From: Desulfuromonadales bacterium
GTDB lineage: Bacteria; Desulfobacterota; Desulfuromonadia; Desulfuromonadales; Syntrophotaleaceae
Direction of reading: 5' to 3'
Assembly: GCA_030154185.1 (NCBI GenBank)
Contig: JASKKK010000006.1
Coordinates: forward strand, 5,056 to 69,055
Length of the DNA stretch: 64,000 nucleotides
The position numbers and the translations under genes were made by a program. How positions within the stretch are numbered: the stretch's first letter is position 1; each line of letters starts with the position of its first letter. The notes beneath the pieces were generated by a model, which made no database searches, had not been told where the DNA came from, and saw only the letters and a list, made by a program, of their open reading frames with translations. Shown here piece after piece: positions 1-64,000 of the stretch.

Positions 1-22
1 TACTCTTGCTGATCGCAGTGTC

Positions 23-406
23 GTGGAGGGAGAGGTTTTTCTCAGCCTTTACGAAGCTCATCGTCAGGGACCGCAGCGGGTCGGCGAACTTCTGAACGGC
101 AAGGACGATTTCCTACCGGTAAAAACCGAAAATGGGACCCTGCATCTGAATGTGGCGAACATTATCAAGGCTCAGACCCCGGAAGAAGAGGAAATGCACG
201 ACCTGATGATTCTCGGGAAAAAGTACAACGTGGAAGTCCATACCCTGTGCGAGGAAAGAATCGCCGGCGATATTTTTGTCGACCTTCCCCAGGACCGCAG
301 CAGGGTGAGCGATTATCTCAACCAGCCGCACCGTTTTGTCACCGTCATTGTCCCCGGCAGCGTCGTTTATGTCGCCCGCCGATTTATCCTTTCGGTGCAG
401 GATTAA
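23..406 (+). CDS. hypothetical protein, possibly 5'-truncated by the window edge
   Basis: 127-aa ORF (GTG at 23). The same frame stays open back to base 2. No family recognised by eye. Confidence 0.4.
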   Translation: MEGEVFLSLYEAHRQGPQRVGELLNGKDDFLPVKTENGTLHLNVANIIKAQTPEEEEMHDLMILGKKYNVEVHTLCEERIAGDIFVDLPQDRSRVSDYLNQPHRFVTVIVPGSVVYVARRFILSVQD

Positions 407-582
407 ACTTAGACTAAAGTCCGCACTGCGCTTTACGCTCCGGCTTCTGCAATCCACCGCCAAAAGCTCCAATCTCTGCCCTCCGCGGTTTCACACCGTG
501 CACGAACCTCGGAACCGATTGGCAGACATATAAAAAAAGCTCCGCCATATGACGAAGCTTTTTTAAACGATGTTTGTCTTTG

Positions 583-1419
583 TCATCCTTTATCCCAGAC
601 CACCCGGTTGACCTTGAGATCCGCATCGCGTTGCACGGTGCGATGGTAATTAACGGCAGGATTGCCGAACAACATCACGTAAACGATCTCGTGGGACTCG
701 GGGATACCGAGCCTGGCGCCGAGTCCGGGATTCATGTCGACCATGGCCCATTTGGCCAAGCCGTCCCACAGGGTGCCCAACCCCATGGTCGCAGCCATCA
801 TTTCAAAAGTGGTCATGGCTATAAACCCGTCGGCCGTCGGGGTCGGTGCCTTGGCGTCGACGGATACGATCAACAGGTGGGGAGCCTTGCGAAAAAGAAT
901 ATCCGCTCCCTTGTCCCAGGCCCGCAGGATGCCGCCGTAAAATTCCTTGCCTTTGGGCAGTCTCTCTTCCTCGACCATTTTTCGAACGCCTTCCATGGTA
1001 GCGGCTTTGACCTGCTCCATGGTCTGCTGGTCTTCAACCACCGTGAACAGAACCTTGCGGGCATTGACCCCGGTGGGAGCATGGGTGGCGATTCTGAGCA
1101 GTTTTTCGATGGTCGCCGGATCGACGGGCTCGCGTTTAAATCTCCGGATCGAACGACGTCCTTTGATGAGGGTTTCCATCTGACCGGGTTCGGGGAAATG
1201 TCCGTCGACAGGCAGGCTGTCTGCAGGTTTCAAACCGAAAATACCGAGGGCCGCCGTGGGGCAAACCGCAAGGCAATGCTGACACTCGATGCATTTTTCC
1301 GCCTTATCTTCCCCCACGTAAGGCACGCCCTGATCCATCACCAGAACATTTAACGGGCAATCCCGGACGCACTGTTCGCAGCGGGTGCATTTTTCGCTGT
1401 CTATCACCAAATCGAGCAT
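583..1419 (-). CDS. ferredoxin-domain / nitroreductase-family fusion protein
   Basis: Two 4Fe-4S motifs at the N-terminus (CTRCEQCVRDCP, CIECQHCLAVCP), followed by a nitroreductase-like core (RRSIRRFK, HAPTG). Confidence 0.8.
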   Translation of the reverse strand: MLDLVIDSEKCTRCEQCVRDCPLNVLVMDQGVPYVGEDKAEKCIECQHCLAVCPTAALGIFGLKPADSLPVDGHFPEPGQMETLIKGRRSIRRFKREPVDPATIEKLLRIATHAPTGVNARKVLFTVVEDQQTMEQVKAATMEGVRKMVEEERLPKGKEFYGGILRAWDKGADILFRKAPHLLIVSVDAKAPTPTADGFIAMTTFEMMAATMGLGTLWDGLAKWAMVDMNPGLGARLGIPESHEIVYVMLFGNPAVNYHRTVQRDADLKVNRVVWDKG

Positions 1420-1514
1420 GCCATCCTCCTTAGGACATTTCGGCGTTCATGTTTGCAACATTTTTAGCATGGTGACGCGTCTGGGACAAGCGCATAAAGC
1501 CCTCTCCTCCCGGA

Positions 1515-1525
1515 GGGGGGGGGGG
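1515..1525. repeat. G11 homopolymer inside an imperfect hairpin, intergenic
   Basis: Read directly: ccctctcctcccgga-GGGGGGGGGGG-agaggg, between the ORFs ending at 1560 and starting at 1419. Confidence 0.9.
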
Positions 1526-1559
1526 AGAGGGAACCTAGCCGGGAGGACGTCTGCCTTAT

Positions 1560-2234
1560 TCAGAACGATCGGGTGCGCCGCGGAGGCCGGCGACCGAGAA
1601 ACCATCCGAGCCACAACACCCCGACTCCGGCAAAAAACCAGCGCAGAATATTATTGCGCCACAAATAACGGTTTTCCTCCTTGAGGGCGGCAATTTTCTG
1701 CAGATGTTGCTGGTTTTCCCGCTGCAGACGATCACGTTCGGCTATGGTTTCAGTGATATTCTCAGCCCCTTCCCTGAGCTGTTCATACTCACCTCTGACC
1801 TTCTGCAGTTCCGCCTCCGTACGCTGAAGCATGGTTCGGGTTTCATCCTGCAAAGCCTGCAGCTCCTGATTCTTCTCGGTCAACTCGGCCATTTTTTTCT
1901 GCAGGACGGTTTGCTCATTTTGCAGGCGTGCGGAGATGACGGCATGAGGCTCCTGGCGTGTCACATACTGTTTGAGGATAAAACCTTCGGTACCGTCCGC
2001 CGCACGAACCTTGAAGTAGCTCTCGCCGTCTTCGATAATTTCGATCCTGGCCGGGCTGGCCAGAGATTTGAGAATCTTGTATTGATTGCCCGGACCGCGT
2101 CTCAGGGTCACGGCGATCTCGTCACTGATCCAGGCGGCCCGAGCAGTGGAAAGATTGCCGCATAACAACAGAATCGTCATCATCAGAGGCAACACCCGTT
2201 TTAAAACGTGGCTTGCGGTACCGGGGGAAACCAT
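1560..2234 (-). CDS. SH3-domain / coiled-coil protein with C-terminal membrane anchor (YgiM-like)
   Basis: ORF 1560..2351. Met40 (2234) is preferred because it gives the signal peptide ..MMTILLLCGNLSTARA. Contains an SH3b-like segment, a long Q/E/L-rich heptad region and a terminal hydrophobic helix WFFAGVGVLWLGWFLG. Confidence 0.55.
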   Translation of the reverse strand: MVSPGTASHVLKRVLPLMMTILLLCGNLSTARAAWISDEIAVTLRRGPGNQYKILKSLASPARIEIIEDGESYFKVRAADGTEGFILKQYVTRQEPHAVISARLQNEQTVLQKKMAELTEKNQELQALQDETRTMLQRTEAELQKVRGEYEQLREGAENITETIAERDRLQRENQQHLQKIAALKEENRYLWRNNILRWFFAGVGVLWLGWFLGRRPPRRTRSF

Positions 2235-2347
2235 ACTTAGGTAGCGGCGAACCCAGATGGCCGGTTCCCTTCCTGCCCAAAAGGGGGGTAAGGTGGGAGA
2301 TATCCGTGGGGTCGGTACCGATATGCCGGGCCTGGTTGCAGGTCTTT

Positions 2348-2554
2348 TCATAATTTCTCCACACTTTTGTGAGACAGGCGAATTGCCGTCATGTCATGCG
2401 TTTGCTCGCGATCAGCCCCGGTGGCATCGGCAACGGCCTTGCGCAGAGATGGTCGTCCATAATCGTCACCGTAACCTACCTGTCCCGCCAACGCCGCCAG
2501 AGCCATAAGCGCACCGCAAGCCATCACCACCAGAACACGCCAAATCCCCTTCAT
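2348..2554 (-). CDS. small exported hypothetical protein
   Basis: Met64 of ORF 2348..2743 gives the signal-like MKGIWRVLVVMACGALMALAALA. No homology recognised. Confidence 0.3.
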   Translation of the reverse strand: MKGIWRVLVVMACGALMALAALAGQVGYGDDYGRPSLRKAVADATGADREQTHDMTAIRLSHKSVEKL

Positions 2555-3066
2555 TGTACATCCACCTCTCGTCAATCGAAACATCATATCAAAACCGGCC
2601 TCACGCCCGTTCCGCAATTTTAAACGCCAAGGTTCAAGGAAAACCGCCAGGCAACTCCGATGGCTCCATGATCCGAGTGAGAAATCGAACGGGCGAGAGA
2701 TATTTTCAGTATGGGGAATAGGCATGAGCAAAGCCCGCACCAACTTTTCCCCACCACGGGAAATGAATGCGCCGGCGCAAAAACACCTGGCATGAGACGC
2801 AGAAAAAGACGCGTCTGCTTTTACCTAACCGTCACCAGCCAGATATATCTTTGCAGAAAAGGGTCTTAAAGACCTTCCTGCAATGCAGGATGGGTTGGGG
2901 ACCGGCCGGAGAATCAGAAAAAAAGGTCGCAAGAGAGGCGTTTTGTCGTCAATTGGCAACAGAAAGAAGGAGCGCTTGTGCAAAACGCCCCGGAAGAAAA
3001 AAGAAATCCCGGGATATCGCCCTTTTGGGGCCAACACATCCTGTCGTTTTCTGGAGACAAAGTGCT

Positions 3067-4422
3067 TCAGGTCTTTTTAAACAGACTCGGTACGATATGA
3101 TGACGTCCGAGAAGCTTGTAGAATTCCGTACGATTGCGGCCCGCAAGCCGTGCGGCATGGGCCACATTGCCACGGGTAAGCTGCATCAGGCGCACCAGAT
3201 AATCTTGTTCGAACTGCCGACGGGCTTCGCTGAAGGTGGGAATCTTTTCGACATTTTCGTGGATGGCATCCGCCACCAGCGAAGCCGAAATCAACGAGGT
3301 CGTGGAAAGAGCCAGCCCCTGTTCGATCACGTTGATAAGTTGGCGGACATTGCCCGGCCAGGATGCCGACACCAGGGCATCCATGGCTTCGGGTGCAAAC
3401 CCGGTCACTTTTTTCCCGCTGCGGGCGGCGAACTTCTGCAGAAAATGACCCGCCAGCAGGGGAATATCTTCGCGTCTTTCCGACAGGCCGGGCAACTCCA
3501 GAGCCACGACATTGAGACGATAATAAAGATCTTCGCGGAAACGTTCGGCGGCGATTTCCTCTTCGAGATTGCGATGTGTTGCAGAAATAATGCGAACATC
3601 GACAGCACAACTGGTGACGGACCCGACCGGCCGCATCTGCTTTTCCTGCAGCACGCGCAACAGTTTGACCTGCAGAGGCAGAGGCATATCGCCGATCTCG
3701 TCAAGAAAAAGGGTCCCTCCTTCCGCCGAGCGGAAAAGCCCGGGATAATCCTTCATGGCTCCCGTAAAAGCCCCTTTGGTGTGACCGAACAATTCCGATT
3801 CGAGCAGGGTATCCGGAATAGCGCCGCAATTGACGGCCACAAAAGGCTTCTCGGCGCGGGCACTGGCACGATGAATAGCGCGCGCAATCAGTTCCTTGCC
3901 GGTGCCGCTCTCCCCGCGAATCAAGACCGCCGCGTCGCTCTCGGCGGCCAGTCGGGCCTTGGCCAAAAGATCTTCCATGACCGGACTTTTGGTAATGATT
4001 TCGCTACGCCACGACTCTTCACCCTGTACGCTCTGTTCGGCGCCTCCGCCCGACATCCTCAGGGCGCGCTGGACTTCCTCCAGCAGGGCTTTGCTGTCCA
4101 GGGGCTTGGTCAGAAAACTGAACACGCCCCGCCGGGTCGCATCGACAGCATCGGGAATGGAACCGTGAGCGGTCAGGATGATAACCGGCAAAGATGCCTG
4201 GCGGGTGCGAATGGCATCGAACAAAGCCATACCGTCCATCCCTGCCATACGCAGGTCGGTTATTACCAGATGGGGCCGCACGGCCGGGATCTTGGCCAGG
4301 GCTTCTTCCCCGCTCTCGGCAATGTTGACATCGTATCCGGCACCGCGCAACCGTATTGACAATAGGCGCAGCAGATCGGTGTCGTCATCTACCAACAGCA
4401 GTCGCTGTTTTTTCTCTTCCAT
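3067..4422 (-). CDS. sigma-54-dependent response regulator (NtrC family, GlrR/QseF-like)
   Basis: Receiver domain (LLLVDDD..DLRMAGMDG), AAA+ sigma-54 interaction domain (GESGTGKE, GAFTGA, ESELFGH) and a C-terminal HTH. By eye it aligns end to end with E. coli GlrR (..TAHGSIPDAV..GVFSFLTKP.., ..GNVxHAARxAGRNRTEFYKLL). Confidence 0.9.
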   Translation of the reverse strand: MEEKKQRLLLVDDDTDLLRLLSIRLRGAGYDVNIAESGEEALAKIPAVRPHLVITDLRMAGMDGMALFDAIRTRQASLPVIILTAHGSIPDAVDATRRGVFSFLTKPLDSKALLEEVQRALRMSGGGAEQSVQGEESWRSEIITKSPVMEDLLAKARLAAESDAAVLIRGESGTGKELIARAIHRASARAEKPFVAVNCGAIPDTLLESELFGHTKGAFTGAMKDYPGLFRSAEGGTLFLDEIGDMPLPLQVKLLRVLQEKQMRPVGSVTSCAVDVRIISATHRNLEEEIAAERFREDLYYRLNVVALELPGLSERREDIPLLAGHFLQKFAARSGKKVTGFAPEAMDALVSASWPGNVRQLINVIEQGLALSTTSLISASLVADAIHENVEKIPTFSEARRQFEQDYLVRLMQLTRGNVAHAARLAGRNRTEFYKLLGRHHIVPSLFKKT

Positions 4423-4455
4423 TCATATCCTCAGGTTGTCGCCAGAGCCTCCGAG

Positions 4456-4974
4456 TCACTTTTCTCTCTGGCGAAGAATTTTTTCGATATCTTCCAGAGC
4501 CTGCAGTTTATCCTGCAACTCGCGATTGTCGGTCTCCAGCTTCCGGGCCCGCTGCAGAACCTGATCGCGCTCTCCGACAAGCTCCAGTTGCTCTTTGAGC
4601 TGATCTTCCAGCAGGGATGTCAGGGAAAGCAATGTCGCCCCCCCTTTATCCTGTCGACGAAAATCGATCAGCAAATCGAGTGCCAGTTTGCGATCTACAG
4701 GTGGACGTCCGGGTTGGGAAGCCAGAGCCACAAGCTGAAAAAGAGCATTGTCGTCGGGCTTGCGATTGAAGTCCTTGCGCAACCTCACGATTTCCCTGTC
4801 GATCTTTGCAGGGCTCAAGGTACCGGCCTTGCGGTAATAATCCAGAACCGTTGCGGGTTCGATCCCCTCGCCCGGCAGCTGCGGCCAGGAGACCTTCGGA
4901 AAGCCAGCGCAGCCGGAGAGGAAAAGCCCCAGAAACAATCCAATTGCTATTCCAGCCTTGTGTCTTGGCATCAT
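4456..4974 (-). CDS. lipoprotein with coiled-coil C-terminus (positional analogue of YfhG/QseG)
   Basis: Lipobox LFLSGC. Sits between the kinase and regulator genes. 4-nt overlap with the kinase stop. C-terminus is E/L/Q-rich and helical. Confidence 0.6.
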   Translation of the reverse strand: MMPRHKAGIAIGLFLGLFLSGCAGFPKVSWPQLPGEGIEPATVLDYYRKAGTLSPAKIDREIVRLRKDFNRKPDDNALFQLVALASQPGRPPVDRKLALDLLIDFRRQDKGGATLLSLTSLLEDQLKEQLELVGERDQVLQRARKLETDNRELQDKLQALEDIEKILRQREK

Positions 4975-6416
4975 GTCTTTGCCTCCTGAGCCGAAAGCGG
5001 CAGTGTCACCCTGAAACAGGCACCCCCCAGCGAGCTCTCAAGAACCTCGATGCTGGCGCCATGATCACGTACGTATTCCTGCACGATGGACAAACCGATT
5101 CCTGTCCCCTGAACGGGTCCCACCAATGGAGCCGAACCCTGGTAAAAAGGTTTGAAAATCTCTTCCCGCTCGCTTTCCGGAATGCCCGGACCCGAATCGG
5201 ACACTTCAAGAAGAGCCTGGTGATCCTGTCGGCAAAGGGAAACACGAATAATGCCTCCCACAGGGGTATATTTGACGGCGTTGGAAAGCAGATTGTCCAC
5301 CACGTTGCGTAATCGCTCCCGGTCTCCGAAAAGTTGCAGCGGCTCCAATTCGAGTGTGAGATCGAGATTTTTTTTAAGCATGGCAGGCCTCTGCGTCGCG
5401 GCGACCCCCTCAATCAGACGGGAAAAATCGATACTGCCGCCGCGAAATGTGGAAATCTTGGCCTGCACTCGGCTGAAACCGAGGAGGTTATCGATAAGCT
5501 TATGCAGTTGCAATCCGTTCTTACGCAATATCCAGGCAATCTCCCGTTGCTGGTCGTTGAGTGGTCCGACCTCTTCCTCGACCAGTAATTCCGTACCTTC
5601 GCGGATGGATGCCAGGGGCGTTTTTAACTCATGAGAAACATGGGAGATAAACTTGCTTTTTTCCTTTTCCACTGCATTAAGGCGCTGCCGCAACCAGTCG
5701 AGACGCGTCCCCAGAAAACGTAGATCGTCCGGGCCGCCAACCGTGATGGGCGAGGTAAAATCCCCTTCGCCCAGACCGGTGATACCGCGGTTGATCTGCC
5801 GGATCGGATTGGTGATGCGCTGTGCAAAAAAGATGGCGAACAGAGCGGTTACCGGAACCAGCAGCACCGCCAGCCAAAGCAGTATCCTGCGCGCTCGGGT
5901 AGTCGAAGACCGCAGGGCGTCGACCTCGTGGACGATAAGCTCCTGACTTTCGTCATACAGACCCCGTGCCAGATTGTTGAGTTCTTCGAACCCCTCCAGA
6001 AAAGCTTCATTGTCGCCTGCATCGCGACCGTTGCTGCGCAAATCGGCATAGAGCTGTTTTTCCCCCTCGGCCAGACGCCGCAGACGCCGCAACTGATCCC
6101 GCTTCAGGGGCAGGTTGCCGAGATGTTCGACCGAAAGCGCAAACTCTTTATGCTTTTCTTCGATCCCTGCCAGCAATTCACCGGCCTGCAGCACCTGATA
6201 CTGACGAGCGCGGCGCTCCAGAGCCAGCAGTTGCTCGACCAGATTGCGGCTTTCCTGAATCACGTTGACGGACCGATAGACGGCCTGAGAGCCCCGTCGC
6301 GCCAAGCGATCCAGGAAAAACTCGGCATTGATCATGGCCAGGTTGAACGGTAGCGCCACCATGGCAAAACCGATCAGCACCAGGGCAAGAAACGATTTTG
6401 GACGAAATAGGTGCAT
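4971..6416 (-). CDS. HAMP-domain sensor histidine kinase (GlrK/QseE-like)
   Basis: Two TM segments flank a ~150-aa periplasmic region. HAMP domain, H-box SHELKTPLASI, N box DNLLSNAVKYTP, G boxes DSGPGIP and GTGIGLSIV. Confidence 0.85.
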   Translation of the reverse strand: MHLFRPKSFLALVLIGFAMVALPFNLAMINAEFFLDRLARRGSQAVYRSVNVIQESRNLVEQLLALERRARQYQVLQAGELLAGIEEKHKEFALSVEHLGNLPLKRDQLRRLRRLAEGEKQLYADLRSNGRDAGDNEAFLEGFEELNNLARGLYDESQELIVHEVDALRSSTTRARRILLWLAVLLVPVTALFAIFFAQRITNPIRQINRGITGLGEGDFTSPITVGGPDDLRFLGTRLDWLRQRLNAVEKEKSKFISHVSHELKTPLASIREGTELLVEEEVGPLNDQQREIAWILRKNGLQLHKLIDNLLGFSRVQAKISTFRGGSIDFSRLIEGVAATQRPAMLKKNLDLTLELEPLQLFGDRERLRNVVDNLLSNAVKYTPVGGIIRVSLCRQDHQALLEVSDSGPGIPESEREEIFKPFYQGSAPLVGPVQGTGIGLSIVQEYVRDHGASIEVLESSLGGACFRVTLPLSAQEAKT

Positions 6417-6447
6417 AGTCCGCCATTCCCAGACTGTCGGCTGCAGA

Positions 6448-7779
6448 TCAAACCGGCAGCGGCCAGTCGGTCTGGTAACCTTCGGGATAGAAATTCTCCC
6501 GCGTGCGATTGAAATACCCGTACTGCAACCGGGGAATACGCCGCTTCAAACGGTCCAGCATCTCCACCATCCCGAGCCCCTCGTCTTCGATCCCCATGAC
6601 CCGGCAATACAGTTCGGGATCGATACTCAGGTTGCGCATCTGGATCAGATCGACGCCGGCTTCCTCGATCAGGTCACCCAGGGCCGACACTTCCTCCAGT
6701 CGATCGTTCAACCCCGGGAACACCAGGTAATTGATCATGGTGAACAGGCCATGCCTTTTGGCCCGCCGCAGCGATTCGCGAACCTGCTCCAGGGTATAAC
6801 CGCAGGGACGATGGTAGGCGTCATAAAAACGATCCTGTACCGAATTCATCGATACCCGAATGGAATCGATACCGGCCTGCGCCAGACGATCGACGGCATC
6901 GGGATCGGAGGCGTTGGAATTGAAATGGATCGTCCCCTTGTCCGTGCGACGCCGCATTTCCCGCACCGCGTCACAGATGGTATCGGCCTGCAGAATAGGG
7001 TCCCCCTCGCAGCCCTGCCCGAAGGATACGATGGCCTTTTCCGCCCGCTCCAGATGAGGCACGGCGATCTGGCATAGTTCCTCAACCTTCGGCACGAACG
7101 TAATGCGTTCCTGGCTGGAAGGACAGCATTCGGGAGCTTCCTGCAGGGAAATGCAGCCCAGACAGCGGGCATTGCAGACCGGCGAGGTCGGCAGCGGCGC
7201 CTCCCAGCGACGGAAGAACAGGTTCTTGGCGGCGAAACAGTGGTAGTCCAAGGCGCAGCGGGCCAACTGCTCGAGCAATCGGTTGTCCGGGTGGGCCCGC
7301 AACAGTTTCCTGACCAGAGGATCGAGCTTGCGATCGTCAAAATGATCCGGCTGCCACTGGGTGTTACGGTCGACGCGCACGGCGGCAGCGTAAAACCGCT
7401 CCTCCTCGACGCACCAGCCAACGGCGGTATAAGACCACAAAGGCAGTTGAATCTGTTTGTCGCCGTAAGCCGCAGCCGGCAACAGGGTTCGGGTATAGCC
7501 CGGCGTCAGAAAAGCGGAAACCGCCTGAGCCTTGCCGCCGCCGAAATGGCGCGGCAGTTTGCGCAAGGTGACCGTACGCTCGCCGCCATCGTCGAATCCG
7601 ATCGGCGGTGTATCGGGAATGGTGAAAAGACGACTCCCCGCCGGCAGGGGAATCAGTTCTTCAGGGCGGGGAGGTCTGATCCGAGCTCCGTTCATACCGA
7701 CCATCAGCAGATCGGGATGTTCAAAAACTTCACCGGAGGCGTCCGCCACTACGGCGAGAATGGTCTTTTTACGTTTCAT
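6448..7779 (-). CDS. radical SAM protein, function unknown
   Basis: CNARCLGC (CX3CX2C) cluster motif in the middle of the protein. Start taken at Met52 (MKRKKTILAVV) of ORF 6448..7932. Only 31 nt upstream of the kinase gene. Confidence 0.75.
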   Translation of the reverse strand: MKRKKTILAVVADASGEVFEHPDLLMVGMNGARIRPPRPEELIPLPAGSRLFTIPDTPPIGFDDGGERTVTLRKLPRHFGGGKAQAVSAFLTPGYTRTLLPAAAYGDKQIQLPLWSYTAVGWCVEEERFYAAAVRVDRNTQWQPDHFDDRKLDPLVRKLLRAHPDNRLLEQLARCALDYHCFAAKNLFFRRWEAPLPTSPVCNARCLGCISLQEAPECCPSSQERITFVPKVEELCQIAVPHLERAEKAIVSFGQGCEGDPILQADTICDAVREMRRRTDKGTIHFNSNASDPDAVDRLAQAGIDSIRVSMNSVQDRFYDAYHRPCGYTLEQVRESLRRAKRHGLFTMINYLVFPGLNDRLEEVSALGDLIEEAGVDLIQMRNLSIDPELYCRVMGIEDEGLGMVEMLDRLKRRIPRLQYGYFNRTRENFYPEGYQTDWPLPV

Positions 7780-7921
7780 GCAGTAAAAATCCTTTTTTTG
7801 TCGATGCGGTAACCACTTAGACCGGTAAGCATAACACAGGACCCCCTCCGGAGGGAATAGTTCCCATCGTCGCTGAATTTTACCCTTTCCTCCGCAATCA
7901 TCCTTCGCTATGCTGGCGGCC

Positions 7922-9619
7922 ATGCGCGTCATACTGACTACCCTTCACAGCAAATTCGTTCACACCAGCCTTGCCCTGCCGCTGCTGGCCGCTTACTGCC
8001 GGCATCCGGGCCGGACCCTGCTGATTCGCGAATACACCGTTCACGAACCGAAGGAAACAGTACTGGCCGCCCTGCTGGCAGAGCAACCCGACGTGGTGGC
8101 GTTTTCCGTGTATCTCTGGAATCGTGCCGCCACCCTGGAACTGGCCGACGCCCTGGCTGTCGCTCGCCCCGGTCTGCGTGTAATCCTGGGGGGCCCCGAA
8201 ATCTCTTTCGACGGGCCCGAGCTGTTCGAACGTCACCCCGCCATCGACGCCGTGGTTCACGGCGAAGGTGAAATTCCGTTGAAGGCGTTACTCGACTCCT
8301 GGCAGCAGGGAAATCAACCCCATGGCGTGGCACGTGTCAGCTGGCGAAACGATCAGGGCGTCATGACCGCCCCCGATGGTCCGCCGCTTCAAAACCTCGA
8401 CGACATCCCCTCGCCTTTTCCCCTCGGCCTGGTCGACCTGTCGCGCGGTCTGGTTTATCTGGAAACGAGCCGCGGCTGCCCCTATCGCTGTGCATTCTGC
8501 ATGAGCGCCCTCGACGCCAGCGTGCGATCCTATTCGATGCAGCGCATCCGGGCCGATCTGCTCTGGCTTATACGGCATGAGGTCCCCTGCATCAAGCTGG
8601 TGGATCGCACCTTCAACTACGACGCCGCCCGGGCCCGCGACATATTCCGATTCATCATGGAAAACAACCGCGTCAGCAAGTTCCATTTCGAGATTGGCGC
8701 GCATCTGCTGGACGACGCGACCCTTACACTGCTGAAGCAGGTGCCGCCCGAAATGTTTCAGTTTGAAATCGGGGTGCAGTCCACTCTGCCCAAAACCCTT
8801 GAAGCCATCCGCCGGGAAACCTCGCTGGAACAGCTCGAAACCAACGTCCAGCGCCTACGGGACACAGGGCGCATCCACCTGCATCTCGACCTGATCGCCG
8901 GCTTGCCGGGGCAGGGGCTCACATCGTTTCTACGATCGGTCGATCGGGTCATGGCCCTGCGCCCCCACCATCTGCAACTGGAGCCGGTTAAACTCCTGCC
9001 GGGATCCCCTTTGCGCCGCGATGCCGCCGCCTCGGGCCTGCGCTTCGATCCCCATCCCCCCTATACGGTTCTGACCACCCCCGACCTGACTTTCGAGGAA
9101 CTGGAACGCTTGCGCGGCATCAGCCGCCTGCTGGATTTGACATGGAATTCCGAACGCCTGCAGGAATTCCTTGAGCAGTTGACCGTTCCGTACGGAGGCC
9201 TGTCGGAGGCCCTGGGCGCCCTGGAACGGTTCTGGCGCCGCCACGGACTGTTTCGCCGGTTGCTGTCCCAGCGGAGCCTGTTCGAGGAGTGCTGGAATTT
9301 CCTCCGATGCGAGAGCCCCCAGGAATACCGCCAGATATTGCAGGAAGCCCTGGCACGCGACTTCGCCCGAATCGAACGCGTAGCTCCGGCCAAAGCCCCC
9401 GAGTTCCTGAATCTCGATTTGCAATCGGACGAGGTGCAACGCGTTCGGGAACGGGTGCGCCTCGAAACCGATCGCATCAAAGGGCAAGGCATCAAACTGC
9501 AACATCTCGCCTGTGTGTTCTTCCATATCCCCGGCAGGGAAAACCAGCGAACGGTTCTGTTGTTCGTGTACCTGACCCGTCCGGGAGCGACCATGCAGGT
9601 CAAACAGATCGCATTATGA
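7922..9619 (+). CDS. B12-binding-domain radical SAM protein (DUF4080-type C-terminus)
   Basis: N-terminal Rossmann-like cobalamin-binding region (MRVILTTLHSKFVHTSLALP..VVAFSVYLWN). Radical SAM motif ETSRGCPYRCAFC. The start could be 7910 or 7922. Confidence 0.8.
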   Translation: MRVILTTLHSKFVHTSLALPLLAAYCRHPGRTLLIREYTVHEPKETVLAALLAEQPDVVAFSVYLWNRAATLELADALAVARPGLRVILGGPEISFDGPELFERHPAIDAVVHGEGEIPLKALLDSWQQGNQPHGVARVSWRNDQGVMTAPDGPPLQNLDDIPSPFPLGLVDLSRGLVYLETSRGCPYRCAFCMSALDASVRSYSMQRIRADLLWLIRHEVPCIKLVDRTFNYDAARARDIFRFIMENNRVSKFHFEIGAHLLDDATLTLLKQVPPEMFQFEIGVQSTLPKTLEAIRRETSLEQLETNVQRLRDTGRIHLHLDLIAGLPGQGLTSFLRSVDRVMALRPHHLQLEPVKLLPGSPLRRDAAASGLRFDPHPPYTVLTTPDLTFEELERLRGISRLLDLTWNSERLQEFLEQLTVPYGGLSEALGALERFWRRHGLFRRLLSQRSLFEECWNFLRCESPQEYRQILQEALARDFARIERVAPAKAPEFLNLDLQSDEVQRVRERVRLETDRIKGQGIKLQHLACVFFHIPGRENQRTVLLFVYLTRPGATMQVKQIAL

Positions 9620-10024
9620 TGTACGCCCTTTCATTATCCGGAAAAACCGTCTTTTACTACCACCTTCCCGAACTTTTCTTTTGATTCAGGCATTCGTCTG
9701 ACCTTGCAAGCTTCCAACTCTGTGTTACTTTTTTCAATATGGCCAAAGTGCTGGGAACCTACGCGTCCGCAGGTATTCAGCTTTCGAATTTCAACACATT
9801 AAAACAACGGTTTACCGAAAATCCTTCAAAACCGTCAAGCTCTTCTTGGACAACCCTGATCTTGTCAGGGCCGAATGTTCATGTCTCGAATGTGTTCCAA
9901 ATGAGGCCGACCTGGCTTTCGGCAAAAAAAGGAGGCATAACCTGTTTTCACGCGGTTGTTTGGCTCCCGGGAGGGTTCCCGGACGGTTGGACAACCTTTC
10001 ATGCTGAACATGGAGGTAAGGACA

Positions 10025-10798
10025 ATGAAAAGATGGAGCGTGTTGTTTCTCGCAATGTTCGTGTTGTGTGCGGGCCTGACTTCAACAGCTCAAGCCAAGA
10101 TCGAGGTCGAAGGCGATGTTTATGTGGGCATCTGGGACAAGTACATCTGGCGCGGATTCGACCAGAGCGGCAGCAAACCCACCATCCAGGGCGGCATCGA
10201 TTTGAGCACCCACGGATGGACCCTGAGCTACTGGGGCAACTGGCAGCTGAGTGAGGACAAGGAAGAAGGTTACGAATCGGGTGAAAGCAACGAAACCGAT
10301 ATCATCCTGACCTACAGCCATGACGTCACCGACTGGCTGAACGTTACCGTTGGCGATATCTGGTACGCCATCGACTTCGGTACCAAGGACGACCTCAATC
10401 GCGACGGTTCGGTCGATACCAACGAGGTCTTCGGCATTTTCAGCTTCGACACCCTGCTCTCCCCCAGCGTCAAGATCGCCTGGGACTGGGACAAGGCTGA
10501 TGAAGACGGCCTCTACTTCACCTTCGACATCGGCCACACCTTCGATTTGAGCCAGTGGGTACCCAAAACCGCCCTCAACCTGGCTGCCGAGCTTTCCTAC
10601 AACCTGCACAGCGATTACCTGGTAGGCGACTATGCCGGTTTCCACGATTACGAACTTTATGTCAGCCTCGACTACGCTCTGACCGATCAGCTGACTCTGA
10701 GCCCGACTTTCTGGTTCACCTCGCCGATCTGCAGCGCGGCCAAAGACACCATCGATACGGAAACCACCGGCGCCATCAACCTGACATTCGCGTTTTGA
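10025..10798 (+). CDS. outer-membrane beta-barrel protein, TorF/Gcw_chp-like putative porin (module A)
   Basis: SD ggagg at 10012. Signal peptide MKRWSVLFLAMFVLCAGLTSTAQA. Motif YIWRGFDQSGSKPTIQGGIDL. Alternating beta-strand pattern. C-terminal ..INLTFAF. Confidence 0.7.
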   Translation: MKRWSVLFLAMFVLCAGLTSTAQAKIEVEGDVYVGIWDKYIWRGFDQSGSKPTIQGGIDLSTHGWTLSYWGNWQLSEDKEEGYESGESNETDIILTYSHDVTDWLNVTVGDIWYAIDFGTKDDLNRDGSVDTNEVFGIFSFDTLLSPSVKIAWDWDKADEDGLYFTFDIGHTFDLSQWVPKTALNLAAELSYNLHSDYLVGDYAGFHDYELYVSLDYALTDQLTLSPTFWFTSPICSAAKDTIDTETTGAINLTFAF

Positions 10799-11014
10799 AC
10801 GTACAGGTTTGACAGTCTTCGGACGTACCAAAGCTACGGACATACAGTAGCATAAAGGAACTTTCCCAAGACGACCTTGTTATTGTTAACTTGTGCTACA
10901 GGCGGGGAGGCCTCCTCCCCGCCTCCACAGTTTGACCGGCCCCTTCGGTGCCGGCCAGGCAACAACCCAAGGCAACCCCAAAACTCCGCACACCGAAACG
11001 GCAGGAGGATCATC

Positions 11015-12124
11015 ATGAGAAAAGCACTTTCGGGAACCGCGCTTTTCGGCATCCTGGGCCTGGTCGCCATCGGCCTGGCCCTGGCACCGGGCTGCGGTAA
11101 AGCAAAAAAAGAAACATTGCGCATTACCTGCTGGGGAGGCTACGCCAAGCCGTATGTAGCCGACTTCCAGCAGCTGATCAAAGAAAAGCACAATATCGAC
11201 GTGGAAGTCCAAATCACCAACCCCACCGACCAGGACGAGTTTTTCATGGCGGTGAAAGACAATACGGCCGATCTCATATCGCCTCCCATCGAGTTGCCGA
11301 AGACTCCGCGATTCTATGCTTATTCGGCGGAAACCCCCTATCTGCAACCGGTCGACGTCGAAAACATCCCCAATCTCAAAAACATGATGCCGGTATTCCG
11401 CGACGATACAACTCCCATCTTCGCCGGAAAACGCTACGGCGTCCCCTACAATTGCGGACCTTACGGGCTGGCTTACAATGCCGACGTCATCGATGCAGCA
11501 CCGACCACGTGGAACATCCTGTGGGAGCCCCGATATGCCGGGAAGTACACCATAAACAACAACTTCCCCAAGGTTAACGTCTGGATCACCGCCCTGGCTC
11601 TCGGCTACGGGTATGACGATATTTTCGATATCGCACGTCTCGACAGGGAAAAGGTGCAGCGACAGCTCAACGTTCTGGCCAAAAATGCCAAAAGCCTGTG
11701 GGATGGAGCCGCCAACCCGGATGAATTCCCCGAACTGTCCCTGGCCACGACCTGGGGCTTTGCAGCGCAGCAGGCCAACCTGAAAGGCGGCAACTGGCTG
11801 CTGGCCAGTCCCAAGGAAGGCGGCACGGCATGGATCGATTGCTGGTACATCGGCGTCGGCGCCGAGGGTATAACCAAGACCCTGGCCGAAGAATGGATCA
11901 ACTTCATGCTCGATCCGGCCCGCCAGGCCGACGTGGTCAAGTCCCAGGGTGTTTCTCCGGTCATCGCCGACGTGGGGGACCTGCTCGATGCCAAGGACAA
12001 GGCCATGTTCCACGTAGGGGATGAAGCATACTTCAAGACCGTTGCATTATGGAGGGTCATGAGCGAGGAGACGGAAGAGGCATTCAACAACATGTGGGAG
12101 GAGGCCAAAACACACAGAGAGTAG
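11015..12124 (+). CDS. PotD/PotF-like periplasmic solute-binding lipoprotein, orphan (module A)
   Basis: SD aggagg at 11003. Signal ending ..LALAPGC. PotD-like blocks (W..LW.P.Y.G, PKEGGTAWIDCW, INFMLDP). No permease or ATPase adjacent. Confidence 0.8.
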   Translation: MRKALSGTALFGILGLVAIGLALAPGCGKAKKETLRITCWGGYAKPYVADFQQLIKEKHNIDVEVQITNPTDQDEFFMAVKDNTADLISPPIELPKTPRFYAYSAETPYLQPVDVENIPNLKNMMPVFRDDTTPIFAGKRYGVPYNCGPYGLAYNADVIDAAPTTWNILWEPRYAGKYTINNNFPKVNVWITALALGYGYDDIFDIARLDREKVQRQLNVLAKNAKSLWDGAANPDEFPELSLATTWGFAAQQANLKGGNWLLASPKEGGTAWIDCWYIGVGAEGITKTLAEEWINFMLDPARQADVVKSQGVSPVIADVGDLLDAKDKAMFHVGDEAYFKTVALWRVMSEETEEAFNNMWEEAKTHRE

Positions 12125-12232
12125 ATTCGGGCAACATCTCCAACAAACAATTCTTGTTCAAGAAATGACGCACAGGGCATCCCGAGAACAGCACACTCAC
12201 CCTGTGGTTCACCCGAGACATGGAGGTGTCAC

Positions 12233-14494
12233 ATGCAACTCAAGTCAAAACTGTTTTACGGCATAATTTTTGGCCTGGCTCTGGCTTTTACAGCCAGCCT
12301 GGCCGGAGCTGTCGCCATCCGCGACGTCAAACCGGGCGAGGACGTATTCGATTACGTGAGCCGGATCAACGGCCAGTTTGATCAAACCCTTTATCAGCAG
12401 GTGGTCGGTGCCGCCAACTCCTTCAAGGAAGGGGACGAGGCCATCGGCGTGGCGGCCGACAACGACGCCACCCGCGAGAACGCCCGCAAATTGCTGGCCA
12501 ACACCAAAATCAAGGATCTGATGGCCAAGCCCCTGTTTGTGGACGCCCAGTACGACCTCATCACCAATACCACCGACATGGCCCAGTACAACAAGGTCAG
12601 GGACTGGACCCTGGGCGAATTGAAGGATTTCCTTCTCACCAAGTCCGAGGCTCAGATCAAGGGTATCATGTACGGGCTGCACAGCGATATCATCGCCAAC
12701 GTGGTCAAAATGATGTCCAACGAGGAGCTGACCCGCATCGGTCAGACGGTTTTCAACCCTCTGCCCGGCTCCAAGATCGGCGCCAAGGGTTATCTGAGCG
12801 CCCGCATCCAGCCCAACTCGCCGACGGATAATGTCGACGACATCGTCTGGCAGGTTTTCGACGCCTACTCCTATGGCGTTGGCGACATCGTCGTCGGTAC
12901 CAACCCCGTCGACAGCGAAGCAGCCAATATCGAGAACATCGAACTGGCCCTGCGCGACGTCATGCAGACTTTCGGCGTCGACAAGTACAACCCCTGGTGC
13001 GTGCTCTCGCACATCGACGTACAGGCCGAGGTCGAAAAGAACAACCCCGGCTCCACCGCTATCTGGTTCCAGAGTCTGGCCGGGGTGGTCGACGCCAACA
13101 AGACCTTCGACCTGACGCTGGAAAAGATGATGAATTATGCCAGCATGCGCAACGGCAAATACGGTCTCTACCATGAAACCGGCCAGGGTGCCGACTTCAC
13201 CAACGGTCACGCCAAGGGCTTCGACATGGTCGTTCACGAATCCCGCAAGTACGGCTTCGCCCGCGCCCTCAAGCAGCAGGTGGCGGCCGCCCAGATCGAC
13301 GGTCAGGGTGCCTGGTGCCATGTCAACGACGTGGCCGGCTTCATCGGGCCCGAGGTCTTCAAGACTCGGGAACAGCTGGTCCGCTGCTGCCTGGAAGACA
13401 TCGCCATGGGCAAGCTGCACGGCCTGATCATCGGCCTCGACATCTGTTCGACCCTGCACATGCCCGTCACCCTGGACGATCTCGACTGGTGCCAGGATCA
13501 GATCGCTCCGGCCAACCCCGGATACCTGATGGCCTTGCCGACCAAAAACGACCCGATGCTCAGCTACCTGACCACCGCCTTCCAGGACCATGTCCGGCTG
13601 CGCGAGAAGTTCGGCTACAAAGTCAACGACGACATGTGGAATTTCTTTAAGAAAATCGAAGTCATCGACGACAATGGCAAGCCGACGGAACACTTCGGCG
13701 ACCCGATCTGGGTCTATTACCAGTACCGCCTGGCCAAGGGTGACACCCGCAGCATGAAGGAAATCTACGCCGAAGGCCAACAGAAGGTCGAGGAAGTCCA
13801 GGCTCGCGGTGTGCCCCTGGCCATCGGCTACGGCGAAAACATATGGGATCTGGAGCCGAAGACCGACAAGCAGATCCACGACCTGTATAACGACGCCAAG
13901 ATCAGCCTGTGGGCCGAATTCACCCCGGAATTCATCGCCTCCATCCCCAACGCCGTAACCGTGCAGACCAAATCGGCCGACCGGGAAGACTATGTGGCGC
14001 ACCCGAGCACCGGCGAGGAATTCAATGATGCTTCCGTGGCCACCCTGGAGAAACTGCGGGCCAGCTGGGGCGGCAAGGCCCCGGACGTGCAGGTCATCAT
14101 TTCCGACGGTCTGAACGCCAAGGCCCTCATGGACGAAGATCACCTCATGCCCTTCATGGAAGAGCTGAAGGATCAGCTTGCCAAAGCCGGCTGGACCCTG
14201 GCCAAAGAAAACATCGTGGTCACCAGCGGCCGGGTGCGCGCCGGTTACCGGGCCGGCGAAACCCTGTTCACCGATCCCGACAGCACCCCGAAGGCCATCG
14301 TCCACATCATCGGCGAACGCCCGGGCAGCGGCCATCATGCCTATTCGGTCTACCTGACCCGTCTGGCTCCCGTCACCTGGTCCGCCGAGGGTGCCGACCA
14401 TGATGTGACCAAGGTCATCTCCGGCATTTCCAACACCGGTCTCGACCCGCGCAAAGCGGCACGTCAGGCCGTAAGACTGCTGCAGGAAATGTAA
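12233..14494 (+). CDS. fused EutB-EutC ethanolamine-ammonia-lyase-like enzyme with N-terminal signal peptide/anchor (module A)
   Basis: SD ggaggtg. N-terminus MQLKSKLFYGIIFGLALAFTASLAGAVAI. EutB blocks SARIQPN, GVGDIVVGTNPV, LYHETGQGA, VAGFIGPE, LEDIAMGKLHG. EutC blocks PDVQVIISDGLNAKA, GRVRAG, IIGERPGSGHH. Confidence 0.85.
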   Translation: MQLKSKLFYGIIFGLALAFTASLAGAVAIRDVKPGEDVFDYVSRINGQFDQTLYQQVVGAANSFKEGDEAIGVAADNDATRENARKLLANTKIKDLMAKPLFVDAQYDLITNTTDMAQYNKVRDWTLGELKDFLLTKSEAQIKGIMYGLHSDIIANVVKMMSNEELTRIGQTVFNPLPGSKIGAKGYLSARIQPNSPTDNVDDIVWQVFDAYSYGVGDIVVGTNPVDSEAANIENIELALRDVMQTFGVDKYNPWCVLSHIDVQAEVEKNNPGSTAIWFQSLAGVVDANKTFDLTLEKMMNYASMRNGKYGLYHETGQGADFTNGHAKGFDMVVHESRKYGFARALKQQVAAAQIDGQGAWCHVNDVAGFIGPEVFKTREQLVRCCLEDIAMGKLHGLIIGLDICSTLHMPVTLDDLDWCQDQIAPANPGYLMALPTKNDPMLSYLTTAFQDHVRLREKFGYKVNDDMWNFFKKIEVIDDNGKPTEHFGDPIWVYYQYRLAKGDTRSMKEIYAEGQQKVEEVQARGVPLAIGYGENIWDLEPKTDKQIHDLYNDAKISLWAEFTPEFIASIPNAVTVQTKSADREDYVAHPSTGEEFNDASVATLEKLRASWGGKAPDVQVIISDGLNAKALMDEDHLMPFMEELKDQLAKAGWTLAKENIVVTSGRVRAGYRAGETLFTDPDSTPKAIVHIIGERPGSGHHAYSVYLTRLAPVTWSAEGADHDVTKVISGISNTGLDPRKAARQAVRLLQEM

Positions 14495-14502
14495 TCTCGA
14501 CC

Positions 14503-14528
14503 GGGTCGCCGGGCTCTCCCGGCGACCC
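14503..14528 (+). other. perfect 11-bp GC hairpin immediately after the EutBC stop
   Basis: gggtcgccggg-ctct-cccggcgaccc. No U-tract follows. Confidence 0.6.
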
Positions 14529-14665
14529 GACAGCAACATGTGTCACCAACAGGAGGCGTAACGGTCACAGCATCGCCGTTGCGCCTTTCTTTTCCCCATG
14601 CCTATCTGCTTTCCCTATATCTTTACCCCCGCCATACGGAACCGGGGTCAGAAAGAAACGGTCGC

Positions 14666-15508
14666 ATGAACCATAATCTTCCCCCAGCACCACCACCGGA
14701 GACCGGTCCGCCGCCCCCACAGGATAAACGCCCCGGCCTGATCCGCGACGTCTTTCATAAAACACATCTGTGGGCCCATGCTCTGGTTATCAGTCGCTTC
14801 TACCGCTTCGGCGAAACCGGCAATCTCATGTATACCGTCGGCAAGAGCATCCTCGAGGGCGCGGTTCTGTACACCATGTTCAGCATGGCCCAGACCGAAT
14901 ACAAGGTCGCCGCCGTGCTGGGAGTCATGACCAAATATATCTATCCGGGCATTACCTTCGTCAGCAGCGTAAAAGTCTCTTCCTTTGTCGATCATCTGGA
15001 AAGATTTCCCGACAAAACCCTGCAACTCCAGAAACTCGTCGGAGGCGTCATTCTGGTCGGCATCGGCCAGGCTCTCGGCGCCCTGATGCTGCTGTTTTGC
15101 TATCCACCGTTTTTCAGGGTCTGCTTCGACAGCATGGGAATCAGCCGGTATCTGCTCGTTGGACTCTATCTCCTGCATCATATTTTCGACGGTTCGGCAC
15201 AGGTTGCCGAGGGAAGAATCTGGTTCAAACTCATCGAAATCAAATTGCGCCATGGCAATCTGAGACACATTTCGGAGAATTTCTGGGGCATCCATGCCAT
15301 GAGTCAGAACGTCCAGCTCATACTCGGTCTGATTCTGCTCTGGGGAACCACTCTGATCACGGGATTGTTCATAAACCGTCTCGATGCCGGCACCATGTGG
15401 ACGATCGTCCTGACGGGAACCCTTTTGACCGCCACCTCAAAATTCTGTCTGCCTATCGCATGGCACCTGCGCCTGCGCCATGAAACGAAGATGGACTCAC
15501 CCTCCTGA
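14666..15508 (+). CDS. polytopic membrane protein, unrecognised family (module A)
   Basis: Met43 of ORF 14540..15508. Pro-rich N-terminus followed by several hydrophobic helices. Paralogue at 41720..42565. Confidence 0.6.
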   Translation: MNHNLPPAPPPETGPPPPQDKRPGLIRDVFHKTHLWAHALVISRFYRFGETGNLMYTVGKSILEGAVLYTMFSMAQTEYKVAAVLGVMTKYIYPGITFVSSVKVSSFVDHLERFPDKTLQLQKLVGGVILVGIGQALGALMLLFCYPPFFRVCFDSMGISRYLLVGLYLLHHIFDGSAQVAEGRIWFKLIEIKLRHGNLRHISENFWGIHAMSQNVQLILGLILLWGTTLITGLFINRLDAGTMWTIVLTGTLLTATSKFCLPIAWHLRLRHETKMDSPS

Positions 15509-15614
15509 GCCATGGTGAAATCCCCCCATTTGGGGGATGGTTTTATATTCAGGTATCTGCTAGAAATAAGTCCAGGTAGCAGGAAATATAAAGAATCTGC
15601 TATTCACACAATTT

Positions 15615-15785
15615 GACAAGGGACGGGTGCTTAAGAAGCCTAACAGGGAAGACGGTGTAAATCCGTCGCGGTCCCGCCGCTGTAACCGGTGACGATGGCC
15701 ATATGATGCCACTTTTCGTACTCACGAAAGGGAAGGCGTGGCCGGCAGAATGACCCGGAAGCCAGAAGACCTGCCTGCCCCGCAT
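15615..15785 (+). promoter_or_regulatory. cobalamin riboswitch (leader of the cob operon)
   Basis: Conserved elements read directly: gggtgc..aacagggaagacggtgtaaatccgtcgcggtcccgccgctgtaacc..gccac..gggaaggc..B12 box agccagaagacctgcc. Confidence 0.85.
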
Positions 15786-15867
15786 ACGTGCTGTTGTGAC
15801 CTTCGAGGATTGAGGACCGACATTTCGTGCACGTGTGCAGATCGTTGGCTGGCGGATAAAAAACGGT

Positions 15868-15905
15868 ATCCCCGGAGCTTATGGCTCCGGGGATTTTTCT
15901 TTTTG
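15868..15905 (+). terminator. intrinsic terminator (riboswitch expression platform)
   Basis: atccccggagc-ttat-ggctccgggga followed by tttttcttttt, 12 nt before the first cob gene start. Confidence 0.7.
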
Positions 15906-15917
15906 AGGGAGGTAACC

Positions 15918-17114
15918 ATGCATCTGCCGATTCATCTATCCATCCGGGGAAGGCTTTGTCTGCTGATCGGCAAAGGCGACCTGATTCAGTCCCTCATCCC
16001 CCGGCTGAGCAGCCATGGCGCACAGCTGCGATGCATGGATATCCGGCAACGCTCCTATCGAAGAGAAGATCTCGAAGGCGCCTTTCTGGTCATTTCGGAC
16101 ACCGGGGACCCGACCCTCAACAGTCGGGTGGCCAACGATGCCCGCGATGCCGGCATACTTGTGATGCGTGGCGACCGGCCCTCCGCCGGAGACTTCACTC
16201 TGCCCATATTGCAAGCTGCCGGCTCCTCTCCCGGCATCCAGGCGTGTTTTCAGACCAAGGAGGGCAGCGAAGTCAACCTCCCCGGCAAAGTCTCCCTGAT
16301 CGGAGCCGGCCCCGGAGATCCCGGCCTGCTCACGGTCAAGGGAGCCGCCTGCCTTCAAACAGCCGACGTCGTTCTGTTCGATGCCATCGCCAACCCTTTG
16401 TTGGTGACGCGCTACGCCCCGCATGCCGAAAAAATCGACGTCGGCAAACGCAAAGGCAACTGCAGATACAGCCAGGAAGATATTATCCGACTTATGCTCG
16501 ATCTGGCGCGCCAGGGGCGCAATGTTGCGCGCCTCAAAGGGGGCGATCCAACCATTTTCGGACGTGGCGGCGAAGAGGCCCGTGCCCTGTTCGAAGCTGG
16601 CATCCCCTTTGAAATCGTACCGGGCGTTAGTTGCGTGGCCGCCGTACCGGCTTATGCAGGCATCCCTATCACCGATCGTGAATTCGGCTCGTCCTTCGGG
16701 GTCTACACCATTCATAAAAAGGGGGGAATCTGCCTTAACGAAGAACAATGGCGACGCATGGCTCAAGGTCCCGACACCCTGGTGCTGCTGATGGGTAAAA
16801 CCATGCTCGCTACGGCAGCCGAAAAGCTGATCCGCCACGGGCGTCCGGCTTCCACTCCCGTAGCCCTCATCACCGATGGCACGACCAGGAAACATAAACG
16901 TTTTCTCGGCACCCTGGCCACCATTGTCGATATCGTAGAGAAAAACGCCGACGGCAGCGAGGGCCCGGGTCTGATCGTAGTCGGTGGAGTGATTTCGGCA
17001 TTTTCGAGCATGGAATGGTTCCGTCCGGAGCCGGAGGCTGATCTTTCCGCTGCAACCGGTCAGGAAACAGCTTTCGCCATTTTAAACCGCCTTATGGAAG
17101 GGATCGCAGCATGA
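15918..17114 (+). CDS. cobA: uroporphyrinogen-III C-methyltransferase with short CysG/SirC-like N-terminal domain
   Basis: Start is Met61 of ORF 15738, downstream of the terminator, with SD gagggagg. SUMT blocks VSLIGAGPGDPGLLT, GGDPTIFGRGGEE, VPGVS. Confidence 0.85.
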   Translation: MHLPIHLSIRGRLCLLIGKGDLIQSLIPRLSSHGAQLRCMDIRQRSYRREDLEGAFLVISDTGDPTLNSRVANDARDAGILVMRGDRPSAGDFTLPILQAAGSSPGIQACFQTKEGSEVNLPGKVSLIGAGPGDPGLLTVKGAACLQTADVVLFDAIANPLLVTRYAPHAEKIDVGKRKGNCRYSQEDIIRLMLDLARQGRNVARLKGGDPTIFGRGGEEARALFEAGIPFEIVPGVSCVAAVPAYAGIPITDREFGSSFGVYTIHKKGGICLNEEQWRRMAQGPDTLVLLMGKTMLATAAEKLIRHGRPASTPVALITDGTTRKHKRFLGTLATIVDIVEKNADGSEGPGLIVVGGVISAFSSMEWFRPEPEADLSAATGQETAFAILNRLMEGIAA

Positions 17115-17734
17115 ACGGTGCCCAGGTTTTTCTCATACGTCATGGTGACACAGGGGACGCCCTTAAAGGACGTTTTGTCGGACGTCAGGACGTGCCCCTC
17201 AGTCCCCTGGGCCGACGACAGGCTTCTGCTTTGGCCCGCTGCTCCTTTCTGCAAAACTGTCGGGAAGCTTTCTGCAGTCCCATGCTTCGGGTACGGGAGA
17301 CCCTGGGGCTCTCGGGACTCGACCTGGTCTGTCGACAGGATGAGGATCTTCGGGAAATCGATTTCGGACGCTGGGAGGCTCTCTCATTTGCGGAAATTTC
17401 CCGCGACTATCCCCTTGAAGTTGACCGCTGGGCGCGCCTTGAACGGGATTTCCGGTTTCCCGACGGCGAGGCTTACACCGACTTTTTGCATCGTATTCAA
17501 AAAGCAGCGGAACGTATCGCCCGCACCGCGGCATCTCAAAACGAACCGGTTGCCGTTTTCGCCCACGGTGGCGTCATACGCGCTCTGATCTGCCAGTGGC
17601 TCGGTCTTCCGGCCAAACATTACCTGCTGTTCGAAATCGATCACGCTTCGATTTCCGCGGTGCGCCTGTTCGGCGACCAGGGGGTGCTGATGCGCCTCAA
17701 CGATCTTGCTCACCTTCAGGAGGAAAGAGCATGA
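17111..17734 (+). CDS. cobC: alpha-ribazole phosphatase (histidine phosphatase family)
   Basis: RHG motif (FLIRHGDT). ATGA overlap with the upstream gene. cob operon context. Confidence 0.75.
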
Positions 17735-18282
17735 ATCGCATGATCCTGATCACGGGCGGCGCCCGCAGCGGAAAAAGCGCGTACGCCCAGCAAATGGCCG
17801 AGGACCTGCCCGGACCGCGCACCTATGTGGCGACCTGCCCGGTGACCGATCCCGAGATGGCCGGACGTGTCCGCACACACCGGATGGCCCGCGCCGAAAA
17901 AAACTGGCGGACACTGGAAGAACCGCTCGACCTGCCCGGGGTCCTGACCCGTGCGGGAGACTGCCCGACGGTGCTGGTCGACTGTCTTACCCTCTGGATC
18001 AACAACCTCATGTTCCGGGCCGCAAACAACGGGCAAGCCCTGACGGAAGAGGATGTACGGCAGCATTGTCAGGCCGTCATCGGCGCCGTGCGACAACATC
18101 CGGGCACCGTCATCTTCGTCTCGGGGGAGGTCGGCCTGGGCATCGTTCCGGAAAACCGCGAAGCACGACTGTTTCGGGATCTTCTGGGACGCTGCAATCA
18201 GATTATCGCCGCCGCTGCAGGACAGGTCACCCTGGTGGCCTGCGGCTTGCCCATGCACCTCAAACAGGAGATAACCCCATGA
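17731..18282 (+). CDS. cobU: adenosylcobinamide kinase / adenosylcobinamide-phosphate guanylyltransferase
   Basis: [14 protein letters not shown]-loop. Start at 17731 overlaps the cobC stop. Confidence 0.85.
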
Positions 18283-19349
18283 GTCTGCTCCAGAACACCC
18301 TCGCCGGCATCAAACCCCAGGATCAGGACATCCGTCGTCAGGCCAAGGATCGTCTCGACCGGTTGACCATGCCTCACTGGGCTCTCGGGCGTCTGCTCGA
18401 TCTGGCCCTCGACCTGGCCGGCATGACCGGCTCTCTGAAGCCTCCTGTAGACCGTCGGATTATCGTGACCATGGCCGGCGATCACGGCGTTGCGGCCGAA
18501 GGTGTAAGTGCTTTCCCACGAGAAGTCACCGGCCAGATGGTGGCCAATATCGCTGCCGGCGGCGCCGGTATCAATGCTCTGGCGCGGGTCGCCGACGCAC
18601 AGGTGCAGGTGGTGGACATGGGTGCGGCCTGTGATCTCTCGGCCCTGGCCGACGACGGCAGCATTCTCTCAAGGCGCATCGCACCCGGCACGGCGAACAT
18701 GGCACGGGGAGCGGCCATGAGCAGGGATCAGGCCGTGCACTGCCTGGAGACCGGCATCGAGATCGCAAACCTCTTCGCAGCCGAAGCCGAACTTTTCGGC
18801 ACCGGCGAAATGGGTATAGCCAATACGACTCCTAGCAGTGCCATCGTGGCGGTTCTGACCGGGGCCACGGCCGAAGAGGCCACGGGGTGCGGAACCGGCA
18901 TCGATGACGAACGACGCAAGCACAAGATCGACGTCATCGAACAGGCGTTGCAGGTCAATCGTCCCGACCCTCACGACGGTCTCGATGTGCTGACCAAAGT
19001 CGGCGGCTTCGAAATCGGCGGACTGGCCGGACTGATCCTTGGTGCCGCCGCCCTGCGCAAGCCGGTCATCATCGACGGATTCATCAGCACTGCCGCCGCC
19101 TTGCTGGCCCAATCCCTGGCACCGGCGTCGGCGGACTACATGATCGCCGCACACCACAGTATCGAACAGGGGCATCAACTGGCCCTGGCGCGTCTCGGCA
19201 AAAAACCGCTCCTCGACCTCGACTTCCGCCTCGGCGAGGGAACCGGGGCGGCCCTGGCCATGAATCTGGTGGAAGGAGCCAAACGCATTCTCACTGAAAT
19301 GGCGACCTTCGATGAAGCCGCTGTCTGCAAAGGAAACGGCAAGGCATGA
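18279..19349 (+). CDS. cobT: nicotinate-nucleotide--dimethylbenzimidazole phosphoribosyltransferase
   Basis: Internal Met of ORF 17706..19349. CobT blocks [27 protein letters not shown]. Confidence 0.9.
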
Positions 19350-20092
19350 AAGGACTGTTCGCCGCCTTCGGGTTTCTCACGGTGCTGCCCCTTCCCGGAA
19401 GCTGGCTGGGCGACGAGAACGATCTCGCCCGCAGCTCGGCCTGGTTTCCGCTGGTGGGAGGCCTGATCGGCCTGTCCGCCGCATTTGTCGACCTGGGGCT
19501 GGGTATGGTGCTGCCGCCCATGGTCGTCAGCACCGTCACGGCACTGGTCCTGCTGGCATCTTCCGGCGGGTTGCATATGGACGGACTGGCCGATTCGGCC
19601 GATGGATTTTTCAGCTCCCGCAGCCGCGAACGCATGTTGGAAATCATGCGCGACAGCCGCAGCGGCCCGATGGGCGTCATGGCCATCTGCGCCATGTTGC
19701 TGCTGAAAACGGCAACTTTGGCTTCGGTGCCGACGCCCTTGCGCTTCTCCACCATCGTCCTCATGCCGCTGGCGGGACGCACCGCCCTGACGGTCAGCCT
19801 GGCCGCAACCCCTTACGCGCGCCGCACCGGCGGCCTGGCAGGGGTTTTCCGTCCCGGCGGGGTTCACCCGCTGCTGGCCGCAGCGACCCTGATGGCATCA
19901 GGATGGATGCTGCAGAGCCATGCGGGCCTGATCGCGGCCATGGCGTCACTGACGGTCACTCTGCTGCTGGCGGGCTACAGCAAAAGAAAAATCGGCGGTT
20001 TTACCGGAGACACTCTCGGCGCAACCTGCGAGCTGACGGAACTGATCCCGGCCCTGGTTTCGGCCGCCGTCGGCCATATTGGTGTTATTTAG
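19346..20092 (+). CDS. cobS: adenosylcobinamide-GDP ribazoletransferase (cobalamin synthase)
   Basis: Membrane protein starting [17 protein letters not shown], with HMDGLADSADG. Confidence 0.85.
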   Translation: MKGLFAAFGFLTVLPLPGSWLGDENDLARSSAWFPLVGGLIGLSAAFVDLGLGMVLPPMVVSTVTALVLLASSGGLHMDGLADSADGFFSSRSRERMLEIMRDSRSGPMGVMAICAMLLLKTATLASVPTPLRFSTIVLMPLAGRTALTVSLAATPYARRTGGLAGVFRPGGVHPLLAAATLMASGWMLQSHAGLIAAMASLTVTLLLAGYSKRKIGGFTGDTLGATCELTELIPALVSAAVGHIGVI

Positions 20093-20327
20093 AGAAATAA
20101 GTCCGAGGACAAAGGACAAGAAGCCTCTGTCTTATAAGACCTATAGGACATATGGGGCGTATGGAAACAAAACCTCAGCTACGGATGACCGACGATAAAG
20201 CGGAAAACTGAGCGCAGCGAATCTTTTACGACTGTCCGGCGATAGCTCGACCCCGCGGTGTTGAGATCGAAATACCGGGCACCAAATATCAAAAACAAAA
20301 GTACTGAACCATGAAGGATATAAGACC

Positions 20328-22922
20328 ATGACCGAATCCGGCAACTGGCGTCACGGAGGCCATCTTCGACAACTGGCCATAACTGCCGGGCTGAACCCCG
20401 AGGCCTTGCTCGATTTTTCAGCCAACATCAACCCACTGGGTCCACCCGAATGGCTGCGTTCCCGCATCAGCGGCTCCATCAGCTCCCTGGTTCACTACCC
20501 TGATCCCGAAGGGCAGGCACTGATCGATGCCGCTTGCCGTCGTTACAGTGTAAATGCTGAGGAAGTCCTTATCGGCAACGGCTCCACCGAGTTGTTTTAC
20601 CTGCTGCCTCAGGCTCTCGAAGTTCGGCATGCCTTGATTCCCGTTCCGAGCTACGTCGATTATGCGACCGCGGCAGGCATCGCGGGGCTCACAATCCACA
20701 CCCTGCCACTTGCGGCCGGCAACGGATTCTGTCTCGATTTCGAAGCCCTCGAAACCGCCCTCAAGGAACTGAGGGACACCCCTGTCATGGTGCCTTTAGG
20801 CCAGCCCAACAATCCCACCGGTCGCAGCTTCGACGCCCGACGGTTGCGGCATCTGGCCCGCCGGTTCCCAAAAGCAACCTTTGTCGTCGACGAAGCCTTT
20901 GCCGATTTTGTTGAAAATTTCGACAGTCTCACCGTCAATCGTCCGGCCAATGTCGTGGTGATGCTGTCCCTGACCAAGATTTTCGCCATCCCCGGGCTGC
21001 GTCTCGGAGTGGCCGTCGCTGCGCCCTCCACCGTGCGGAAAGTCAAATCCCTGCAGCCCCCCTGGTCGGTCAACACCATTGCGCAGAGGGTTGGAGAAGC
21101 CGCCCTGCTCGATACCGCATACACACAGCAAACGCGAGCCGCCGTTTCAACCCTGCGGGAAGAGCTGCGATGTCACCTTGAGCAGGTTCCCTTCCTGACC
21201 GTTTTCCCGGGGGAAGCCAACTTCCTGCTGGTGCGTTGTGACCGCACCTCGCTGGACGCCCGCACTCTGGCCGGCCGTCTGCTCAAGCGCGGGCTTGCCA
21301 TCCGGGTCTGCGACAACTTCGACGGTCTGGACGAGCGGTTCTTCCGTGTCGCGGTACGCACCGAGCCGGAAAACCGTAAACTGGTGGAAGCTCTGAGCCA
21401 GGAACTTTTCATGGCGCCCCTGGTCAAAACCCGCCGCCACACTCCGGCCATCATGTTTCAGGGAACCAGCTCCAATGCCGGCAAAAGCGTCCTGGCAGCC
21501 GCTTTGTGCCGCATCATGCTGCAGGACGGCTACCGCGTGGCGCCTTTCAAAGCGCAGAACATGTCCCTCAACTCCTTCGTCACCCGCGACGGAGGCGAGA
21601 TGGGACGCGCCCAGGTCGTGCAGGCCCAGGCCGCACGCCTCGATCCGGACGTACGCATGAATCCCATCCTCCTCAAACCGAACAGCGACACGGGCAGCCA
21701 GGTGGTGCTGTGCGGCAAGCCGATCGGCAACATGAAGGTCATGGACTATTTTCGCTACAAGTCAGAAGCCTTCGAGCGGGTCAAGGAAAGTTACGACGAT
21801 TTGGCCGCCGACCATGACGCCATCGTACTGGAAGGCGCCGGCAGCCCTGCGGAGGTCAATCTCAAAGCGCACGATATCGTCAACATGAAAATGGCCCTTT
21901 TCGCTCAAGCACCTGTCCTGCTGGTCGGCGATATCGATCGCGGCGGCGTGTTCGCCTCCTTTGTCGGATCCATGGAAGTTCTGTCGGAACGCGAACGCGC
22001 ACAGATTGCGGGATTCGTCGTCAACCGCTTCCGCGGACAGCCCGACCTGCTCAAGGATGCCCTCGACTATACCCTGCAACACACCGGTCGGCCGATCCTC
22101 GGTGTGGTCCCCTATCTGAAGGATCTGGGATTGCCCGAAGAGGATTCCGTCGGGTTCAAGGAAGGACTGTTCGACGATGCGCGCCCGGCCGAAGATGCCG
22201 TCGATATCGCGGTCCTCGACTTGCCGCATATCTCCAATTTCACCGACCTCGAACCCCTGCGTCTCGAACCGGATGTTCGACTGCGCACGGTGCGCCGCAT
22301 CCAGGATCTCGGCCATCCGGATGCCGTCATCCTGCCGGGGAGCAAAAACGTCATCGGCGACCTTACCTTTTTGCGGGCCGTCGGCTTCGACCGCAGCCTG
22401 GAAAACCTGGCAGCCGAAAGCCGCTGCGAAATCATCGGTATCTGCGGCGGCTATCAGATCCTCGGACGTTCTATCAGCGACCCCCACGGCATCGAATCCC
22501 CGGGTACCGACCTGGTCGGCCTCGAACTGCTCCCGGTGGACACGGTGCTGGAGGAGGACAAGACCCTCATACGCACCGAGGCACGCCATCGGATTTCAGG
22601 CATAAAACTGCACGGCTACGAAATTCACCACGGCCAAAGCCGCGCCGATCAACTGCCGCCCGCCCTGATCGGAAGCGACGGCAACGGTCTGGGAGCCTGC
22701 CGCGGCGACGGTCTGGTGTGGGGCAGCTATCTTCACGGTCTGTTCGATGCCGACGCCTTCCGTCGCTGGTTTATCGACCGCCTGCGCCAGCGCAAAGGGC
22801 TCCGGCCCGTCGGCAAAGTTCAAACCCGTTACGACCTTGAGCCGGCCTTTGAACGCCTCGCCGACACCGTGCGGCAGAGTCTCGACATCCCTGCCATTTA
22901 CCGCCTCATGGGATTGCGATGA
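20328..22922 (+). CDS. cobQ: fusion: threonine-phosphate decarboxylase (CobD) + cobyric acid synthase (CobQ/CbiP)
   Basis: N-terminal half is aminotransferase class I/II-like ([12 protein letters not shown]). C-terminal half is CobQ ([13 protein letters not shown].., GATase domain ICGGYQILG) in one 864-aa ORF. Confidence 0.85.
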
Positions 22923-23863
22923 CCGTCGAAATGCAGATACTGGCCGCCATCGGCCTCGATATGCTCTGGGGGGATCCCCGCCGACTCCCCCACCCCGTCA
23001 AGGGCATGGGTCGCCTGGCCGTGGCGCTCGAACGGCCGCTGAGAAAACGTATGGCAAGCCCGCGCCTGGCCGGCATCGTCACGGCTTTCCTCGTAATCGT
23101 CGTAACGACGGCGACAGCTGCCGCACTTCTGACCGCGGCCTACCGTCTGCATCCGTGGGTTGGAGATGCGCTGAGCATCCTGTTGTTGTCAACCTGCCTG
23201 GCAACGCGCGACCTGGCCGCTCACGCCTGGCAGGTCTTCAGTGCTCTGCGCCTGGGCAACCTGGGACAAGCCCGGGAGCGCGTCGGCCGGATGGTCGGTC
23301 GCGACACCGACAAACTGGATCAGGGCGGAGTCGTGCGCGCCGCGGTGGAAAGCGTGGCGGAAAATACCGTCGACGGAGTCACCGCCCCCCTGTTCTGGGC
23401 AGTCCTTCTCGGCCCCGTCGGTGCCCTGGCTTACAAGGCCGCCAGCACCCTCGACTCGACATTCGGCTACAAAAACGAGCGATATCTGCACTTCGGCTGG
23501 GCCTCGGCGCGTCTCGACGATGTTCTCAATTATCTGCCGGCACGGTTGACCCTGCCCCTGACCGTAGCAGCCGCAGCCCTGCTCGGCCTGCGCCCCGGAA
23601 ATACCTGGCGCACCGCCCTGCGCGATTGGGACAAACACGCCAGCCCCAATTCCGGATGGAGCGAAGCCGCTACGGCAGGAGCCTTGGGGGTCCAACTCGG
23701 CGGACCGGTGTACCGCCAGGGAAACCTCACCGACATGCCGCTTTTCGGCGAGTCCGGCGAAGTTCCGGCACCACGGCATATCCAGAAGGCGGTGCGGTTG
23801 ATGCTGCTCACTTCGCTGCTGGCAGCGTTGGCTTTTATCGGGGTGCGCTGGATGGTCTGGTAA
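22919..23863 (+). CDS. cbiB: adenosylcobinamide-phosphate synthase
   Basis: [15 protein letters not shown] motif. Membrane protein. ATGA overlap with the upstream gene. Confidence 0.85.
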
Positions 23864-23887
23864 GGCCCCGAGGCCCGAGGCCCGAGG
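23863..23887. repeat. tandem aggccc(c)g heptamer x3 directly after the cbiB stop
   Basis: Read directly: aggccccg aggcccg aggcccg agg. Confidence 0.8.
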
Positions 23888-23978
23888 AAAAATTTTCCGT
23901 TTTTATGATCCGTAAGTCCATAGGTCCTATGGGACCCATGAGGCCAAAGCATCGACAAACTTCGAAAGGTTGACAGCC

Positions 23979-24509
23979 ATGAGCCACAAACCACGCATCC
24001 TCATCTTTACCGGCGACGGCAAAGGCAAAACCACCGCCGCCATGGGTATGGTCCTGCGAGCCAGCAGCCACGGCATGCGGATCAAGGTCGTGCAGTTTCT
24101 TAAATCCGATACCGGCAGTGGCGAGATAACGGCTCTGCAAAAACTTCCTGGGGTTGAATTCGTGCGCCGCGGGCTGGGGTTCGTGCCGAGACGCAGGGAC
24201 GATCCGCAATTCGCCGAACACCGTCGCGTTGCCGAAGAAGGGCTGGTCCTGGCCCGGGAAGCGATCCGGTCCGAAAAATTCGACCTGGTGATAATGGACG
24301 AAATCTGCGGTGCCATCGCCGCCGGGTTGCTTGAAGAACAGGAGGTTGTCGACCTATTGAGCCAGGCGCCTGCCGGACTGCGCCTGGTTCTGACCGGCCG
24401 CCATGCGACAAACACCTTGATCGAGCTGGCCGACACCGTCACCGAAATGCGCTGCATCAAGCACGGTCTCCAGCAGGGTCGAGCGGCCCAGAAAGGCGTG
24501 GAGTTCTGA
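23979..24509 (+). CDS. cobO: cob(I)yrinic acid a,c-diamide adenosyltransferase
   Basis: FTGDGKGKTTAA P-loop and DEI..A motif. ATG at 23979 preferred over TTG at 23970. Confidence 0.85.
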   Translation: MSHKPRILIFTGDGKGKTTAAMGMVLRASSHGMRIKVVQFLKSDTGSGEITALQKLPGVEFVRRGLGFVPRRRDDPQFAEHRRVAEEGLVLAREAIRSEKFDLVIMDEICGAIAAGLLEEQEVVDLLSQAPAGLRLVLTGRHATNTLIELADTVTEMRCIKHGLQQGRAAQKGVEF

Positions 24510-24511
24510 CC

Positions 24512-25897
24512 ATGAGTTGTCCGAGACTGGTCATAGCCGGCACCTCCAGCGGCGTCGGCAAAACCTCCCTGACCCTGGGACTTACGGCAGCGCTGTGTCG
24601 TCGGGGTCTGCAGGTCCAGACATTCAAGGTCGGTCCCGATTTTCTCGACCCCACCTGGCTGTCGTTGGCCAGCGGACGTCCCTGCATCAACCTCGATGGC
24701 TGGATGTGCGGCAAGACATATGTGCGGGAACGGTTTGCCAAAGCTACTGTCGATGCCGATATCGCCATCATCGAGGGTGTCATGGGATTGTTCGACGGTG
24801 CCGCTCCCTGCAACGCCGAGGGCAGCACCGCCGAAATCGCCCGCTGGCTCGACGCTCCGGTACTGCTGGTGGTCAACGCACACGGCATGGCCCGCAGTCT
24901 GGCAGCATTGGTAAAAGGTTATGCGGAATTCGATCCCGACCTGCATCTGGCCGGGGTTATCGCCAACCGTTGCGGCTCACCGCGCCACACCACATGGCTT
25001 TCCGATGCCCTCAACGCAGCCGGGATGCCACCACTGGCCGGTGCCGTTCGACGGGATTCCCTGCCGCCTTTGCCCAGCCGTCATCTCGGCCTGGTGACCG
25101 CCGACCGGCAGAATCTCTCCATATCGGCTCTGGCCGATATGGCCGATGCCATCGAACAACATCTCGATTTGACCCGCATTCTCGCCTTGGGTCAAAACAT
25201 AGCACCAAAGCACGTGGCTGCCCCCCCCGATGCCTTGCCGGTTGCCGAAAATCGAAAGGTCCGCATCGGTTTGGCTTACGATGAAGCCTTTCACTTCTAC
25301 TATCCGGACAACCTGCAGGCGCTGGAAGATGCCGGGGCGAGCCTGGTGCGTTTTTCTCCGTTGCATGACCGCTCTGTGCCCGCTGGCCTGGACGCCCTGA
25401 TTTTCGGCGGCGGCTATCCCGAGGAATACGCTCCGGACCTTGAAGCCAACAGCGACATGCGTCGCGCCGTTGCGGCTTTCGTATCTGCCGGTCATCCGGT
25501 TTACGCCGAATGCGGCGGACTCATGTATCTGTCCGAAGGCATCGAACTGCGCGATGGCTCCCGTCACGACATGGTCGGGGCCCTGCCCTTTGGCACCCGG
25601 ATGTTGGCAACACGCAAGCGCCTCGGCTACACCGAGGTCAGGCAGTTGGAAAAAGGCCCCTTCGGCGATGCCGGCACCTGTCTGCGCGGCCATGAATTCC
25701 ATTATTCCGAAATAGTCGACCAAACCTCCACCGGCACCTCGGATGCCGCCTGGCAGGTTCGTTACCGTCGTAGCTCGGATCCGGTTATGGAAGGTTATCG
25801 GCGCGGCAATGTGTTCGCCAGTTACGTCCACATCCATTTTGCCTGCCGCCCGGGCGCGGCCGAGGCTTTTGTCGATTTTTCCCGAGGAGACCGATGA
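24512..25897 (+). CDS. cbiA: cobyrinate a,c-diamide synthase
   Basis: VIAGTSSGVGKTS.., GPDFLDP, and a C-terminal GATase with ECGGLMYL. Confidence 0.85.
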   Translation: MSCPRLVIAGTSSGVGKTSLTLGLTAALCRRGLQVQTFKVGPDFLDPTWLSLASGRPCINLDGWMCGKTYVRERFAKATVDADIAIIEGVMGLFDGAAPCNAEGSTAEIARWLDAPVLLVVNAHGMARSLAALVKGYAEFDPDLHLAGVIANRCGSPRHTTWLSDALNAAGMPPLAGAVRRDSLPPLPSRHLGLVTADRQNLSISALADMADAIEQHLDLTRILALGQNIAPKHVAAPPDALPVAENRKVRIGLAYDEAFHFYYPDNLQALEDAGASLVRFSPLHDRSVPAGLDALIFGGGYPEEYAPDLEANSDMRRAVAAFVSAGHPVYAECGGLMYLSEGIELRDGSRHDMVGALPFGTRMLATRKRLGYTEVRQLEKGPFGDAGTCLRGHEFHYSEIVDQTSTGTSDAAWQVRYRRSSDPVMEGYRRGNVFASYVHIHFACRPGAAEAFVDFSRGDR

Positions 25898-26559
25898 AAC
25901 CGTTGATTCATGAATTACTGGCCGATCCTTTGAGTGGCGAACAGATCGAATGGCGCTCCATGGCCATTATCGACCGGGAAGCGCCGCCCCACAATTTCAC
26001 GCCAGAACAATGGCCGGTGGTAAGGCGCATGGTCCACACCACCGCCGATTTTTCACTGCTTGACCTGGTGCGCTTTTCGCCCGATGCCATCGATGCCGCC
26101 TGCCATGCACTAAAAGCCGGCGCGTCGATCTACGCCGATTCGAACATGATCCGCGCCGGACTCTCCAAGGCCCGCCTGCAGCGGGTCTGCCCGGACTACA
26201 AGGCGGAATCGATCCTTTGCCATGTGGCGGACACCGACGTCGCCGGCCAGGCGCGACAAAGCTCCCTGCCACGTTCCCTGTTCGCCGTGCGCAAAGCGGC
26301 GGCCAACCTGCAAGGCGGTATCGCGGTATTCGGCAACGCCCCCGTCGCCCTGCTGGAGCTCAACCGTCTGATTATGGAAACCGGCCTGCGCCCGGCCCTG
26401 ATCATCGGCATGCCGGTCGGTTTCGTTCACGTGGTGGAAAGCAAGCAGGAGCTGATGGACATGGGCGTGCCCTACATCACCATCGAGGGACGCCGCGGCG
26501 GCTCCCCGCTGGCGGTCAGTGTGGTGCATGCGCTGTGCGAGTTGGCGCTTCGGTCTTGA
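25894..26559 (+). CDS. cbiC: precorrin-8X / cobalt-precorrin-8 methylmutase
   Basis: VHTTADF and GNAPVAL blocks. Overlapping start/stop with cbiA. Confidence 0.85.
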   Translation: MKPLIHELLADPLSGEQIEWRSMAIIDREAPPHNFTPEQWPVVRRMVHTTADFSLLDLVRFSPDAIDAACHALKAGASIYADSNMIRAGLSKARLQRVCPDYKAESILCHVADTDVAGQARQSSLPRSLFAVRKAAANLQGGIAVFGNAPVALLELNRLIMETGLRPALIIGMPVGFVHVVESKQELMDMGVPYITIEGRRGGSPLAVSVVHALCELALRS

Positions 26560-26701
26560 AGTCCAAGGTCCAGGGAGATTGTGATTTTTGCCTTGCTTTG
26601 ACAGTCAAGTCCCCTGTGACGCAGCCCCGCGGTGTTGGTTGATTTCCAAATGATCCAATAAAACCGAGCACCACTCATCCAACACGAAAGGAGGTGATTG
26701 C

Positions 26702-26803
26702 ATGAAGCAGCAGCGCAAGGAAGTCATCGCCTACCGCAAATCCTGCGCGGCGAACGGTACCGGTCTTTCCCATTACATTCTGATGGACAAGAAGACCACC
26801 TAG
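26702..26803 (+). CDS. 33-aa peptide MKQQRKEVIAYRKSCAANGTGLSHYILMDKKTT, candidate radical-SAM-modified precursor
   Basis: Not in the ORF track (too short). Strong SD aaaggaggtga with 7-nt spacing to the ATG. Lies directly upstream of the SPASM radical SAM gene. A hairpin follows the stop. Confidence 0.45.
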   Translation: MKQQRKEVIAYRKSCAANGTGLSHYILMDKKTT

Positions 26804-26949
26804 TTTTCAGAGGGAAGATATCCGTTTCCCGGATGAAAACGTAAAACCGCGGGGCGCTTCCGGGCGCTCCGCACCTAAAACCGAACCCAGTTACATACCG
26901 CCGTTTTTGTGCGGAGCTGATAACCATATCGACCATTGGGAGAAACTCC

Positions 26950-28365
26950 ATGAATGAGACGAATGCTTTCGCCAACAAGGCCTCCTCGCGGGGCATCCAC
27001 TTCAACACCGGCAACGGTCCGAGCCTGCTGCCGGTCAACATCGACCATCCCGACTATATCGCCCTGCTCGATCCCGACGCGGCTTTCTGGTCCTTGATCC
27101 AGAAGGACAAACTGGGTGAGGCCCTGAGCAGCGAAAGTACTTTCATGCAGCAGTTTCTCAGCCGCCGGGACGAGTTCCTGACTGAGATCGACGCCCTGCG
27201 CTTCGGCCTGAAACCCTCGGCGGTCTACTTCAACCCCACCGACCGCTGCAACCTCAACTGTTCCTACTGCTACATCCCGGAAGAGATGCGCAGCGAAGGC
27301 AAGACCATGACTCCGGACGAGTTGATCAAATCCCTGGGCATCCTCAAGGAGTATTTCAAGACCACCGTGCCCGAGGGCCTCAAGCCGCAGATCATCTTCC
27401 ACGGCGCCGAACCGATGATGGCTCGCGAAGCCGTCTTCGCCGGCATCGATGCCTATCTGGACGATTTCCGGTTCGGCGTGCAGACCAACGGCACCCTGCT
27501 CGACGACGAAGCTATCGCCTTCCTCACCGAGCGCAATATCGGCATCGGCCTGTCCCTCGACAGCCACCTCGACGACATCTGTACCCGCACCCGCAAAACC
27601 TGGGACGGAGACAGCGTCTTCGGCCACGTCGTCAAGGCCATGAACAAGCTCAAAGACTACGCCAACTTCAATGTCATCTGCACCGTAACCCAGGAAAACA
27701 TGGACAAGCTGGTGGAGATGGTCGACTTCTTCCATGAGCAGGAAGTACCCATCTGCATGCTGAACCAGGTGCGCTGTACCCGCCAGGGCGCCCGAGATAT
27801 CAAACCCCTGGACCATGAAATGGCCGAGCATTACTTCAAAGCCCTCGACCGCACCTACGAACTGTATCAGAAAACCGGTCGCAAGCTGGTGGTGGCCAAC
27901 TTCGCCAATATCCTCGTCGGCGTCGTCGCACCTGCCGCCCGCCGACTGATGTGCGACATCTCTCCCTGCGGCGGCGGCCGCTGCTTCTTCGCTTTGTCCG
28001 CCTCCGGCGATCTGTTCCCCTGCAGCGAATTCGTCGGAGTCGAACGCTTCAAGGGCGGCAACCTGTTCACCGACGACATCGACGCCGTCCTGCAGACCGA
28101 ACCCTTCCGCGCCGTCACCGAACGCGTGGTGGAAAATATCGATCCCTGCAAACGCTGCGCGGTGCGCCACTTCTGCGGCTCGCCCTGCCCGGCGGAAGCC
28201 CATGAGATGAACGGCGGCCAGAACGTTCCCGGTGCCTTCTGCGAACTCTACGAAGAACAGGTACGTTACGCCCTGCGTCTCATCGCCGACGGCAAAGAAG
28301 AGGCCTATCTGTGGGACGAATGGGATGCGGATACCACCACCAGCATCGATCTGACGTCGTTGTAA
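26950..28365 (+). CDS. radical SAM / SPASM-domain peptide-modifying enzyme
   Basis: CNLNCSYCY (CX3CX2C). C-terminal Cys-rich SPASM region (CDISPCGGGRCFF..GDLFPCSEF..CKRCAVRHFCGSPCP). Confidence 0.85.
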   Translation: MNETNAFANKASSRGIHFNTGNGPSLLPVNIDHPDYIALLDPDAAFWSLIQKDKLGEALSSESTFMQQFLSRRDEFLTEIDALRFGLKPSAVYFNPTDRCNLNCSYCYIPEEMRSEGKTMTPDELIKSLGILKEYFKTTVPEGLKPQIIFHGAEPMMAREAVFAGIDAYLDDFRFGVQTNGTLLDDEAIAFLTERNIGIGLSLDSHLDDICTRTRKTWDGDSVFGHVVKAMNKLKDYANFNVICTVTQENMDKLVEMVDFFHEQEVPICMLNQVRCTRQGARDIKPLDHEMAEHYFKALDRTYELYQKTGRKLVVANFANILVGVVAPAARRLMCDISPCGGGRCFFALSASGDLFPCSEFVGVERFKGGNLFTDDIDAVLQTEPFRAVTERVVENIDPCKRCAVRHFCGSPCPAEAHEMNGGQNVPGAFCELYEEQVRYALRLIADGKEEAYLWDEWDADTTTSIDLTSL

Positions 28366-28370
28366 AGGTT

Positions 28371-28416
28371 CGGGGCCAAAGGCCCGAGGTTCGCGGGACA
28401 CGGGACGCGAAAACCC
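28371..28416. repeat. intergenic repeat, half copy (ggccaaaggcccgagg..ttcgcgggacacgggacgcgaaaaccc)
   Basis: Matches 33413-33459 and 30793-30830 by eye. Confidence 0.7.
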
Positions 28417-28710
28417 GTTAAGTGCACAAAACAAATCATCTTTGTTTTTAAGGTTTCTACTCAACAAAAACGCATGAGCCCGCAACGCAGGAGAGCAATA
28501 ATTTGCAGGTTGGCAATCAAATGTCAAAAGTGGGGGAGGTCCGAAGATACCACCTACGGCTCTTATCGGCATATCGGCGGCAACTTCCGCTCCCCCGCCG
28601 CGACAGCCATCCCGCCCCGAAGGGGAAGGTATTTTTTGCTTACCTTGGATATTTAGCCTGCATCGTTCATGGGGCTAGTCTCAACCTGAATATTGGGAGA
28701 AATGACCAAT

Positions 28711-29586
28711 ATGGCCCGTCTTTTTAAAGTCACTGTCTGGCTGTTTCCGGTATTGCTGGCCGGTTGCATAACCGGAACGCCCGAAATGACAGCCGAAAAG
28801 GATCCATCCATGTGCAACAAACCGCCCGCCATCGTACTGGTAGCCTTCGGCACCACCTCGGACAGAGGCCGGGAAGTCTTCGACGTCATCGAAGAAGCGG
28901 CACATAAACGCTACCCGGAGCACGATATCTTCCTGGCCTTTACCTCCCGGACGGTGGTCGACCGTCTGCGCCAGCGCGGGGTGATGGTGCATAACCTACC
29001 GGAAACCCTGGCCCGACTGCAGGCCGAAGGTTACACACAGGCCATCCTCCAATCGCTGATGATCGTTCCGGGGCAAAAAGACGCCGAGATCGCCCGGTTT
29101 TCGACCGGCACGTTGCAGGTTGCTTACGGCCAACCACTTATGGCCTGTGCCGACGATATCCGTGACACCGTCGAAGCCGTCCGCAGGGACATCGCCACCG
29201 GCCGGCCCACGGTTTTCGTAACCCATGGCAACAGCAAGTACCCGCAATACAACCGGGCGTTGCTCGCTTTTGCCTCCGCCGTCGAGAACCGCTTTGCTAC
29301 GGCTGTTACCTGCAGTGTGGAAGGCGAACCGGGCCTTGACAAACTCGGTCTTGCCCGGCAGTGGGCCGAGGAAGCGGGTGCCGTGCATTTCGTGCCGCTG
29401 ATGCTGGTGGCCGGCGATCATATCGAAAACGATGTCCTCGGCGACGAGTCCGACTCCTGGAAAAATCTCATCGGCGTCTCCACCGCCAGTTGCGCAACGC
29501 CTCTGGGCTACAATCCGGCCATACTCGAGATCTTCTTCCGGCACCTTGATGCGGCCAGGGCGGCTTTGCAGGCAACGGAAGGGTAA
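28711..29586 (+). CDS. cbiK: sirohydrochlorin cobaltochelatase CbiK, lipoprotein form (alternative cytoplasmic start at 28810)
   Basis: MARLFKVTVWLFPVLLAGC lipobox. CbiK core IVLVAFGTTS..HG..MLVAGDH. An internal ATG at 28810 with aaaagga 7 nt upstream would give MCNKPPAIVLVAFGT. Confidence 0.8.
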   Translation: MARLFKVTVWLFPVLLAGCITGTPEMTAEKDPSMCNKPPAIVLVAFGTTSDRGREVFDVIEEAAHKRYPEHDIFLAFTSRTVVDRLRQRGVMVHNLPETLARLQAEGYTQAILQSLMIVPGQKDAEIARFSTGTLQVAYGQPLMACADDIRDTVEAVRRDIATGRPTVFVTHGNSKYPQYNRALLAFASAVENRFATAVTCSVEGEPGLDKLGLARQWAEEAGAVHFVPLMLVAGDHIENDVLGDESDSWKNLIGVSTASCATPLGYNPAILEIFFRHLDAARAALQATEG

Positions 29587-29591
29587 AACGC

Positions 29592-30788
29592 ATGTACCGG
29601 TCTATTCTGCTTTTGTCCATACTCGCTTCTCTGGCCATGGGTTCGCTGATTCCGATGCACGCTCAGGCGGCGGACGCCTCCCAATCTGCCGCAGAGGTTT
29701 CCGCTTCACGAGCGGAAAAGGTTCAGGCCGAGGGAGAGCGCGGCCGCGCCCTGGAACGCGCCCACCGAGAGACAAAAGCGCGTCCCTCGCCCTACGCCTC
29801 CTGGAAGCGGAAACTTTCTTTCTGGCCCCGCAAAACCGTGTTGCTGGTGGAGCTGGCTCTCTTCATTACCGTCGGCATTCTCATCGGCCAGGTGCTTGAA
29901 GTTGCTGGGTGGATCGGTGTGCTTTCCGTGCTTGCCTGGCCCCTGATCCGCTTGGGGCGCCTGCCCCGTGCTGCAGCACCGGCTTTCATCATGGCCTTTC
30001 AGTCGGGAGCGGTGGCCAACAGCATGCTGGTTTCTTATCGGGACGAGGGAACGCTCAACAATCGACACCTGTACACCTCCGTACTGGTGGTGTCCTGCAT
30101 TTCCCTGTTTGCCCATCTGCCGACCTTTATCGTGCCGCTGGGCTTTGCCTTCGGCTGGGCGGCCACCGGTGCCCTGTTCGGCGTCCGGCTGGCCGCCATT
30201 GCGCTGGAAATCGTCCTGGTGCTGATGGTATCCAGCTGGCTCGGCAGGCGGTGGCGGGAAGACCGGAGCCTGTTTGACCAGCCCTTGCGATACCTGGGTG
30301 AGGATGGCCGCCACCCGGTCAGGATCCCGTTCTTCAGCGTCGATTTCTGGAGGCGGGTATGGAAACGTTCCCGCCGCACCATCCGCCGGCTGCTCTTGTA
30401 TGTGCTGCCGACATTCGTGGTCATGGCCCTGCTGGAGCAGTTCAAGGTTTTCCAAAGCCTGGCGGCCTGGTTGCCGGGTCTGTTCAAACCGGCCTTTCTG
30501 CCTAGCCAGGCGGTGGCCATTATTCCGGCTCAGGCGGTCAACATGTACAACGGCGCCATCGCCGCGGCCAACTTCGTCGACGCCGGCAGCCTGACCATCA
30601 AGCAAGCTGTCACCGTCATTCTGCTCGGTTCGGTCATCACCGCCCCGCTACGCACCCTGCGCCATGCACTGCCGACCTATCTGGCCACCCTCGGCGCGAG
30701 ACCCGGCGCGGTCATGGCGATAAGCGCCCAGGCGCTGCGGGTCACTTTTGTACTGCTCTGTACCTGGGTGATGGTGATGGTTTGGTAA
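29592..30788 (+). CDS. polytopic membrane protein with signal peptide; possibly nucleoside-recognition (FeoB gate-like) transporter domain
   Basis: Signal MYRSILLLSILASLAMGSLIPMHAQA, then a charged region, then about 8 hydrophobic helices. Family assignment is tentative. Confidence 0.55.
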   Translation: MYRSILLLSILASLAMGSLIPMHAQAADASQSAAEVSASRAEKVQAEGERGRALERAHRETKARPSPYASWKRKLSFWPRKTVLLVELALFITVGILIGQVLEVAGWIGVLSVLAWPLIRLGRLPRAAAPAFIMAFQSGAVANSMLVSYRDEGTLNNRHLYTSVLVVSCISLFAHLPTFIVPLGFAFGWAATGALFGVRLAAIALEIVLVLMVSSWLGRRWREDRSLFDQPLRYLGEDGRHPVRIPFFSVDFWRRVWKRSRRTIRRLLLYVLPTFVVMALLEQFKVFQSLAAWLPGLFKPAFLPSQAVAIIPAQAVNMYNGAIAAANFVDAGSLTIKQAVTVILLGSVITAPLRTLRHALPTYLATLGARPGAVMAISAQALRVTFVLLCTWVMVMVW

Positions 30789-30792
30789 CGAC

Positions 30793-30880
30793 AGGCCAAA
30801 GGCCCGAGGCCCGCAGGACGCGGAAACCTTGTCATCGTTTCGCCTTTCAGGATAGGGGCGATCCTTGTGATCGTCCTTCG
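30793..30880. repeat. intergenic repeat, full copy A
   Basis: 35-nt core ttcaggataggggcgatccttgtgatcgtccttcg (30846-30880) is 33/35 identical to 33476-33510. The upstream half is related to 28371-28416. Confidence 0.8.
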
Positions 30881-30941
30881 GGGAAAAACAGATCGCTCTG
30901 TCCATTGACCGGGGCGAATAAAAGATTCGCCCCTACAAGGA

Positions 30942-31721
30942 ATGATTGATATGACCATCAAAACAAAAAATTGCCAACCCGGCCATTTCTATGCCGTCGG
31001 TGTGGGGCCCGGCGCTCCCGACCTGATCACCCTGCGCGCCGCCGGTCTTATCGAATCCGCCGATACGGTGATCGTGCCGCGCTCGGAACTGGCCGGCGAG
31101 AGTCTCGCTTTACTGACCATCCGCGACCTGATCGACGAGCAGGAAGTGATCGAGCATGTCTATCCCATGAAACGCGATTCTTCCCGAACCCGTTCCTGCT
31201 GGGCGGAAGTAGCGGCGGAAGTGGCGGCACGAGTCAGTGCGGGGCTGGCAGTGGTCCAGGTCACCATCGGCGATCCGATGGTTTACAGCACCAGCTCCTA
31301 CCTTCTCGAAAGCCTTGTCGACCTGCTGCCAGCCGAATGCATTCATGTGGTTCCCGGCATCAGCGCATTTCAGGCAACGGCCTCCGTACTCGGCGAACCC
31401 TTGACCCTGCAGGAGGACCGTTTGAACATCATGCCCGCCACCGACATGGACGCTGTGGCCCGAGCTTTGGAATGCTGCGAAACGCTGGTCCTGTATAAGG
31501 TCGGACCGCGCCTGCGACAACTCGGCGCCTTGCTTGAATCCCGCAACCTCCTCGATCGGGCGCGCCTGGCCTGCTATGTCGAGCAGCAAGGCAGGGAGGC
31601 GATCTTCCGTAACTTCCGCGATGCCCTGGCCGACGACAGCCACGGCTACATGTCGACGGTGGTCGTGCGCCTCGGACGCCGCTCCTGGGAACAGACGCCT
31701 TCGATGGGAAAGGTTGTCTGA
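30942..31721 (+). CDS. cbiL: cobalt-factor-II / precorrin-2 C20-methyltransferase
   Basis: FYAVGVGPGAPDLITLRA, GDPMVYST and VPGISAF. The start could be 30942 or 30951. Confidence 0.8.
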   Translation: MIDMTIKTKNCQPGHFYAVGVGPGAPDLITLRAAGLIESADTVIVPRSELAGESLALLTIRDLIDEQEVIEHVYPMKRDSSRTRSCWAEVAAEVAARVSAGLAVVQVTIGDPMVYSTSSYLLESLVDLLPAECIHVVPGISAFQATASVLGEPLTLQEDRLNIMPATDMDAVARALECCETLVLYKVGPRLRQLGALLESRNLLDRARLACYVEQQGREAIFRNFRDALADDSHGYMSTVVVRLGRRSWEQTPSMGKVV

Positions 31722-31723
31722 GC

Positions 31724-32776
31724 ATGGGCGGCCTGCATAATGGATTCACCACCGGTGCCTGTGCCGCAGCAGCGGCCAAAGCCGCCGCCGGACTGTTGGC
31801 CGGGTGGACGATGCACGAAGCGGTAACCATTCCCCTGCCGGACGGTACGCGGGAATCGCTGCCCCTGGCCTATGCCCGCACTTTGCCCGACGGAGCGGAA
31901 GCGGCCGTATGCAAACAGGCCGGCGATGATCCGGATGTCACCGACGGGGCCCTGGTCATCGCCCGTATCGCATGGAAGAAAAGCGACATCGCGTTTCATG
32001 CGGGCGAAGGGGTCGGCATCATCACCAAACCGGGGCTGGCCCTGCCCCCTGGGGAACCTGCCATCAACCCCGGGCCGCGACGCATGATCGAAGCGGCGGT
32101 GCGCGAAGTGACGGATCGCGGCCTGCATATTACCGTCGCCGTTCCCGCCGGAAAAGAACTGGCCGCCCGAACCTTCAATCCCCGCCTGGGAATCGAGGGC
32201 GGAATATCGGTCCTCGGCACCACCGGCAGAGTGCGGCCATTCAGCCTTGAAGCAGTCCGCAAAACCATGGAATGCGCCTACGACGTGGCCATGGCCGCAA
32301 ACATCCGGTATCCCGTCCTGGTGCCCGGGCATATCGGCGAACGGGCTGCACGCCGGCACTTTCGCTTGCAGGACGAGCAGGTGGTGGAGGCCGGCAACGA
32401 ATGGGGGTTCATGATCGACCTGACGGCACGCAAACCGCCTGCAGCCCTGCTGGTGCTGGGACATCCGGGCAAGCTCGCCAAACTTTCCCTGGGCCACTGG
32501 GATACCCATTCGCGTCGGTCCGCCAGTCCGGTCCCCTCCGTCAGGAAACTCGCCGCCCAGGTCCTTGACTTTCCGATTCCCGAAGCAACCACCGTGGAAG
32601 GCGTGTTTGCAGACCTGAATCCCGAACAGCAAAAAAGCCTCGGCGATGCACTGGCCAGAGCGGTTCAGATTGCCATCAGCCATCGCCTCAACTATCGGAT
32701 GCCGGTTTCAACCTTGCTCATCAACCTGGCCGGCGACCTCCTCGGTTCCTGCGGAGATTTGACACCATGGCAATAA
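31724..32776 (+). CDS. cbiD: cobalt-precorrin-5B (C1)-methyltransferase
   Basis: GFTTGACAAAAAKAA N-terminus and GGISVLGTTG. Confidence 0.9.
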   Translation: MGGLHNGFTTGACAAAAAKAAAGLLAGWTMHEAVTIPLPDGTRESLPLAYARTLPDGAEAAVCKQAGDDPDVTDGALVIARIAWKKSDIAFHAGEGVGIITKPGLALPPGEPAINPGPRRMIEAAVREVTDRGLHITVAVPAGKELAARTFNPRLGIEGGISVLGTTGRVRPFSLEAVRKTMECAYDVAMAANIRYPVLVPGHIGERAARRHFRLQDEQVVEAGNEWGFMIDLTARKPPAALLVLGHPGKLAKLSLGHWDTHSRRSASPVPSVRKLAAQVLDFPIPEATTVEGVFADLNPEQQKSLGDALARAVQIAISHRLNYRMPVSTLLINLAGDLLGSCGDLTPWQ

Positions 32777-33411
32777 CAGACAGACCCATCATCATCGTGG
32801 GATGCGGTCCCGGAAGCCCCGAATACCTGACGGATGCCGCCCGACATGCAGTAGAACATGCCGGACTGTTGATCGGTGCCGACCGCCTGCTGGATCTGTT
32901 TCCGGATGCGAAAGCCGAGAGAATTGCCGTTGGGGCGGATATCTCCGCCGTTCTGCATACTATGGAAATCCGCCTGGGAAAAACGCCCATGGTAGTGCTG
33001 GTCACCGGCGATCCCGGCATGCACAGCCTGGCCCGTCCGGTGCTGCGTCATTTCGGACGCGCCTTGTGCCGCATCATCCCTGGTGTCAGCTCGGTGCAGG
33101 CCGCCTTTGCCGCCGCCGGCGTCGACTGGATGAACGCCCGCATCCTCAGCGCCCACAAAACGGTACCGGACATCGATCCCCGGGAACTCGCACCGGTCGA
33201 CAAAATCGCCGTGCTGGCCGGCTCGCCGGCCGCCCTGCGCTGGATTGCCGAACTGGCGGAGCGCCTCGCGCCACGCTGGATTTTTGTCTGTGAAGAACTG
33301 ACCCTTCCCGGCGAAACCGTCACCAAGGTTAGCGCGGAAATGCTGGCGAGAATGGAAGCCAGCCCCAGAACCGTGGTGCTGTTGCTGCGCCCCGGCGTAT
33401 GGGATGTTTAG
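32767..33411 (+). CDS. cbiE: cobalt-precorrin-7 (C5)-methyltransferase
   Basis: IIIVGCGPGSPEYLT, GDPGMHS and IPGVSSVQ. No fused CbiT domain. Confidence 0.8.
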   Translation: MAITDRPIIIVGCGPGSPEYLTDAARHAVEHAGLLIGADRLLDLFPDAKAERIAVGADISAVLHTMEIRLGKTPMVVLVTGDPGMHSLARPVLRHFGRALCRIIPGVSSVQAAFAAAGVDWMNARILSAHKTVPDIDPRELAPVDKIAVLAGSPAALRWIAELAERLAPRWIFVCEELTLPGETVTKVSAEMLARMEASPRTVVLLLRPGVWDV

Positions 33412-33412
33412 G

Positions 33413-33510
33413 GGCGAGGACAAAGACCCGAGCTTCGCGGGACGCGGGACGCGAAACCCTTGTATCGCCTCACCCTTCAGGGTAGGGGCGATCCTTGTGA
33501 TCGCCCTTCG
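33413..33510. repeat. intergenic repeat, full copy B
   Basis: See 30793-30880. Core at 33476-33510. The gggacgcgggacgcgaaaccc part matches 28390-28416. Confidence 0.8.
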
Positions 33511-33594
33511 CTCAACCCGTTTCACTCCTCGGCACGTTTCACGGGATGCCGTTTTAGCATAGAAAAAGCCAATCACCCGCAAGGAGAAAAAAAT

Positions 33595-34353
33595 ATGAAC
33601 GTCTACTTCATCGGCGCAGGGCCCGGCGATCCCGAGCTCCTCACTCTCAAGGCCAAACGCCTGCTGAACCGCTGTCCGATCTGCATCTTCGCCGGCTCCC
33701 TGGTCAACCCGGCGGTGCTCGACCACCTGCCGGCAGATGCCGAACGTTACGATTCGGCCCTCATGAGCCTGGATGAAATCACGGTCCTGTTTCAACTCGC
33801 CCGACAGCGTGACATGGACGTGGTAAGGCTGCACTCCGGCGACCCCTCCATTTACGGCGCCATCCGCGAACAGATGAATGAACTCGACCGGCTCGGCATA
33901 GGCTACGAAGTCGTCCCCGGCGTAAGTTCCTTTCAGGCGGCGGCCGCCACCCTGTGCACGGAACTGACCGCGCCGGAAATCTCGCAGACCATCATCCTGA
34001 CCCGCACCGCCGGACGCACGCCCATGCCTGAGGACCAGGACCTGCTGAAACTGGCCCAAAGCAATGCGACCCTGTGCATTTTCCTGTCGGCGCATAAAAT
34101 CGCCGAGGTGGCATCCACACTGGCCGAGTCCTACGGCAGCCAGTGCCCTGTGGCGGTGGTCTACCATGCTTCCTGGCCCGACCAGCTGGTACTGCGCGGC
34201 ACATTGGCCGATATCGGTGAACAGGCGGAAGCCGCCGGGATCACCAAAACCGCCATGATCGTCGTAGGATGGGCCCTGTCCCGGAACATTCCGGTTTCCA
34301 AACTTTACGACGCTGGTTTTTCTCACGAATTCCGTCAGGCCAAATCGTCATGA
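33595..34353 (+). CDS. cbiF: cobalt-precorrin-4 C11-methyltransferase
   Basis: SD aaggag. MNVYFIGAGPGDPELLT, SGDPSIYGA and VPGVSSFQ. Confidence 0.9.
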   Translation: MNVYFIGAGPGDPELLTLKAKRLLNRCPICIFAGSLVNPAVLDHLPADAERYDSALMSLDEITVLFQLARQRDMDVVRLHSGDPSIYGAIREQMNELDRLGIGYEVVPGVSSFQAAAATLCTELTAPEISQTIILTRTAGRTPMPEDQDLLKLAQSNATLCIFLSAHKIAEVASTLAESYGSQCPVAVVYHASWPDQLVLRGTLADIGEQAEAAGITKTAMIVVGWALSRNIPVSKLYDAGFSHEFRQAKSS

Positions 34354-35180
34354 GCGTCGCTCTCGTTTCCTTCTCGGCAGAAGGGCTGGATACAGCTCGC
34401 AGATTGAGTCCCCACCTGCACGGTGCCGAAATCCATGTGCACAAATGCGTCGGACAGGTGCCGGATGCGAGACTTTTTTCCCGCGTGATGGATCTGACCC
34501 GGGAACTCTTCGACCATTGCAGGGGCATCGTCTATATCGCACCAAGCGGCGTGGCGGTACGCGCCATCGCTCCGCTGATCGAGCACAAGTTCCGTGATCC
34601 GGCGGTGGTCGTCGTCGATGTTCTCGGGCGCTGGGCCGTGAGCCTTTTATGCGGTCACGAAGGAGGCGCGAACGACCTGACCCTGCACATCGCCAATGTG
34701 CTTGAGGCCGAACCGGTCATCACCACGACCTCGGAAGCAGCAAAAAATCTCATCGTCGGGGTCGGCTGTCGCCGCGGCACCCCGGCGGACGACATCATGA
34801 CGGCGGTCAGGGAAAGTCTGGCAACGGCAGGGCATCGCCCCGAGGAGGTGCGACTGCTTGCTTCGGCAGACCTCAAGGCCGACGAAGCCGGCCTGCTGGA
34901 GGCTGCCCATCTTCTTAACATTCCTCTACGGTTTGTTTCCGGCGCCGAGATTCGCGCCTGCGACCGTAATTTCAACGCATCCGCTTTTGTTCAGGACAAG
35001 GTCGCTTTGCCGGCCGTGGCCGAACCTGCCGCCCTGCTGGCGGGAAGGAGGACCCGATTAATACTTCCGAAAACCATCATCAAAAGTGTCACAGTGGCCA
35101 TCTCGCGGGAAAACTTTTCGTGGTCGGTATCGGCCCCGGAAACCGCCTCGACCGAACCCGCCGGGCCGAGCAGGCCATAG
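34350..35180 (+). CDS. cbiG: cobalt-precorrin-5A hydrolase
   Basis: ATGA overlap with cbiF. CbiG blocks IAPLI..K..DPAVVVVD and VGVGCRRG. Confidence 0.8.
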   Translation: MSVALVSFSAEGLDTARRLSPHLHGAEIHVHKCVGQVPDARLFSRVMDLTRELFDHCRGIVYIAPSGVAVRAIAPLIEHKFRDPAVVVVDVLGRWAVSLLCGHEGGANDLTLHIANVLEAEPVITTTSEAAKNLIVGVGCRRGTPADDIMTAVRESLATAGHRPEEVRLLASADLKADEAGLLEAAHLLNIPLRFVSGAEIRACDRNFNASAFVQDKVALPAVAEPAALLAGRRTRLILPKTIIKSVTVAISRENFSWSVSAPETASTEPAGPSRP

Positions 35181-35836
35181 CGAAGAGTCAGGTCGTTGCC
35201 GGATACCACCTGTACCTGGATCACATCGCCGATCTCATATCCGGCAAGGAACGCATCGCTTCGGGAATGATGCAGGAGACCGAGCGCTGTCGCGCGGCGT
35301 TGCAACGGGCGGCGGCAGGAGCCGTGGTCGCTCTGGTGTCTTCGGGGGACCCCGGCGTGTACGGTATGGCAGGGCTGGCGCTGGAAATGGCGGCGGCCGA
35401 AGGTTTCGATGTGCCGATCGACATCATACCGGGCATCTCCGCGGCCAATTCCGCGGCAGCGCGGCTTGGCGCTCCGCTGATGCTCGACTACGCCTGCATC
35501 AGCCTCAGCGACCTGCTGGTATCCTGGGAATCCATCTGCGACCGCCTGGCGGCACTCGCTGCCGCCGATCTGGTGGTGGCTCTGTACAATCCGCGCAGCA
35601 AAAAACGCATCCGGCAACTTGAAGAGGCCGTGGCCATCATGCAGCGCCATCGCAGCGACAACACACCGGTCGGTATCGTTACCGCCATTGGCGAAACGGA
35701 CGAGCAGGTCGTTCTGACCACCCTTGGCCGTCTGCTGGAAGCCGATGTCGGCATGCGCAGCACGGTCATTATCGGCAACAGTACCTCGCTGTGTCTCGAT
35801 GACCGGCTGATCACCCCGAGGGGTTACCGGTTATGA
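35120..35836 (+). CDS. cbiH: cobalt-factor-III / precorrin-3B C17-methyltransferase
   Basis: GTG start gives MVGIGPG. SGDPGVYGMAG and IPGISAA. 61-nt overlap with cbiG. Confidence 0.85.
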   Translation: MVGIGPGNRLDRTRRAEQAIAKSQVVAGYHLYLDHIADLISGKERIASGMMQETERCRAALQRAAAGAVVALVSSGDPGVYGMAGLALEMAAAEGFDVPIDIIPGISAANSAAARLGAPLMLDYACISLSDLLVSWESICDRLAALAAADLVVALYNPRSKKRIRQLEEAVAIMQRHRSDNTPVGIVTAIGETDEQVVLTTLGRLLEADVGMRSTVIIGNSTSLCLDDRLITPRGYRL

Positions 35837-36594
35837 TCCTGCTCCTCGGCGGTACGAGTGAAACGGCGCCGCTGACGCGGGCCCTGCTGGAAGCCGGCCA
35901 CCAGGTACTGGTATCGACCGCCACGGATGCGCCGCTGAAGCTCCCGGAGCATCCCCGGCTGAAACGCCGCCATGGCCGACTCGACCGGCATGCCATGATC
36001 GCATTGATGCTGCGCTGCGAAATAAGGGTGCTGCTCGATGCCACCCATCCTTATGCGGCCCAGGCCCAGGATCAGGCGCGGCAGGCGGCTGCCGAGCTGG
36101 GTCTGCCGTATCTGCGCTGGGAAAGACCCCCTTCCGATTTCGACGGATATGCGGTCACCTGGGCGGAAAACCATCGACACGCGGCGCAGTTGGCCTGCGC
36201 GAACGGGCGGCCGGTACTGCTGACCACCGGTTCCAGGCACCTGGAGTCCTATGTAAGCCGGGCTCGCCTGACCGACGTCCGGTTACGCGCCAGGGTTCTG
36301 CCCCACGACGAGTCCCGCCGTGCTGTGGAACAGGCCGGCCTGGCACCCGAGGAAGTGATCTGGGGGCAGGGGCCTTTTTCCGTCGAGAGTAACCGCGAAC
36401 ACATCCGTCGACACGAAATCGGCGTGCTGGTCACCAAAGACAGCGGCAGGGCCGGGGGCGTGCCGGCCAAACTGAAAGCGGCACAGCTCGAACAGTGTAT
36501 CGTTGTCGTCGTCCGCCGCCCCTCCACCTCCGGTTCGTCACCGCGATTTGACGATCTGACGAAACTGCGCACCTTCCTTGCAGACGAGCTTTAA
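35833..36594 (+). CDS. cbiJ: cobalt-precorrin-6A reductase
   Basis: MILLLGGTSE..DATHPYA..VTKDSG blocks. ATGA overlap with cbiH. Confidence 0.8.
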   Translation: MILLLGGTSETAPLTRALLEAGHQVLVSTATDAPLKLPEHPRLKRRHGRLDRHAMIALMLRCEIRVLLDATHPYAAQAQDQARQAAAELGLPYLRWERPPSDFDGYAVTWAENHRHAAQLACANGRPVLLTTGSRHLESYVSRARLTDVRLRARVLPHDESRRAVEQAGLAPEEVIWGQGPFSVESNREHIRRHEIGVLVTKDSGRAGGVPAKLKAAQLEQCIVVVVRRPSTSGSSPRFDDLTKLRTFLADEL

Positions 36595-37119
36595 ACCCCA
36601 CCCTCGTTTCTGACAAACCAGTATTTTCCCAACAGTTGAGGCATCACCCCCCTGCTTTATCCCCCCAATTGGTGATCGAAATTCCCCTCCGTTGGGGGAT
36701 ACTCCCGACTTCCCATCATGAGGTATTTTAGTTCACGGATGGTAAGACAGTTGTTCTTCGGAGTTCGCTATAAAGGCGTTCTGAAACGTCCGTTCCAGAA
36801 ATTCCGCAGAGCAATCTCCTAGGTAGCCGCCGTATCCTTTTTCTCAGGATCTGGGACGACATGCCATGAGCCGGTTGACAACGAACATGCTTAAAAAGTT
36901 CAAAGCAATAGCCGACGAAAAATTCCGCTGTCGCATTTTTGCATGGCTTTGCCATCTTCCTTTCTTTGCCTTTCCGCACCCGCCTGCTATGACGGCAACT
37001 TCGTCCCGGAGCGCATTTCTCGCCCGGGCCTTTGCATGCCTTATCTCGGAACGGTTGTTCTCTGGATGGACCGGAAGAATATCCGTTCCTTTTTCATCCT
37101 TTTATGGAGGTACATCATT

Positions 37120-37893
37120 ATGAAGAAGTGGAGTGTTTTACTGGTCTCCGTCTTTCTGCTGGCCGCCGGCTTCGTCAGCTCGGCCCAGGCGAAGATCGAA
37201 GTCGAGGGCGATGTCTACGTCGGCCTCTGGGACAAGTACATCTGGCGCGGATTCGACCAGAGCGGCAGCAAGCCCACCATCCAGGGCGGCATCGATTTGA
37301 GCACCAACGGGTGGACCCTGAGCTACTGGGGCAACTGGCAGCTTAGCGAGGACAAGGAAGAAGGCTACGAATCGGGCGAAAGCAACGAAACCGATATCAT
37401 CCTGACCTACAGCCATGACGTCACCGACTGGCTGAACGTTACCGTTGGCGATATCTGGTACGCCATCGACTTCGGCACCAAGGACGGCCTCAACCGCGAC
37501 GGTTCGGTCGACACCAACGAGGTCTTCGGCATTTTCAGCTTCGACACCCTGCTCTCCCCCAGCGTCAAGATCGCATGGGACTGGGACAAAGCTGATGAAG
37601 ACGGCCTCTACTTTACCTTCGACATCGGCCACACCTTCGACCTGAGCCAGTGGGTACCCAAAACCGCTCTCAACCTGGGTGCCGAGCTTTCCTACAACCT
37701 GCACAGTGATTACCTGGTGGGCGACTATGCCGGTTTCCACGATTACGAACTTTATGTCAGCCTCGACTACGCTCTGACCGATCAGCTGACCCTGAGCCCG
37801 ACTTTCTGGTTCACCTCGCCGATCTGCAGCGCGGCCAAAGACACCATCGATACGGAAACCACCGGTGCCATCAACCTGACCTTCGCCTTTTAA
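37120..37893 (+). CDS. outer-membrane beta-barrel protein, TorF-like putative porin (module B)
   Basis: Mature part differs from 10025..10798 at only 4 residues by my count (I/L, H/N, D/G, A/G). The signal peptide is diverged. Confidence 0.7.
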   Translation: MKKWSVLLVSVFLLAAGFVSSAQAKIEVEGDVYVGLWDKYIWRGFDQSGSKPTIQGGIDLSTNGWTLSYWGNWQLSEDKEEGYESGESNETDIILTYSHDVTDWLNVTVGDIWYAIDFGTKDGLNRDGSVDTNEVFGIFSFDTLLSPSVKIAWDWDKADEDGLYFTFDIGHTFDLSQWVPKTALNLGAELSYNLHSDYLVGDYAGFHDYELYVSLDYALTDQLTLSPTFWFTSPICSAAKDTIDTETTGAINLTFAF

Positions 37894-37933
37894 TCGATAG
37901 GCAAGTTCAGGCCTGAGAAACACCAGAACTCTG

Positions 37934-37975
37934 ACGGGGCGAGAGGCTGTTCAAACACCCCTCGCCCCGTTTTCC
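37934..37975 (+). terminator. intrinsic terminator/attenuator after porin B
   Basis: acggggcgag..loop..ctcgccccgt followed by tttt. Confidence 0.6.
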
Positions 37976-38068
37976 GCGAAAAGCCGGATGGCCAGCGGAC
38001 AGGTTAACGAAAATCGCAAATCACTGTTCACCGCTTTCCTGAAACCGACACTTGTCAGGAGGAACGTC

Positions 38069-39187
38069 ATGAAAAAAACCTTGTGGGGAGCCGTTTCCGC
38101 CACTGCCGCGATTGTGGCTGCCGGCGCCCTGTTGCTAACCCCGGCCTGCAGCAAAAAAGCAGAGCTGCAAGAAGAAACCCTGCGCATCACCTGCTGGGGC
38201 GGCTATGCCAAACCCTACGTTGAGGACTTCCAGCAACTGGTCAAGGACAAGTACAACGTCGATGTGAACGTTGAGATATACAACCCCACAGACCAGGACG
38301 AGTTCTTCCAGGCAGTCAAGGAGAATACTGGGGATCTGATCTCTCCACCCATCGAACTGCCCAAGATTCCGCGGTTCTATTCCTATCAGGAAGGCAAAGA
38401 ATACCTGCAGCCGGTGGATGTCAACAACATCCCCAACCTGGCCAAAATGATGCCGGTATTCCGTAATGACCAGACGCCTTTCTACAACGGCGTTCGCTAC
38501 GGCGTGCCCTACAACTGCGGCCCCTACGGGCTGGCCTACAATCTTGACAAGGTCTCGACCGAACCCAACTCCTGGAACGTGCTGTGGTCCCCGATGTATG
38601 CCGGACAGTACACCATCAACAACAACTTCCCCAAGGTGAATGTCTGGATTTCCGCCCTGGCTCTGGGCTACGGCTACAAGGACATCTTCGACATCAACCG
38701 GCTCGATCGCGCCAAAGTTCAGGAAAAGCTCAACGTTCTGGCCAAAAACGCCAAGAGCCTCTGGGACGGCGCAGCTAATCCGGATGAATTCCCGGAACTG
38801 TCTCTGGCGACGACCTGGGGCTTCGCCGCCCAGGCTGCCAACCTTAAAGGCGGCAACTGGCGTCTGGCCACTCCCGCCGAAGGCGGTACGGCCTGGATCG
38901 ACTGCTGGTACCTCGGCGCAGGCGCCAAAGGCATGACCAAAACCCTGGCTGAAGAATGGATCAACTTCATGCTCGAACCCGAGCGCCAGGCCGACGTCGT
39001 GAAATCGCAAGGCGTATCCCCTGTCATGGCCGACACCGGCGACATCCTCAACGACGAGGAAAAAGCCATGTTCCACGTAGGCGACGAAGCCTACTTCAAA
39101 TCCGTTGCCCTGTGGCGGGTTCTCAGCGAAGAGACCGAACAGGCGTTCAACGAAATGTGGGAAACAGCAAAACAGCAGCGGAATTAA
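38069..39187 (+). CDS. PotD/PotF-like solute-binding lipoprotein, orphan (module B)
   Basis: SD aggagg at 38057. Signal ..LLLTPAC. Collinear paralogue of 11015..12124. Confidence 0.8.
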   Translation: MKKTLWGAVSATAAIVAAGALLLTPACSKKAELQEETLRITCWGGYAKPYVEDFQQLVKDKYNVDVNVEIYNPTDQDEFFQAVKENTGDLISPPIELPKIPRFYSYQEGKEYLQPVDVNNIPNLAKMMPVFRNDQTPFYNGVRYGVPYNCGPYGLAYNLDKVSTEPNSWNVLWSPMYAGQYTINNNFPKVNVWISALALGYGYKDIFDINRLDRAKVQEKLNVLAKNAKSLWDGAANPDEFPELSLATTWGFAAQAANLKGGNWRLATPAEGGTAWIDCWYLGAGAKGMTKTLAEEWINFMLEPERQADVVKSQGVSPVMADTGDILNDEEKAMFHVGDEAYFKSVALWRVLSEETEQAFNEMWETAKQQRN

Positions 39188-39300
39188 AACCTGCGGATGT
39201 CCCGTCATCGGGAGCATCCCGTATTTTTCACCCATGCTCCGCCTGCGGAGATAGCCGCAGAGCGGATGGCATCCCCATCTAACGAGACGGAGGTAAACGC

Positions 39301-41568
39301 ATGTTCAAAAAGGGGAAACTCGCAGCTGGCATTACCGGTGCTCTGGTAATGACCTTCCTGGCCAGTCTGGCCGGGGCCGTCACCATCGGGAGCGTCAAGC
39401 CCGGTGAAGACGTCATGCAGTATATCACGCGCACCAAGGGCAAATTCGACCAAACACTCTATCAGAAGGTCATCGGCGCCGCCAACGCTTACAAGGAAGG
39501 CGACGAAGGTCTCGGCGTGGCGGCAGACAACGAACTGTCCCGCGAAAACGCCCGCAAACTGCTGGCCAACACCAAAATCAAGGACATTAACAACAATCCG
39601 CTGTTTGTGGACGGACAGGAAAAACTGATCCGCCGCACCACGGACAAGGCCGCGTACAACAAGGTCAAGAACATGACCATGGGCCAGTTGAAAAACTTCC
39701 TGCTCACCCAGCCCGAGGCCGAAATCAAGGCCATCATGGGCGGTCTGCACAGCGATGTCATCGGCTCCGTGGTCAAACTGATGTCCAACGACGAACTGAT
39801 CCGCGTCGGCAGCAAGATCTTCAACACCCTGCCCGGATCCAACATCGGTGCCAAGGGCTACCTCAGCGCCCGTATTCAGCCCAACTCGCCCACCGACAAT
39901 CCGGAAGACATCCAGATGCAGGTACTGGACGGCTTCTCCTATGCCGTCGGCGACATCGTCATCGGTACCAATCCGGTCGACAGCCAGCTTGAAGCCACCC
40001 TGCGCGTTCAGAACGCCCTGAAGGAAATCGTGACCGCGTTTGAACTCGAAGATACGGTGCCCTGGTGCGTTCTGGCCCACATCGACGGTCAGGCCGCCGC
40101 TGAAAAAGAAGAGCCCGGCTCCACCGCCATCTGGTTCCAGAGCCTCGCCGGCACCGAAAGCGCCAACAAGACCTTCGACCTGACCATCCAGAAGATGATC
40201 GATTACGCCAAAATGCGTAAGGGTCCCTACGGCCTCTATTTCGAAACCGGTCAGGGCGCCGACTACACCAACGGTCACGGCCACGGTTTCGACATGGTCG
40301 TTCACGAATCCCGCAAATACGGTTTCGCCCGTGCTCTGAAACAGGAAATCGCCAAGACCAAGGGCGTTCCCGAAGACGAAGTCTGGCTGCACCTGAACGA
40401 CGTGGCCGGTTTCATCGGTCCCGAGGTATTCAAAACCCGCGAGCAGCTGGTACGCTGCTGCCTCGAAGACATCGTCATGGGTAAACTGCACGGCCTGGTG
40501 CTGGGCCTCGACATCTGCTCCACCCTGCACATGCCCGTCACCCTCGACGACCTCGCATGGTGCCAGGACCAGATCGCTCCGGCCAACCCGGCCTACCTGA
40601 TGGCCCTGCCCACCCGTAACGACCCGATGCTCAGCTACCTGACCACCGGTTTCCAGGACCATGTCCGCCTGCGTGAGAAGTTCGACTTCAAAGTCAACGA
40701 CGCCATGTGGGACTTCTTCAAGAAAATTGAAGTCATCGACGCCAACGGCCAACCGACCGAACATTTCGGCGACCCGGCATGGGTTTACTTCAAGTTCCGT
40801 CAGGCCAAAGGCGACACCCGCTCCTTCGACGTTATCTATGCCGAAGGCAAAAAAGCCATCAAGAACGTTCAGAACCGTGGTGTCGATATCGCTGTCGGCT
40901 ACGGCGAGAACATCTGGGATCTGGAACCGGTCACCAACAAGCGCATCCACGATCTGTACGACGATGCCAAAATCAGCCTGTGGGCCGAATTCACCCCGGA
41001 ATTCATCAACTCCATCCCCAACGCCGTAAGCATCAAGAGCCAGGCCCACGATCGTGAAAACTACATCTCGGCTCCGGCCACCGGTGAAAAGCTGTCCGCT
41101 TCCGCCGTGGCCACTCTGGACAAACTGGCCGCCTCCTGGGGCAATAAAGTCCCCGATGTGCAGATTGTGATCTCCGACGGCCTGAATGCCAAGGCGATCA
41201 TGGACGACGGTCACCTGATGCCTTACCTGAACGAACTGAAAAAACAGTGCAAAAAAGCAGGCCTGACCCTGTCCGACAAGAACATCGTCGTGACCGGCGG
41301 CCGCGTTCGCGCCGGCTACAATGCAGGGGAAGTACTGTACGGCAAAGCCGGCAGCGCTCCCAAAGCCGTGGTTCACATCATCGGCGAACGCCCGGGCAGC
41401 GGCCATCATGCCTTCTCTGCCTACCTGGTTAAAGTCAAGCCGAGCACCTGGGCCAAAGCCGGCTCGGTCGACCATGACCAGTCCAAGGTTCTGTCCGGCA
41501 TTTCCGACACTGGCCTGGTTCCCGCCGAAGCGGCCCGCCAGACGGTTAAGCTGCTGATGGAAATGTAA
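39301..41568 (+). CDS. fused EutB-EutC ammonia-lyase-like enzyme with N-terminal signal peptide/anchor (module B)
   Basis: SD ggaggt. MFKKGKLAAGITGALVMTFLASLAGAVTI. Same EutB and EutC blocks as the module A copy. Confidence 0.85.
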   Translation: MFKKGKLAAGITGALVMTFLASLAGAVTIGSVKPGEDVMQYITRTKGKFDQTLYQKVIGAANAYKEGDEGLGVAADNELSRENARKLLANTKIKDINNNPLFVDGQEKLIRRTTDKAAYNKVKNMTMGQLKNFLLTQPEAEIKAIMGGLHSDVIGSVVKLMSNDELIRVGSKIFNTLPGSNIGAKGYLSARIQPNSPTDNPEDIQMQVLDGFSYAVGDIVIGTNPVDSQLEATLRVQNALKEIVTAFELEDTVPWCVLAHIDGQAAAEKEEPGSTAIWFQSLAGTESANKTFDLTIQKMIDYAKMRKGPYGLYFETGQGADYTNGHGHGFDMVVHESRKYGFARALKQEIAKTKGVPEDEVWLHLNDVAGFIGPEVFKTREQLVRCCLEDIVMGKLHGLVLGLDICSTLHMPVTLDDLAWCQDQIAPANPAYLMALPTRNDPMLSYLTTGFQDHVRLREKFDFKVNDAMWDFFKKIEVIDANGQPTEHFGDPAWVYFKFRQAKGDTRSFDVIYAEGKKAIKNVQNRGVDIAVGYGENIWDLEPVTNKRIHDLYDDAKISLWAEFTPEFINSIPNAVSIKSQAHDRENYISAPATGEKLSASAVATLDKLAASWGNKVPDVQIVISDGLNAKAIMDDGHLMPYLNELKKQCKKAGLTLSDKNIVVTGGRVRAGYNAGEVLYGKAGSAPKAVVHIIGERPGSGHHAFSAYLVKVKPSTWAKAGSVDHDQSKVLSGISDTGLVPAEAARQTVKLLMEM

Positions 41569-41587
41569 AACCTCCTTCCCTGTGATA

Positions 41588-41622
41588 GACCCGGGGGCCT
41601 TTCGGCCCCGGGTCACCTTTTT
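41588..41622 (+). terminator. GC hairpin plus T-tract after EutBC B (attenuator/terminator)
   Basis: gacccgggggcc-tttc-ggccccgggtc followed by acctttttcc. Confidence 0.5.
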
Positions 41623-41719
41623 CCCCGCCTTGCCAGTTCTCCGGCCCCCTGCCGTTGGTCGGATTCCTGGACACTTCGAACAGTTAACAGCCCGGGCCGC
41701 TTTTAGCGGCCCGGACTTT

Positions 41720-42565
41720 ATGCGAAACAGACCGGGATCCCCTATGCCTGAGCCAAGCCTGAAAACCGTCGTCGTGAATCGAGATCCCTCACCGCGCCCT
41801 CTCTGGCGGGATGTGGTTCACAAAACCACCCTCTGGTTTCACGCCATGGGGCTGAGCCCGTATTATCGCTATGGCGAGATCGGAAACCTGTTGTACACTT
41901 TTGGAAAGAGCATTCTTGAAGGGGCGGTGCTCTATACCATGTTTTCGATGGCCCAGTCCGAATTCAAGGTTGCTGCGATCCTCGGCGTGCTGACCAAGTA
42001 TTTTTACCCGGGCATCACCTTTATCAGCAACGTCAAGGTTTCTTCTTTCGTCGATTACCTGGAAAGGTACACAGATACCAGAACCCAGGTTCGTCGTTTG
42101 ATACGCGCCATGGCCCTGGTAGGAGGAGGACAGGCTTTGGGCGCTATTTTGTTGGTGCTGTGCTATCCTCCCTTTTTTACCAGTCTGTTCGGCACGAGTG
42201 CAGCCGGACGCTACGTGTTGATCGCTCTGTACCTGTTGCACCATATCTGCGACGGATCGGCCCAGGTGGCGGAAGGGCGCATATGGTTCAAACTGATTGA
42301 AATCAAACTGCGTAACGGACGACTGCAGCGGATATCCGAAAATTTCTGGGGCATACACGCCATGAGCCAGAACATTCAGTTGTTCGCCGGGCTGATACTG
42401 CTCTGGGCGGCGACGCTGGTCACCGGCCTGTTTCAGGATCATCTCGGCCATACCGTCATGTGGGGCATCGTATCATGCGGCACACTGCTGACCGCTTTTT
42501 CCAAGTTCAGCCTGCCGCTGGCCTGGAAAATGTCACTGCACCGTCAGGAGCACGAGGGAGAATGA
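41720..42565 (+). CDS. polytopic membrane protein, unrecognised family (module B)
   Basis: Paralogue of 14666..15508 (shared YRFGE.GNL.YT.GKSILEGAVLYTMFSMAQ, DGSAQVAEGRIWFKLIEIKLR). The start could be 41720 or 41744. Confidence 0.6.
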   Translation: MRNRPGSPMPEPSLKTVVVNRDPSPRPLWRDVVHKTTLWFHAMGLSPYYRYGEIGNLLYTFGKSILEGAVLYTMFSMAQSEFKVAAILGVLTKYFYPGITFISNVKVSSFVDYLERYTDTRTQVRRLIRAMALVGGGQALGAILLVLCYPPFFTSLFGTSAAGRYVLIALYLLHHICDGSAQVAEGRIWFKLIEIKLRNGRLQRISENFWGIHAMSQNIQLFAGLILLWAATLVTGLFQDHLGHTVMWGIVSCGTLLTAFSKFSLPLAWKMSLHRQEHEGE

Positions 42566-43338
42566 CAGAAACACCGATACTCCAGATTGAGAAACTCGAT
42601 TTCGGCATCGGCGGCCATGCCATCCTCAAGGATATCAATTGCCGGTTTGCCGCCGGAGCCATTCACGGTTTGATCGGACCTAACGGGTCGGGCAAGAGCA
42701 CTCTGCTGCGTAATATATGCCGCATCTGGGAACCGCAAAACGGCCGGGTGATGATCGAAGGCAGGGATGCCGGCCGTCTGCCGCGGAAATCTCTCAGCCA
42801 GATCGTGACCCTGGTGCAGCAGGATACGCGTCTCGATTTTTCCATTCTGGTCTCGGATTACGTCGCCATGGGACGCCATCCGCATCTGAAGCGCCTGCAA
42901 TGGCTGCGCAGACGCGACATGGATATTATCGATCAGGCTCTGGCCGTGACCGGAACCGAGATTTTTCGCAACAGGCTCATCAACGAGTTATCCGGAGGAG
43001 AAGCGCAGTTGGTCAGTCTGGCAAGAGCCCTGGCCACCGAGGCACCGATCATTTTGCTCGATGAACCGACCAGCGCTCTGGACATCCTGCACAAGCTCGA
43101 AATCATGGATCTGCTCTGCGATCTTCGAACCGCCGGCAAGACTATCATCATAAGCATCCACGATCTCGACCTTGCAAGACGTTACTGCGACACCGTGACT
43201 TTGCTGCAACAAGGGCGCGTCCATTACCACGGCATGGCCGAGGAAGGCTTTGCCGAACAACGCATCAAGGAGGTTTTCCATGTCGGCGTGGAAGAAATCG
43301 CATCCGAACATGGCGTCTCGCTGTTGTTCTACCGTTAA
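42562..43338 (+). CDS. ABC transporter ATPase, FecE/BtuD (iron-siderophore/cobalamin) type
   Basis: Walker A GPNGSGKST, signature LSGGE, Walker B ILLDEP. ATGA overlap with the upstream membrane protein gene. Confidence 0.85.
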   Translation: MTETPILQIEKLDFGIGGHAILKDINCRFAAGAIHGLIGPNGSGKSTLLRNICRIWEPQNGRVMIEGRDAGRLPRKSLSQIVTLVQQDTRLDFSILVSDYVAMGRHPHLKRLQWLRRRDMDIIDQALAVTGTEIFRNRLINELSGGEAQLVSLARALATEAPIILLDEPTSALDILHKLEIMDLLCDLRTAGKTIIISIHDLDLARRYCDTVTLLQQGRVHYHGMAEEGFAEQRIKEVFHVGVEEIASEHGVSLLFYR

Positions 43339-44383
43339 ACAAATTCTCGCAGGCTTCATATGGGCCGGACTGCTGACAATACTTCTCGGCGGAACCGCCA
43401 TGGCGGCGGAAAAGGCTCGCGGAGCCCGAAAATTCCCCCTGGAGATGGATGCCCTGATGGGAGCATTGAGCGATACCCATCGGCCGGCAGCGGTTTCCGT
43501 GCAGGGTTTCCCCCGTACCGTCAGCTACCGATTCGTTCGTTATGATTTCGCTTCGGACCGCATGTCTGAAGAAACCCGTTCGGTGACCCTGGCGCATCAA
43601 CCGCAGCGTATCATCCCTCACTCCATCGGGTTGACGGAAATTCTCTGGGCCATCGTGCCTCATGAACGCCTGATCGCCGTTCACAAAAGCTGTAAAGACC
43701 GGCAGTTTTCCTTTCTCGCGCCGCTGCTGCCGAAAGACCTGCCCACCTATGGCACCGACGATGCCGAAATCGTCATCGGCTACCGTCCCGACCTGGTCTT
43801 GACGTCTTTCTATTCCAACGAAAATTTTCTGCATCAGTTGCAGACGGCCCATGTACCCCTGGCGCAATTCGGATTCTTCGATGATCTCGAGTCGATCAAG
43901 GAACAGATCCTTCTGGCCGGACGCCTGACCGGCGAGGAAGCATCGGCACAACGCCTGGTCAGCGTCATGAACGAAAAGCTGCGCGACATTCAGACCGCGG
44001 TGCGACAGCGACGCGAAAAGATGAGCAAACCGCCGTCCGTTCTGTATTACGACAACATGGCTTATGTAGCAGGGGCCGGTACCACTTTCGACAGCATGTG
44101 CCGGGCTCTTGGGGTCGTCAATATCGCCGCCGCCAAGGGAATCCGCAATTTCAAGCAGATCGACTACGAAACCCTGTTGCAGTGGAACCCGGACGTGATC
44201 ATCGTGCCGGAGGAAAGCACATTCGATCGACAGCTTTACAATCAGGAAATCCTGGCGACGGCCCGCGCGGTCAGGCAGAAAAACATTCGCAAGATGCCGA
44301 CCGTCTATCTTCTGAGTTCATCGCAATATCTGATTGCCAGCATCAACTACCTGGCGGGACTGCTTTATGAATCGTCGTTCTGA
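43310..44383 (+). CDS. periplasmic binding protein, BtuF/FhuD (cluster A/type 8) class
   Basis: Signal-like ..AGLLTILLGGTAMA. PBP blocks (RIIPHSIGLTEIL, YRPDLVL, WNPDVIIV). Start uncertain (43280 or 43310). Confidence 0.7.
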   Translation: MASRCCSTVKQILAGFIWAGLLTILLGGTAMAAEKARGARKFPLEMDALMGALSDTHRPAAVSVQGFPRTVSYRFVRYDFASDRMSEETRSVTLAHQPQRIIPHSIGLTEILWAIVPHERLIAVHKSCKDRQFSFLAPLLPKDLPTYGTDDAEIVIGYRPDLVLTSFYSNENFLHQLQTAHVPLAQFGFFDDLESIKEQILLAGRLTGEEASAQRLVSVMNEKLRDIQTAVRQRREKMSKPPSVLYYDNMAYVAGAGTTFDSMCRALGVVNIAAAKGIRNFKQIDYETLLQWNPDVIIVPEESTFDRQLYNQEILATARAVRQKNIRKMPTVYLLSSSQYLIASINYLAGLLYESSF

Positions 44384-45422
44384 TCGTCGCCACTATGTCA
44401 TTACCGGTATCGTTGCCAGTTCGGCGGCCGTGGTACTGTTGCTGGGCGGTATTTTTCTGTCGATCCGCATCGGACCGTGGGAAATCGGCCTGCAGGATAT
44501 CGGACGGATCCTGGCAGCCAAGATTCTGCACATGAACATGTCCAGCGATCCGGCCCTGGAAGCCATCGTCTGGCTGGGAAGGGTGCCGCGCACCCTGACG
44601 GGAGTACTGGTCGGTTTCGCACTGGGCGCCGCCGGCACCATCATGCAAGGCATATTCAAAAACCCCATGGCCAGCCCGGGAGTCATTGGCACCAGTTCCG
44701 GTGCGGCTCTTGGTGCGGTCACCGCCATCTACATCGGCATGGCGGCCACCAGCATCTACGCGGTGCCGTCTTTCGCCATTCTTTTTGCATTTCTGTCGAT
44801 GCTGATCGTGCTGGGCATCGCCACAAGCGGCGGACTGACCTCTCGCTACACTCTGCTGCTGGCCGGCATCGCTTTCAATGCCATATTCAGCGCCCTGACC
44901 TCTCTGGTCATCGTACTGTCGACGGACCAGTTCGAAATGGCCCGGCAGATTGTCGGCTGGTTGATGGGCGACCTGACCAATCGCAGCTGGCAGCATGTCC
45001 ACATCGTCCTCATCATCACCCTGGTCGGCACCTTGTGGTCGTTGCTGTTCGCTCGCGATCTCAACATCATCATGCTGAACGAAGAAATAGCCGCCAACCT
45101 CGGTGTCAACGTGACCTTGTCCCGCAACATGCTGCTGTTTTTGGCAGCGCTGCTGACCGGGGGCGCCATCGCCGTGTCGGGCGCCATCGGTTTCGTCGGC
45201 CTCATCGCGCCGCATATCATGCGCAGCTTCATCGGTTCGGATAATCGCCTGCTGATTCCCGCCGCCGGGGTGCTGGGTGGCGCACTGGTCGTCTATTCCG
45301 ACTGCGTGGTCAGGGTCTGGGGTGGCGGCGGTCTGCGCATCGGCGTATTGACTGCCCTGCTCGGCGGTCCGTTCTTTCTCTATCTGATCATCCGCGACCG
45401 TCGCAAATTCGTCTTTTTCTGA
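44367..45422 (+). CDS. FecCD/BtuC-family ABC permease
   Basis: About 9-10 TM helices. Blocks PRTLTGVLVGFALGAAGTIMQG and GAIGFVGLIAPHI. Confidence 0.85.
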   Translation: MNRRSDRRHYVITGIVASSAAVVLLLGGIFLSIRIGPWEIGLQDIGRILAAKILHMNMSSDPALEAIVWLGRVPRTLTGVLVGFALGAAGTIMQGIFKNPMASPGVIGTSSGAALGAVTAIYIGMAATSIYAVPSFAILFAFLSMLIVLGIATSGGLTSRYTLLLAGIAFNAIFSALTSLVIVLSTDQFEMARQIVGWLMGDLTNRSWQHVHIVLIITLVGTLWSLLFARDLNIIMLNEEIAANLGVNVTLSRNMLLFLAALLTGGAIAVSGAIGFVGLIAPHIMRSFIGSDNRLLIPAAGVLGGALVVYSDCVVRVWGGGGLRIGVLTALLGGPFFLYLIIRDRRKFVFF

Positions 45423-45481
45423 ATCCCGTTCCGTCCGTCGGCATCCGGTCGACGGACGATATCGCTGGAGGCAACACTGTC

Positions 45482-46534
45482 ATGAGCTATAACGCCAACG
45501 ACGATTCTTCGCCTGTCGAAACATCTTCCGCGGAAACCTTCCGCAGCAAGATTCAAAAAGTCGAGGAAGAAATCGGCAAAGTCATCATCGGACAGGATCG
45601 CATGATCGAAGCCATCATCTGCACCCTGCTGGCGCAAGGCCACGTCCTGCTTGAGGGCGTACCGGGCCTCGCAAAAAGCCTGACGGTCGGCACCTTCGCC
45701 CGAACGATCGGGGGCGAATACAAACGCATCCAGTTCACGCCGGACAAGCTGCCCAGCGACATTACCGGTACCACTGTCTTCAACCAGGCCACAGGCACCT
45801 TCACTTTTCACCAGGGACCGGTGTTCTGCAACATATTGCTGGCCGATGAAATCAACCGCGCCGCACCGAAAGTCCAGTCGGCGCTGCTCGAAGCGATGCA
45901 GGAAAAACGGGTCAGTATCGACCGCGATCAATACCAGTTGCCCGATTTGTTCATGGTACTGGCGACCATGAACCCGGTGGAACAACTCGGCACCTATCCC
46001 CTGTCGGAGGCCCAGCTCGACCGCTTCATCGCCAAGGTCAACCTCACCTATCCTCCCAAGGAATTCGAAGAGGAATTGCTCCGGAAAAAAAGCACCAACT
46101 TCGAAGAAATTCGAAATGCCGTGCCCTGCCTGCTGCAACCGGATGAAGTCGTCGCCATGCAGCATCATGTGGCCGATCACATAACCGTTTCCCCGACAGT
46201 CGTCGCCTATATACTCGATATCTGCCGGCGAACGCGGCCTGATGCTGCCGAAGCGCCCGCAAGCATCCGCAATTACGTCTCTGTGGGCGTTTCGCCACGA
46301 GCCGGCGAACACCTCATCGCCTATTGCAAAGGCTTTGCTTTCCTGCGAGGCCGCGATTACGTAGCCTTCGAGGATGTCGATGCCTGCGTCCCTCAGGTGT
46401 TGGGCCATCGCATGATACTCAGTGACGCGGCATGCCTGGAAGGCATCCGCACGGAGATGCTGCTGCAGGATATCATCAGCACGGTTGTTCCCCGTGCCGG
46501 AAACCAAAATTCGCGGAGCCTGTCCGACTCATGA
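45482..46534 (+). CDS. MoxR-family AAA+ ATPase
   Basis: GHVLLEGVPGLAKS Walker A, LLADEINRAAPKVQSALLEAMQE. Confidence 0.9.
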   Translation: MSYNANDDSSPVETSSAETFRSKIQKVEEEIGKVIIGQDRMIEAIICTLLAQGHVLLEGVPGLAKSLTVGTFARTIGGEYKRIQFTPDKLPSDITGTTVFNQATGTFTFHQGPVFCNILLADEINRAAPKVQSALLEAMQEKRVSIDRDQYQLPDLFMVLATMNPVEQLGTYPLSEAQLDRFIAKVNLTYPPKEFEEELLRKKSTNFEEIRNAVPCLLQPDEVVAMQHHVADHITVSPTVVAYILDICRRTRPDAAEAPASIRNYVSVGVSPRAGEHLIAYCKGFAFLRGRDYVAFEDVDACVPQVLGHRMILSDAACLEGIRTEMLLQDIISTVVPRAGNQNSRSLSDS

Positions 46535-47394
46535 AACCGCCGTATTTATTCAACATTCAACTCAAACATCCGCCCCGCAGCCAAATGTCCGGTGACTGGG
46601 CAGGACTCGACAAGGGGACCGGATACGAATTCTGGGGACTGCGCAAATACCTGCCGGGCGACAGCTGGAGCCGCATCGATTGGAAAGCTCGCGCCCGCAG
46701 CGGCGAGTTGTATGTGCGCGAATTTCTCAAAGACAGTGCCTACAATCTGCTGCTGATCTGCGATGTCAGCCCGTCCATGCATTTCGGACGAAAATTCGGA
46801 ATGTTACAAGACCTCGTCATCTCACTGGCCTATGCCGCGCTGCACTCCAACAACCCCTGCGGATTACTGCTGTTTGCCGACAGGGTGTTGACCTGGCATC
46901 CGCCCAGTGCCGCGCCGCAGCAGTTTTCCCGAATCGTTACCGCCCTGGAGCAGGCCCCCGTCATGAAAAGCCGACAAACCCGACTGGCTCCGGCGCTGAA
47001 TTTCATGATGAATCGCCTGTCCTCCTGTCTGGGGGTGATCATCTCCGATTTTCATACAGATTTGGAGAACCTGAGGGGATTGATGGATGCAGCAGACAGC
47101 CGTCTGCCCGCGCATGAATTGGTTGCTCTGCACGTTCTGGAAGAATCCGAATATCGCCTGACCGGCATCGAGGATGGTCTTCTGACTCTCAGGGACATGG
47201 AGTCGGGGCATCAGATGCCTCTCGACCTGTCCCGCAAAGAAGAATTCAACGCCCTGCTGCGCGCAGCCAGAGAAAAAAACATCAGGACCCTGGCCGGAGC
47301 AGGCATCGACTCGGCGGTTCTACCGGTAGGAGCCGCGGATATTCAAGCTCGCGTCAATACCCTGTTTGCCCGACGCCTGGCGGCCAGGGTCTGA
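46531..47394 (+). CDS. DUF58 domain protein
   Basis: GLRKYLPGDSWSRIDWKARARSGELYVREF. ATGA overlap with the moxR-like gene. Confidence 0.8.
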   Translation: MKPPYLFNIQLKHPPRSQMSGDWAGLDKGTGYEFWGLRKYLPGDSWSRIDWKARARSGELYVREFLKDSAYNLLLICDVSPSMHFGRKFGMLQDLVISLAYAALHSNNPCGLLLFADRVLTWHPPSAAPQQFSRIVTALEQAPVMKSRQTRLAPALNFMMNRLSSCLGVIISDFHTDLENLRGLMDAADSRLPAHELVALHVLEESEYRLTGIEDGLLTLRDMESGHQMPLDLSRKEEFNALLRAAREKNIRTLAGAGIDSAVLPVGAADIQARVNTLFARRLAARV

Positions 47395-47425
47395 GCCGCC
47401 CATATCAAGACCAAGGAAAGTTTCG

Positions 47426-49180
47426 ATGAAAAACCGTTCATATCATGCCCTGAAGACATTGGCAAAACGGCGCGATCACATTTCTGCAGGCAGCCGGTTT
47501 GCCCTTGCCCTGTTTTTTGTCCTGCTGTCGGTTTCCTCACCCTCCGCAGCCCAGCCCCTGCCGACCCTCGGGGATGCCGTAAGGCAGGAATCCGGCGGCG
47601 AAATGCTCCCCCCGGAAAAATCCGCGGAAAGCCTACCGGATTCGGCGGAAGCCAAACGCATCGCCTGCTTTGACCGCGTCTGGTCAGAGTATCAGGATGA
47701 TGTATGGTTTTACGGTGAAAACGGCCAGCGGGTCGTTCCTGCGATCAACCACGAATGGCTGGTGATACGTCTTGCCGAGGAAGCCGGCGGGGCAGACGGT
47801 TTCTCTCCGGCGGGAAGCGAAAGACGCGCTCCGTCTTTCGATAGCTTCAACAAACAATACGCATATTATTTTTCCCACTATCTGCACGAAGCGTCCCTGG
47901 CCCCCGCCATGGCTGCCTATCGATTGCGGCGTGACATGTCAAAAGAGGCCTTCAATACTCTGATGACCCGTTTGCGGCAGGATCCCGAGGTGATGTACGT
48001 TCACCCGTCCTGGAAAATCCGCGACAAACTTTATGCACCTCTCGAACGTATCGACCTTACATGGAAACCGGCTGCCGACATGCGCGAACGCGATGCACTG
48101 CTGCAAGCTGTCGGAGCCTACGCCGACGAGGATACAGCCATGTCCAGGCAGCATCAGGTTTCCATCGCTCCCTGCCGGAAGAGCGTCTGGCAGGCAGCCA
48201 ACCTGCTGGCCGACGACATAAACGTCATGCAAGCCCGACCAGTCCTCATGCCCCTGGTACCGCCGGTCGGCGTACGTTTTGATCTCGCCCTGAACGGAGC
48301 GACTCCCGGCACCGCCATTCCGTTCACCTTCGAAATACGTTTCACCGAACGGGTCAAGATCGAGTCGAGCACCATCGCCAATCTGAATCTCAAACCGGGC
48401 GGTATTTTCCGCAATCTGTACGACATCCACTATGACGAACCATTGAGTGCCATCGATGTCAATCGCAGTCCGATCCGTATCACCGGCTACATCAAGATCT
48501 ACGCCACCGGTGAATACAGCATTCCCGGCATACCGGTCTACTACACGGACAGCGACGCCCCTCAAAGCAAAGTGCAACTGATAAAAACCAGCGAGATCCC
48601 CGTACGCATCGCTGCCATGATTCCTGAGCAGCAAAGCGGATTCGAATTGCAGGCAGGGGATCCCGATCCTCTTCCCGCAGTAGAGGCGACCGGCACCGGA
48701 AAAGCCAAAGCTCATTCCGCTTACCTGATCGTAACGGGAGTGATTCTTATCGGGCTGGTATCCGGTTTGTCCTTTTTCTTCTGGCGTAATCGGCGCCTGC
48801 AGGTTACCAAATCGGAAAACAACACCCTTGGGCGTTATCACGACAAAATACTGGCCGCCGCAAATGCCGCGCGTCAGCATCCCGGCTTTCCGGAATTTTC
48901 CGCTATTGGCAACGCCTTGAAACACTATCTGGCCGAGTTCGCCGACCTGGGACCTGACCAGCGCGGCGGAAGCCACGTATCTTTCTACCGCCGCATCGAA
49001 TCCGCGTTGCCACCGGCGTCCCGCACGACCGCTGCCGCACTGCTGGCCGACATCGATGCCATAATCGCTCGCGGCACCGCTGCCGCCCTGCCGGGCGATC
49101 TTCCGGACCGCGTCGTTGATCTGGTGGAAACACTGCAACACCATGCTGATAACAAAGGGGAATCCCCCCGGAAGCACTGA
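47426..49180 (+). CDS. exported protein with single C-proximal TM helix (BatD-like position)
   Basis: Signal ..ALALFFVLLSVSSPSAA. TM helix AYLIVTGVILIGLVSGLSFFFW near residue 450. No family confidently recognised. Confidence 0.5.
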   Translation: MKNRSYHALKTLAKRRDHISAGSRFALALFFVLLSVSSPSAAQPLPTLGDAVRQESGGEMLPPEKSAESLPDSAEAKRIACFDRVWSEYQDDVWFYGENGQRVVPAINHEWLVIRLAEEAGGADGFSPAGSERRAPSFDSFNKQYAYYFSHYLHEASLAPAMAAYRLRRDMSKEAFNTLMTRLRQDPEVMYVHPSWKIRDKLYAPLERIDLTWKPAADMRERDALLQAVGAYADEDTAMSRQHQVSIAPCRKSVWQAANLLADDINVMQARPVLMPLVPPVGVRFDLALNGATPGTAIPFTFEIRFTERVKIESSTIANLNLKPGGIFRNLYDIHYDEPLSAIDVNRSPIRITGYIKIYATGEYSIPGIPVYYTDSDAPQSKVQLIKTSEIPVRIAAMIPEQQSGFELQAGDPDPLPAVEATGTGKAKAHSAYLIVTGVILIGLVSGLSFFFWRNRRLQVTKSENNTLGRYHDKILAAANAARQHPGFPEFSAIGNALKHYLAEFADLGPDQRGGSHVSFYRRIESALPPASRTTAAALLADIDAIIARGTAAALPGDLPDRVVDLVETLQHHADNKGESPRKH

Positions 49181-49206
49181 GCTTTCCCCCGTAAAGAGGC
49201 TTTCTG

Positions 49207-50319
49207 ATGCCTGAGTTCGAACTGCAATACCCGCTGGTCCTGATGCTGTTGCTGCCGGCCCCCTTGTTTCTGGTGCTGCGGCGACGCACTCGACACAAGC
49301 TGCCGTTTCCGGCCATGATGCCGGAAATGCGTCGCCTGCGTCCGGGGTTCTGGAAACGTTACTATAACGGCATCTTTTTCAGCCTGGTCTATCTGTGTCT
49401 GATCGTGAGTCTGGCCAACCCCGGTTATTCCAAAGAAACGGTGGAAGACTTTATCGAATCCAAATGGCTGTTTCTGGCGCTCGACCTGTCCGGCTCCATG
49501 AAGCGGCCGATCAGCCGCTTCTCGGACCAGACCCTGGGGGATCTCGCCCTGGACGGCATCCGCTCGTTTATCGACATGCGCCGCAGCGAAGACTATATCG
49601 GCCTGGTGGCTTTTTCCAGCTACGCCAAGCTTCTGGCTCCCCTGACCTTTGACAAGGATCTTCTCAAGACCAAACTCGAACTGGTACGCAGTAAAAACCA
49701 CTCCCGCATATACCGGGAACTCGGTGCCGGCGGAGGCACCAACGCCTCCGAGGCGGTCTGGCTGTCTCTATCCGCCTTCTTTTCCATGCTGCCGGAGGAA
49801 AACCGATTAAGTGTCGAACAGATAGCCGGCATGCGCGAGTTTCTGCTGGGCGAACCGGCCGCTTTGCTCGACATCCCGCAAAAAATACGCCATGCCGGGC
49901 TGGGTACGGGTATGGCTGTCATCCTCTTTACCGATGGACGTATCGAACCGACCATACGCGCTCATGAACGTCGCGGCGGACTGCCGAACCTGGTCAACAT
50001 CATTACCCTGATGAAGGCGGTAGGCGTCCGCTTTTACATCATTTCGGTGGGAGGAGAAGTCGACGAAGCGGTGCAAAAGGCCATGGAGCCTAAAGCCGGC
50101 GAGCCGACCGTCGGTCGAATATTCGTGACCTCGCGGGGCCTGGATCGGCAGCAGATCGAGGAGGTCTACCGAGAGATAGATATTCTGGAAACCAACCGCA
50201 ACCTGACCCGCATCACTCTTCAGCCGCGGTGGCTGCGTCGTCCCCTGCTGGTTTTCGGGTTCGGACTCATGATCCTGCATCTGATTCTGCGCAGCCTGCC
50301 GCGACTTAGAAAACTGTGA
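49207..50319 (+). CDS. VWA-domain membrane protein (BatA-like)
   Basis: N-terminal TM helices. MIDAS motif LDLSGSM. GGTN. Confidence 0.8.
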   Translation: MPEFELQYPLVLMLLLPAPLFLVLRRRTRHKLPFPAMMPEMRRLRPGFWKRYYNGIFFSLVYLCLIVSLANPGYSKETVEDFIESKWLFLALDLSGSMKRPISRFSDQTLGDLALDGIRSFIDMRRSEDYIGLVAFSSYAKLLAPLTFDKDLLKTKLELVRSKNHSRIYRELGAGGGTNASEAVWLSLSAFFSMLPEENRLSVEQIAGMREFLLGEPAALLDIPQKIRHAGLGTGMAVILFTDGRIEPTIRAHERRGGLPNLVNIITLMKAVGVRFYIISVGGEVDEAVQKAMEPKAGEPTVGRIFVTSRGLDRQQIEEVYREIDILETNRNLTRITLQPRWLRRPLLVFGFGLMILHLILRSLPRLRKL

Positions 50320-50408
50320 AAAAGTCATGAACAGATGCACGGCGAAAGAAGCTTGTCCCGAACAGGCGTGAAAATTTAACGTTCTGCAATGATTGCGAGG
50401 AATGAACC

Positions 50409-51209
50409 ATGTTCAACGTCACAGACATGCTGCAAAAAAACAGACGCGCCGTCATCGGCGTTTTGCTCTTCGTTTTTACAGGAGCCTTGGCGCTGCTGAT
50501 CATCGGTGGCGTCGGCTACCGAAACCATGCCCGGCAATACGATGCCCGCCAGCAGTTGAACTCGCGACTGGCCCGTATGCCGCAGGCCGGAGACCATCGC
50601 GCCAATATCGCTGAACTGGAGCACGTAATCGCCGAGGCAAAGGAACTCGACATTCACCTGCCGGAAGCGGCATACTCCCGCCTTTGGCATAAATGGCAGC
50701 TGGCCGTGCAGGATTTCAAACAGATCATTGCGGTCCTCAACAACCGATATCTGGCTGCCGAACAACGGCAACAGCTGCATACGTTCCATGAACGGTTGCT
50801 CGCCCTGCGCGACGACTGCGCTGCGGGCCTGGAGACCACCGACAGCCAGTCCATGTCGCTGCGCTGGAAACTGCACAACCTGAAAGGCAACGTTTCGGTC
50901 ATGTTGGCCTACAGCGTTCTCAGTTTTGAGCAGGACGGTCGCAAGGCGGCTAAATTCCTGTCCGATGCGGTTGACGATTATAAGACCTCCATCGAGCTTG
51001 TCGATCAAGCCTGCAGTTCCTCCCTGGAGAGATCCCTGCCGAGATGGAACATGGAACTGATTGTCGGTCTTGGCGAGTACCGCAAAATAGGACTCAGTGA
51101 AGTCCGTCAGGAAAACATGTCCGAGGTTCAGGAGCAGCTCGAAGCCTTCATTCCGGAGGTGGCAGGCTTCGCTCCCGGCGTTCCTCTCGAAACCCGGGTC
51201 GAAAAATAG
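50409..51209 (+). CDS. membrane-anchored helical hypothetical protein
   Basis: One N-terminal TM helix (AVIGVLLFVFTGALALLIIGGV), then helical repeats. Sits in the position of BatC-type proteins. Confidence 0.5.
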   Translation: MFNVTDMLQKNRRAVIGVLLFVFTGALALLIIGGVGYRNHARQYDARQQLNSRLARMPQAGDHRANIAELEHVIAEAKELDIHLPEAAYSRLWHKWQLAVQDFKQIIAVLNNRYLAAEQRQQLHTFHERLLALRDDCAAGLETTDSQSMSLRWKLHNLKGNVSVMLAYSVLSFEQDGRKAAKFLSDAVDDYKTSIELVDQACSSSLERSLPRWNMELIVGLGEYRKIGLSEVRQENMSEVQEQLEAFIPEVAGFAPGVPLETRVEK

Positions 51210-51216
51210 AGGTACC

Positions 51217-52239
51217 ATGAAATTCTCTCATTCCGAGTATTTCTGGCTGCTATTGATACTCATCCCCATCGGCTGGCGCGTACTTTCCACCGAGCGCTTT
51301 CTCGACCGCCTGCGACGGCATTTCAGGGCCGACATAAACGGCAGATCCCCATGGAGGCTGACCGGCCGCTGCCTGCTGCCATTGCTCGCCCTGACTTGTC
51401 TCGCAACGGCTCTGGCGGGTCCCCGGATCATGGTCATGCGTGCCGGCGATATCAGCGACAATCTTGTCATTGCCGTAGGCATCGACGTGAGCAAATCGAT
51501 GCTTGCCGAGGATGTGGTTCTGGAAAAACGGTCCAGAGATGAAGAAATGCCCCTTTCCAACCGCCTGAATGCCGCCCGGCGATTCGCCCTGACGCTTTTT
51601 GAGCACCTCGACGGAGAAAAAGTCGGTTTGTTCTTTTTTGCCCGAAACGGCATCGAAGTCGTATCCCCGACCCGCGATGTCGGTTTCCTGCGCTATATGA
51701 CCACCCATACCGACCTCGGCGACCTGACGGAATCCGGCAGCAACCTGATAGCAGCCATAGACAGCGGCATGATGATGGTCGACAGCCAACGGAACATACC
51801 GGCGAAAGCCGTCATCATTGTCACCGATGGCGAAGATACGGAAAACGACCGGCCGGCCATACTGCAAACCCTGTCGCGCGATTTCGGCGCCCAGACGCCC
51901 GTTTTTACCGTCGGTGTCGGCCGGACCAATGATGTTTTCATCCCCATCCGTCGCAAAGGCTCCGCCGACATCGACGGCTTTTACATGGACAATCAGGATA
52001 TTCCGCTCAAAACCCGCCAGGTTCCCCAGACCCTCGAAGAAATCTCTGCGGCCACCGGCGGAACGTACTTCGATCTCGACCGGAACAGCCCCGCCAAAGT
52101 GGTAGACAAGCTCATGCAGAAAATCGCCACGACGACAGCCGAGCCTGTGGACCTTCCGCCCCGCCGTGCGCCTTTTGACCTGTCCCCCCTGTTTCTTCTC
52201 GCCAGTCTGATTTTTTATATCCCCTTTATACTTTTATGA
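51217..52239 (+). CDS. VWA-domain membrane protein (BatB-like)
   Basis: Met41 of ORF 51097. TM helices at both ends. MIDAS motif IDVSKSM. Confidence 0.8.
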   Translation: MKFSHSEYFWLLLILIPIGWRVLSTERFLDRLRRHFRADINGRSPWRLTGRCLLPLLALTCLATALAGPRIMVMRAGDISDNLVIAVGIDVSKSMLAEDVVLEKRSRDEEMPLSNRLNAARRFALTLFEHLDGEKVGLFFFARNGIEVVSPTRDVGFLRYMTTHTDLGDLTESGSNLIAAIDSGMMMVDSQRNIPAKAVIIVTDGEDTENDRPAILQTLSRDFGAQTPVFTVGVGRTNDVFIPIRRKGSADIDGFYMDNQDIPLKTRQVPQTLEEISAATGGTYFDLDRNSPAKVVDKLMQKIATTTAEPVDLPPRRAPFDLSPLFLLASLIFYIPFILL

Positions 52240-52479
52240 AGATTCGGGGGCCGAAAAGGGTGCCAGAAACCCTGAAAACTTAAAAAACCACACTGTTTGC
52301 AAACCCCCACCCCCTTGTTTTTCGTCGTGTTTTCAAACACTTGGAGTGCAATAAAAATAATTAACATTAACCGAAAAGCGTATACCTCATCCGATATTGA
52401 ACTTTCGTTCTATTTTGTGCTATAAATTATCCAATCTGAAAAGCTCTTTGACATCAACATCAGCGATTGACGCAAAACT

Positions 52480-52580
52480 ACCAATCTCCGAGCCTCGCTG
52501 CCTACTGGGAAGGTCCCTATGGCGACAGGCCGACGGGTTCCGCTGGAAACAGCGGCGCCTCCCACCCTTGGAAAGGAGAT
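52480..52580 (+). promoter_or_regulatory. candidate Moco/Tuco (molybdenum/tungsten cofactor) riboswitch
   Basis: Contains aatCTCCGAGCCtcgctGCCTactGGGAAGGtCC...GCCTCCCACCcttGGAAAGGAGa. From memory these are the strings conserved in the Moco RNA motif. Lies 50 nt upstream of the AOR start. Confidence 0.5.
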
Positions 52581-52629
52581 TTTACCCGGAACCATTCCAG
52601 AAAGTGAAAGATTGGGAGGAAGTACAAGA

Positions 52630-54360
52630 ATGGACAAAATTTTGCGTGTAAACATGACGGACCTCACCTGCAAAGTTGAGCCCGTCCCCGCCGAGTTCGC
52701 CACCCTGGGTGGTCGTGCCCTGACCTCCACCATCGTGGCCGCGGAAGTGCCCCCGACCTGCCACGCCCTCGGCCCCAACAACAAACTGGTTTTCGCTCCC
52801 GGCATGCTGTCCGGCACCCCGGCTGCCAACTCCGGGCGCATGTCTGCCGGCGCCAAAAGCCCGCTGACCGGCACCATCAAGGAATCCAACTCCGGCGGCA
52901 CCACTGCACAGCAGTTCGCCAAAATGGGCATCAAAGCCATGATCGTCGAAGGCATGCCCAAGGATGACAAATGGTATCGCCTGCACGTCACCATGGACGG
53001 CGTTACCTTTGAAGACGCTTCCGGCCTGGTCGGCAAGCAGAACTTCGACGTCATCGACGCCATGAACGAGAAATACGACAAGAAGATCGGCGTCATGACC
53101 ATCGGCCTCCCCGGTGAAAACCGCCTGGCCTCAGCCAACATTTCGGTAAAGGACCCCGACCAGAAAATCCGCTCTCATGGTCGCGGCGGCCTCGGCGCCG
53201 TTATGGGTTCCAAACAGATCAAGTGCATCACCGTTGACGCCGCCGGCGCCGGCAAAGTCGAAATCGGCGACCCCGAGAAGTTCCGCGCCGCCGCCAAAGT
53301 GTTCGCCAAGGGTATGCTCGACCACCCCGTCAGCGGCGAAGGTCTGCCCACTTACGGCACCAACGTCCTGATCAACATCCTCAACGAAGCTGGCGGTCTG
53401 CCGACCAAAAACTTCAAGTACGGAACCTGCGAACACCACGACAAGGTCTCCGGCGAAACCATGTACGACACCATCGTCAAGCGCGGTGGCAAGCACAAGC
53501 ACGGCTGCCATGCCGGTTGTATCATTCAGTGCTCCCAGGAATACGTTGACGAGTCCGGCGCTTACATCACCTCCGGTTTCGAATACGAAACCGTCTGGGG
53601 CCTGGGCATCAACTGCCTGATCGAAAACCTCGACGACTGCGCCCGCATCGACAACGCCATGGACAACATCGGCATCGACTCCATCGAAGGTGCCGTGCTG
53701 ATCGCTGTCGCCATGGAAGCCGGCGTTATACCCTGGGGTGACGGCAAGGAAACCCTGCGCGTCATGAACGAGGAAATCGGCAAGTGTACTCCTCTCGGAC
53801 GCATCCTCGGCAACGGCACCGCATCCGTCGGCCAGGCTTACGGCCTGACCCGCGTACCGGTCGTTAAGGGCCAGGGCATCCCGGCTTACGACCCCCGTTC
53901 GGTCAAGGGTATCGGCATTACCTACGCTACCTCGACCCAGGGTGCCGACCACACCGCCGGTTACTCCATCGCCACCAACATCCTCAAGGTCGGTGGCTTT
54001 GTCGACCCCCTCCAGAAGGAAGGCCAGGTCGAACTGTCCCGCAACCTGCAGATCGCTACCACCGCTGTCGACAGCACCGGTATGTGTCTCTTCGTAGCCT
54101 TCCCCTGCCTCGACATCCCCGAAGTCATGCCCGCACTGGTAGACATGTGCGCTGCCCGCTTCGGCGTCGAAATGAGTGTCGACGATTTCGTCGGCATGGG
54201 CTCCAAGATCCTGAAAATGGAGAAGGAGTGGAACACCAAGGCCGGCTTCACCAACGAAGACGACCGTCTGCCCGAGTTCTTCGAGCTCGAGCCGATTCCG
54301 CCTCACAATGTCGTCTGGGATTTCACCGGCGAGGAAATCGACGAACTCTGGAACTTCTAA
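52630..54360 (+). CDS. aor: tungsten-type aldehyde:ferredoxin oxidoreductase
   Basis: SD gggagga. MDKILRVNMTDL.. N-terminus resembles Pyrococcus AOR. SAGAKSPLTG, GLPGEN and cluster/pterin blocks. Confidence 0.9.
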   Translation: MDKILRVNMTDLTCKVEPVPAEFATLGGRALTSTIVAAEVPPTCHALGPNNKLVFAPGMLSGTPAANSGRMSAGAKSPLTGTIKESNSGGTTAQQFAKMGIKAMIVEGMPKDDKWYRLHVTMDGVTFEDASGLVGKQNFDVIDAMNEKYDKKIGVMTIGLPGENRLASANISVKDPDQKIRSHGRGGLGAVMGSKQIKCITVDAAGAGKVEIGDPEKFRAAAKVFAKGMLDHPVSGEGLPTYGTNVLINILNEAGGLPTKNFKYGTCEHHDKVSGETMYDTIVKRGGKHKHGCHAGCIIQCSQEYVDESGAYITSGFEYETVWGLGINCLIENLDDCARIDNAMDNIGIDSIEGAVLIAVAMEAGVIPWGDGKETLRVMNEEIGKCTPLGRILGNGTASVGQAYGLTRVPVVKGQGIPAYDPRSVKGIGITYATSTQGADHTAGYSIATNILKVGGFVDPLQKEGQVELSRNLQIATTAVDSTGMCLFVAFPCLDIPEVMPALVDMCAARFGVEMSVDDFVGMGSKILKMEKEWNTKAGFTNEDDRLPEFFELEPIPPHNVVWDFTGEEIDELWNF

Positions 54361-54383
54361 GAGTCACGCTGATATGCAATACC

Positions 54384-54418
54384 GGTGGGCACCCCTCAGG
54401 GGGTGCCCACTCTTTTTA
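54384..54418 (+). terminator. intrinsic terminator after aor
   Basis: ggtgggcaccc-ctca-gggggtgcccac followed by tcttttta. Confidence 0.7.
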
Positions 54419-54475
54419 TCTGCCCTTCACATTCCATTGCATAGCATTTTTCAACGCTCGACATACAGGTGCCGC

Positions 54476-54700
54476 ATGAAAATTACTGTTAAACTCTTTG
54501 CAGGATTTCGTGACAACCGTTTCAAGGCCGCCGAGCAGGAATATCCTGACGCCGCCACCGTCGGCGATATTCTTACGGCTCTCGACATCAAAGGTCCGGA
54601 GCTTGGCGTCGCGCTGATAAACGGTCGCCATGTACCGCCTGAACATGTCCTGGAAGACGGACAGACCCTGTCCCTTTTCCCAAAGGTCGGAGGCGGTTAA
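54476..54700 (+). CDS. MoaD/ThiS-family ubiquitin-like sulfur carrier (C-terminal GG)
   Basis: 74 aa, MKITVKLFAGFRD...FPKVGGG. Confidence 0.7.
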   Translation: MKITVKLFAGFRDNRFKAAEQEYPDAATVGDILTALDIKGPELGVALINGRHVPPEHVLEDGQTLSLFPKVGGG

Positions 54701-54767
54701 TTTTCTCTATAACTGCTTGAATAAACTTTACAACTCGACAAAATCGCGTTAATTTAATCTTGTATAC

Positions 54768-54920
54768 ATCCGACGGTGCCTCAGGGCCTAACAGGGAAGA
54801 GGGGTGAGACTCCCCCGCGGACCCGCCACTGTAAGCGAGGACGAGAGATCAATCAGCCACTGGCATCAACGCTGGGAAGGCGATCTCGAGAATGATTCGC
54901 AAGCCAGTATACCTGCCGAT
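54768..54920 (+). promoter_or_regulatory. cobalamin riboswitch (leader of the btuB-like gene)
   Basis: ggtgcc..aacagggaagaggggtgagactcccccgcggacccgccactgtaag..gccactgg..ctgggaaggc..B12 box agccagtatacctgcc. Downstream, ctcctcttc (55027-55035) can pair with the SD aagaggag (55057-55065). Confidence 0.85.
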
Positions 54921-55074
54921 TCGGATCCCCCACATCATCTTCCCCGGGCCATGGGAAGGTGGGCTGAAGCGGCCATCGCTGTTGCAGGTGCGCATATTTA
55001 ATGCAGCCACATGCATGCAACCGTGCTCCTCTTCCTGCTCCCTCCAGCCTGGGCGCAAAGAGGAGTTTTTCTTT

Positions 55075-57015
55075 ATGGTTAAGATCCCGTCTTTGGCCCT
55101 GATCGGCATGCTGATGCTACCCTTTTCCGCATCTGCCATCACCTCTGAACTTACCTCCCTCGAACCGGTTGTCGTAACGGCAACCAAGCTGGAAACCCCG
55201 GTAAGTGAAATTGCAAGTTCGGTGACAGTCATCACCGCCGAAGAAATTGAAAACAGACAGCCCACCAGTGCCCTCGATGTATTGCGCACCGTCCCGGGAT
55301 TGGATGTCGTGCGTCAGGGCGGCCTCGGTCAGCAGACCTCGGTGTTTTTGCGCGGTGGCAATTCGACGCACACCCTTGTGCTTGTAGATGGGATCGAAAT
55401 GAATGACCCGGCCAACCCAGGGCGCTCTTTTGATTTTGCCACACTTGGCACGGACAACATCGAACGCATCGAGATCGTCCGAGGCCCCGGCAGCACGCTT
55501 TACGGTTCGGATGCCATTGGTGGGGTAATCAACATCATTACTCGAAAAGGGTCCGGCAAACCAACTATCACCCTCTCTGCCGAAGGTGGCAGCTTCGAGA
55601 CCCATCAGGAAAAGTTTTCCTTGAGGGGCGGCAACGATCTCTGGAATTACTCGCTGGCTGCCTCCTTCATAGAATCGAACGGGATATCCGCAGCCGATGA
55701 AAGATACGGGAACTCGGAACGTGACGGATACGACCGCACCTCCGTATCGTCCCGCATCGGAATCACCCCCACAACCAACTTCGATCTCGACTTTTTCCTG
55801 CGCTATTTTGACTCCGAAGCCGATCTGGACACCTTTGCCGGTCCGTTTGGCGACGACCCCAACAACACCTTCGATTCGGAGGCTCTTTTCCTACGTCTGC
55901 AGGGCCGGTTGTTCTTGCTGGATGACTTATGGGAGCAGAAGCTTGGCTTCGCCCTGAGCGACTACGACAGAGAGAACCGCGACGAGACCGATGCCCTTCA
56001 CCCCTTTGACAGCAGCCTGACGACCTACGATGGGCGCTTGTACAAAGTCGACTGGCAGCACAATCTGTATCTGCACCCGACCAACACCCTGACAGTCGGC
56101 ATAGAGTACGAAAAAGAAGAAGCCGAGAATACATCCCAATACTTCTATGAGAATCCTCTCTGGAACACCAACGACAAGTTCGACAAGAAAAGTGTGGAGA
56201 CGACCGGATACTACGTTCAGGACCAAGTCAAACTCTGGCAGGATTTCATTACCACGGTTGGACTGCGGGTCGACGACCATGAGGAATTCGGCGCACGTTT
56301 GACATACCGCATTACCAGCAGCTATCTGTTCCGCCAGACCGGAACGCGCATCAAAGGCACTTATGGAACAGCTTTCAAGGCACCGACCCTGGCCCAACTC
56401 TATGAGAATTCCACTTACGTTCTCGGAAATCCCGACCTGACCCCGGAAAAGAGCCGCGGCTGGGATATCGGCATCGAGCAGGGCTTTTGGGATAACCGGG
56501 CGTCTTTTGGGGTCACCTACTTCGAAAATCATTTCGAGGACCTCATTAATACCTTTTACAACCCGCTTAGTTTTAAGTCCGAATATGAAAACATAGACGA
56601 GGCCCAGTCAAAAGGCATAGAGATTGTCGCATCCGTGCGCCCGGTAGACGACCTTACCTTCTCTGCCAGCTACACCTACACCGATACGGAAAACCGCACC
56701 ACCGGAGAGAGACTGTTGCGTCGCCCGCTTCACAAATACAATCTCAATGTCAATTACCGCTTTCTTGATCGCGCCAACGCCAACCTCGATATTTTCTATT
56801 TTGGCGAACGCGAGGACCTCGACCTCTACGATTGGACCGAAACCAAAACCCTTGGCGCCTATACCGTGGTCAATCTGGCCCTTTCCTACGAAATCAGCGA
56901 ACATTTCCGAATTCACGGCCGAGTGGAAAACTTGTTCGACGAGAAATACGAAGAGGTCAATGGCTTCGGCACCCCCGGCATCGCGGGATACGCAGGCGCA
57001 AGCCTGACATTTTAA
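55075..57015 (+). CDS. btuB: TonB-dependent receptor, BtuB-like (cobalamin)
   Basis: Signal MVKIPSLALIGMLMLPFSASA. TonB box region EPVVVTATK. Plug and barrel. C-terminal ..YAGASLTF. Riboswitch upstream. Confidence 0.8.
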   Translation: MVKIPSLALIGMLMLPFSASAITSELTSLEPVVVTATKLETPVSEIASSVTVITAEEIENRQPTSALDVLRTVPGLDVVRQGGLGQQTSVFLRGGNSTHTLVLVDGIEMNDPANPGRSFDFATLGTDNIERIEIVRGPGSTLYGSDAIGGVINIITRKGSGKPTITLSAEGGSFETHQEKFSLRGGNDLWNYSLAASFIESNGISAADERYGNSERDGYDRTSVSSRIGITPTTNFDLDFFLRYFDSEADLDTFAGPFGDDPNNTFDSEALFLRLQGRLFLLDDLWEQKLGFALSDYDRENRDETDALHPFDSSLTTYDGRLYKVDWQHNLYLHPTNTLTVGIEYEKEEAENTSQYFYENPLWNTNDKFDKKSVETTGYYVQDQVKLWQDFITTVGLRVDDHEEFGARLTYRITSSYLFRQTGTRIKGTYGTAFKAPTLAQLYENSTYVLGNPDLTPEKSRGWDIGIEQGFWDNRASFGVTYFENHFEDLINTFYNPLSFKSEYENIDEAQSKGIEIVASVRPVDDLTFSASYTYTDTENRTTGERLLRRPLHKYNLNVNYRFLDRANANLDIFYFGEREDLDLYDWTETKTLGAYTVVNLALSYEISEHFRIHGRVENLFDEKYEEVNGFGTPGIAGYAGASLTF

Positions 57016-57165
57016 CCAAAACCCATGCGTCCGGCATTCAAGACGTTGATTCCGACACACCGGGATGCGAGACGCAGCCGAGCGACCACCTCCGGACCTG
57101 GGATTTCCAGTCCGGAGGATGGTCCCCATATCCGGAAGCGCTGTAAAAAGGCGAGTATCGCTGTC

Positions 57166-58071
57166 ATGTTGTCTCAGGAAACGTTTTTCTACTGGATCAT
57201 TCTTTCCCTCGGCATCCACGTCGCCGCCCTGAGCTTCTGCCCGCCCCCCGCAACCTGGACCGCACCCAGGCCGGGACCGATTACCGTGGATCTGCTTTAC
57301 GGACCGGGCGGGAGCGAAAAAAAGCAACCGGGCGAGACCGCAGGCTCCGACGGCCCCGGAAGCGAGCCCCTTGCCCCTACAACTGCGCACAAGCAACCGG
57401 TTGCGCCAGCAGCTCCTGATAAAATTGAGCACCCGGAGGCACTCCCGACCGTACCAGAACCGCAGGAAAAGGCTGTTCCCAAAACATCCGCGCCGGTACC
57501 CGTAGAAAAACCGGTACCTGTAGAAAAACCGGCCCCCGAAAAGAAACCGCCCCCCCCCTCAACGGTCCCTGCAGAAGAAGTGGCTGATATACCGGAAACG
57601 CCAACACCAGCCACGGCAACCGATGCAGGCAACGAAAGCCAGGACGGTCAAGCCACTGCTGTCCAAGGCTCTTCCATCGAGGAAGCTCCCTCATACGGTC
57701 CCGCTCATGGGGCAGGCAAGGCCTTGGCCCCCGGGCACGGCACGTCCACCGGCAGCGGCTTCGGACACGGCGAGTCCGGAGGAGGAGGCATTCGCGCCAC
57801 GCCGCTCGGCTACGGTGAAAATCCGCCCATGCCCTATCCGCGCACTGCCCGGCGCAGAGGCTGGGAAGGTGAAGTGTTGTTGCGGGTAGACGTTTCCGCC
57901 GCAGGCACCGTTACCGATATCCAGCTGGAAAAATCCAGCGGTTACCGTATCCTGGACAATACAGCCCGCAGGGAGGTGTTCAACTGGCGATTCAGTCCTG
58001 CAAGCCGCAATGGTAAACCCAGGGCGGATACGGTACTGGTCCCCGTACATTTCAAACTTCATCAGCGTTGA
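57166..58071 (+). CDS. tonB: TonB family energy transducer
   Basis: N-terminal TM helix, Pro/Glu/Lys-rich spacer (EKPVPVEKPAPEKKPPPP), C-terminal TonB domain (YPRTARRRGWEGEVLLRVDV). Confidence 0.8.
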   Translation: MLSQETFFYWIILSLGIHVAALSFCPPPATWTAPRPGPITVDLLYGPGGSEKKQPGETAGSDGPGSEPLAPTTAHKQPVAPAAPDKIEHPEALPTVPEPQEKAVPKTSAPVPVEKPVPVEKPAPEKKPPPPSTVPAEEVADIPETPTPATATDAGNESQDGQATAVQGSSIEEAPSYGPAHGAGKALAPGHGTSTGSGFGHGESGGGGIRATPLGYGENPPMPYPRTARRRGWEGEVLLRVDVSAAGTVTDIQLEKSSGYRILDNTARREVFNWRFSPASRNGKPRADTVLVPVHFKLHQR

Positions 58072-58089
58072 CACAAAGCTGCCAAACCC

Positions 58090-58128
58090 AAAACGGCCGG
58101 ATTCCTTCTTGGAATCCGGCCGTTTTTA
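58090..58128. terminator. bidirectional intrinsic terminator between convergent genes
   Basis: aaaacggccggattcc-ttct-tggaatccggccgtttttaaa. Confidence 0.65.
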
Positions 58129-58144
58129 AACGCGTAAAGCGTTA

Positions 58145-58636
58145 TCAAAATATCGCAGCCAGACGTTCATAGGACTTTTTAAGACGACTCGCAAGCGCCA
58201 TAAGGATCGTCCGATAGAGCTTCATCCCCGCCGCAGGGTAATCCTCGAATAACTGCCGGAATTCGTCTCGCCCTATGACCGCCAGAGAGACATCCTCCAG
58301 GGCAACGACACTTACGGCCCGAGGGCTCTGATCAAGAAAAGAGAGTTCCCCGACAACAGCGCCAGGCCCGAATACCGCTACCACAACCTGCTTACCGGGA
58401 AATTCGGTATCTTTTTTCGCCTCGAGGTGGCCGGATAAAATAAGTGCAAGATAGTTTCCCGCCTGGCTTTCCTGCCAGAGGGTTTCCCCGGCTGCAACCT
58501 GACGCCCCTTGAGATAAGGCAAAAGGTGCTTAAGCTCTTCCGAGCTGAAGATATGCAGTCCCTCAAGGTTTGCCGCCATCTCAGGGGACAGCTGCTGCAA
58601 GACCTCCCCGGAACTACCGGAATTCACAACAGTCAC
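58145..58636 (-). CDS. cyclic-nucleotide-binding domain protein
   Basis: cNMP-binding fold (..FGPGAVVGELSFLDQSPRAVSVVA..). GTG start overlaps the mlaC stop by 4 nt. Confidence 0.7.
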   Translation of the reverse strand: MTVVNSGSSGEVLQQLSPEMAANLEGLHIFSSEELKHLLPYLKGRQVAAGETLWQESQAGNYLALILSGHLEAKKDTEFPGKQVVVAVFGPGAVVGELSFLDQSPRAVSVVALEDVSLAVIGRDEFRQLFEDYPAAGMKLYRTILMALASRLKKSYERLAAIF

Positions 58637-59271
58637 GCCTCTTGCCCCTCCACCGTTGCATCCGCGTCGGCCTGAGCCGCCTGCAATTCGCGGATCTTAT
58701 CTTCAAGACGCTTGAGGAGTCCGTCAAAACCTTCCTGACGAATAATTTCGTTATAGCTGCTGCGATAATTGCTGACCAGGCTGACTTCTTCGACAATGAC
58801 ATCGTAAACCAGCCACTCATCCCCTTTGAGTCGCACGCGGTAACTTACGGGAATTTCCTTGTTGGCAACAACGACGGTATCGACCTGGCCACGGCTGCCG
58901 CGTATCTCTTCTCCGACGTATTCAACCCGTTCATCCTGGTAGGTGTAATTACGGATTCTGTTGCGATAAGTGTCTTCCAGCAATTGGGAAAACAAATCGA
59001 CAAAGCGCGCCCGCTGAGCGGGGGAGGCATTTCTCCAGTTAATCCCCAGAGTGCGCTGGGACATGGCGTTGAAATCAAACTTGGAGCGAACCAGAACTTC
59101 CACCTGGTCTAGAATAGCTTCCTGGGAAAGGTCCTCATTACGCAAAACTTCGATAATCTTGTCGAGAGTCACCCGCAGTTGTTCCGTCGGGCCGGGGACG
59201 GCCATGGCCGTCCCTCCCCGGACGCATATCGCAACCATCAGGACACACAGCAGAAAATATCTGACTTTCAT
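58633..59271 (-). CDS. mlaC: MlaC/Ttg2D phospholipid-binding periplasmic protein
   Basis: Signal peptide. Toluene-tolerance family blocks (FDFNAMSQRTLG..W, LVYDVIVEEVSLV.NYR). Confidence 0.8.
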   Translation of the reverse strand: MKVRYFLLCVLMVAICVRGGTAMAVPGPTEQLRVTLDKIIEVLRNEDLSQEAILDQVEVLVRSKFDFNAMSQRTLGINWRNASPAQRARFVDLFSQLLEDTYRNRIRNYTYQDERVEYVGEEIRGSRGQVDTVVVANKEIPVSYRVRLKGDEWLVYDVIVEEVSLVSNYRSSYNEIIRQEGFDGLLKRLEDKIRELQAAQADADATVEGQEA

Positions 59272-59282
59272 TGCCGTACTCC

Positions 59283-60137
59283 TTATTTCTTGATCTTGCC
59301 GTCGCGGTACTGCTCATAGGCATTCCGCACATACATATAGGGGTCGAGAGCTTCCTGCTTGACACTTTCGTAAGTGTCCTTGTCGAGAGAAAGGTCGTTC
59401 TCCTTATCCAAGGCGGTCAGGCCGACGCGTTCGGCAGGCTTCATTTCGACATAGTGCAGGGGATCCATGAAAAAATCGCCAACCATACCCACCGTGTCCC
59501 GGGCATTGGAGGGACCGAAAATCGGCCAAACGATATAAAATCCGGAACCGACTCCGTAATTGCCAAGGGTCTGGCCGAAGTCTTCTTCTTTTTTGTCGAG
59601 ATCGAACCAGGCCTTGGCCGGATCGAACAATCCGCCAATTCCCAGTGTTGAATTGATGACTAAACGGCCAAGTTCGGTGCCAGCATCCTGAAACTTGAGC
59701 TGCAGCAGGGAGTTGGCAAACCGAACGGGTGTGCCAATGTTGGAAAAAAAATTAGACACCGACTCGCGTGCCGGCTCGGGAACGACCCTGAACCCCCGCG
59801 CAATGGGCTTGAAGAGATAAAAATAGAGTTTGTCGTTGACCCAGAACATACCACGGTTAAAAGGTTCGATAGGATCAGAGATTTGCAGCGTCTCGACTTC
59901 ACCATTGGTAAAATCGTCGTCGTACGTGAAGTCGTCGTTCGTGAAGTCGTCGTCAACAGCATAGTTCTGCGATTCACCTGCTAGCTCACCGGCATCATTC
60001 TCGGCAATCGCGCTTGCGGCAGCTTCGTTAACTGCCGGAGCTGAAGAAACGGAGGACTCGTTGACTGCCGAGACACACCCGGCTGACAGCAGCCCTGAAA
60101 TGGTTGCCAACAGCAAAAACATCATGAAGCGTCGCAT
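59283..60137 (-). CDS. mlaA: MlaA/VacJ outer-membrane lipoprotein
   Basis: Lipobox LLSAGC. DPIEPFNRGMFWVND, INSTLGIGGLFDPA. Confidence 0.85.
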   Translation of the reverse strand: MRRFMMFLLLATISGLLSAGCVSAVNESSVSSAPAVNEAAASAIAENDAGELAGESQNYAVDDDFTNDDFTYDDDFTNGEVETLQISDPIEPFNRGMFWVNDKLYFYLFKPIARGFRVVPEPARESVSNFFSNIGTPVRFANSLLQLKFQDAGTELGRLVINSTLGIGGLFDPAKAWFDLDKKEEDFGQTLGNYGVGSGFYIVWPIFGPSNARDTVGMVGDFFMDPLHYVEMKPAERVGLTALDKENDLSLDKDTYESVKQEALDPYMYVRNAYEQYRDGKIKK

Positions 60138-60159
60138 GATATCACCCTCCAGTTCTATT

Positions 60160-60606
60160 TCATTTTTTCTCGAAAATATATTTGCTCACAAGTTTTTCGA
60201 TATTAATCGCAGACTCGGTCTCGAAGATTTCGCCGCCAGGCTGAATATAATCGTCCATCCCGCCGGGGGACACCTCGACATACTTGTCGCCGATAATACC
60301 GGAGGTACGAATGGACGCGATGCTGTCTTCCTGCAGTTTCACGTTGGCATCGATATCCATTCCCAGCACCGCTTCGTATCTTTCGGGATCGAGGGCAATA
60401 CGCGAAACAGTGCCGATCTTAACCCCCGCCAACTCGACAACCGCCCCCTCCTTAAGACCGGAAACGGATCCGAACCGCGCATTTACAAGGTAAGTCTTAT
60501 CCCCTAACAGATCGACATCGCCGAGCTTTACGGAAAGATAGGCGAAACAGATGAAGCCGGCCACCAGAAAAACTCCAACAGCCATCTCAACGTTAAACCT
60601 CTTCAT
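60160..60606 (-). CDS. mlaD: MlaD (MCE-domain) protein
   Basis: Met20 of ORF 60160..60663. TM helix, then MCE domain (GLKEGAVVELAGVKIG.V). Confidence 0.8.
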   Translation of the reverse strand: MKRFNVEMAVGVFLVAGFICFAYLSVKLGDVDLLGDKTYLVNARFGSVSGLKEGAVVELAGVKIGTVSRIALDPERYEAVLGMDIDANVKLQEDSIASIRTSGIIGDKYVEVSPGGMDDYIQPGGEIFETESAINIEKLVSKYIFEKK

Positions 60607-61393
60607 AGCAAAACCGTTCCTCTCTTTCACTGGAATAGATCGGCCCCATGGTCTCTTCGACAAAAGCTCGGATCACCGGGTGATCGGAAAGCTGAAACTG
60701 CTCGGGAGACATGTTGCCGAGAATCCGCCCATCGTGGATAAGTGCCACGTAATCGGCCAATTTGAAGATTTTAGGCACATCGTGACTGACAATGACAGCG
60801 GAATATTTGAGTTTTTTCTGGGTCTTGTGAAACAGCCGGTATATTTCGTTGCTTTTGCTGACGTCCAAACCGGTGGTCGGTTCATCGAAAAACACGATAC
60901 GCGGCTTCATCACCAGCGCCCGCGCAAGACCGACACGCTTTTTCATACCGCCACTGAGTTGAGCGGGAAATTTCCCCTCCATCCCGGCAAGATCCATGAG
61001 AGAAAGCTTTTCTTCTACATTTTCCCGGATCACCGCTTCGCTGGCATCGGTTCGTTCGCGCAACGGCAAGGCAACATTATCGTAAACATTCATGGAATCG
61101 AACAAAGCGACATTCTGGAACAGAACCCCGAAATCCTTACGAATCTCCTTCAGCTGCCGCTTGTTCATCCGGGACAAATCCCGTCCATAAACCAAAACCT
61201 GGCCACTGTCGGGCTTGAGCAATCCCAACATATGCTTGAGGATAACGCTTTTACCCTGCCCGCTGGGACCCACGATAACCGTTGTGGTACCTTCATGCAC
61301 AACCAGGTTAACCTTTTTGAGAACCTGTTGCTTACCGAAAGATCGTTCCACATCGATCAATTCTATGGCTGTTTTCGTTTTTTCCTGAGTCAT
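60593..61393 (-). CDS. mlaF: MlaF ABC ATPase
   Basis: Walker A GPSGQGKS, LSGGMKKR, VFFDEPT. Confidence 0.9.
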   Translation of the reverse strand: MTQEKTKTAIELIDVERSFGKQQVLKKVNLVVHEGTTTVIVGPSGQGKSVILKHMLGLLKPDSGQVLVYGRDLSRMNKRQLKEIRKDFGVLFQNVALFDSMNVYDNVALPLRERTDASEAVIRENVEEKLSLMDLAGMEGKFPAQLSGGMKKRVGLARALVMKPRIVFFDEPTTGLDVSKSNEIYRLFHKTQKKLKYSAVIVSHDVPKIFKLADYVALIHDGRILGNMSPEQFQLSDHPVIRAFVEETMGPIYSSEREERFCYEEV

Positions 61394-61515
61394 TGAATCG
61401 CCCTTGCAATGCCGGCGCTTTCTGCTTAGCCATCCCTTTGATGTTTTTTGGCGAAAGCATCAAATATGATCCCCGGCGACCTGGTTTTTTTGACGGCTAT
61501 CCCCCGACGGCGGGA

Positions 61516-62325
61516 TTACATCATAATGGCACTGAGCAGATAATCCCAAACCAGGATCGCCACGGACGACAGGACTACGGCGTCGGTGGTCACCCGGCTC
61601 ACGCCTTCGGCTCCGAAACCGCCGGAACGTTCAAGGTGCAGAAAATATCCCTTGGATGCACCGATCCAGATAATCAGCAATCCGAAAACCAGCGATTTGA
61701 CCAGCCCCATCTCCACGTCGTTCCAGACCACGCTCGCATACATCTGCTGAAAATAAGCTCCCTTGTTGACCCCCAGCATGGCGACACCGACCAGGTAGCC
61801 CCCGACAATCCCGGCCATATCGAAAATGGCCGTAAGCAGGGGCACGGACAGAATCCCGGCAACGAATTTGGGAGCCATAAGATATTTATAAGGATCGATC
61901 GCCATGCATTCGAGAGCATCGATCTGCTCCGAATTCCGCATAATCCCGATTTCGGCGCAGATTGCCGAACCGGCCCGGCCAACCACCATGAGAGCCGCGA
62001 TGACAGGCCCGAGTTCGCGGATGAGACTCAAGGCCACGGCCGCGCCGAGCAAGCCCTCGGAACCGAATTTGCGCAGGGTATAATAGCCCTGCAATGCCAG
62101 CACCATTCCGGTGAAGGAACCGGTGAAAAGGATGACAAACGTGGAACGGGAGCCTATAAAATGAATCTGCCGAACAATGGGACCGAGCTTGTAAGGCGGA
62201 CGCAACACATTCAACAAACAGGCGGCAAGAAAAATCCCCATACGACCGGCCTGTTCGAGATAAAACAGAAACTCACCGCCCAGCTTTTGAAAAAATCGCC
62301 CAAGAGCCTGGACCAACCACATCAT
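61516..62325 (-). CDS. mlaE: MlaE ABC permease
   Basis: MlaE blocks RELGPVIAALMVVGRAGSAI.AEIG.M...EQIDAL. Confidence 0.9.
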   Translation of the reverse strand: MMWLVQALGRFFQKLGGEFLFYLEQAGRMGIFLAACLLNVLRPPYKLGPIVRQIHFIGSRSTFVILFTGSFTGMVLALQGYYTLRKFGSEGLLGAAVALSLIRELGPVIAALMVVGRAGSAICAEIGIMRNSEQIDALECMAIDPYKYLMAPKFVAGILSVPLLTAIFDMAGIVGGYLVGVAMLGVNKGAYFQQMYASVVWNDVEMGLVKSLVFGLLIIWIGASKGYFLHLERSGGFGAEGVSRVTTDAVVLSSVAILVWDYLLSAIMM

Positions 62326-62941
62326 ATTGGAACAATCCCTTCTGAAAGCGGCAGCTTGACTGCATCACTACTTAGGTTACCCAAAGAAAAGCAATCACCC
62401 AAGTTCCCGCCCGACGGATAAAATTCTCTTCATTACTTCCGGCTATTCTTTGTTCAAGCTGGACATACTAGCACATGTTTTTCAAAAAATACACATCCTT
62501 TAAGATATCAAAATCCTTGAAATGACACTTCTTTGAAAGCCCGGTTTTCCTTTTTAATTGTATACGATTACCAGGCCATGACATTTTTTTTTTGCATTTT
62601 CACTTCAAGCCCATTAGTATACCCTTTGCCTCACCAGCCGAAAAGTGCGATGCCGTATTCTTGCGTCCGAGCAAGGAGCCTCGAACTCAAGCTGGTGCAC
62701 CTTCGTGTCGGCCCCCCTTTTCGACCTGAATGATATCGCGCTCCAACCCGGCAAACCGACGTCGTGCGCCGTACTATGGAGTCAGGCCTGGATTTTTCGT
62801 CCAGGCCACATTGGGGCGTTTTCGCATCCGGCCCCATCCCGACTTCGGCACATGCTTTGCGAAACTGTGTCTGATTTCGGAAACGGGCCGTTTTACCGCT
62901 GCACATACCAGCACAACCCGCAATCAGAGGATATCAGTACC

Positions 62942-63613
62942 ATGCCTTTGAAAGATCTGATCCGCAGTGCCGTCGGGCGTAAACTTTTCATGGCCATCAC
63001 CGGTTTCATACTGTTTGGCTTCGTTGTCGCCCATCTGCTCGGCAACCTGTCCATCTATCTGGGCGCCAACGGCATCAACGCCTACGCCGAACATCTGCAT
63101 CAACTCGAGCCCCTGCTATGGGTATTCCGCATTGGCCTGCTTGTTGCCTTTGGGCTGCATGTTTTTTTCGGCAGCATACTTACCCTTGAAAACTGGAAAG
63201 CACGGCCGATCGTCTACAAACGCAAGAAACATCAACGCAGCACCCTGGCCGGTCGTACCATGATCTACACCGGTCTGTTGCTGACCTTGTTCATAGTTTT
63301 CCATCTACTGCATTTCACATTTCGCCTGATCGGGCCAGAGACCGAGATCCTGGCCGGCGGTCTCCCGAATGTTTTCCTCATGGTACTCGAAAGTTTTCGA
63401 CAGGTCGGCTTCGCGCTGGCATACCTGGTGGCCATGACCATATTGTTCTTCCATCTCAGCCATGGCTTTGCCAGTCTGTTCCAGACTACCGGTCTCAACA
63501 ACGATGTGGCTTTACCCTGGCTGGAACGTCTGAGCCGTGCCATTGCGGTTGCACTGGCGGCGGGGTTCGTATCCATTCCGGTTCTGATTTTCTTTGGCCT
63601 TGTAATAAAGTAG
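62942..63613 (+). CDS. frdC: succinate dehydrogenase/fumarate reductase dihaem cytochrome b subunit (b558 family)
   Basis: Met100 of ORF 62645. [35 protein letters not shown] and five TM helices with conserved His. Confidence 0.8.
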
Positions 63614-63623
63614 GGAGTTTACT

Positions 63624-64000
63624 GTGATACTCGACGGCAAATGCCCAACCGGCCCCCTGGCGGACAAATGGGACAACCACCGCCAGAACCTTAAACTGGT
63701 CAATCCGGCCAACAAACGAAAGTACAAAGTAATCGTCGTCGGCACCGGTCTCGCCGGCGCTTCCGCCGCCGCCACCCTGGGCGAACTGGGTTATCGCGTG
63801 GATGCGTTCTGCTACCAGGACAGTCCCCGCCGTGCTCATTCCATCGCCGCCCAGGGGGGCATCAATGCGGCCAAAAACTACCAGAACGACGGCGACAGCA
63901 TTTTCCGTCTGTTTTTCGACACGATCAAGGGGGGCGACTTCCGGGCACGGGAGGCCAACGTCTATCGCCTGGCCCAGATCAGCAATGCCATCATAGACCA
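63624..64000 (+). CDS. frdA: fumarate reductase/succinate dehydrogenase flavoprotein subunit, 3'-truncated by the window edge
   Basis: Not in the ORF track (no stop before the edge). SD agggag, GTG at 63624. Translates to [62 protein letters not shown]. Confidence 0.85.

Follow-up and report, generated by a model that had tools for sequence, protein, structure and literature searches.

A fused EutB-EutC lyase with a predicted export signal and its neighbouring genes: a proposed periplasmic ethanolamine ammonia-lyase system in a Desulfuromonadales bacterium

In this study, we propose that four co-oriented genes of a Desulfuromonadales bacterium constitute the envelope part of a periplasmic ammonia-lyase system acting on ethanolamine or another vicinal amino alcohol, a reading to which we assign a probability of roughly 0.6. 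The genes are located in a stretch of 64,000 nucleotides of contig JASKKK010000006.1 (GCA_030154185.1), referred to here as the window, which is approximately 91% identical to Syntrophotalea (Pelobacter) carbinolica. They encode a TorF/Gcw_chp-like porin, a substrate-binding protein (SBP), a fused EutB-EutC lyase with a putative Sec-type signal peptide and a polytopic membrane protein (mem). This set, module 1, duplicates part of a larger system located at 37120-52239 in the same window.

Two related gene clusters in the window

A preliminary description of this DNA had recognised a four-gene module at 10025-15508. All four ORFs are indeed present on the + strand with these boundaries, and each of the sequence motifs quoted at that time is found in the translations. 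The four genes are thus real, but the term four-gene module understates the locus, since they are a partial duplicate of the larger system. The features of module 1 are the following:

10025-10798, + strand: outer-membrane porin-like protein, TorF/Gcw_chp-like, with signal peptide MKRWSVLFLAMFVLCAGLTSTAQA preceding K and the C-terminus ...INLTFAF
11015-12124, + strand: orphan SBP of the PotD/PotF superfamily (SBP_bac_6), probably a lipoprotein (LALAPGC)
12233-14494, + strand: eutBC1, fused EutB-EutC of 753 aa, assigned by Pfam, NCBIfam, PDB and predicted model
12233-12310, + strand: predicted Sec-type signal peptide of eutBC1, residues 1-26, with cleavage after A24-G25-A26
14666-15508, + strand: mem1, 280 aa, about six TM helices, no known family; likely start at ATG 14666, in an ORF open from 14540
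15520-15538, + strand: terminator-like hairpin closing the module-1 transcription unit
15608-15792, + strand: cobalamin riboswitch, governing the downstream cob genes and not module 1; its terminator lies at 15868-15894

The porin ATG is preceded by GGAGG, and a GGAGGTG ribosome-binding site 5 nt 5' of the eutBC1 ATG makes the latter a strong start. The preliminary description did not mention that the four genes recur as a paralogous second copy at about 37120-42565, that a complete cobalamin pathway lies between copy 1 and copy 2, or that BtuCDF-like, MoxR and VWA genes are located 3' of copy 2. CobA, which acts in AdoCbl synthesis and adenosylation, is encoded at 23970-24509. The second copy and the genes that follow it are:

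37120-37893, + strand: por2, porin paralogue (94.6% amino acid and 95.3% nucleotide identity)
38069-39187, + strand: sbp2, SBP paralogue (75% amino acid identity)
39301-41568, + strand: eutBC2, lyase paralogue (69% amino acid identity), with Sec-like signal MFKKGKLAAGITGALVMTFLASLAGA preceding VTI
41717-42565, + strand: mem2, mem1 paralogue (63% amino acid identity)
42460-45422, + strand: BtuCDF-like type II ABC transporter, consisting of an ATPase (42460-43338), a Peripla_BP_2 protein (43250-44383) and a FecCD permease (44334-45422)
45482-46534 and 46432-47394, + strand: MoxR AAA_3 ATPase and DUF58 protein, respectively, within 45482-52239
47366-49180, + strand: 604-aa bitopic protein within the MoxR/DUF58/VWA set
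49207-50319 and 51097-52239, + strand: BatA/B-like TM-VWA proteins
52474-52594, + strand: Moco riboswitch
52519-54360, + strand: aldehyde:ferredoxin oxidoreductase (AOR), a likely acetaldehyde sink

The co-encoded MoxR AAA_3, DUF58 and TM-VWA proteins (45482-52239) belong to module 2 and not to the four-gene finding. By the positive-inside rule their VWA domains are predicted to be periplasmic, matching the periplasmic location shown for a BatA-like VWA domain (PMC5700661). The earlier observation that shell proteins, EutA, EutE/D, a permease and a regulator are missing holds for everything annotated in the window, and a rough tblastn search of the window with approximate shell sequences as queries gave no match to BMC shell genes.

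Identity and predicted export of the fused lyase

The 753-residue product of eutBC1 joins EutB and EutC in a single polypeptide, as previously read by eye, with matches of 2e-146 over residues 54-486 and 3e-35 over residues 552-753, respectively. The EutB domain scores 488.5 bits with PF06751 and 651.7 bits with NF011649 (cut-off 554). The EutC domain reaches 122.3 bits with PF05985 (cut-off 25.8) and 95.5 bits with the NCBIfam equivalog, which is under the cut-off of 230 and marks this part as divergent. Comparison with PDB entries 2qez and 3abo yields 1e-57 to 1e-61, the sequences of the solved enzymes being only about 30% identical, and the predicted model has a TM-score of 0.83 to chain A and of 0.71-0.73 to chain B of 3abo. 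In the alignment, E. coli alpha R160, Q162, N193, E287 and D362, which we take from E. coli structural work to be the substrate-binding and catalytic residues, correspond to R191, Q193, N224, E315 and D403 of eutBC1, and F329, M392 and Y404 correspond to F370, M433 and Y445. The aligned EutB residues are invariant or nearly so in 19 diverse members, the former five being fully invariant, so that the residues needed for AdoCbl catalysis are retained. The classic traits of an ethanolamine ammonia-lyase (EAL), i.e., two subunits, location in cytoplasm or microcompartment and an EutA partner, are replaced here by a fusion with a predicted signal peptide and by a window that holds no eutA or shell gene.

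The N-terminus of the lyase has the form of a Sec signal (MQLKSK, a 19-residue hydrophobic core and AGA followed by V), in line with the preliminary description. All of 120 homologues with 64-100% identity have a K/R-rich n-region, a hydrophobic h-region and an AxA site; the first two vary in sequence while keeping their character, and conservation is seen at the AxA site and at the start of the mature protein (VTIxDVKPGEDVF). Taken together, these features predict a genuine signal peptide, which the AF2 model depicts as a lone low-confidence helix at residues 2-23. Both lyases of the window (MQLKSK... and MFKKGK...) fall outside the Tat motif and are classed as Sec-like because they lack RR and have a strongly hydrophobic h-region.

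An export signal is recognised on the lyase in all 80 related genome loci, being Sec-like in 33 and Tat-like in 47, with a lipobox in 17 of the latter. Relatives from Bacteroidota carry a Tat motif plus lipobox Cys at the signal position, and distant relatives have classical twin-arginine signals at the same position, e.g., GISRRDLLLIAGTAATTLASYNHIARA followed by A in Sinorhizobium. Close inspection of 43 Tat-like signals revealed a strict RRxFL-type motif in 33 and the variant RKxF[LM] in 10, against a Tat-type motif frequency of 6% in background ORFs. The median hydrophobicity of the h-region is 2.80 for Sec and 1.96 for Tat signals (p = 9e-12), a difference in the expected direction, and matches to Pfam TAT_signal are sub-threshold only (E = 0.02-0.09). 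Members of the clade come from Thermodesulfobacteriota, Rhizobiaceae, Bacteroidota, Planctomycetota and further groups, and in species-representative genomes at least 491 stretches match. This distribution of Sec, Tat and Tat-lipoprotein signals over relatives of many phyla makes it most likely that the whole fused-lyase clade works outside the cytoplasm, a location for which we know of no earlier description in this enzyme class. The lyase of the window is very probably located in the envelope; that it is active in the periplasm appears probable, at a lower level of confidence.

Partner proteins, proposed mechanism and alternative readings

The porin matches Gcw_chp (PF09694) with 37.5 bits (cut-off 24), which agrees with its first assignment as TorF-like, and scores 47.1 bits, just short of the cut-off of 47.15, with the NCBIfam TorF family TIGR02001. 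Its signal peptide and C-terminal Phe are evident in the sequence, no solved homologue was found, and in other loci the fused lyase has neighbours homologous to the porin that carry the YxWRG motif. The PotD/PotF fold noted for the SBP is confirmed by SBP_bac_6 (167.7 bits, E = 4e-49); the nearest solved structures are polyamine SBPs (PDB, 4e-15), and the PotD/PotF equivalogs score 51-57 bits against cut-offs of 582-725. The SBP has no cognate permease or ATPase, as stated before, with no BPD_transp-type permease in the window or beside family members. In three of three distant look-ups this family is encoded one or two genes from a fused EutBC, again with no PotABC-type permease there. For mem1, in which no family had been recognised, Pfam and NCBIfam likewise give no match. 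It has only 121 homologues among 5.8e9 proteins, and its all-helical AF2 model (pLDDT 93) has no Foldseek match in the PDB below E = 1e-3.

Viewed from the lyase side, the neighbours are conserved in other genomes, since the Sec-type loci contain the porin in 19/33, the SBP in 17/33 and mem in 23/33 cases. The Tat-type loci contain the porin in 2/47 and the SBP in 1/47 cases, and the four-gene set is therefore lineage-restricted. In a comparison of 30 Sec-type with 43 Tat-type loci, mem is present in 23 (and missing from 7) of the former and in none of the latter, a correlation confounded by phylogeny. Examination from the SBP side and from the mem side shows the lyase as a neighbour at almost all sites; mem is directly 3' of the lyase in six of seven places, and ABC_tran, Peripla_BP_2 and FecCD genes directly follow mem in all seven. 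Where mem and the BtuCDF-like transporter occur, the MoxR/DUF58/VWA set is usually present too, and it is conserved beside Sec-type eutBC in 13-19 loci. Genes for aldehyde handling recur as well: an AOR gene adjoins the fused eutBC in seven loci, one of which also has an Fe-ADH, and a Zn-ADH is directly upstream in eight Rhizobiaceae loci.

In the proposed mechanism, the TorF/Gcw_chp-type porin would let small amines across the outer membrane, and a cleavable Sec-type signal (in many relatives, a Tat or Tat-lipoprotein signal) would direct the export of the fused lyase. Outside the cytoplasm, this enzyme would convert the amino alcohol to acetaldehyde and ammonium, and the acetaldehyde would diffuse inward to AOR or alcohol dehydrogenases. 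The SBP may bind substrate or pass it on, or it may serve in assembly as a chaperone of the MxaJ kind; we tentatively regard this orphan lipoprotein as a dedicated partner of the lyase rather than a part of an ABC importer. Mem would form a group with the ABC transporter of BtuCDF type and the MoxR/DUF58/VWA proteins of the ancestral cluster; their joint task may be to provide the corrinoid cofactor to lyases that are Sec-exported unfolded, to insert it or to recycle it. Tat-type lyases would be exported cofactor-loaded and would dispense with these partners. The individual roles suggested here for SBP, mem, ABC and MoxR/VWA proteins are each possible rather than probable. The deamination in the envelope suggested in the preliminary description is supported, nothing that it had named as contrary evidence was encountered, and a lyase with the predicted localisation may offer an alternative to microcompartments.

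A wider reading, which we put forward with considerable reserve, is that an AdoCbl radical enzyme works in the periplasm, or at the cell surface of Bacteroidota, in hundreds of species. In bearers of Sec signals it would be paired with a dedicated machine composed of the new 6-TM family, the BtuCDF-like ABC transporter and a MoxR/DUF58/VWA complex, with corrinoid delivery, insertion or recycling across the inner membrane as its possible task. Counting against the periplasmic reading as a whole, Sec export would necessitate cofactor loading outside the cytoplasm, which as far as we are aware is unprecedented for AdoCbl; we know of no route that takes AdoCbl to the periplasm, and the periplasm has no ATP for an EutA-like reactivation. 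The clustering with genes for B12 uptake and synthesis could also be mere co-regulation of a B12 consumer.

Three other readings have to be weighed. A cytoplasmic fused lyase, with the SBP and the multi-TM protein as an ethanolamine/choline uptake system and a hydrophobic N-terminus that is irrelevant or an uncleaved anchor, is how the orthologues Pcar_0490-0493 and Pcar_0466-0469 were annotated (Aklujkar et al., 2012; PMC3543383), and agrees with the cytoplasmic location of every characterised EAL known to us and with the cytoplasmic synthesis and adenosylation (CobA) of AdoCbl. We nonetheless consider it highly improbable, given the conserved AxA site and the unambiguous Tat signals and lipoboxes in relatives. 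Moreover, the K-rich n-region implies an N-in, C-out orientation, which would place the enzyme outside even with an uncleaved signal. As to uptake, the SBP occurs without mem in two loci and mem without the SBP in six, so they are not an obligate pair, and mem goes with an ABC system of FecCD type that has a binding protein of its own.

Alternatively, the protein might be an exported, non-catalytic corrinoid binder derived from EAL that captures or stores B12 in the periplasm in concert with BtuB and the transporter of BtuCDF type. Other bacteria are known to have B12-binding proteins at the surface or in the periplasm, no reactivase is present, and the lyase gene is tightly clustered with those for this transporter, for a TonB receptor under riboswitch control and for cobalamin biosynthesis. 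However, a plain binder would need none of the EutB substrate-binding and catalytic residues that are invariant across phyla, AOR and ADH genes are recurrent neighbours, and the stand-alone Tat-type genes of Rhizobiaceae and Bacteroidota have no nearby B12 transport genes or cobalamin riboswitch. Strains of S. carbinolica are also reported to grow on ethanolamine, with only these two eutBC genes described (PMC3543383), and we deem such a binder improbable. Somewhat less remote, though still unlikely, is an exported active lyase whose substrate is not free ethanolamine, either because it uses another vicinal amino alcohol or because the paralogues differ, with the SBP defining the substrate. 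The lyase and SBP pairs have diverged (69 and 75% identity) whereas the porins are 95% identical, the SBP is of a polyamine-binding superfamily, and 2-amino-1-propanol is a further substrate of E. coli EAL (PDB 5ysr title); yet the ethanolamine-contacting active-site residues are identical in both paralogue types, and the AOR and ADH neighbours point to a C2 aldehyde.

If the preferred reading of an exported lyase clade is correct, B12 radical chemistry can run in the envelope, topology instead of a protein shell can manage toxic acetaldehyde, and cells need either a periplasmic route for adenosylated corrinoid or Tat export of the holo-enzyme. The dedicated machine, if true, would be the first pathway described for the handling of extracytoplasmic AdoCbl, and would stand in for the EutA reactivase by ATP-coupled action across the membrane. 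The Sec/Tat dichotomy and the matching presence or absence of accessory genes provide a directly testable handle on cofactor trafficking, as well as candidate functions for the orphan mem family and for one branch of MoxR/VWA (Bat-like) systems, which are poorly understood. For these organisms, metabolic models in which ethanolamine is taken up before it is deaminated would have to be corrected.

Comparison with known systems

The window lyase shares with EutBC of E. coli and Salmonella (PDB 3ABO) the EutB TIM-barrel and EutC domains, the substrate-binding and catalytic residues and the predicted fold, but is a single polypeptide with an N-terminal putative export signal, and the window lacks the EutA reactivase, BMC shell, EutE/D, permease and EutR. 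The characterised AdoCbl-dependent eliminases we know of are all cytoplasmic or enclosed in microcompartments and rely on cytoplasmic adenosylation and ATP-driven reactivases. B12 enzymes outside the cytoplasm have a precedent in the Tat-exported corrinoid reductive dehalogenases (RdhA/PceA), which reach the outer face of the cytoplasmic membrane with their cofactor; these are not AdoCbl radical enzymes and differ by an unrelated fold, Fe-S clusters and the membrane anchor RdhB.

The mxa system (MxaFI, MxaJ, MxaRSACKL) likewise comprises a Sec-exported periplasmic enzyme with a cofactor made in the cytoplasm, an orphan binding-protein-like partner (MxaJ), and a MoxR AAA+ ATPase, DUF58 and TM-VWA proteins encoded alongside. 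Its methanol dehydrogenase requires the chaperone MxaJ for insertion of PQQ and the MoxR/VWA set for insertion of Ca (PMC12276312). The two systems differ in cofactor (PQQ/Ca vs. corrinoid) and binding protein (SBP_bac_3-like vs. PotD-like), their enzymes have no homology, and a functional link in the window system is suggested by gene neighbourhood.

The eutBC1 and eutBC2 clusters of Pelobacter (Syntrophotalea) carbinolicus DSM 2380 (Aklujkar et al., 2012; PMC3543383) are orthologous to those of the window, with a lyase identity of about 91%, the same four genes duplicated, cobalamin genes between the copies, and a corrinoid-type ABC transporter, VWA proteins, an ATPase, AOR and BtuB downstream; no eutA was reported for that genome. 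In the 2012 paper the lyase is taken for an enzyme like any other, and the SBP and multi-TM protein for an uptake system; a signal peptide on the lyase, Tat-type relatives and the link between mem and the ABC transporter are not mentioned (PMC3543383). The preliminary description was not aware of an account of such an arrangement; the gene cluster and the fusion had already been published, though the export reading is absent there. New in our analysis are the predicted export signals in 80 of 80 loci, their Sec/Tat split, the invariance of the catalytic residues together with frequent AOR or alcohol dehydrogenase neighbours, the putatively dedicated SBP, the association of mem with Sec-type lyases and with the BtuCDF-like transporter, and the origin of module 1 as a partial duplicate.

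Module 1 and its fuller second copy

The preliminary description had placed four co-oriented genes at 10025-15508, and this was borne out in every detail by four ORFs on the plus strand. Module 1 and the elements that follow it are organized as listed here.

10025-10798, plus strand: gene 1, porin; ATG preceded by GGAGG; matches to the Gcw_chp and TorF-family profiles
11015-12124, plus strand: gene 2, binding protein (SBP); SBP_bac_6/SBP_bac_8 match at 4e-49; lipobox-like LALAPGC
12233-14494, plus strand: gene 3, eutBC1, fused EutB-EutC lyase of 753 aa; EutB and EutC profile matches
14540-15508, plus strand: gene 4, mem1, membrane protein; ORF from 14540, probable start ATG at 14666
15520-15538: terminator-like hairpin directly after gene 4
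15608-15792: cobalamin riboswitch with its own terminator (15868-15894), preceding a cobA/cysG-like gene

The translated porin carries a Sec signal (…TSTAQA before K), the YIWRGFDQS motif and a C-terminus reading …LTFAF. Its proposed Gcw_chp-like character agrees with a Pfam Gcw_chp score of 37.5 bits (cut-off 24), and it reaches 47.1 bits with the NCBIfam TorF family (cut-off 47.15). The profile match of gene 2 confirms the binding-protein fold; the protein is distant from PotD, PotF and YdcS (51-57 bits against NCBIfam equivalog cut-offs of 582-725), and polyamine binding proteins are its nearest solved structures (4e-15). Gene 3, with a ribosome-binding site (GGAGGTG) 5 nt upstream of its start, is indeed a single EutB-then-EutC polypeptide, matching EutB over residues 54-486 (2e-146) and EutC over residues 552-753 (3e-35). 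Gene 4 had been placed outside recognized families, and Pfam and NCBIfam searches returned no match for it.

Between the eutBC1 stop and the mem1 start lies a GC-rich hairpin (14501-14527) with an 11-bp stem (GGGTCGCCGGG-CTCT-CCCGGCGACCC) and no T-run downstream, which might act in mRNA processing or stability and so set the lyase:mem expression ratio. The riboswitch at 15608-15792 belongs to the downstream cob genes and not to module 1. Upstream, genes for a radical SAM protein (6448-7932, minus strand) and a B12-binding radical SAM/DUF4080 protein (7910-9619, plus strand) are divergent, and a HAMP histidine kinase is encoded at 4971-6416 on the minus strand. Stop-free antisense ORFs opposite eutBC1 (12245-14539, minus strand, 764 aa) and eutBC2 (39205-41616, minus strand, 803 aa) exceed the real genes in length and have equivalents at other loci. 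They were rejected as genes, since they are stop-free frames opposite eutBC and the tblastn coordinates support eutBC; codon usage almost certainly accounts for them.

Module 1 is a partial duplicate of a fuller arrangement, module 2, which spans about 36943-52239.

37120-37893: por2, 94.6% amino acid identity to copy 1
38069-39187: sbp2, 75% amino acid identity to copy 1
39301-41568: eutBC2, 69% amino acid identity to copy 1
41717-42565: mem2, 63% amino acid identity to copy 1
52474-52594: Moco/Tuco riboswitch, preceding an aldehyde:ferredoxin oxidoreductase (AOR) gene
54760-54933: cobalamin riboswitch, preceding a TonB-dependent receptor gene

Next in copy 2 come the genes of a BtuCDF-like ABC transporter (ATPase, Peripla_BP_2 binding protein, FecCD permease), and after them those for a MoxR ATPase (AAA_3), a DUF58 protein, a bitopic protein of 604 aa and two TM-VWA proteins. 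The AOR and, after the cobalamin riboswitch, the TonB-dependent receptor and TonB are encoded farther downstream. The stretch between copies 1 and 2 encodes the entire anaerobic pathway to cobalamin, with CobA/BtuR as its adenosyltransferase. The porin genes are 95.3% identical in DNA (10088-10796 vs 37183-37891) and the SBP, lyase and membrane-protein genes merely 69-77%; judged by these identities, the porin gene alone looks like a case of gene conversion or recent replacement. A comparable second copy occurs in MAG AUK168 (loci L013 and L017). Among named organisms, Syntrophotalea (Pelobacter) carbinolica DSM 2380 is the nearest relative; its lyase is 91% identical.

Export signals of the fused lyase

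The N-terminal export signal first ascribed to the lyase recurs in its relatives, and we consider it well supported, at a probability of roughly 85%, that this clade is exported. At least 491 of the 600 pattern matches listed encode relatives. In each of the best 120 homologues, which are 64-100% identical and, if complete, 749-774 aa long, a short K/R-rich start precedes a hydrophobic stretch of 15-20 residues that drifts freely in sequence, and a small-x-small site (AGA, SSA, AQA, GGA) abuts a strongly conserved V-T-I-x-D-V-K-P-G-E-D-V-F. Read from the alignment, this is the pattern of a cleaved signal peptide and not of a folded domain.

All 80 loci retrieved from species-representative genomes encode an export signal, 33 of them Sec-like and 47 twin-arginine. 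Examples of the latter are …GISRRDLLLIAGTAATTLASYNHIARA before A in Sinorhizobium fredii, …MSRRRFLSVMGAAGVTLAGYAFVANA before A in a deltaproteobacterial relative and MISRRYFLG… in Pirellulaceae, while the Bacteroidota lyases combine a Tat motif with a subsequent lipobox (e.g., INRREFLNSIGIMSTSLLLFNGC or ISRKEFLAQMGILGTSVVVFNSC). Among 43 Tat-like signals examined closely, 33 are of the strict RRxFL type and 10 of the RKxF[LM] variant; 6% of background ORFs carry a Tat motif. The median Kyte-Doolittle maximum of the h-region is 2.80 in the Sec class vs 1.96 in the Tat class (p = 9e-12), a difference in line with that known between Sec and Tat signals. Pfam TAT_signal gave nothing above threshold on ten Tat-type relatives (two sub-threshold matches), so the Tat assignment rests on motif, position and hydrophobicity. 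In a neighbor-joining tree, a Tat clade (Rhizobiaceae and some Thermodesulfobacteriota) is nested in the Sec-type radiation and the Bacteroidota Tat-lipoproteins form a branch apart, a placement indicating that the predicted signal type has been exchanged more than once with export retained.

A microcompartment-targeting peptide was rejected as an explanation of the lyase N-terminus, given the AxA site, the relatives with Tat or lipobox signals and the absence of shell genes (tblastn with approximate BMC shell queries found none in the window). Likewise, the EutB-EutC fusion was rejected as an export adaptation, because fusions without a signal exist (P0247 at 49% identity, P0264 and P0266 at 38%, and canonical-type fusions at ~33%); by these comparisons the fusion is not specific to export.

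Many of the Bacteroidota Tat-lipoproteins (L032, L042, L043, L050, L054, L065-L068, L071, L072, L076, L078) have an acidic or polar residue after the lipobox Cys (…NGCDF, …SGCDF, …QACDF). In Bacteroidota, a residue of this kind can target a lipoprotein to the outside of the cell, so these lyases might be exposed there and not be periplasmic.

Catalytic residues and partner genes

A purely corrinoid-binding, non-catalytic role of the lyase homologue is unlikely. The EutB part scores above its NCBIfam subfamily cut-off (651.7 vs 554); for the divergent EutC part, the values are 95.5 vs 230. In alignment, R160, Q162, N193, E287 and D362 of E. coli EutB (3abo_A) correspond to R191, Q193, N224, E315 and D403, and F329, M392 and Y404 to F370, M433 and Y445. 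The expectation that catalytic residues are retained thus holds, all eight positions being (nearly) invariant in a 19-member alignment spanning 64-100% identity. The AF2 model (mean pLDDT 76.6, residues 2-23 forming a lone low-confidence helix) superposes on 3abo with TM scores of 0.83 for chain A and 0.71-0.73 for chain B. Moreover, genes for aldehyde-handling enzymes recur as neighbors: AOR adjoins fused eutBC at seven loci (L009, L012, L018, L023, L024, L092, L093), L092 also has an Fe-ADH, and a Zn-dependent alcohol dehydrogenase (ADH) lies immediately upstream of eutBC at eight Rhizobiaceae loci. Together, these neighbors point to acetaldehyde. It is the conserved residues, EutB score, fold match and AOR/ADH neighbors that argue against a mere corrinoid binder.

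More distant homologues vary. The Tat-plus-lipobox protein P0251 (779 aa, 42% identity) has ARLRPN for ARIQPN at catalytic positions and lacks the GTNPV motif; it may descend from the exported clade and have lost catalysis. Five eukaryotic-looking fusions (P0243, P0245, P0249, P0252, P0253), 41-50% identical to the exported clade, contain low-complexity N/D/E runs; at the N-terminus of P0243 (1110 aa) there is a C2-domain-like extension of ~390 aa. Eukaryotic fused ethanolamine ammonia-lyases may have their nearest relatives in the exported bacterial clade.

The neighbors had been expected to be conserved with the fused lyase, which holds for many Sec-type loci but not for Tat-type loci, where porin and SBP are nearly absent and mem is absent.

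Partner genes at fused eutBC loci by signal class of the lyase
Sec-type, n = 33: porin 19, SBP 17, mem 23
Tat-type, n = 47: porin 2, SBP 1, mem 0

The SBP family is compact, with 437 proteins at E ≤ 1e-30. For three distant members whose surroundings were inspected (59-64% identity, one of them from Schekmanbacteria), a fused EutBC is encoded one or two genes away and no PotABC-type permease nearby, in agreement with the SBP lacking a cognate transporter; YxWRG-motif porin-like proteins flank the lyase at these loci and elsewhere.

The mem family numbers just 121 proteins out of 5.8 billion, every one of them labelled hypothetical. Its AF2 model (pLDDT 93, pTM 0.87) is all-helical with ~six TM helices, and Foldseek found nothing in the PDB under E = 1e-3; likeness to MFS transporters is unconvincing, with top TM scores of 0.44-0.47 to MFS halves. 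Seen from mem, the lyase is directly upstream in 6/7 cases and ABC_tran, Peripla_BP_2 and FecCD directly downstream in 7/7. Seen from the lyase, 23 of the 30 Sec-type loci that could be assessed have mem and seven lack it, and none of 43 Tat-type loci has it (Fisher p ≈ 1e-12, computed with 22/7 before L012 was corrected; phylogenetically confounded). L082 (8001-11700) retains mem with ABC_tran, Peripla_BP_2 and FecCD in the absence of porin and lyase, which ties mem to the ABC transporter and not to the SBP; the related L090, which shares the Rrf2 and Aminotran_5 genes upstream, keeps porin and lyase. The usual order in Thermodesulfobacteriota and one betaproteobacterial MAG is [SBP][porin]-EutBC-mem-BtuD-BtuF-BtuC-MoxR-DUF58-X-VWA(-VWA). 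Eight Tat-type loci had no cobalamin riboswitch near eutBC. A histidine-kinase 'family' shared by 11 loci can be explained by clustering on generic HisKA/HATPase domains.

A putative envelope route and known systems

Full-text searches on exported ethanolamine ammonia-lyase and on the Pcar loci found just the 2012 genome paper (PMC3543383), in which Aklujkar et al. describe the same cluster as a 43-gene cluster of P. carbinolicus, with an 'unusual fusion', duplicated flanking genes and no eutA, and read the SBP and multi-TM protein as an uptake system. Enzyme family, fusion and gene list are thus already known, but that paper does not mention a lyase signal peptide. As far as we found, no description exists of the lyase export signals with their cross-phylum distribution, of the dedicated SBP or of the link that the orphan mem has with both Sec-type lyases and a BtuCDF-like transporter.

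Beyond the observed composition, signals and conservation, we infer a route in which the porin would let amines in, the exported lyase would yield acetaldehyde and ammonium in the envelope, and acetaldehyde would diffuse inward to AOR or ADH. If true, neither an ethanolamine permease nor a microcompartment would be needed.

We know of no route that brings AdoCbl into the periplasm, and ATP for reactivation is absent outside the cytoplasm. The Sec/Tat dichotomy suggests a solution of this cofactor problem: Tat-type enzymes could be exported folded with AdoCbl loaded, and Sec-type enzymes would arrive unfolded and require a periplasmic loading or repair system. It is possible, though doubtful, that mem is a partner of the corrinoid ABC system, perhaps an exporter. 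Co-location with the B12 genes could also be mere co-regulation.

For such a loading system of the Sec-type lyase, periplasmic methanol dehydrogenase offers the best analogy. In that system, PQQ is inserted by MxaJ, an orphan chaperone that resembles a binding protein, and Ca by a group of MoxR/VWA proteins (MxaR, MxaS, MxaC and MxaL, with MxaA and MxaK; PMC12276312). The SBP might tentatively be assigned either substrate capture or an MxaJ-like chaperone role. The MoxR and DUF58 proteins of copy 2 are predicted to be soluble, and both VWA proteins in the window have a TM-TM-VWA-TM layout with a periplasmic VWA domain by the positive-inside rule, the same orientation as was experimentally demonstrated for the BatA-like protein BB0173 (PMC5700661).

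What the first reader, a model, noticed from the sequence alone, without database searches (positions are those of the whole stretch)
10025..58071. 48-kb B12-centred region: consumer modules, de novo synthesis, import, and an aldehyde sink, but only synthesis and uptake carry riboswitches
The order is: module A, cobalamin riboswitch plus the cob/cbi operon, module B, BtuDFC-like importer, Bat-like operon, Moco/Tuco-type leader plus tungsten AOR plus MoaD-like gene, then cobalamin riboswitch plus BtuB-like receptor plus TonB. If the lyases make acetaldehyde, AOR is the obvious oxidising partner (aldehyde to acid with ferredoxin) in place of EutE/EutG. I found no B12 box upstream of either lyase module. 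This fits the usual logic in which B12 represses supply genes, not consumers. The whole arrangement argues that the lyase modules are genuine AdoCbl users and are important enough to be linked to their cofactor supply.
Basis: inference. Interest (0 to 1): 0.6.

Follow-up and report, generated by a model that had tools for sequence, protein, structure and literature searches.

The report
Known B12-linked ethanolamine lyase supercluster
This 48-kb stretch is a real, conserved gene cluster that places two vitamin-B12-dependent ethanolamine-splitting enzymes beside B12 synthesis, B12 uptake and an aldehyde-oxidising enzyme, but the same layout, riboswitches included, was already published in 2012 for the close relative Pelobacter (Syntrophotalea) carbinolicus.

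Summary
Rfam finds three leaders: cobalamin at 15608-15792 and 54760-54933, and Moco at 52474-52594. It finds none before either lyase module, even at E<=10. Pfam and NCBIfam confirm the gene order. The order is porin, binding protein, fused EutBC and a membrane protein, present twice at 63-90% identity. Between the two copies lies a ~21-kb cob operon. After them come an ABC importer, a MoxR/DUF58/VWA set, AOR, a MoaD-like gene, a BtuB-like receptor and TonB. Congeners keep the whole order. Aklujkar et al. 2012 tabulate it for P. carbinolicus (Pcar_0453-0493), riboswitches included, and read it the same way.

- The importer and the "Bat-like operon" belong to a collinear cassette (EutBC, membrane protein, ABC, MoxR/VWA) found in 66 loci across Thermodesulfobacteriota.
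- The ABC importer has no riboswitch.
- The lyase carries a conserved Sec-type signal peptide (20/20 N-termini).
- No EutA or microcompartment shell gene was found in the genome.
- AOR-family genes sit beside the cassette in at least three different arrangements. This supports AOR as an aldehyde sink, but the genome also holds two more AORs and eight aldehyde-dehydrogenase-family hits.

No expression data could be obtained. The scan's earlier notes concern this same window only.

The parts
7910..9619 (+). B12-binding radical SAM protein (B12-binding + Radical_SAM + DUF4080). It is a conserved upstream neighbour of module A and lies just outside the finding's coordinates.
   Evidence: Pfam. The same position is kept in G003, G004, G005, G009 and several related-loci loci.
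10025..10798 (+). Module A porin (TorF/Gcw_chp family) with a signal peptide.
   Evidence: Pfam PF09694 and TIGR02001. N-terminus seen. 90% identical to the module B copy.
11015..12124 (+). Module A PotD-like solute-binding protein (SBP_bac_6/8). It has a signal peptide and a possible lipobox, and no cognate permease.
12233..14494 (+). Fused EutB-EutC ethanolamine ammonia-lyase A (753 aa) with an N-terminal Sec-type signal peptide.
   Evidence: Pfam EutB 488 bits and EutC 122 bits. NCBIfam EutB 652 bits. Alignment to 3abo_A. GGAGG lies 7 nt before the ATG. Signal peptide conserved in 20/20 homologues.
14666..15508 (+). Unknown helical membrane protein A ('mem' family).
   Evidence: No Pfam or NCBIfam hit. 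The family has 113 clusters. AF2 model pLDDT 91.8 with weak MFS-like matches.
15520..15538 (+). Terminator-like hairpin closing module A.
15608..15792 (+). Cobalamin riboswitch aptamer leading the cob operon.
   Evidence: RF00174, 115.9 bits.
15868..15894 (+). Strong intrinsic terminator (12-bp stem plus T run). It is the likely expression platform of the riboswitch.
15900..36594 (+). Anaerobic cob/cbi operon: CysG-like, CobC, CobU, CobT, CobS, CobD-CobQ fusion, CbiB, CobO, CbiA, CbiC, CbpB-type radical SAM, CbiK, Gate-domain membrane protein, CbiL, CbiD, CbiE, CbiF, CbiG, CbiH, CbiJ.
   Evidence: Pfam and NCBIfam. The exact start of the first gene was not fixed.
37120..37893 (+). Module B porin (TorF/Gcw_chp).
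38069..39187 (+). Module B PotD-like binding protein.
39301..41568 (+). Fused EutB-EutC lyase B (755 aa) with a signal peptide.
41720..42565 (+). Membrane protein B. Its stop overlaps the start of the ABC ATPase.
42562..43338 (+). ABC ATPase. The best model is the corrinoid ABC transporter ATPase, below its cut-off.
43310..44383 (+). Peripla_BP_2 binding protein with a signal peptide ('BtuF-like'; substrate unproven). The start may be 43280 instead.
44367..45422 (+). FecCD-type permease. The best model is BtuC, below its cut-off.
45482..46534 (+). MoxR-class AAA+ ATPase (AAA_3).
46531..47394 (+). DUF58/VWA protein.
47426..49180 (+). Unknown 584-aa protein with a signal or anchor sequence and one later TM segment. 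A BatD-like resemblance is a weak lead only.
49207..50319 (+). BatA-like membrane VWA protein.
50409..51209 (+). Unknown 266-aa membrane-anchored protein. A TPR-like resemblance is a weak lead only.
51217..52239 (+). BatB-like membrane VWA protein.
52474..52594 (+). Moco/Tuco riboswitch aptamer.
   Evidence: RF01055, 67.8 bits.
52630..54360 (+). Aldehyde:ferredoxin oxidoreductase (AOR clade proper), with no signal peptide.
   Evidence: Pfam AFOR_N and AFOR_C. PDB 9mqx, 9g7j, 1aor and 8c0z at E 1e-92 to 1e-75.
54384..54411 (+). Strong intrinsic terminator after AOR.
54476..54700 (+). ThiS/MoaD-like 74-aa protein.
54760..54933 (+). Second cobalamin riboswitch aptamer.
   Evidence: RF00174, 99.7 bits.
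55075..57015 (+). BtuB-like TonB-dependent receptor.
   Evidence: Pfam Plug and barrel domains. TIGR01779 is the best model at 377 bits, below its cut-off of 599.7.
57025..58071 (+). TonB-family protein.
   Evidence: TonB_C.

Best explanation
The region is the Syntrophotalea/Pelobacter-type ethanolamine-catabolism supercluster. It holds two paralogous ethanolamine ammonia-lyase modules, the cofactor's de novo synthesis operon, corrinoid uptake genes and an acetaldehyde-oxidising tungsten-type AOR.

Most likely working, with shown and inferred steps marked:
1. Ethanolamine enters through the TorF-type porin (inferred).
2. The fused EutBC, which keeps the complete EAL substrate pocket (shown by alignment), splits it into acetaldehyde and ammonium using AdoCbl (inferred from family membership).
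3. Acetaldehyde is oxidised to acetate by AOR with ferredoxin. Aldehyde and alcohol dehydrogenases encoded elsewhere may take part as well (inferred).
4. B12 sufficiency shuts off the cob operon through a terminator-type riboswitch, and the BtuB-like receptor through a second riboswitch (aptamers and one terminator shown; regulation inferred).
5. The consumer modules, the ABC importer and the MoxR/VWA genes carry no riboswitch (shown).
6. AOR is gated separately by a Moco/Tuco riboswitch (aptamer shown).

The ABC importer and the MoxR/DUF58/VWA genes are part of the lyase cassette, not independent neighbours (shown by conservation in 66 loci).
For: - Domain and RNA assignments.
- No riboswitch before the modules here, in four relatives or in seven distant cassette loci.
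- The third cobalamin riboswitch of the genome also precedes a TonB-dependent receptor.
- The positions aligned to E. coli EutB R160, Q162, N193, E287, D362 and M392 are identical in copy A. The same motifs are kept in copy B. The role of these residues is from my own knowledge of the E. coli EAL structures.
- The full 48-kb order is kept in G004 and G005. A rearranged order is kept in G003 and G009.
- Cassette collinearity: the membrane protein is followed by the ABC ATPase in 53/57 loci with enough DNA, by MoxR in 40/48 and by the last VWA gene in 31/36. EutBC lies directly upstream in 46/53.
- AOR-family genes lie directly upstream of EutBC, divergent from it, or directly after the last VWA gene, in different lineages.
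- The same cluster and the same reading are published for P. carbinolicus, which grows on ethanolamine (PMC3543383).
Against: - There are no expression data for this organism. No RNA run holds the stretch.
- AOR has its own leader and is followed by a strong terminator.
- It has two paralogues at 74-77% identity in the same genome.
- Its P. carbinolicus orthologue is induced during ethanol oxidation, so it is not dedicated to the lyases.
- Eight Aldedh-family hits offer other aldehyde sinks.
- The ABC importer's substrate is not established.
- If the lyase is exported, as its N-terminus predicts, the way AdoCbl reaches it is unexplained.
- The genome is about 90% complete, so 'no EutA, no shell proteins' means not found, not absent.
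Confidence: 0.8

Rival explanations
1. AOR, MoaD, BtuB and TonB are only neighbours. On this reading AOR is a general acetaldehyde/ethanol-oxidation enzyme with no special tie to the lyases.
For: - AOR has its own Moco leader and its own terminator.
- The genome holds three near-equivalent AOR paralogues, and another one also has a Moco riboswitch.
- aorA2 of P. carbinolicus is induced 11.6- to 15.3-fold in ethanol oxidation (PMC3543383).
- Only 10 of 66 cassette loci have an AOR within the 10-kb flanks.
Against: - AOR-family genes of different subfamilies (28-64% identity to the window's AOR) lie beside the cassette in at least three different arrangements in distant lineages. This is hard to explain by inheritance alone.
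- The position after the last VWA gene is kept in Syntrophotalea, in Desulfuromonas sp. CSMB_57 and in an unclassified Thermodesulfobacteriota MAG.
Confidence: 0.25
2. The hydrophobic N-terminus of EutBC is not an export signal. The enzyme would work in the cytoplasm, perhaps tethered to the membrane. The ABC importer would simply bring in B12 for it, and the MoxR/VWA genes would be unrelated housekeeping 'Bat' genes.
For: - No AdoCbl enzyme exported by the Sec route is known (own knowledge).
- AdoCbl is made in the cytoplasm by the CobO adenosyltransferase of the same cluster.
- The N-termini have no twin-arginine motif.
- Bat-type operons are widespread.
Against: - All 20 extracted N-termini have a basic n-region, a hydrophobic core and a small-x-small site. 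This is followed at once by a conserved mature N-terminus, while the peptide itself diverges.
- Charge distribution predicts N-in/C-out (inference).
- The co-conserved partners are envelope proteins: a porin, two signal-peptide binding proteins and membrane VWA proteins.
- No shell-protein gene was found, so an encapsulation peptide is unlikely.
- The MoxR/VWA genes are collinear with the lyase in 31-40 of 36-48 loci.
Confidence: 0.2
3. One or both lyase paralogues act on a substrate other than ethanolamine. Candidates are choline, as proposed in 2012, or another amino alcohol.
For: - The two paralogues have been kept since before the split of two genera: A-type and B-type orthologues are found in G005 and G009.
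- Each is paired with its own diverged binding protein.
- The 2012 paper suggested choline.
Against: - All six pocket residues are identical to E. coli EAL in both copies.
- The genome has two glycyl-radical enzymes. By own knowledge, that is the enzyme class now known to cleave choline.
Confidence: 0.15
4. The ABC importer of the cassette does not carry corrinoids. It would carry another metal chelate such as haem, a siderophore or a cobalt complex.
For: - The nearest solved binding proteins are iron-complex and haem binders, and E. coli BtuF is not among the hits.
- All NCBIfam matches are below their cut-offs.
- The 2012 paper calls it an uncharacterised metal ABC transporter and notes that no CbiMNQO cobalt transporter is present.
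- The membrane protein plus ABC unit also occurs alone beside trp genes.
Against: - The best-scoring models for the permease and the ATPase are the BtuC and corrinoid ATPase models.
- It is constantly linked to a B12 enzyme.
Confidence: 0.3

Closest known systems
Ethanolamine ammonia-lyase gene cluster of Pelobacter (Syntrophotalea) carbinolicus DSM 2380, Pcar_0453-Pcar_0493 (Aklujkar et al. 2012, BMC Genomics 13:690, Table S2)
   Same: - Same gene order and orientation.
- Duplicated fused eutBC at about 70% identity.
- Duplicated binding, membrane and unknown (porin) proteins.
- cob genes between the two copies.
- Metal ABC transporter, AAA_3 ATPase, VWFA proteins, aorA-2, moaD-2, btuB and TonB.
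- Riboswitches R0069 (cobalamin), R0068 (Moco) and R0067 (cobalamin) in the same three places.
- Proteins 60-92% identical to the window's.
   Different: The window comes from another species of the genus, a MAG. The paper reads the membrane and binding proteins as an uptake system. In the text I read, it does not note the signal peptide on EutBC or the wider cassette conservation.
Canonical eut operon of Salmonella/E. coli (EutBC, EutA, EutT, EutE, EutG, shell proteins, EutR)
   Same: It uses the same enzyme family with an identical substrate pocket. The product acetaldehyde needs a sink. The pathway depends on B12.
   Different: - Here EutB and EutC are fused and carry a signal peptide.
- No EutA was found: the only hit is FtsA.
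- No BMC shell genes were found.
- No EutT, EutE or EutG lies in the cluster.
- AOR takes their place, with an ABC importer and a MoxR/VWA set.
mxaFJGIRSACKLD system for periplasmic PQQ methanol dehydrogenase
   Same: This is an analogy only. Both have an exported cofactor enzyme, an orphan binding-protein-like partner (MxaJ) and a MoxR, DUF58/VWA, unknown, VWA, unknown, VWA gene series needed for cofactor loading (PMC12276312). The window shows the same series of gene types.
   Different: Homology of the two unknown proteins to MxaA and MxaK was not shown. The cofactor and the enzyme differ. No experiment ties MoxR/VWA proteins to B12 enzymes.
Bat (Bacteroides aerotolerance-type) MoxR/DUF58/BatA/BatB operons
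   Same: It has MoxR AAA_3, DUF58 and two membrane VWA proteins whose best NCBIfam models are BatA and BatB.
   Different: The scores (58.7 and 46.5 bits) are far below the BatA and BatB cut-offs (380 and 350). Here the set is collinear with a lyase and an ABC importer.
E. coli btuB with its cobalamin riboswitch, and BtuCDF
   Same: A riboswitch precedes a TonB-dependent receptor whose best model is TonB-B12. The importer is a type II ABC importer of the FecCD/Peripla_BP_2 class.
   Different: All scores are below the equivalog cut-offs. The ABC importer is co-transcribed with the consumer and has no riboswitch.
Tungsten AORs (Pyrococcus furiosus 1AOR, Aromatoleum 8C0Z) and the Moco RNA motif
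   Same: There is a full-length match to solved AORs and an RF01055 leader.
   Different: The metal and substrate were not tested. It is one of three paralogues in the genome.

Membership tests
Ethanolamine ammonia-lyase (EutB/EutC) | EutB and EutC domains above the curated cut-offs | tested here: met
   PF06751 scores 488 and 495 bits. PF05985 scores 122 and 116 bits. NF011649 scores 652 bits against a cut-off of 554.
Ethanolamine ammonia-lyase (EutB/EutC) | Substrate-pocket residues of E. coli EutB (R160, Q162, N193, E287, D362, M392) | tested here: met
   They are identical in the alignment to 3abo_A. The same motifs are present in copy B. The residue roles come from my own knowledge, not from a paper read here.
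Ethanolamine ammonia-lyase (EutB/EutC) | AdoCbl-dependent deamination of ethanolamine | not testable with these tools
   This needs an enzyme assay. P. carbinolicus grows on ethanolamine (PMC3543383).
Canonical eut system | Separate EutB and EutC subunits in the cytoplasm or a microcompartment | tested here: not met
   The lyase is a single 753/755-aa fusion with a signal peptide.
Canonical eut system | EutA reactivase present | tested here: not met
   The only PF06277 hit in the 90%-complete genome is a 45-residue stretch inside FtsA.
Canonical eut system | BMC shell proteins present | tested here: not met
   PF00936 was not found in the own genome.
Cobalamin riboswitch RF00174 | Covariance-model score above the gathering threshold, upstream of a B12-related gene | tested here: met
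   The scores are 115.9 and 99.7 bits against 31.5. The hits lie upstream of the cob operon and of the BtuB-like gene. The first is followed by a terminator at 15868-15894.
Moco/Tuco riboswitch RF01055 | Score above the gathering threshold, upstream of a molybdopterin enzyme | tested here: met
   The score is 67.8 bits against 36, upstream of AOR. Whether it is the Moco or the Tuco variant was not examined.
BtuCDF vitamin B12 ABC importer | Equivalog-level match of the ATPase, permease and binding protein | tested here: inconclusive
   The best models are the corrinoid ATPase (228 bits, cut-off 537) and BtuC (252 bits, cut-off 461). The binding protein's best models are a PGF-CTERM binding protein and IsdE, and its PDB neighbours bind iron complexes or haem.
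BtuB | TonB-dependent receptor with an equivalog-level match to the B12 receptor model | tested here: inconclusive
   TIGR01779 is the best model at 377 bits, below its cut-off of 599.7. The riboswitch upstream supports the assignment.
Bat/MoxR-VWA operon | MoxR AAA_3 ATPase, DUF58 and membrane VWA proteins in series | tested here: met
   The specific BatA and BatB models score below their cut-offs.
Mxa-type maturation system | Homology of the accessory proteins to MxaA, MxaK and MxaJ | not tested
   No Mxa sequences were compared. This is an analogy of gene types only.
Aldehyde:ferredoxin oxidoreductase | AFOR_N and AFOR_C domains with a full-length match to solved AORs | tested here: met

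The most novel reading that the evidence does not exclude
The real unit may be an 11-13-gene cassette spread through Thermodesulfobacteriota and built around a Sec-exported, fused EutBC. That would make it an AdoCbl enzyme working in the periplasm, with the periplasm taking the place of the microcompartment in keeping acetaldehyde out of the cytoplasm.

On this reading the accessory genes serve the exported enzyme:
- The unknown membrane protein and the translationally coupled corrinoid-type ABC importer move or recover the cofactor across the inner membrane.
- The MoxR/DUF58/VWA set, with VWA domains predicted to face outward, and the orphan PotD-like protein load or reactivate the enzyme in place of EutA. 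This would parallel what MxaRSACKL and MxaJ do for periplasmic methanol dehydrogenase.

The cob operon, BtuB-TonB and AOR are lineage-specific additions to this core.
Probability: 0.4. Interest if true: 0.8.

Novelty: already known. Interest (0 to 1): 0.3.

Why it matters
The region-level finding adds little. It is another species carrying a cluster that was mapped and read the same way in 2012. It is still a clean example of riboswitch logic, in which supply genes are repressed by B12 and consumers are not.

The part worth further work is the core cassette. A signal-peptide-bearing B12 lyase is always found with an unknown membrane protein, a type II ABC importer and a MoxR/VWA set, and never with EutA or shell proteins. 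If the enzyme is really periplasmic, it would be the first Sec-exported AdoCbl enzyme. That would raise a testable question: how is a cytoplasmically made, damage-prone cofactor delivered and renewed outside the cytoplasm?

Tried and rejected
- RNA evidence: no RNA holder is listed for 39301-49300. The 20 holders are DNA or probable-DNA metagenomes.
- The EutA 'hit' in the own genome is FtsA.
- Function of the membrane protein:
  - It has no Pfam or NCBIfam family.
  - Foldseek against the PDB gave nothing at E<=0.001, only weak MFS-like rows.
  - The ESM Atlas shape search gave MFS transporters at TM 0.55-0.63, which is a lead only.
  - A profile search of 1.84 billion representatives found only 30 proteins. 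Some are 570-875-aa proteins with a similar domain. They have no Pfam family and uninformative neighbours.
- The two unknown Bat-series proteins gave only weak atlas leads: BatD at 0.81 and TPR at 0.83-0.86.
- Two apparent AOR adjacencies (G047, G042) were dropped because the contig lengths showed a different contig.
- A specialised 'cassette AOR' clade was considered and rejected. The window's AOR is closer to its own-genome paralogues (74-77%) than to cassette-linked AORs elsewhere (28-64%).
- Haveman et al. 2008 (microarrays) is not held.
- Literature searches for a periplasmic EAL, or for EAL with MoxR/VWA, returned only the 2012 genome paper.

Full report
**Observation.** Rfam at gathering threshold reports three structured leaders in the window. 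They are Cobalamin (RF00174) at 15608-15792 and 54760-54933, and the Moco motif (RF01055) at 52474-52594, all on the + strand.
- Module A holds a TorF/Gcw_chp porin, a PotD-like binding protein, a single-chain EutB-EutC fusion of 753 aa and a protein with no family.
- A roughly 21-kb anaerobic cob/cbi operon follows. Its genes are CysG-like, CobC, CobU, CobT, CobS, a CobD-CobQ fusion, CbiB, CobO, CbiA, CbiC, a radical SAM/SPASM enzyme, CbiK, a Gate-domain membrane protein, and CbiL, D, E, F, G, H and J.
- Module B repeats the four genes of module A.
- Next come an ABC ATPase, a Peripla_BP_2 protein and a FecCD permease.
- Then come MoxR, DUF58, an unknown protein, VWA, an unknown protein and VWA.
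- The region ends with an AFOR_N/AFOR_C AOR, a 74-aa ThiS/MoaD-like protein, a TonB-dependent receptor whose best model is TonB-B12, and TonB.

The two modules are paralogous. Identity is 90% for the porin, 74% for the binding protein, 69% for the lyase and 63% for the membrane protein.

**Riboswitch distribution.** A permissive scan (E<=10) of 9500-12400 and 36500-39400 finds no riboswitch ahead of either module. A terminator-like hairpin at 15520-15538 closes module A. A strong terminator at 15868-15894 follows the first aptamer and is its likely expression platform. The genome's third cobalamin riboswitch, on another contig, also precedes a TonB-dependent receptor. So in this 90%-complete genome all three precede supply genes.

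One correction to the title is needed. The inner-membrane ABC importer is also an uptake system, and it has no riboswitch. Its start codon overlaps the stop of module B's membrane protein as ATGA at 42562-42565, behind a GAGGGAG. It is therefore expressed with the consumer.

**Synteny.** I ran tblastn with the window's proteins against regions from relatives.
- G004 and G005, of the same genus, keep the entire order from the B12-radical-SAM gene to TonB.
- G003 keeps module A, riboswitch, CobD/CobQ, module B, ABC, MoxR/VWA, AOR, MoaD, BtuB and TonB.
- G009, of another genus, has two complete copies of module, ABC and MoxR/VWA. One is followed by AOR, MoaD, BtuB and TonB. The other is preceded by the cbi genes.

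The riboswitches sit in the same three places in these genomes, and none precedes a module.

**Prior publication.** G005 is a single contig of 3,665,893 bp. The membrane protein's closest named homologue is Pcar_0490 of Syntrophotalea carbinolica DSM 2380, on a contig of that same length. I infer that G005 is that strain. Aklujkar et al. 2012 (PMC3543383) describe the following for it:
- Duplicate eutBC genes that are 70% identical, 'each an unusual fusion'.
- Duplicated binding, multi-transmembrane and unknown proteins.
- Cobalamin genes between the two copies.
- aorA2 inside a 43-gene co-directional cluster.
- The absence of eutA.

[quoted passage not shown] Their Table S2 lists the riboswitches Pcar_R0069, R0068 and R0067 in the same three positions, together with moaD-2, btuB and TonB. 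The finding's observation and its interpretation are thus already in the literature for a congener.

**Are the lyases genuine AdoCbl ethanolamine lyases?** The domain scores are far above their cut-offs. In the alignment to E. coli EutB (3abo_A), the positions R160, Q162, N193, E287, D362 and M392 are identical in copy A. The same motifs are present in copy B. The role of these residues is from my own knowledge of the E. coli structures. This supports ethanolamine, or a very close amino alcohol, for both copies. It weakens the 2012 suggestion that one copy cleaves choline. The genome also has two glycyl-radical enzymes.

**AOR as the aldehyde sink.** The evidence in favour is comparative. I searched one genome per species for the membrane-protein family and obtained 66 loci. 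An AOR-family gene lies within 10 kb in ten of them, either directly upstream of EutBC on the same strand or divergent from it. In two further lineages an AOR follows the last VWA gene directly, as in the window. In Desulfuromonas sp. CSMB_57 it does so together with MoaD, BtuB and TonB. These AORs are 28-64% identical to the window's, so different family members have been placed beside the cassette more than once.

The evidence against a dedicated role is as follows.
- The window's AOR has its own Moco leader and a strong terminator at 54384-54411.
- It is 74-77% identical to two other AORs in the same genome, one of which also has a Moco leader.
- The genome has eight Aldedh-family hits.
- The P. 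carbinolicus orthologue aorA2 is induced 11.6- to 15.3-fold during ethanol oxidation.

I read AOR as a plausible partner that is not exclusive to the lyases. 'In place of EutE/EutG' is not shown.

**What the region-level reading missed.**

First, the lyase is predicted to be exported. Both copies begin at an ATG behind a good Shine-Dalgarno sequence. Each carries a basic n-region, a hydrophobic core and a small-x-small site. In all 20 homologue N-termini I could extract, the same architecture is present. The peptide sequence diverges, while the residues right after the predicted cleavage site are conserved. None has a twin-arginine motif. No shell-protein gene was found in the genome, which makes an encapsulation peptide unlikely. 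The only EutA match is FtsA.

Second, the ABC importer and the MoxR/DUF58/VWA genes are part of the lyase cassette. Among loci with enough downstream DNA:
- The membrane protein is followed by the ABC ATPase in 53 of 57.
- It is followed by MoxR in 40 of 48.
- It is followed by the last VWA gene in 31 of 36.
- EutBC lies directly upstream in 46 of 53.

Three of the four exceptions to the first count are the 'module A' type, which is confined to this genus. In Desulfobacterales and other distant lineages the same set is kept, with the PotD-like gene moved to the end. The tightest pair is the membrane protein with the ABC importer. That pair also occurs alone beside trp genes.

Third, the importer's substrate is unproven. 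The best models are corrinoid-type but score below their cut-offs. The nearest solved binding proteins bind iron complexes or haem.

**Mechanism.** The region-level mechanism given under Best explanation seems secure at about 0.8.

The more novel reading is a periplasmic AdoCbl lyase served by a cofactor-handling importer and a MoxR/VWA maturation set. It rests on the signal peptide, the envelope location of the partners and the collinearity. By the positive-inside rule, the VWA domains of the two BatA/BatB-like proteins would face the periplasm (inference). The gene series MoxR, DUF58, unknown, VWA, unknown, VWA, together with an orphan binding-protein-like gene, mirrors the mxaRSACKL and mxaJ genes. 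Those genes were recently shown to be needed for cofactor loading of periplasmic methanol dehydrogenase (PMC12276312). This is an analogy of gene types, not demonstrated homology.

The membrane protein gives a confident all-helical model (pLDDT 91.8) with only weak MFS-like resemblance. It has no informative remote relatives.

**Verdict.** As a finding it is already known from P. carbinolicus. The interest lies in the exported-lyase cassette. Earlier first-reader notes on this same window also flagged that cassette, and I checked the point independently here.

Noticed in passing
window 26950-28365: The radical SAM/SPASM gene inside the cob operon is an equivalog-level match to TIGR04163, 'peptide-modifying radical SAM enzyme CbpB' (778 bits against a cut-off of 375). 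NCBIfam therefore already names this peptide-maturase pair found in cobalamin operons.
   Followed up: partly
window 28693-30788: From its first start, CbiK has a hydrophobic N-terminus ending in a Cys, which looks like a lipoprotein signal. The next gene is a six-TM Gate-domain protein with its own signal-like N-terminus. This would be a second possibly envelope-located tetrapyrrole protein in the region.
   Followed up: no
window 7910-9619: A B12-binding radical SAM protein (DUF4080) sits directly upstream of the A-type module in G003, G004, G005, G009, Desulfuromonas sp. CSMB_57 and other loci. It is a third B12 consumer linked to the cluster.
   Followed up: partly
window 10025-10798 vs 37120-37893: The two porin copies are 90% identical, while the other three module genes are 63-74% identical. 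This suggests gene conversion between the modules.
   Followed up: no
G009 (S. acetylenivorans by the name on P0019): loci L026-L029: This genome has two complete cassettes, each with its own ABC importer and MoxR/VWA set. The A-type cassette is followed by AOR-MoaD-BtuB-TonB. The B-type cassette is preceded by the cbi genes. The window's arrangement looks like a merger of the two in which the A-type copy lost its importer and MoxR/VWA genes.
   Followed up: partly
L098 9110-12776: The membrane protein plus the ABC ATPase, binding protein and permease stand alone here, beside trp genes, an Rrf2 regulator and a cysteine desulfurase. There is no lyase and no MoxR/VWA set.
   Followed up: partly
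proteins P0122, P0125, P0127, P0128, P0130: Proteins of about 650-675 aa carry a domain related to the membrane protein (E 1e-23 to 1e-14) and have no Pfam family.
   Followed up: partly
own genome C115:11699-11899: The third cobalamin riboswitch of the genome lies here, upstream of another TonB-dependent receptor (Plug domain).
   Followed up: yes
L093 and L095: Cassette-bearing contigs are labelled Chlorobiaceae and Acidobacteria MAGs. This could be mis-binning or transfer outside Thermodesulfobacteriota.
   Followed up: no
window 39301-49300: Near-identical DNA (60-99% of sampled words) is held by metagenomes from subsurface, oil-field, wastewater, aquatic and rock samples across 12 studies.
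   Followed up: no

What the first reader, a model, noticed from the sequence alone, without database searches (positions are those of the whole stretch)
12233..12355. The hydrophobic N-terminal extension of the EutBC fusion is translated and under purifying selection
Both paralogues start at an ATG with a strong SD (gacatGGAGGTGtcacATG and gagacGGAGGTaaacgcATG). They encode K-rich n-regions (MQLKSK / MFKKGK), a ~20-residue hydrophobic core and ..ASLAGA|V.., an AxA-like signal peptidase site. I aligned codons of the two copies across ASLAGAV.I..VKPGEDV. I count 8 third-position synonymous differences (agc/agt, gga/ggg, gct/gcc, aaa/aag, ccg/ccc, ggc/ggt, gag/gaa, gta/gtc) with the peptide conserved. 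That pattern is expected for a translated, selected segment rather than a leader. There is no twin-arginine motif, so export would be Sec-dependent and the cofactor would have to be loaded outside the cytoplasm. Caveat: each copy also has an in-frame start near where EutB homology begins (GTG at 12353 in DY[V]SR; ATG at 39415 in DV[M]QY). A shorter cytoplasmic isoform is therefore conceivable.
Basis: seen in the sequence. Interest (0 to 1): 0.75.

Follow-up and report, generated by a model that had tools for sequence, protein, structure and literature searches.

The report
Export signal on fused ethanolamine ammonia-lyase
Both copies of a vitamin-B12-dependent ethanolamine-splitting enzyme in this Syntrophotalea (Pelobacter) relative begin with a conserved, translated secretion signal, which implies that an enzyme always thought to work inside the cell is sent to the periplasm.

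Summary
Both EutBC fusions (12233-14494 and 39301-41568) start at the first in-frame ATG behind a GGAGG. Each encodes a Lys-rich n-region, about 13 hydrophobic residues and A-G-A|V. The eight listed synonymous differences are exact. One slip: the internal GTG is at 12356, not 12353.

The segment is translated and selected. 116 full-length homologues of 64-100% identity keep the frame. The core is variable in sequence but 96-100% uncharged, -1 is Ala in 108, and the mature N-terminus is near-invariant. dN/dS is 0.24-0.79 in the signal and 0.05-0.22 just after it. The internal starts are not conserved.

New here: the sister clade in Bacteroidota and deeper relatives carry a different export signal at the same place, a twin-arginine-like xR[RK]xF[LIFMV] motif (99/120 versus 0/120), often with a lipobox-like Cys. 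Export is therefore a trait of this fused clade.

The EutB substrate-contact residues and the EutB/EutC fold are intact.

Best reading: a Sec-exported, signal-peptidase-I-cleaved periplasmic ethanolamine ammonia-lyase that must acquire adenosylcobalamin outside the cytoplasm. Localisation is inferred, not shown. I found no paper describing it.

The parts
12222..12228 (+). Shine-Dalgarno GGAGGTG of eutBC1, 6 nt before the ATG
   Evidence: GGAGG is conserved 6-9 nt upstream of the start in 10 of 11 loci.
12233..12310 (+). Codons 1-26 of EutBC1: predicted Sec-type signal peptide (n MQLKSK, h LFYGIIFGLALAF, c TASLAGA). Predicted signal peptidase I cut after Ala26, between 12310 and 12311.
   Evidence: In the AlphaFold2 model, residues 1-30 form a lone helix plus coil at pLDDT about 60, against 95 or more from about residue 31. 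dN/dS is 0.24-0.79.
12311..12391 (+). Codons 27-53: conserved mature N-terminus VAIRDVKPGEDVFDYVSRINGQFDQTL. It runs into the canonical EutB N-terminus at about residue 43.
   Evidence: Near-invariant columns E+10, D+11, Y+15, R+18, D+24 and Y+28. dN/dS is 0.05-0.22. NCBIfam match starts at residue 43.
12233..14494 (+). eutBC1, a fused ethanolamine ammonia-lyase of 753 aa (EutB 54-486, EutC 552-753)
   Evidence: Pfam E = 2e-146 and 3e-35. It is 91% identical to the S. carbinolica DSM 2380 protein. Residues equivalent to E. coli R160, Q162, N193, E287, D362 and M392 are conserved. Foldseek gives 3abo_A TMt 0.90 and 3abo_D TMt 0.70.
12356..12358 (+). Not a conserved start codon.
   Evidence: Orthologues have GTC, GTT, GTA or ATC at this codon.
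39289..39293 (+). Shine-Dalgarno GGAGG of eutBC2, 7 nt before the ATG
39301..39378 (+). Codons 1-26 of EutBC2: predicted Sec-type signal peptide MFKKGKLAAGITGALVMTFLASLAGA, cut predicted before V27
39301..41568 (+). eutBC2, the paralogous fused lyase of 755 aa, 69% identical to EutBC1
39415..39417 (+). Not conserved.
   Evidence: Orthologues have TTC, TTT or TTG at this codon.
10025..10798 (+). TorF/Gcw_chp-family putative outer-membrane porin with its own signal peptide (MKRWSVLFLAMFVLCAGLTSTAQA|K), first gene of module 1
   Evidence: Pfam PF09694 and TIGR02001. Start and SD.
11015..12124 (+). PotD/PotF-like periplasmic amine-binding protein with a Cys-containing, lipoprotein-like signal (LALAPGC), module 1
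   Evidence: SBP_bac_6 at E = 6e-49. Best solved relatives are putrescine- and spermidine-binding proteins. Present in 9 Sec-type loci.
14666..15508 (+). Conserved polytopic membrane protein of unknown family (Pcar_0490 family) immediately downstream of eutBC1
   Evidence: No Pfam or NCBIfam hit. 121 clusters, all hypothetical. AlphaFold2 pLDDT 92 with no PDB fold match. Found in 10 of 12 Sec-type loci and 0 of 5 Tat-like loci.
37120..37893 (+). TorF-family porin, module 2
38069..39187 (+). PotD-like binding protein, module 2
41744..42565 (+). Pcar_0466-family membrane protein, module 2. The start is uncertain (41720 or 41744).
42460..45422 (+). BtuD/BtuF/BtuC-like ABC transporter directly downstream of module 2. 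The synteny recurs in distant Desulfobacterota.

Best explanation
What the segment is. The 5' 78 nt of each eutBC gene encode a cleavable Sec-type (signal peptidase I) signal peptide.

Proposed path of the protein. The fused EutB-EutC polypeptide is made from the upstream ATG. It is threaded unfolded through SecYEG and cut after A-G-A, giving a mature N-terminus of VAIRDVKPGEDV (copy 1) or VTIGSVKPGEDV (copy 2). It then folds in the periplasm.

Proposed function. In the periplasm the enzyme binds adenosylcobalamin and converts ethanolamine to acetaldehyde and ammonia. Ethanolamine would enter through the co-encoded TorF-type porin and be captured by the co-encoded PotD-like binding protein. 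Acetaldehyde then diffuses inward to the cytoplasmic aldehyde:ferredoxin oxidoreductase and to the dehydrogenases.

What is shown. The segment is translated and selected. It has every sequence feature of a Sec signal. The catalytic domains are intact. Related enzymes in other phyla carry other export signals at the same position.

What is inferred. Actual export and cleavage, the site of cofactor loading, and the roles of the neighbouring genes are all inferred.
For: 1. Start site. The ATG is the first start in the frame, with GGAGG 6-7 nt upstream. The SD is conserved in 10 of 11 loci.

2. Signal-peptide features in 116 full-length homologues. The n-region is net positive in 114. The uncharged stretch is 16-23 residues. 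Position -1 is Ala in 108, and -3 is A, V, G, S or C in all. The first 15 mature residues have net charge of zero or below in 114, so the positive-inside rule predicts N-in/C-out.

3. Conservation profile typical of signal peptides. The core is variable but uncharged, and AGA|V plus the mature N-terminus are near-invariant.

4. Selection. dN/dS is 0.24-0.79 in the signal, 0.05-0.22 in residues 27-53 and 0.05-0.29 in EutB. Between the paralogues, synonymous excess has p = 0.0019.

5. Structure. The AlphaFold2 model detaches residues 1-30 (pLDDT about 60) from a confident body.

6. Independent export signals in relatives. The Bacteroidota sister clade and deeper relatives have the xR[RK]xF[LIFMV] motif in 99 of 120 proteins, against 0 of 120 here and 1 of 120 in a control region. 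76 of 120 have a lipobox-like Cys. One N-terminus passes TIGR01409. In a neighbour-joining tree the two clades are sisters.

7. Enzyme intact. Pfam and NCBIfam EutB and EutC match. Six substrate-contact residues are conserved. The fold matches 3abo chains A and D.

8. Extracytoplasmic neighbours. The porin and the binding protein both carry signals.

9. Consistent published observations (PMC3543383). These two genes are the only eutBC genes reported for S. carbinolica, strains of which ferment ethanolamine. The genome has no eutA, the ATP-dependent reactivase.

10. No EutM-like shell protein in the window (query sequence recalled from memory).
Against: There is no experimental localisation, and no dedicated predictor (SignalP, TatP) was available. 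The case rests on rule-based features.

No adenosylcobalamin-dependent enzyme is known, to my knowledge, to work outside the cytoplasm. Adenosylation is cytoplasmic, no cobamide exporter is known (PMC13532332), and no ATP is available in the periplasm to reactivate the enzyme.

The adjacent binding protein and polytopic membrane protein were read in 2012 as an ethanolamine uptake system. Uptake would be pointless if the lyase is periplasmic.

Acetaldehyde made in the periplasm could be lost through porins.

Core hydrophobicity of the two window copies (2.29 and 2.02) lies below the clade median of 2.60.

Curated Tat HMMs pass for only 1 of 17 Tat-like N-termini tested. The 'second export route' in relatives therefore rests mainly on motif counts.
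Confidence: 0.7

Rival explanations
1. Uncleaved signal anchor. The segment targets the protein to Sec but is not cut. The lyase is then tethered to the periplasmic face of the inner membrane, possibly next to the co-encoded polytopic membrane protein.
For: The uncharged stretch is 16-23 residues, long enough to span a membrane. A conserved membrane protein is encoded immediately downstream in 10 of 12 Sec-type loci.
Against: A-x-A at -3/-1 is conserved at a fixed distance from the mature domain (-1 is Ala in 108 of 116 proteins). Such conservation has no obvious purpose without cleavage. With the 6-7-residue c-region subtracted, the hydrophobic core is about 13 residues, which is typical of cleaved signals.
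Confidence: 0.12
2. Cytoplasmic-face membrane tether. The hydrophobic helix anchors a cytoplasmic lyase to the inner membrane so that it receives ethanolamine directly from a binding-protein-dependent importer formed by the neighbouring genes.
For: The gene neighbourhood has a binding protein and a polytopic membrane protein, read as an uptake system in PMC3543383. Adenosylcobalamin and ATP are cytoplasmic (established knowledge).
Against: The charge distribution is the reverse of what an N-out/C-in anchor needs. The n-region is net +1 to +6 in 114 of 116 proteins, and the first 15 mature residues have net charge of zero or below in 114. This reading does not explain the conserved A-x-A. Relatives carry RR/RK-motif and lipobox-type signals instead.
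Confidence: 0.07
3. Two isoforms. An exported form is made from the upstream ATG and a cytoplasmic form from the internal GTG 12356 or ATG 39415.
For: In-frame start codons exist in both window copies near where EutB homology begins.
Against: Neither codon is a start codon in the closest orthologues, which have GTC, GTT, GTA or ATC, and TTC, TTT or TTG. There is no well-spaced SD: GAGGA lies about 15 nt upstream in copy 1. The residues before these codons are as conserved as the enzyme core.
Confidence: 0.05
4. Mis-called start. The region is a 5' leader, and the real protein begins downstream.
For: Canonical EutB proteins lack this segment.
Against: The frame is open in every orthologue examined, and lengths differ only by whole codons. 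dN/dS is below 1. The SD sits at the upstream ATG. The downstream start is not conserved.
Confidence: 0.03
5. Microcompartment encapsulation peptide, like the N-terminal targeting helix of canonical EutC.
For: Canonical ethanolamine ammonia-lyase is targeted to microcompartments by a short N-terminal helix (established knowledge). The fused EutC part lacks the first ~35 positions of the Pfam EutC profile, which I take, from my own knowledge, to be the region carrying that signal in canonical EutC.
Against: No EutM-like shell protein is encoded in the window or the fetched loci. The four-gene module has no BMC domain. The segment has an n-h-c architecture with A-x-A, not a short amphipathic helix.
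Confidence: 0.01

Closest known systems
Canonical ethanolamine ammonia-lyase EutB/EutC of E. coli, Salmonella and Listeria (PDB 3abo, 2qez)
   Same: Both Pfam domains are present. The substrate-contact residues R160, Q162, N193, E287, D362 and M392 are conserved. The predicted fold superposes (TMt 0.90 for EutB, 0.70 for EutC).
   Different: Here the two subunits are fused in one chain. The EutC part lacks the first ~35 positions of the Pfam EutC profile, where canonical EutC carries its targeting signal (my own knowledge). An N-terminal secretion signal is added. The genome has no eutA reactivase (PMC3543383), and no shell genes are nearby.
eutBC1 (Pcar_0491) and eutBC2 (Pcar_0467) of Syntrophotalea (Pelobacter) carbinolica, described by Aklujkar et al. 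2012 (PMC3543383)
   Same: Same genes in a close relative (91% identity). Same duplicated four-gene modules separated by cobalamin biosynthesis genes.
   Different: The paper reports the fusion, the duplication and the lack of eutA. It treats the lyases as ordinary catabolic enzymes and the neighbouring genes as an uptake system. It says nothing about a signal peptide on EutBC.
Corrinoid reductive dehalogenases (RdhA/PceA), the corrinoid enzymes known to act outside the cytoplasm (my own knowledge)
   Same: A corrinoid-dependent enzyme with an N-terminal export signal, working at or beyond the cytoplasmic membrane.
   Different: Those enzymes use Tat and are exported folded with the cofactor already bound. 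They use the corrinoid for reductive chemistry, not adenosyl-radical chemistry. The window proteins lack a Tat motif.
Sec-exported enzymes that receive their cofactor in the periplasm, such as c-type cytochromes and PQQ-dependent dehydrogenases (my own knowledge)
   Same: Unfolded export through Sec followed by cofactor insertion in the periplasm, the logic proposed here.
   Different: Those systems have known export or insertion machinery for the cofactor. None is known for adenosylcobalamin.
Periplasmic and surface B12-binding proteins (BtuF, BtuG)
   Same: Exported proteins that bind cobamides outside the cytoplasm. A BtuF/BtuC/BtuD-like transporter is syntenic with the exported lyase in six of the loci examined (window copy 2, L002, L003, L007, L008, L011).
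   Different: Those are transport proteins with no catalysis and no sequence relationship to EutBC.

Membership tests
Ethanolamine ammonia-lyase (EutB + EutC) | EutB and EutC domains above the curated thresholds | tested here: met
   PF06751 at 488 bits and PF05985 at 122 bits. NF011649 at 652 bits against a cut-off of 554. The EutC equivalog NF003971 scores 95 bits, below its cut-off of 230, because the EutC part is divergent and truncated.
Ethanolamine ammonia-lyase (EutB + EutC) | Substrate-contact residues of E. coli EutB (R160, Q162, N193, E287, D362, M392) | tested here: met
   All six are conserved in the phmmer alignment to 3abo_A. The same motifs are visible in copy 2. Residue numbers come from my reading of the alignment and my recollection of the 3abo literature.
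Ethanolamine ammonia-lyase (EutB + EutC) | TIM-barrel large subunit plus small-subunit fold | tested here: met
   AlphaFold2 pLDDT 91. Foldseek gives 3abo_A E = 5e-32, TMt 0.90, rmsd 2.0, and 3abo_D TMt 0.70.
Ethanolamine ammonia-lyase (EutB + EutC) | Adenosylcobalamin-dependent deamination of ethanolamine | not testable with these tools
   Indirect only. Strains of the species ferment ethanolamine, and these are the only eutBC genes reported (PMC3543383).
Sec-type signal peptide cleaved by signal peptidase I | Positively charged n-region | tested here: met
   K4 and K6 in copy 1; K3, K4 and K6 in copy 2. Net positive in 114 of 116 homologues.
Sec-type signal peptide cleaved by signal peptidase I | Hydrophobic core of about 7-15 residues followed by a polar c-region | tested here: met
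   The core is 13 residues and the c-region 7. Positions -20 to -4 are 96-100% uncharged across 96 distinct sequences.
Sec-type signal peptide cleaved by signal peptidase I | Small neutral residues at -3 and -1 | tested here: met
   The site is A-G-A|V. Position -1 is Ala in 108 of 116, and -3 is A, V, G, S or C in 116 of 116.
Sec-type signal peptide cleaved by signal peptidase I | Score from a trained predictor (SignalP or similar) | not tested
Sec-type signal peptide cleaved by signal peptidase I | Export and cleavage in vivo | not testable with these tools
   Needs N-terminal proteomics, reporter fusions or cell fractionation.
Twin-arginine (Tat) signal peptide, window proteins | S/T-R-R-x-F-L-K motif at the n/h boundary | tested here: not met
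   Copy 1 has no Arg in residues 1-26 and copy 2 has KK. The strict motif occurs in 0 of 120 proteins of this clade. Neither TAT_signal nor TIGR01409 hits.
Twin-arginine (Tat) signal peptide, Bacteroidota and deeper relatives | RR/RK motif with a weakly hydrophobic core, and a curated HMM match | tested here: inconclusive
   The motif occurs in 99 of 120 proteins against 1 of 120 in a control region. The cores are less hydrophobic (median 1.76 versus 2.60, p = 4e-9). TIGR01409 passes its cut-off for only 1 of 17 N-termini tested. Three score below the cut-off, and the RK variants are not detected.
Lipoprotein (signal peptidase II) signal, window proteins | Lipobox with an invariant Cys at +1 | tested here: not met
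   Neither window copy has a Cys in residues 1-40. +1 is Val or Ile in all 116 homologues.
Microcompartment encapsulation peptide | Short amphipathic N-terminal helix together with shell genes | tested here: not met
   The segment has n-h-c architecture. phmmer with an EutM sequence recalled from memory finds nothing among 373 window ORFs or in the fetched loci. The module has no BMC Pfam domain.

The most novel reading that the evidence does not exclude
This would be the first adenosylcobalamin-dependent radical enzyme that works outside the cytoplasm.

In the Desulfobacterota clade it is exported unfolded by Sec. The coenzyme must then be delivered to and loaded in the periplasm.

The conserved, uncharacterised Pcar_0490-family membrane protein is found next to 10 of 12 Sec-type genes and none of 5 Tat-like ones. 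That protein, or the syntenic BtuFCD-like, MoxR and VWA genes, would supply or recycle the cofactor. That would provide a handle on the unknown route of cobamide export.

Periplasmic placement would also serve as an alternative to microcompartments for keeping acetaldehyde out of the cytoplasm.
Probability: 0.35. Interest if true: 0.9.

Novelty: new variant of a known kind. Interest (0 to 1): 0.78.

Why it matters
Ethanolamine ammonia-lyase is a textbook cytoplasmic or microcompartment enzyme. Its coenzyme is made and adenosylated in the cytoplasm, and its repair needs ATP.

A large clade of the enzyme carries export signals. I saw hundreds of sequence clusters, from Desulfobacterota, Bacteroidota and unnamed deeper lineages. 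This implies ethanolamine is split in the periplasm or at the cell surface.

That reading would change three things:
- How ethanolamine turnover, ammonia release and acetaldehyde handling are modelled in sediments and marine Bacteroidota.
- Whether adenosylcobalamin is assumed to be available in the periplasm.
- How the neighbouring genes are understood. The porin, the amine-binding protein and the unknown membrane protein become candidates for substrate capture and cofactor supply rather than uptake.

The Sec-versus-Tat split between sister clades is a natural experiment on whether the cofactor is loaded before or after export.

Tried and rejected
Riboswitch control. An Rfam scan of the window found cobalamin riboswitches only at 15608-15792 and 54760-54933, and a Moco riboswitch at 52474-52594. 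None lies upstream of either eutBC module. None was found in nine related loci. Riboswitch control of the lyase genes is therefore not supported.

The downstream membrane protein. Pfam and NCBIfam gave no hit. A confident AlphaFold2 model gave no PDB match better than E = 0.26, with only a weak resemblance to half of an MFS transporter. Its function remains open.

Gene context in Bacteroidota loci (L010, L012, L013, L015). I recognised no shared neighbours by eye from ORF lists (no domain scan), and none of the window-module genes is present there. These loci gave no functional clue.

Curated Tat HMMs on 17 Tat-like N-termini. Only one passes. I report the Tat assignment of the relatives as motif-level only.

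Literature. Eight full-text searches were run: for periplasmic, exported, Tat-signal or signal-peptide ethanolamine ammonia-lyase, for eutBC fusions, for the species name and for the Pcar locus tags. They returned only the 2012 genome paper, which does not mention the signal.

Other readings. The internal-start, microcompartment-peptide and leader readings were considered and rejected on conservation evidence.
Full report
**What is in the window**

The window comes from a close relative of Syntrophotalea (formerly Pelobacter) carbinolica. EutBC1 is 91% identical to the DSM 2380 protein.

It holds two paralogous four-gene modules on the + strand. The order in each is:
- a TorF/Gcw_chp-family putative porin (10025-10798; 37120-37893);
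- a PotD/PotF-like periplasmic amine-binding protein (11015-12124; 38069-39187);
- a fused EutB-EutC ethanolamine ammonia-lyase (12233-14494, 753 aa; 39301-41568, 755 aa);
- a polytopic membrane protein with no Pfam or NCBIfam family (14666-15508; about 41744-42565).

Cobalamin biosynthesis genes lie between the modules. A BtuD/F/C-like transporter, MoxR/DUF58/VWA genes, an aldehyde:ferredoxin oxidoreductase and a riboswitch-controlled BtuB/TonB pair follow module 2.

Aklujkar et al. 2012 (PMC3543383) described this layout. They reported the fusion, the duplication and the lack of eutA. They did not mention a signal peptide on the lyases.

**Checking the observation**

- ATG 12233 and ATG 39301 are the first start codons in their frames.
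- GGAGG lies 6 and 7 nt upstream of them.
- The peptides are MQLKSK-LFYGIIFGLALAF-TASLAGA|V and MFKKGK-LAAGITGALVMTF-LASLAGA|V.
- The eight synonymous codon pairs are exact.

One coordinate is off by one codon. The in-frame GTG is at 12356, because 12353 is TAC. ATG 39415 is right.

Between the two paralogues, codons 21-38 show 9 synonymous against 4 non-synonymous changes (binomial p = 0.0019). The n- and h-regions alone (codons 2-20) do not reach significance, with pN/pS 0.66 and p = 0.19. The paralogue comparison therefore proves selection only for the c-region and beyond.

**Evidence from relatives**

The 120 best homologues are 64-100% identical and come mostly from Desulfobacterota genomes and metagenomes. 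All are fusions of about 755 aa.

Among the 116 that begin with Met:
- the n-region is net positive in 114;
- the uncharged stretch is 16-23 residues;
- position -1 is Ala in 108, and -3 is A, V, G, S or C in all;
- +1 is Val or Ile in all;
- the first 15 mature residues carry a net charge of zero or below in 114.

Column by column, positions -20 to -4 are variable (1.9-3.4 bits) but 96-100% uncharged. A-G-A|V-T-I and the following 30 residues are nearly invariant. This is the classic profile of a cleaved signal peptide: composition is conserved in the core, and sequence is conserved at the cleavage site and in the mature protein.

Pairwise Nei-Gojobori estimates on orthologous DNA give dN/dS of:
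- 0.24-0.79 for codons 2-26;
- 0.05-0.22 for codons 27-53;
- 0.05-0.29 for the EutB domain.

The frame is open in every orthologue, and lengths differ only by whole codons. The SD is conserved upstream of the first ATG in 10 of 11 loci. The two internal start candidates are GTC, GTT, GTA or ATC, and TTC, TTT or TTG, in orthologues. The segment is therefore translated, and a conserved shorter isoform is unlikely.

An AlphaFold2 model agrees. Residues 1-30 form a detached helix and coil at pLDDT about 60. The chain is confident (95 or more) from about residue 31.

**The decisive extra finding**

A scan of one genome per species returned fused orthologues of 56-64% identity from Bacteroidota. Their N-termini are not Sec-like:
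- MKKYSRRDFFLTSG... (Bacteroidales)
- MKKFSRREFIFTSG... and MKKLTRRDFLFTSG... (Prolixibacteraceae)
- MLQKISRKEFLTQVGVLGTSAFLFQAC... (Algoriphagus)
- MPGKKISRKQFITRAGYLGGYSILLGGC... (Sediminibacterium)

Deeper representatives at 40-60% identity show the same kind of signal, for example TRREFIASL, RRRSFLGAL...SGC, SRRKFLVMM and KRRTFLVGG.

Among the 120 best relatives of the Algoriphagus protein are Algoriphagus, Echinicola, Roseivirga, Leeuwenhoekiella, Aquimarina and Maribacter. In that set:
- 99 have xR[RK]xF[LIFMV] within residues 1-30, against 0 of 120 in the window's clade and 1 of 120 in a control region;
- 76 have a lipobox-like Cys.

Their hydrophobic cores are weaker than those of the Sec-type clade (median 1.76 against 2.60, Mann-Whitney p = 4e-9). 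This is the known direction of the Sec/Tat difference.

Curated Tat HMMs are much less convincing. TIGR01409 passes for one of 17 N-termini, is subthreshold for three, and misses the RK variants. I therefore call these signals Tat-like at motif level only.

In a neighbour-joining tree of the mature regions, the Bacteroidota clade and the Desulfobacterota clade are sisters. More distant fused EutBC proteins lack any signal.

Two kinds of export signal on sister clades of one enzyme are hard to explain unless export is the selected function.

**Is it still an ethanolamine ammonia-lyase?**

Yes, as far as sequence and fold can tell.
- Both domains score far above the Pfam thresholds.
- The six EutB residues that contact substrate in E. 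coli (R160, Q162, N193, E287, D362, M392) are conserved.
- The model superposes on 3abo chain A (TMt 0.90, rmsd 2.0) and chain D (TMt 0.70).

The EutC part lacks the first ~35 positions of the Pfam EutC profile. From my own knowledge, that is the region where canonical EutC carries its microcompartment-targeting helix. No EutM-like shell protein is encoded in the window.

**How it most likely works**

Shown: a translated, selected N-terminal segment with all sequence features of a Sec/SPI signal; intact catalytic domains; extracytoplasmic neighbours; and export signals in relatives.

Inferred: the polypeptide crosses SecYEG unfolded and is cut after Ala26. It folds and oligomerises in the periplasm, and it must bind adenosylcobalamin there. 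Ethanolamine entering through the TorF-type porin, and perhaps concentrated by the PotD-like protein, is split into ammonia and acetaldehyde. Acetaldehyde then reaches the cytoplasmic oxidoreductase, which has no signal peptide.

The published absence of eutA fits a compartment without ATP.

The cofactor supply is the weak point. Cobamide excretion across the inner membrane has been demonstrated in Salmonella, but its mechanism is unknown (PMC13532332).

One correlation bears on this. The uncharacterised membrane protein accompanies 10 of 12 Sec-type genes and none of the five Tat-like genes. A BtuF/C-like transporter is syntenic in six Sec-type loci. This is compatible with accessory functions needed only when the apo-enzyme is exported. 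It is a correlation from 17 loci, not a demonstration.

**Rivals**

- An uncleaved signal anchor, still periplasmic, is the most serious alternative (0.12).
- A cytoplasmic-face tether contradicts the charge distribution and the relatives' signals (0.07).
- Dual isoforms (0.05), a mis-called start (0.03) and a microcompartment peptide (0.01) are disfavoured by conservation data.

**Novelty**

The genes and the fusion are published. The export signal and its implication are not described in any paper I could find in eight full-text searches. The library covers open-access papers and bioRxiv only.

I rate this a new variant of a known kind: a familiar enzyme in an unprecedented compartment.

Confidence that the segment is a translated export signal is high, about 0.85-0.9. 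Confidence that the enzyme is an active periplasmic lyase loaded with cofactor outside the cytoplasm is moderate, about 0.6.

Noticed in passing
window 10025-10798 versus 37120-37893: The two TorF-family porin genes are 92% identical in DNA. Each 60-nt block of the barrel-coding part matches at 56-60 positions, but the signal-peptide block matches at only 32 of 60. Identity drops to random right after the stop codon. The neighbouring binding-protein, EutBC and membrane-protein genes are only 65-76% identical. This looks like recent gene conversion confined to the mature porin.
   Followed up: partly
window 14666-15508 and about 41744-42565: This is a conserved polytopic membrane protein of the Pcar_0490/0466 family, with an HHxxDGSAQxxEGRxWFK motif. 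It has no Pfam or NCBIfam hit, and only 121 sequence clusters exist, all hypothetical. The AlphaFold2 model is confident (pLDDT 92) but has no PDB fold match, only a weak half-MFS likeness. It is encoded next to 10 of 12 Sec-type eutBC genes and none of 5 Tat-like ones.
   Followed up: partly
window 42460-52239, and L002, L003, L007, L008, L011: A BtuD/BtuF/BtuC-like ABC transporter lies directly downstream of the exported lyase and its membrane partner in window copy 2 and all five loci. MoxR follows in the window, L002, L003 and L007, with DUF58 and VWA genes seen there too (L008 and L011 run out of sequence). The loci span distant Desulfobacterota. The link to the lyase is unexplained.
   Followed up: partly
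window about 12175-12215, and L004-L006: Copy-1 orthologues keep an ACAGGG...CCCTGT inverted repeat with a loop of about 20 nt, followed by GGTTCACCCGA, just upstream of the eutBC1 Shine-Dalgarno sequence. Copy 2 does not have it. It was not folded or tested.
   Followed up: no
window 15608-15792, 54760-54933 and 52474-52594: Two cobalamin riboswitches are present, one upstream of the cysG/cobA-like gene and one upstream of the TonB-dependent receptor. A Moco/tungsten-cofactor riboswitch lies upstream of the aldehyde:ferredoxin oxidoreductase. None controls the lyase modules.
   Followed up: yes
P0123 (1110 aa, from the representatives search): This is a fused EutBC preceded by about 400 residues that look like a C2-type domain region (my reading by eye; no domain search was run). 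It is probably eukaryotic. Other distant fused EutBC proteins (P0122, P0127, P0144, P0146, P0192, P0203) have no N-terminal signal at all.
   Followed up: no
window 12245-14539 (-) and 39205-41616 (-): ORFs of 764 and 803 codons lie antisense to the two eutBC genes. I take them to be the usual shadow frames of G+C-rich coding sequence, not genes, because the sense frames carry all the homology.
   Followed up: partly
L013, L015 and many proteins from P0391 to P0509: Most Bacteroidota relatives have SRKEFL (Arg-Lys, not Arg-Arg) followed by a Cys about 20 residues later, often in C-D-F or C-N-F. This suggests lipidated, possibly surface-exposed enzymes in aerobic marine Bacteroidota. Curated Tat models do not recognise this variant.
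   Followed up: partly
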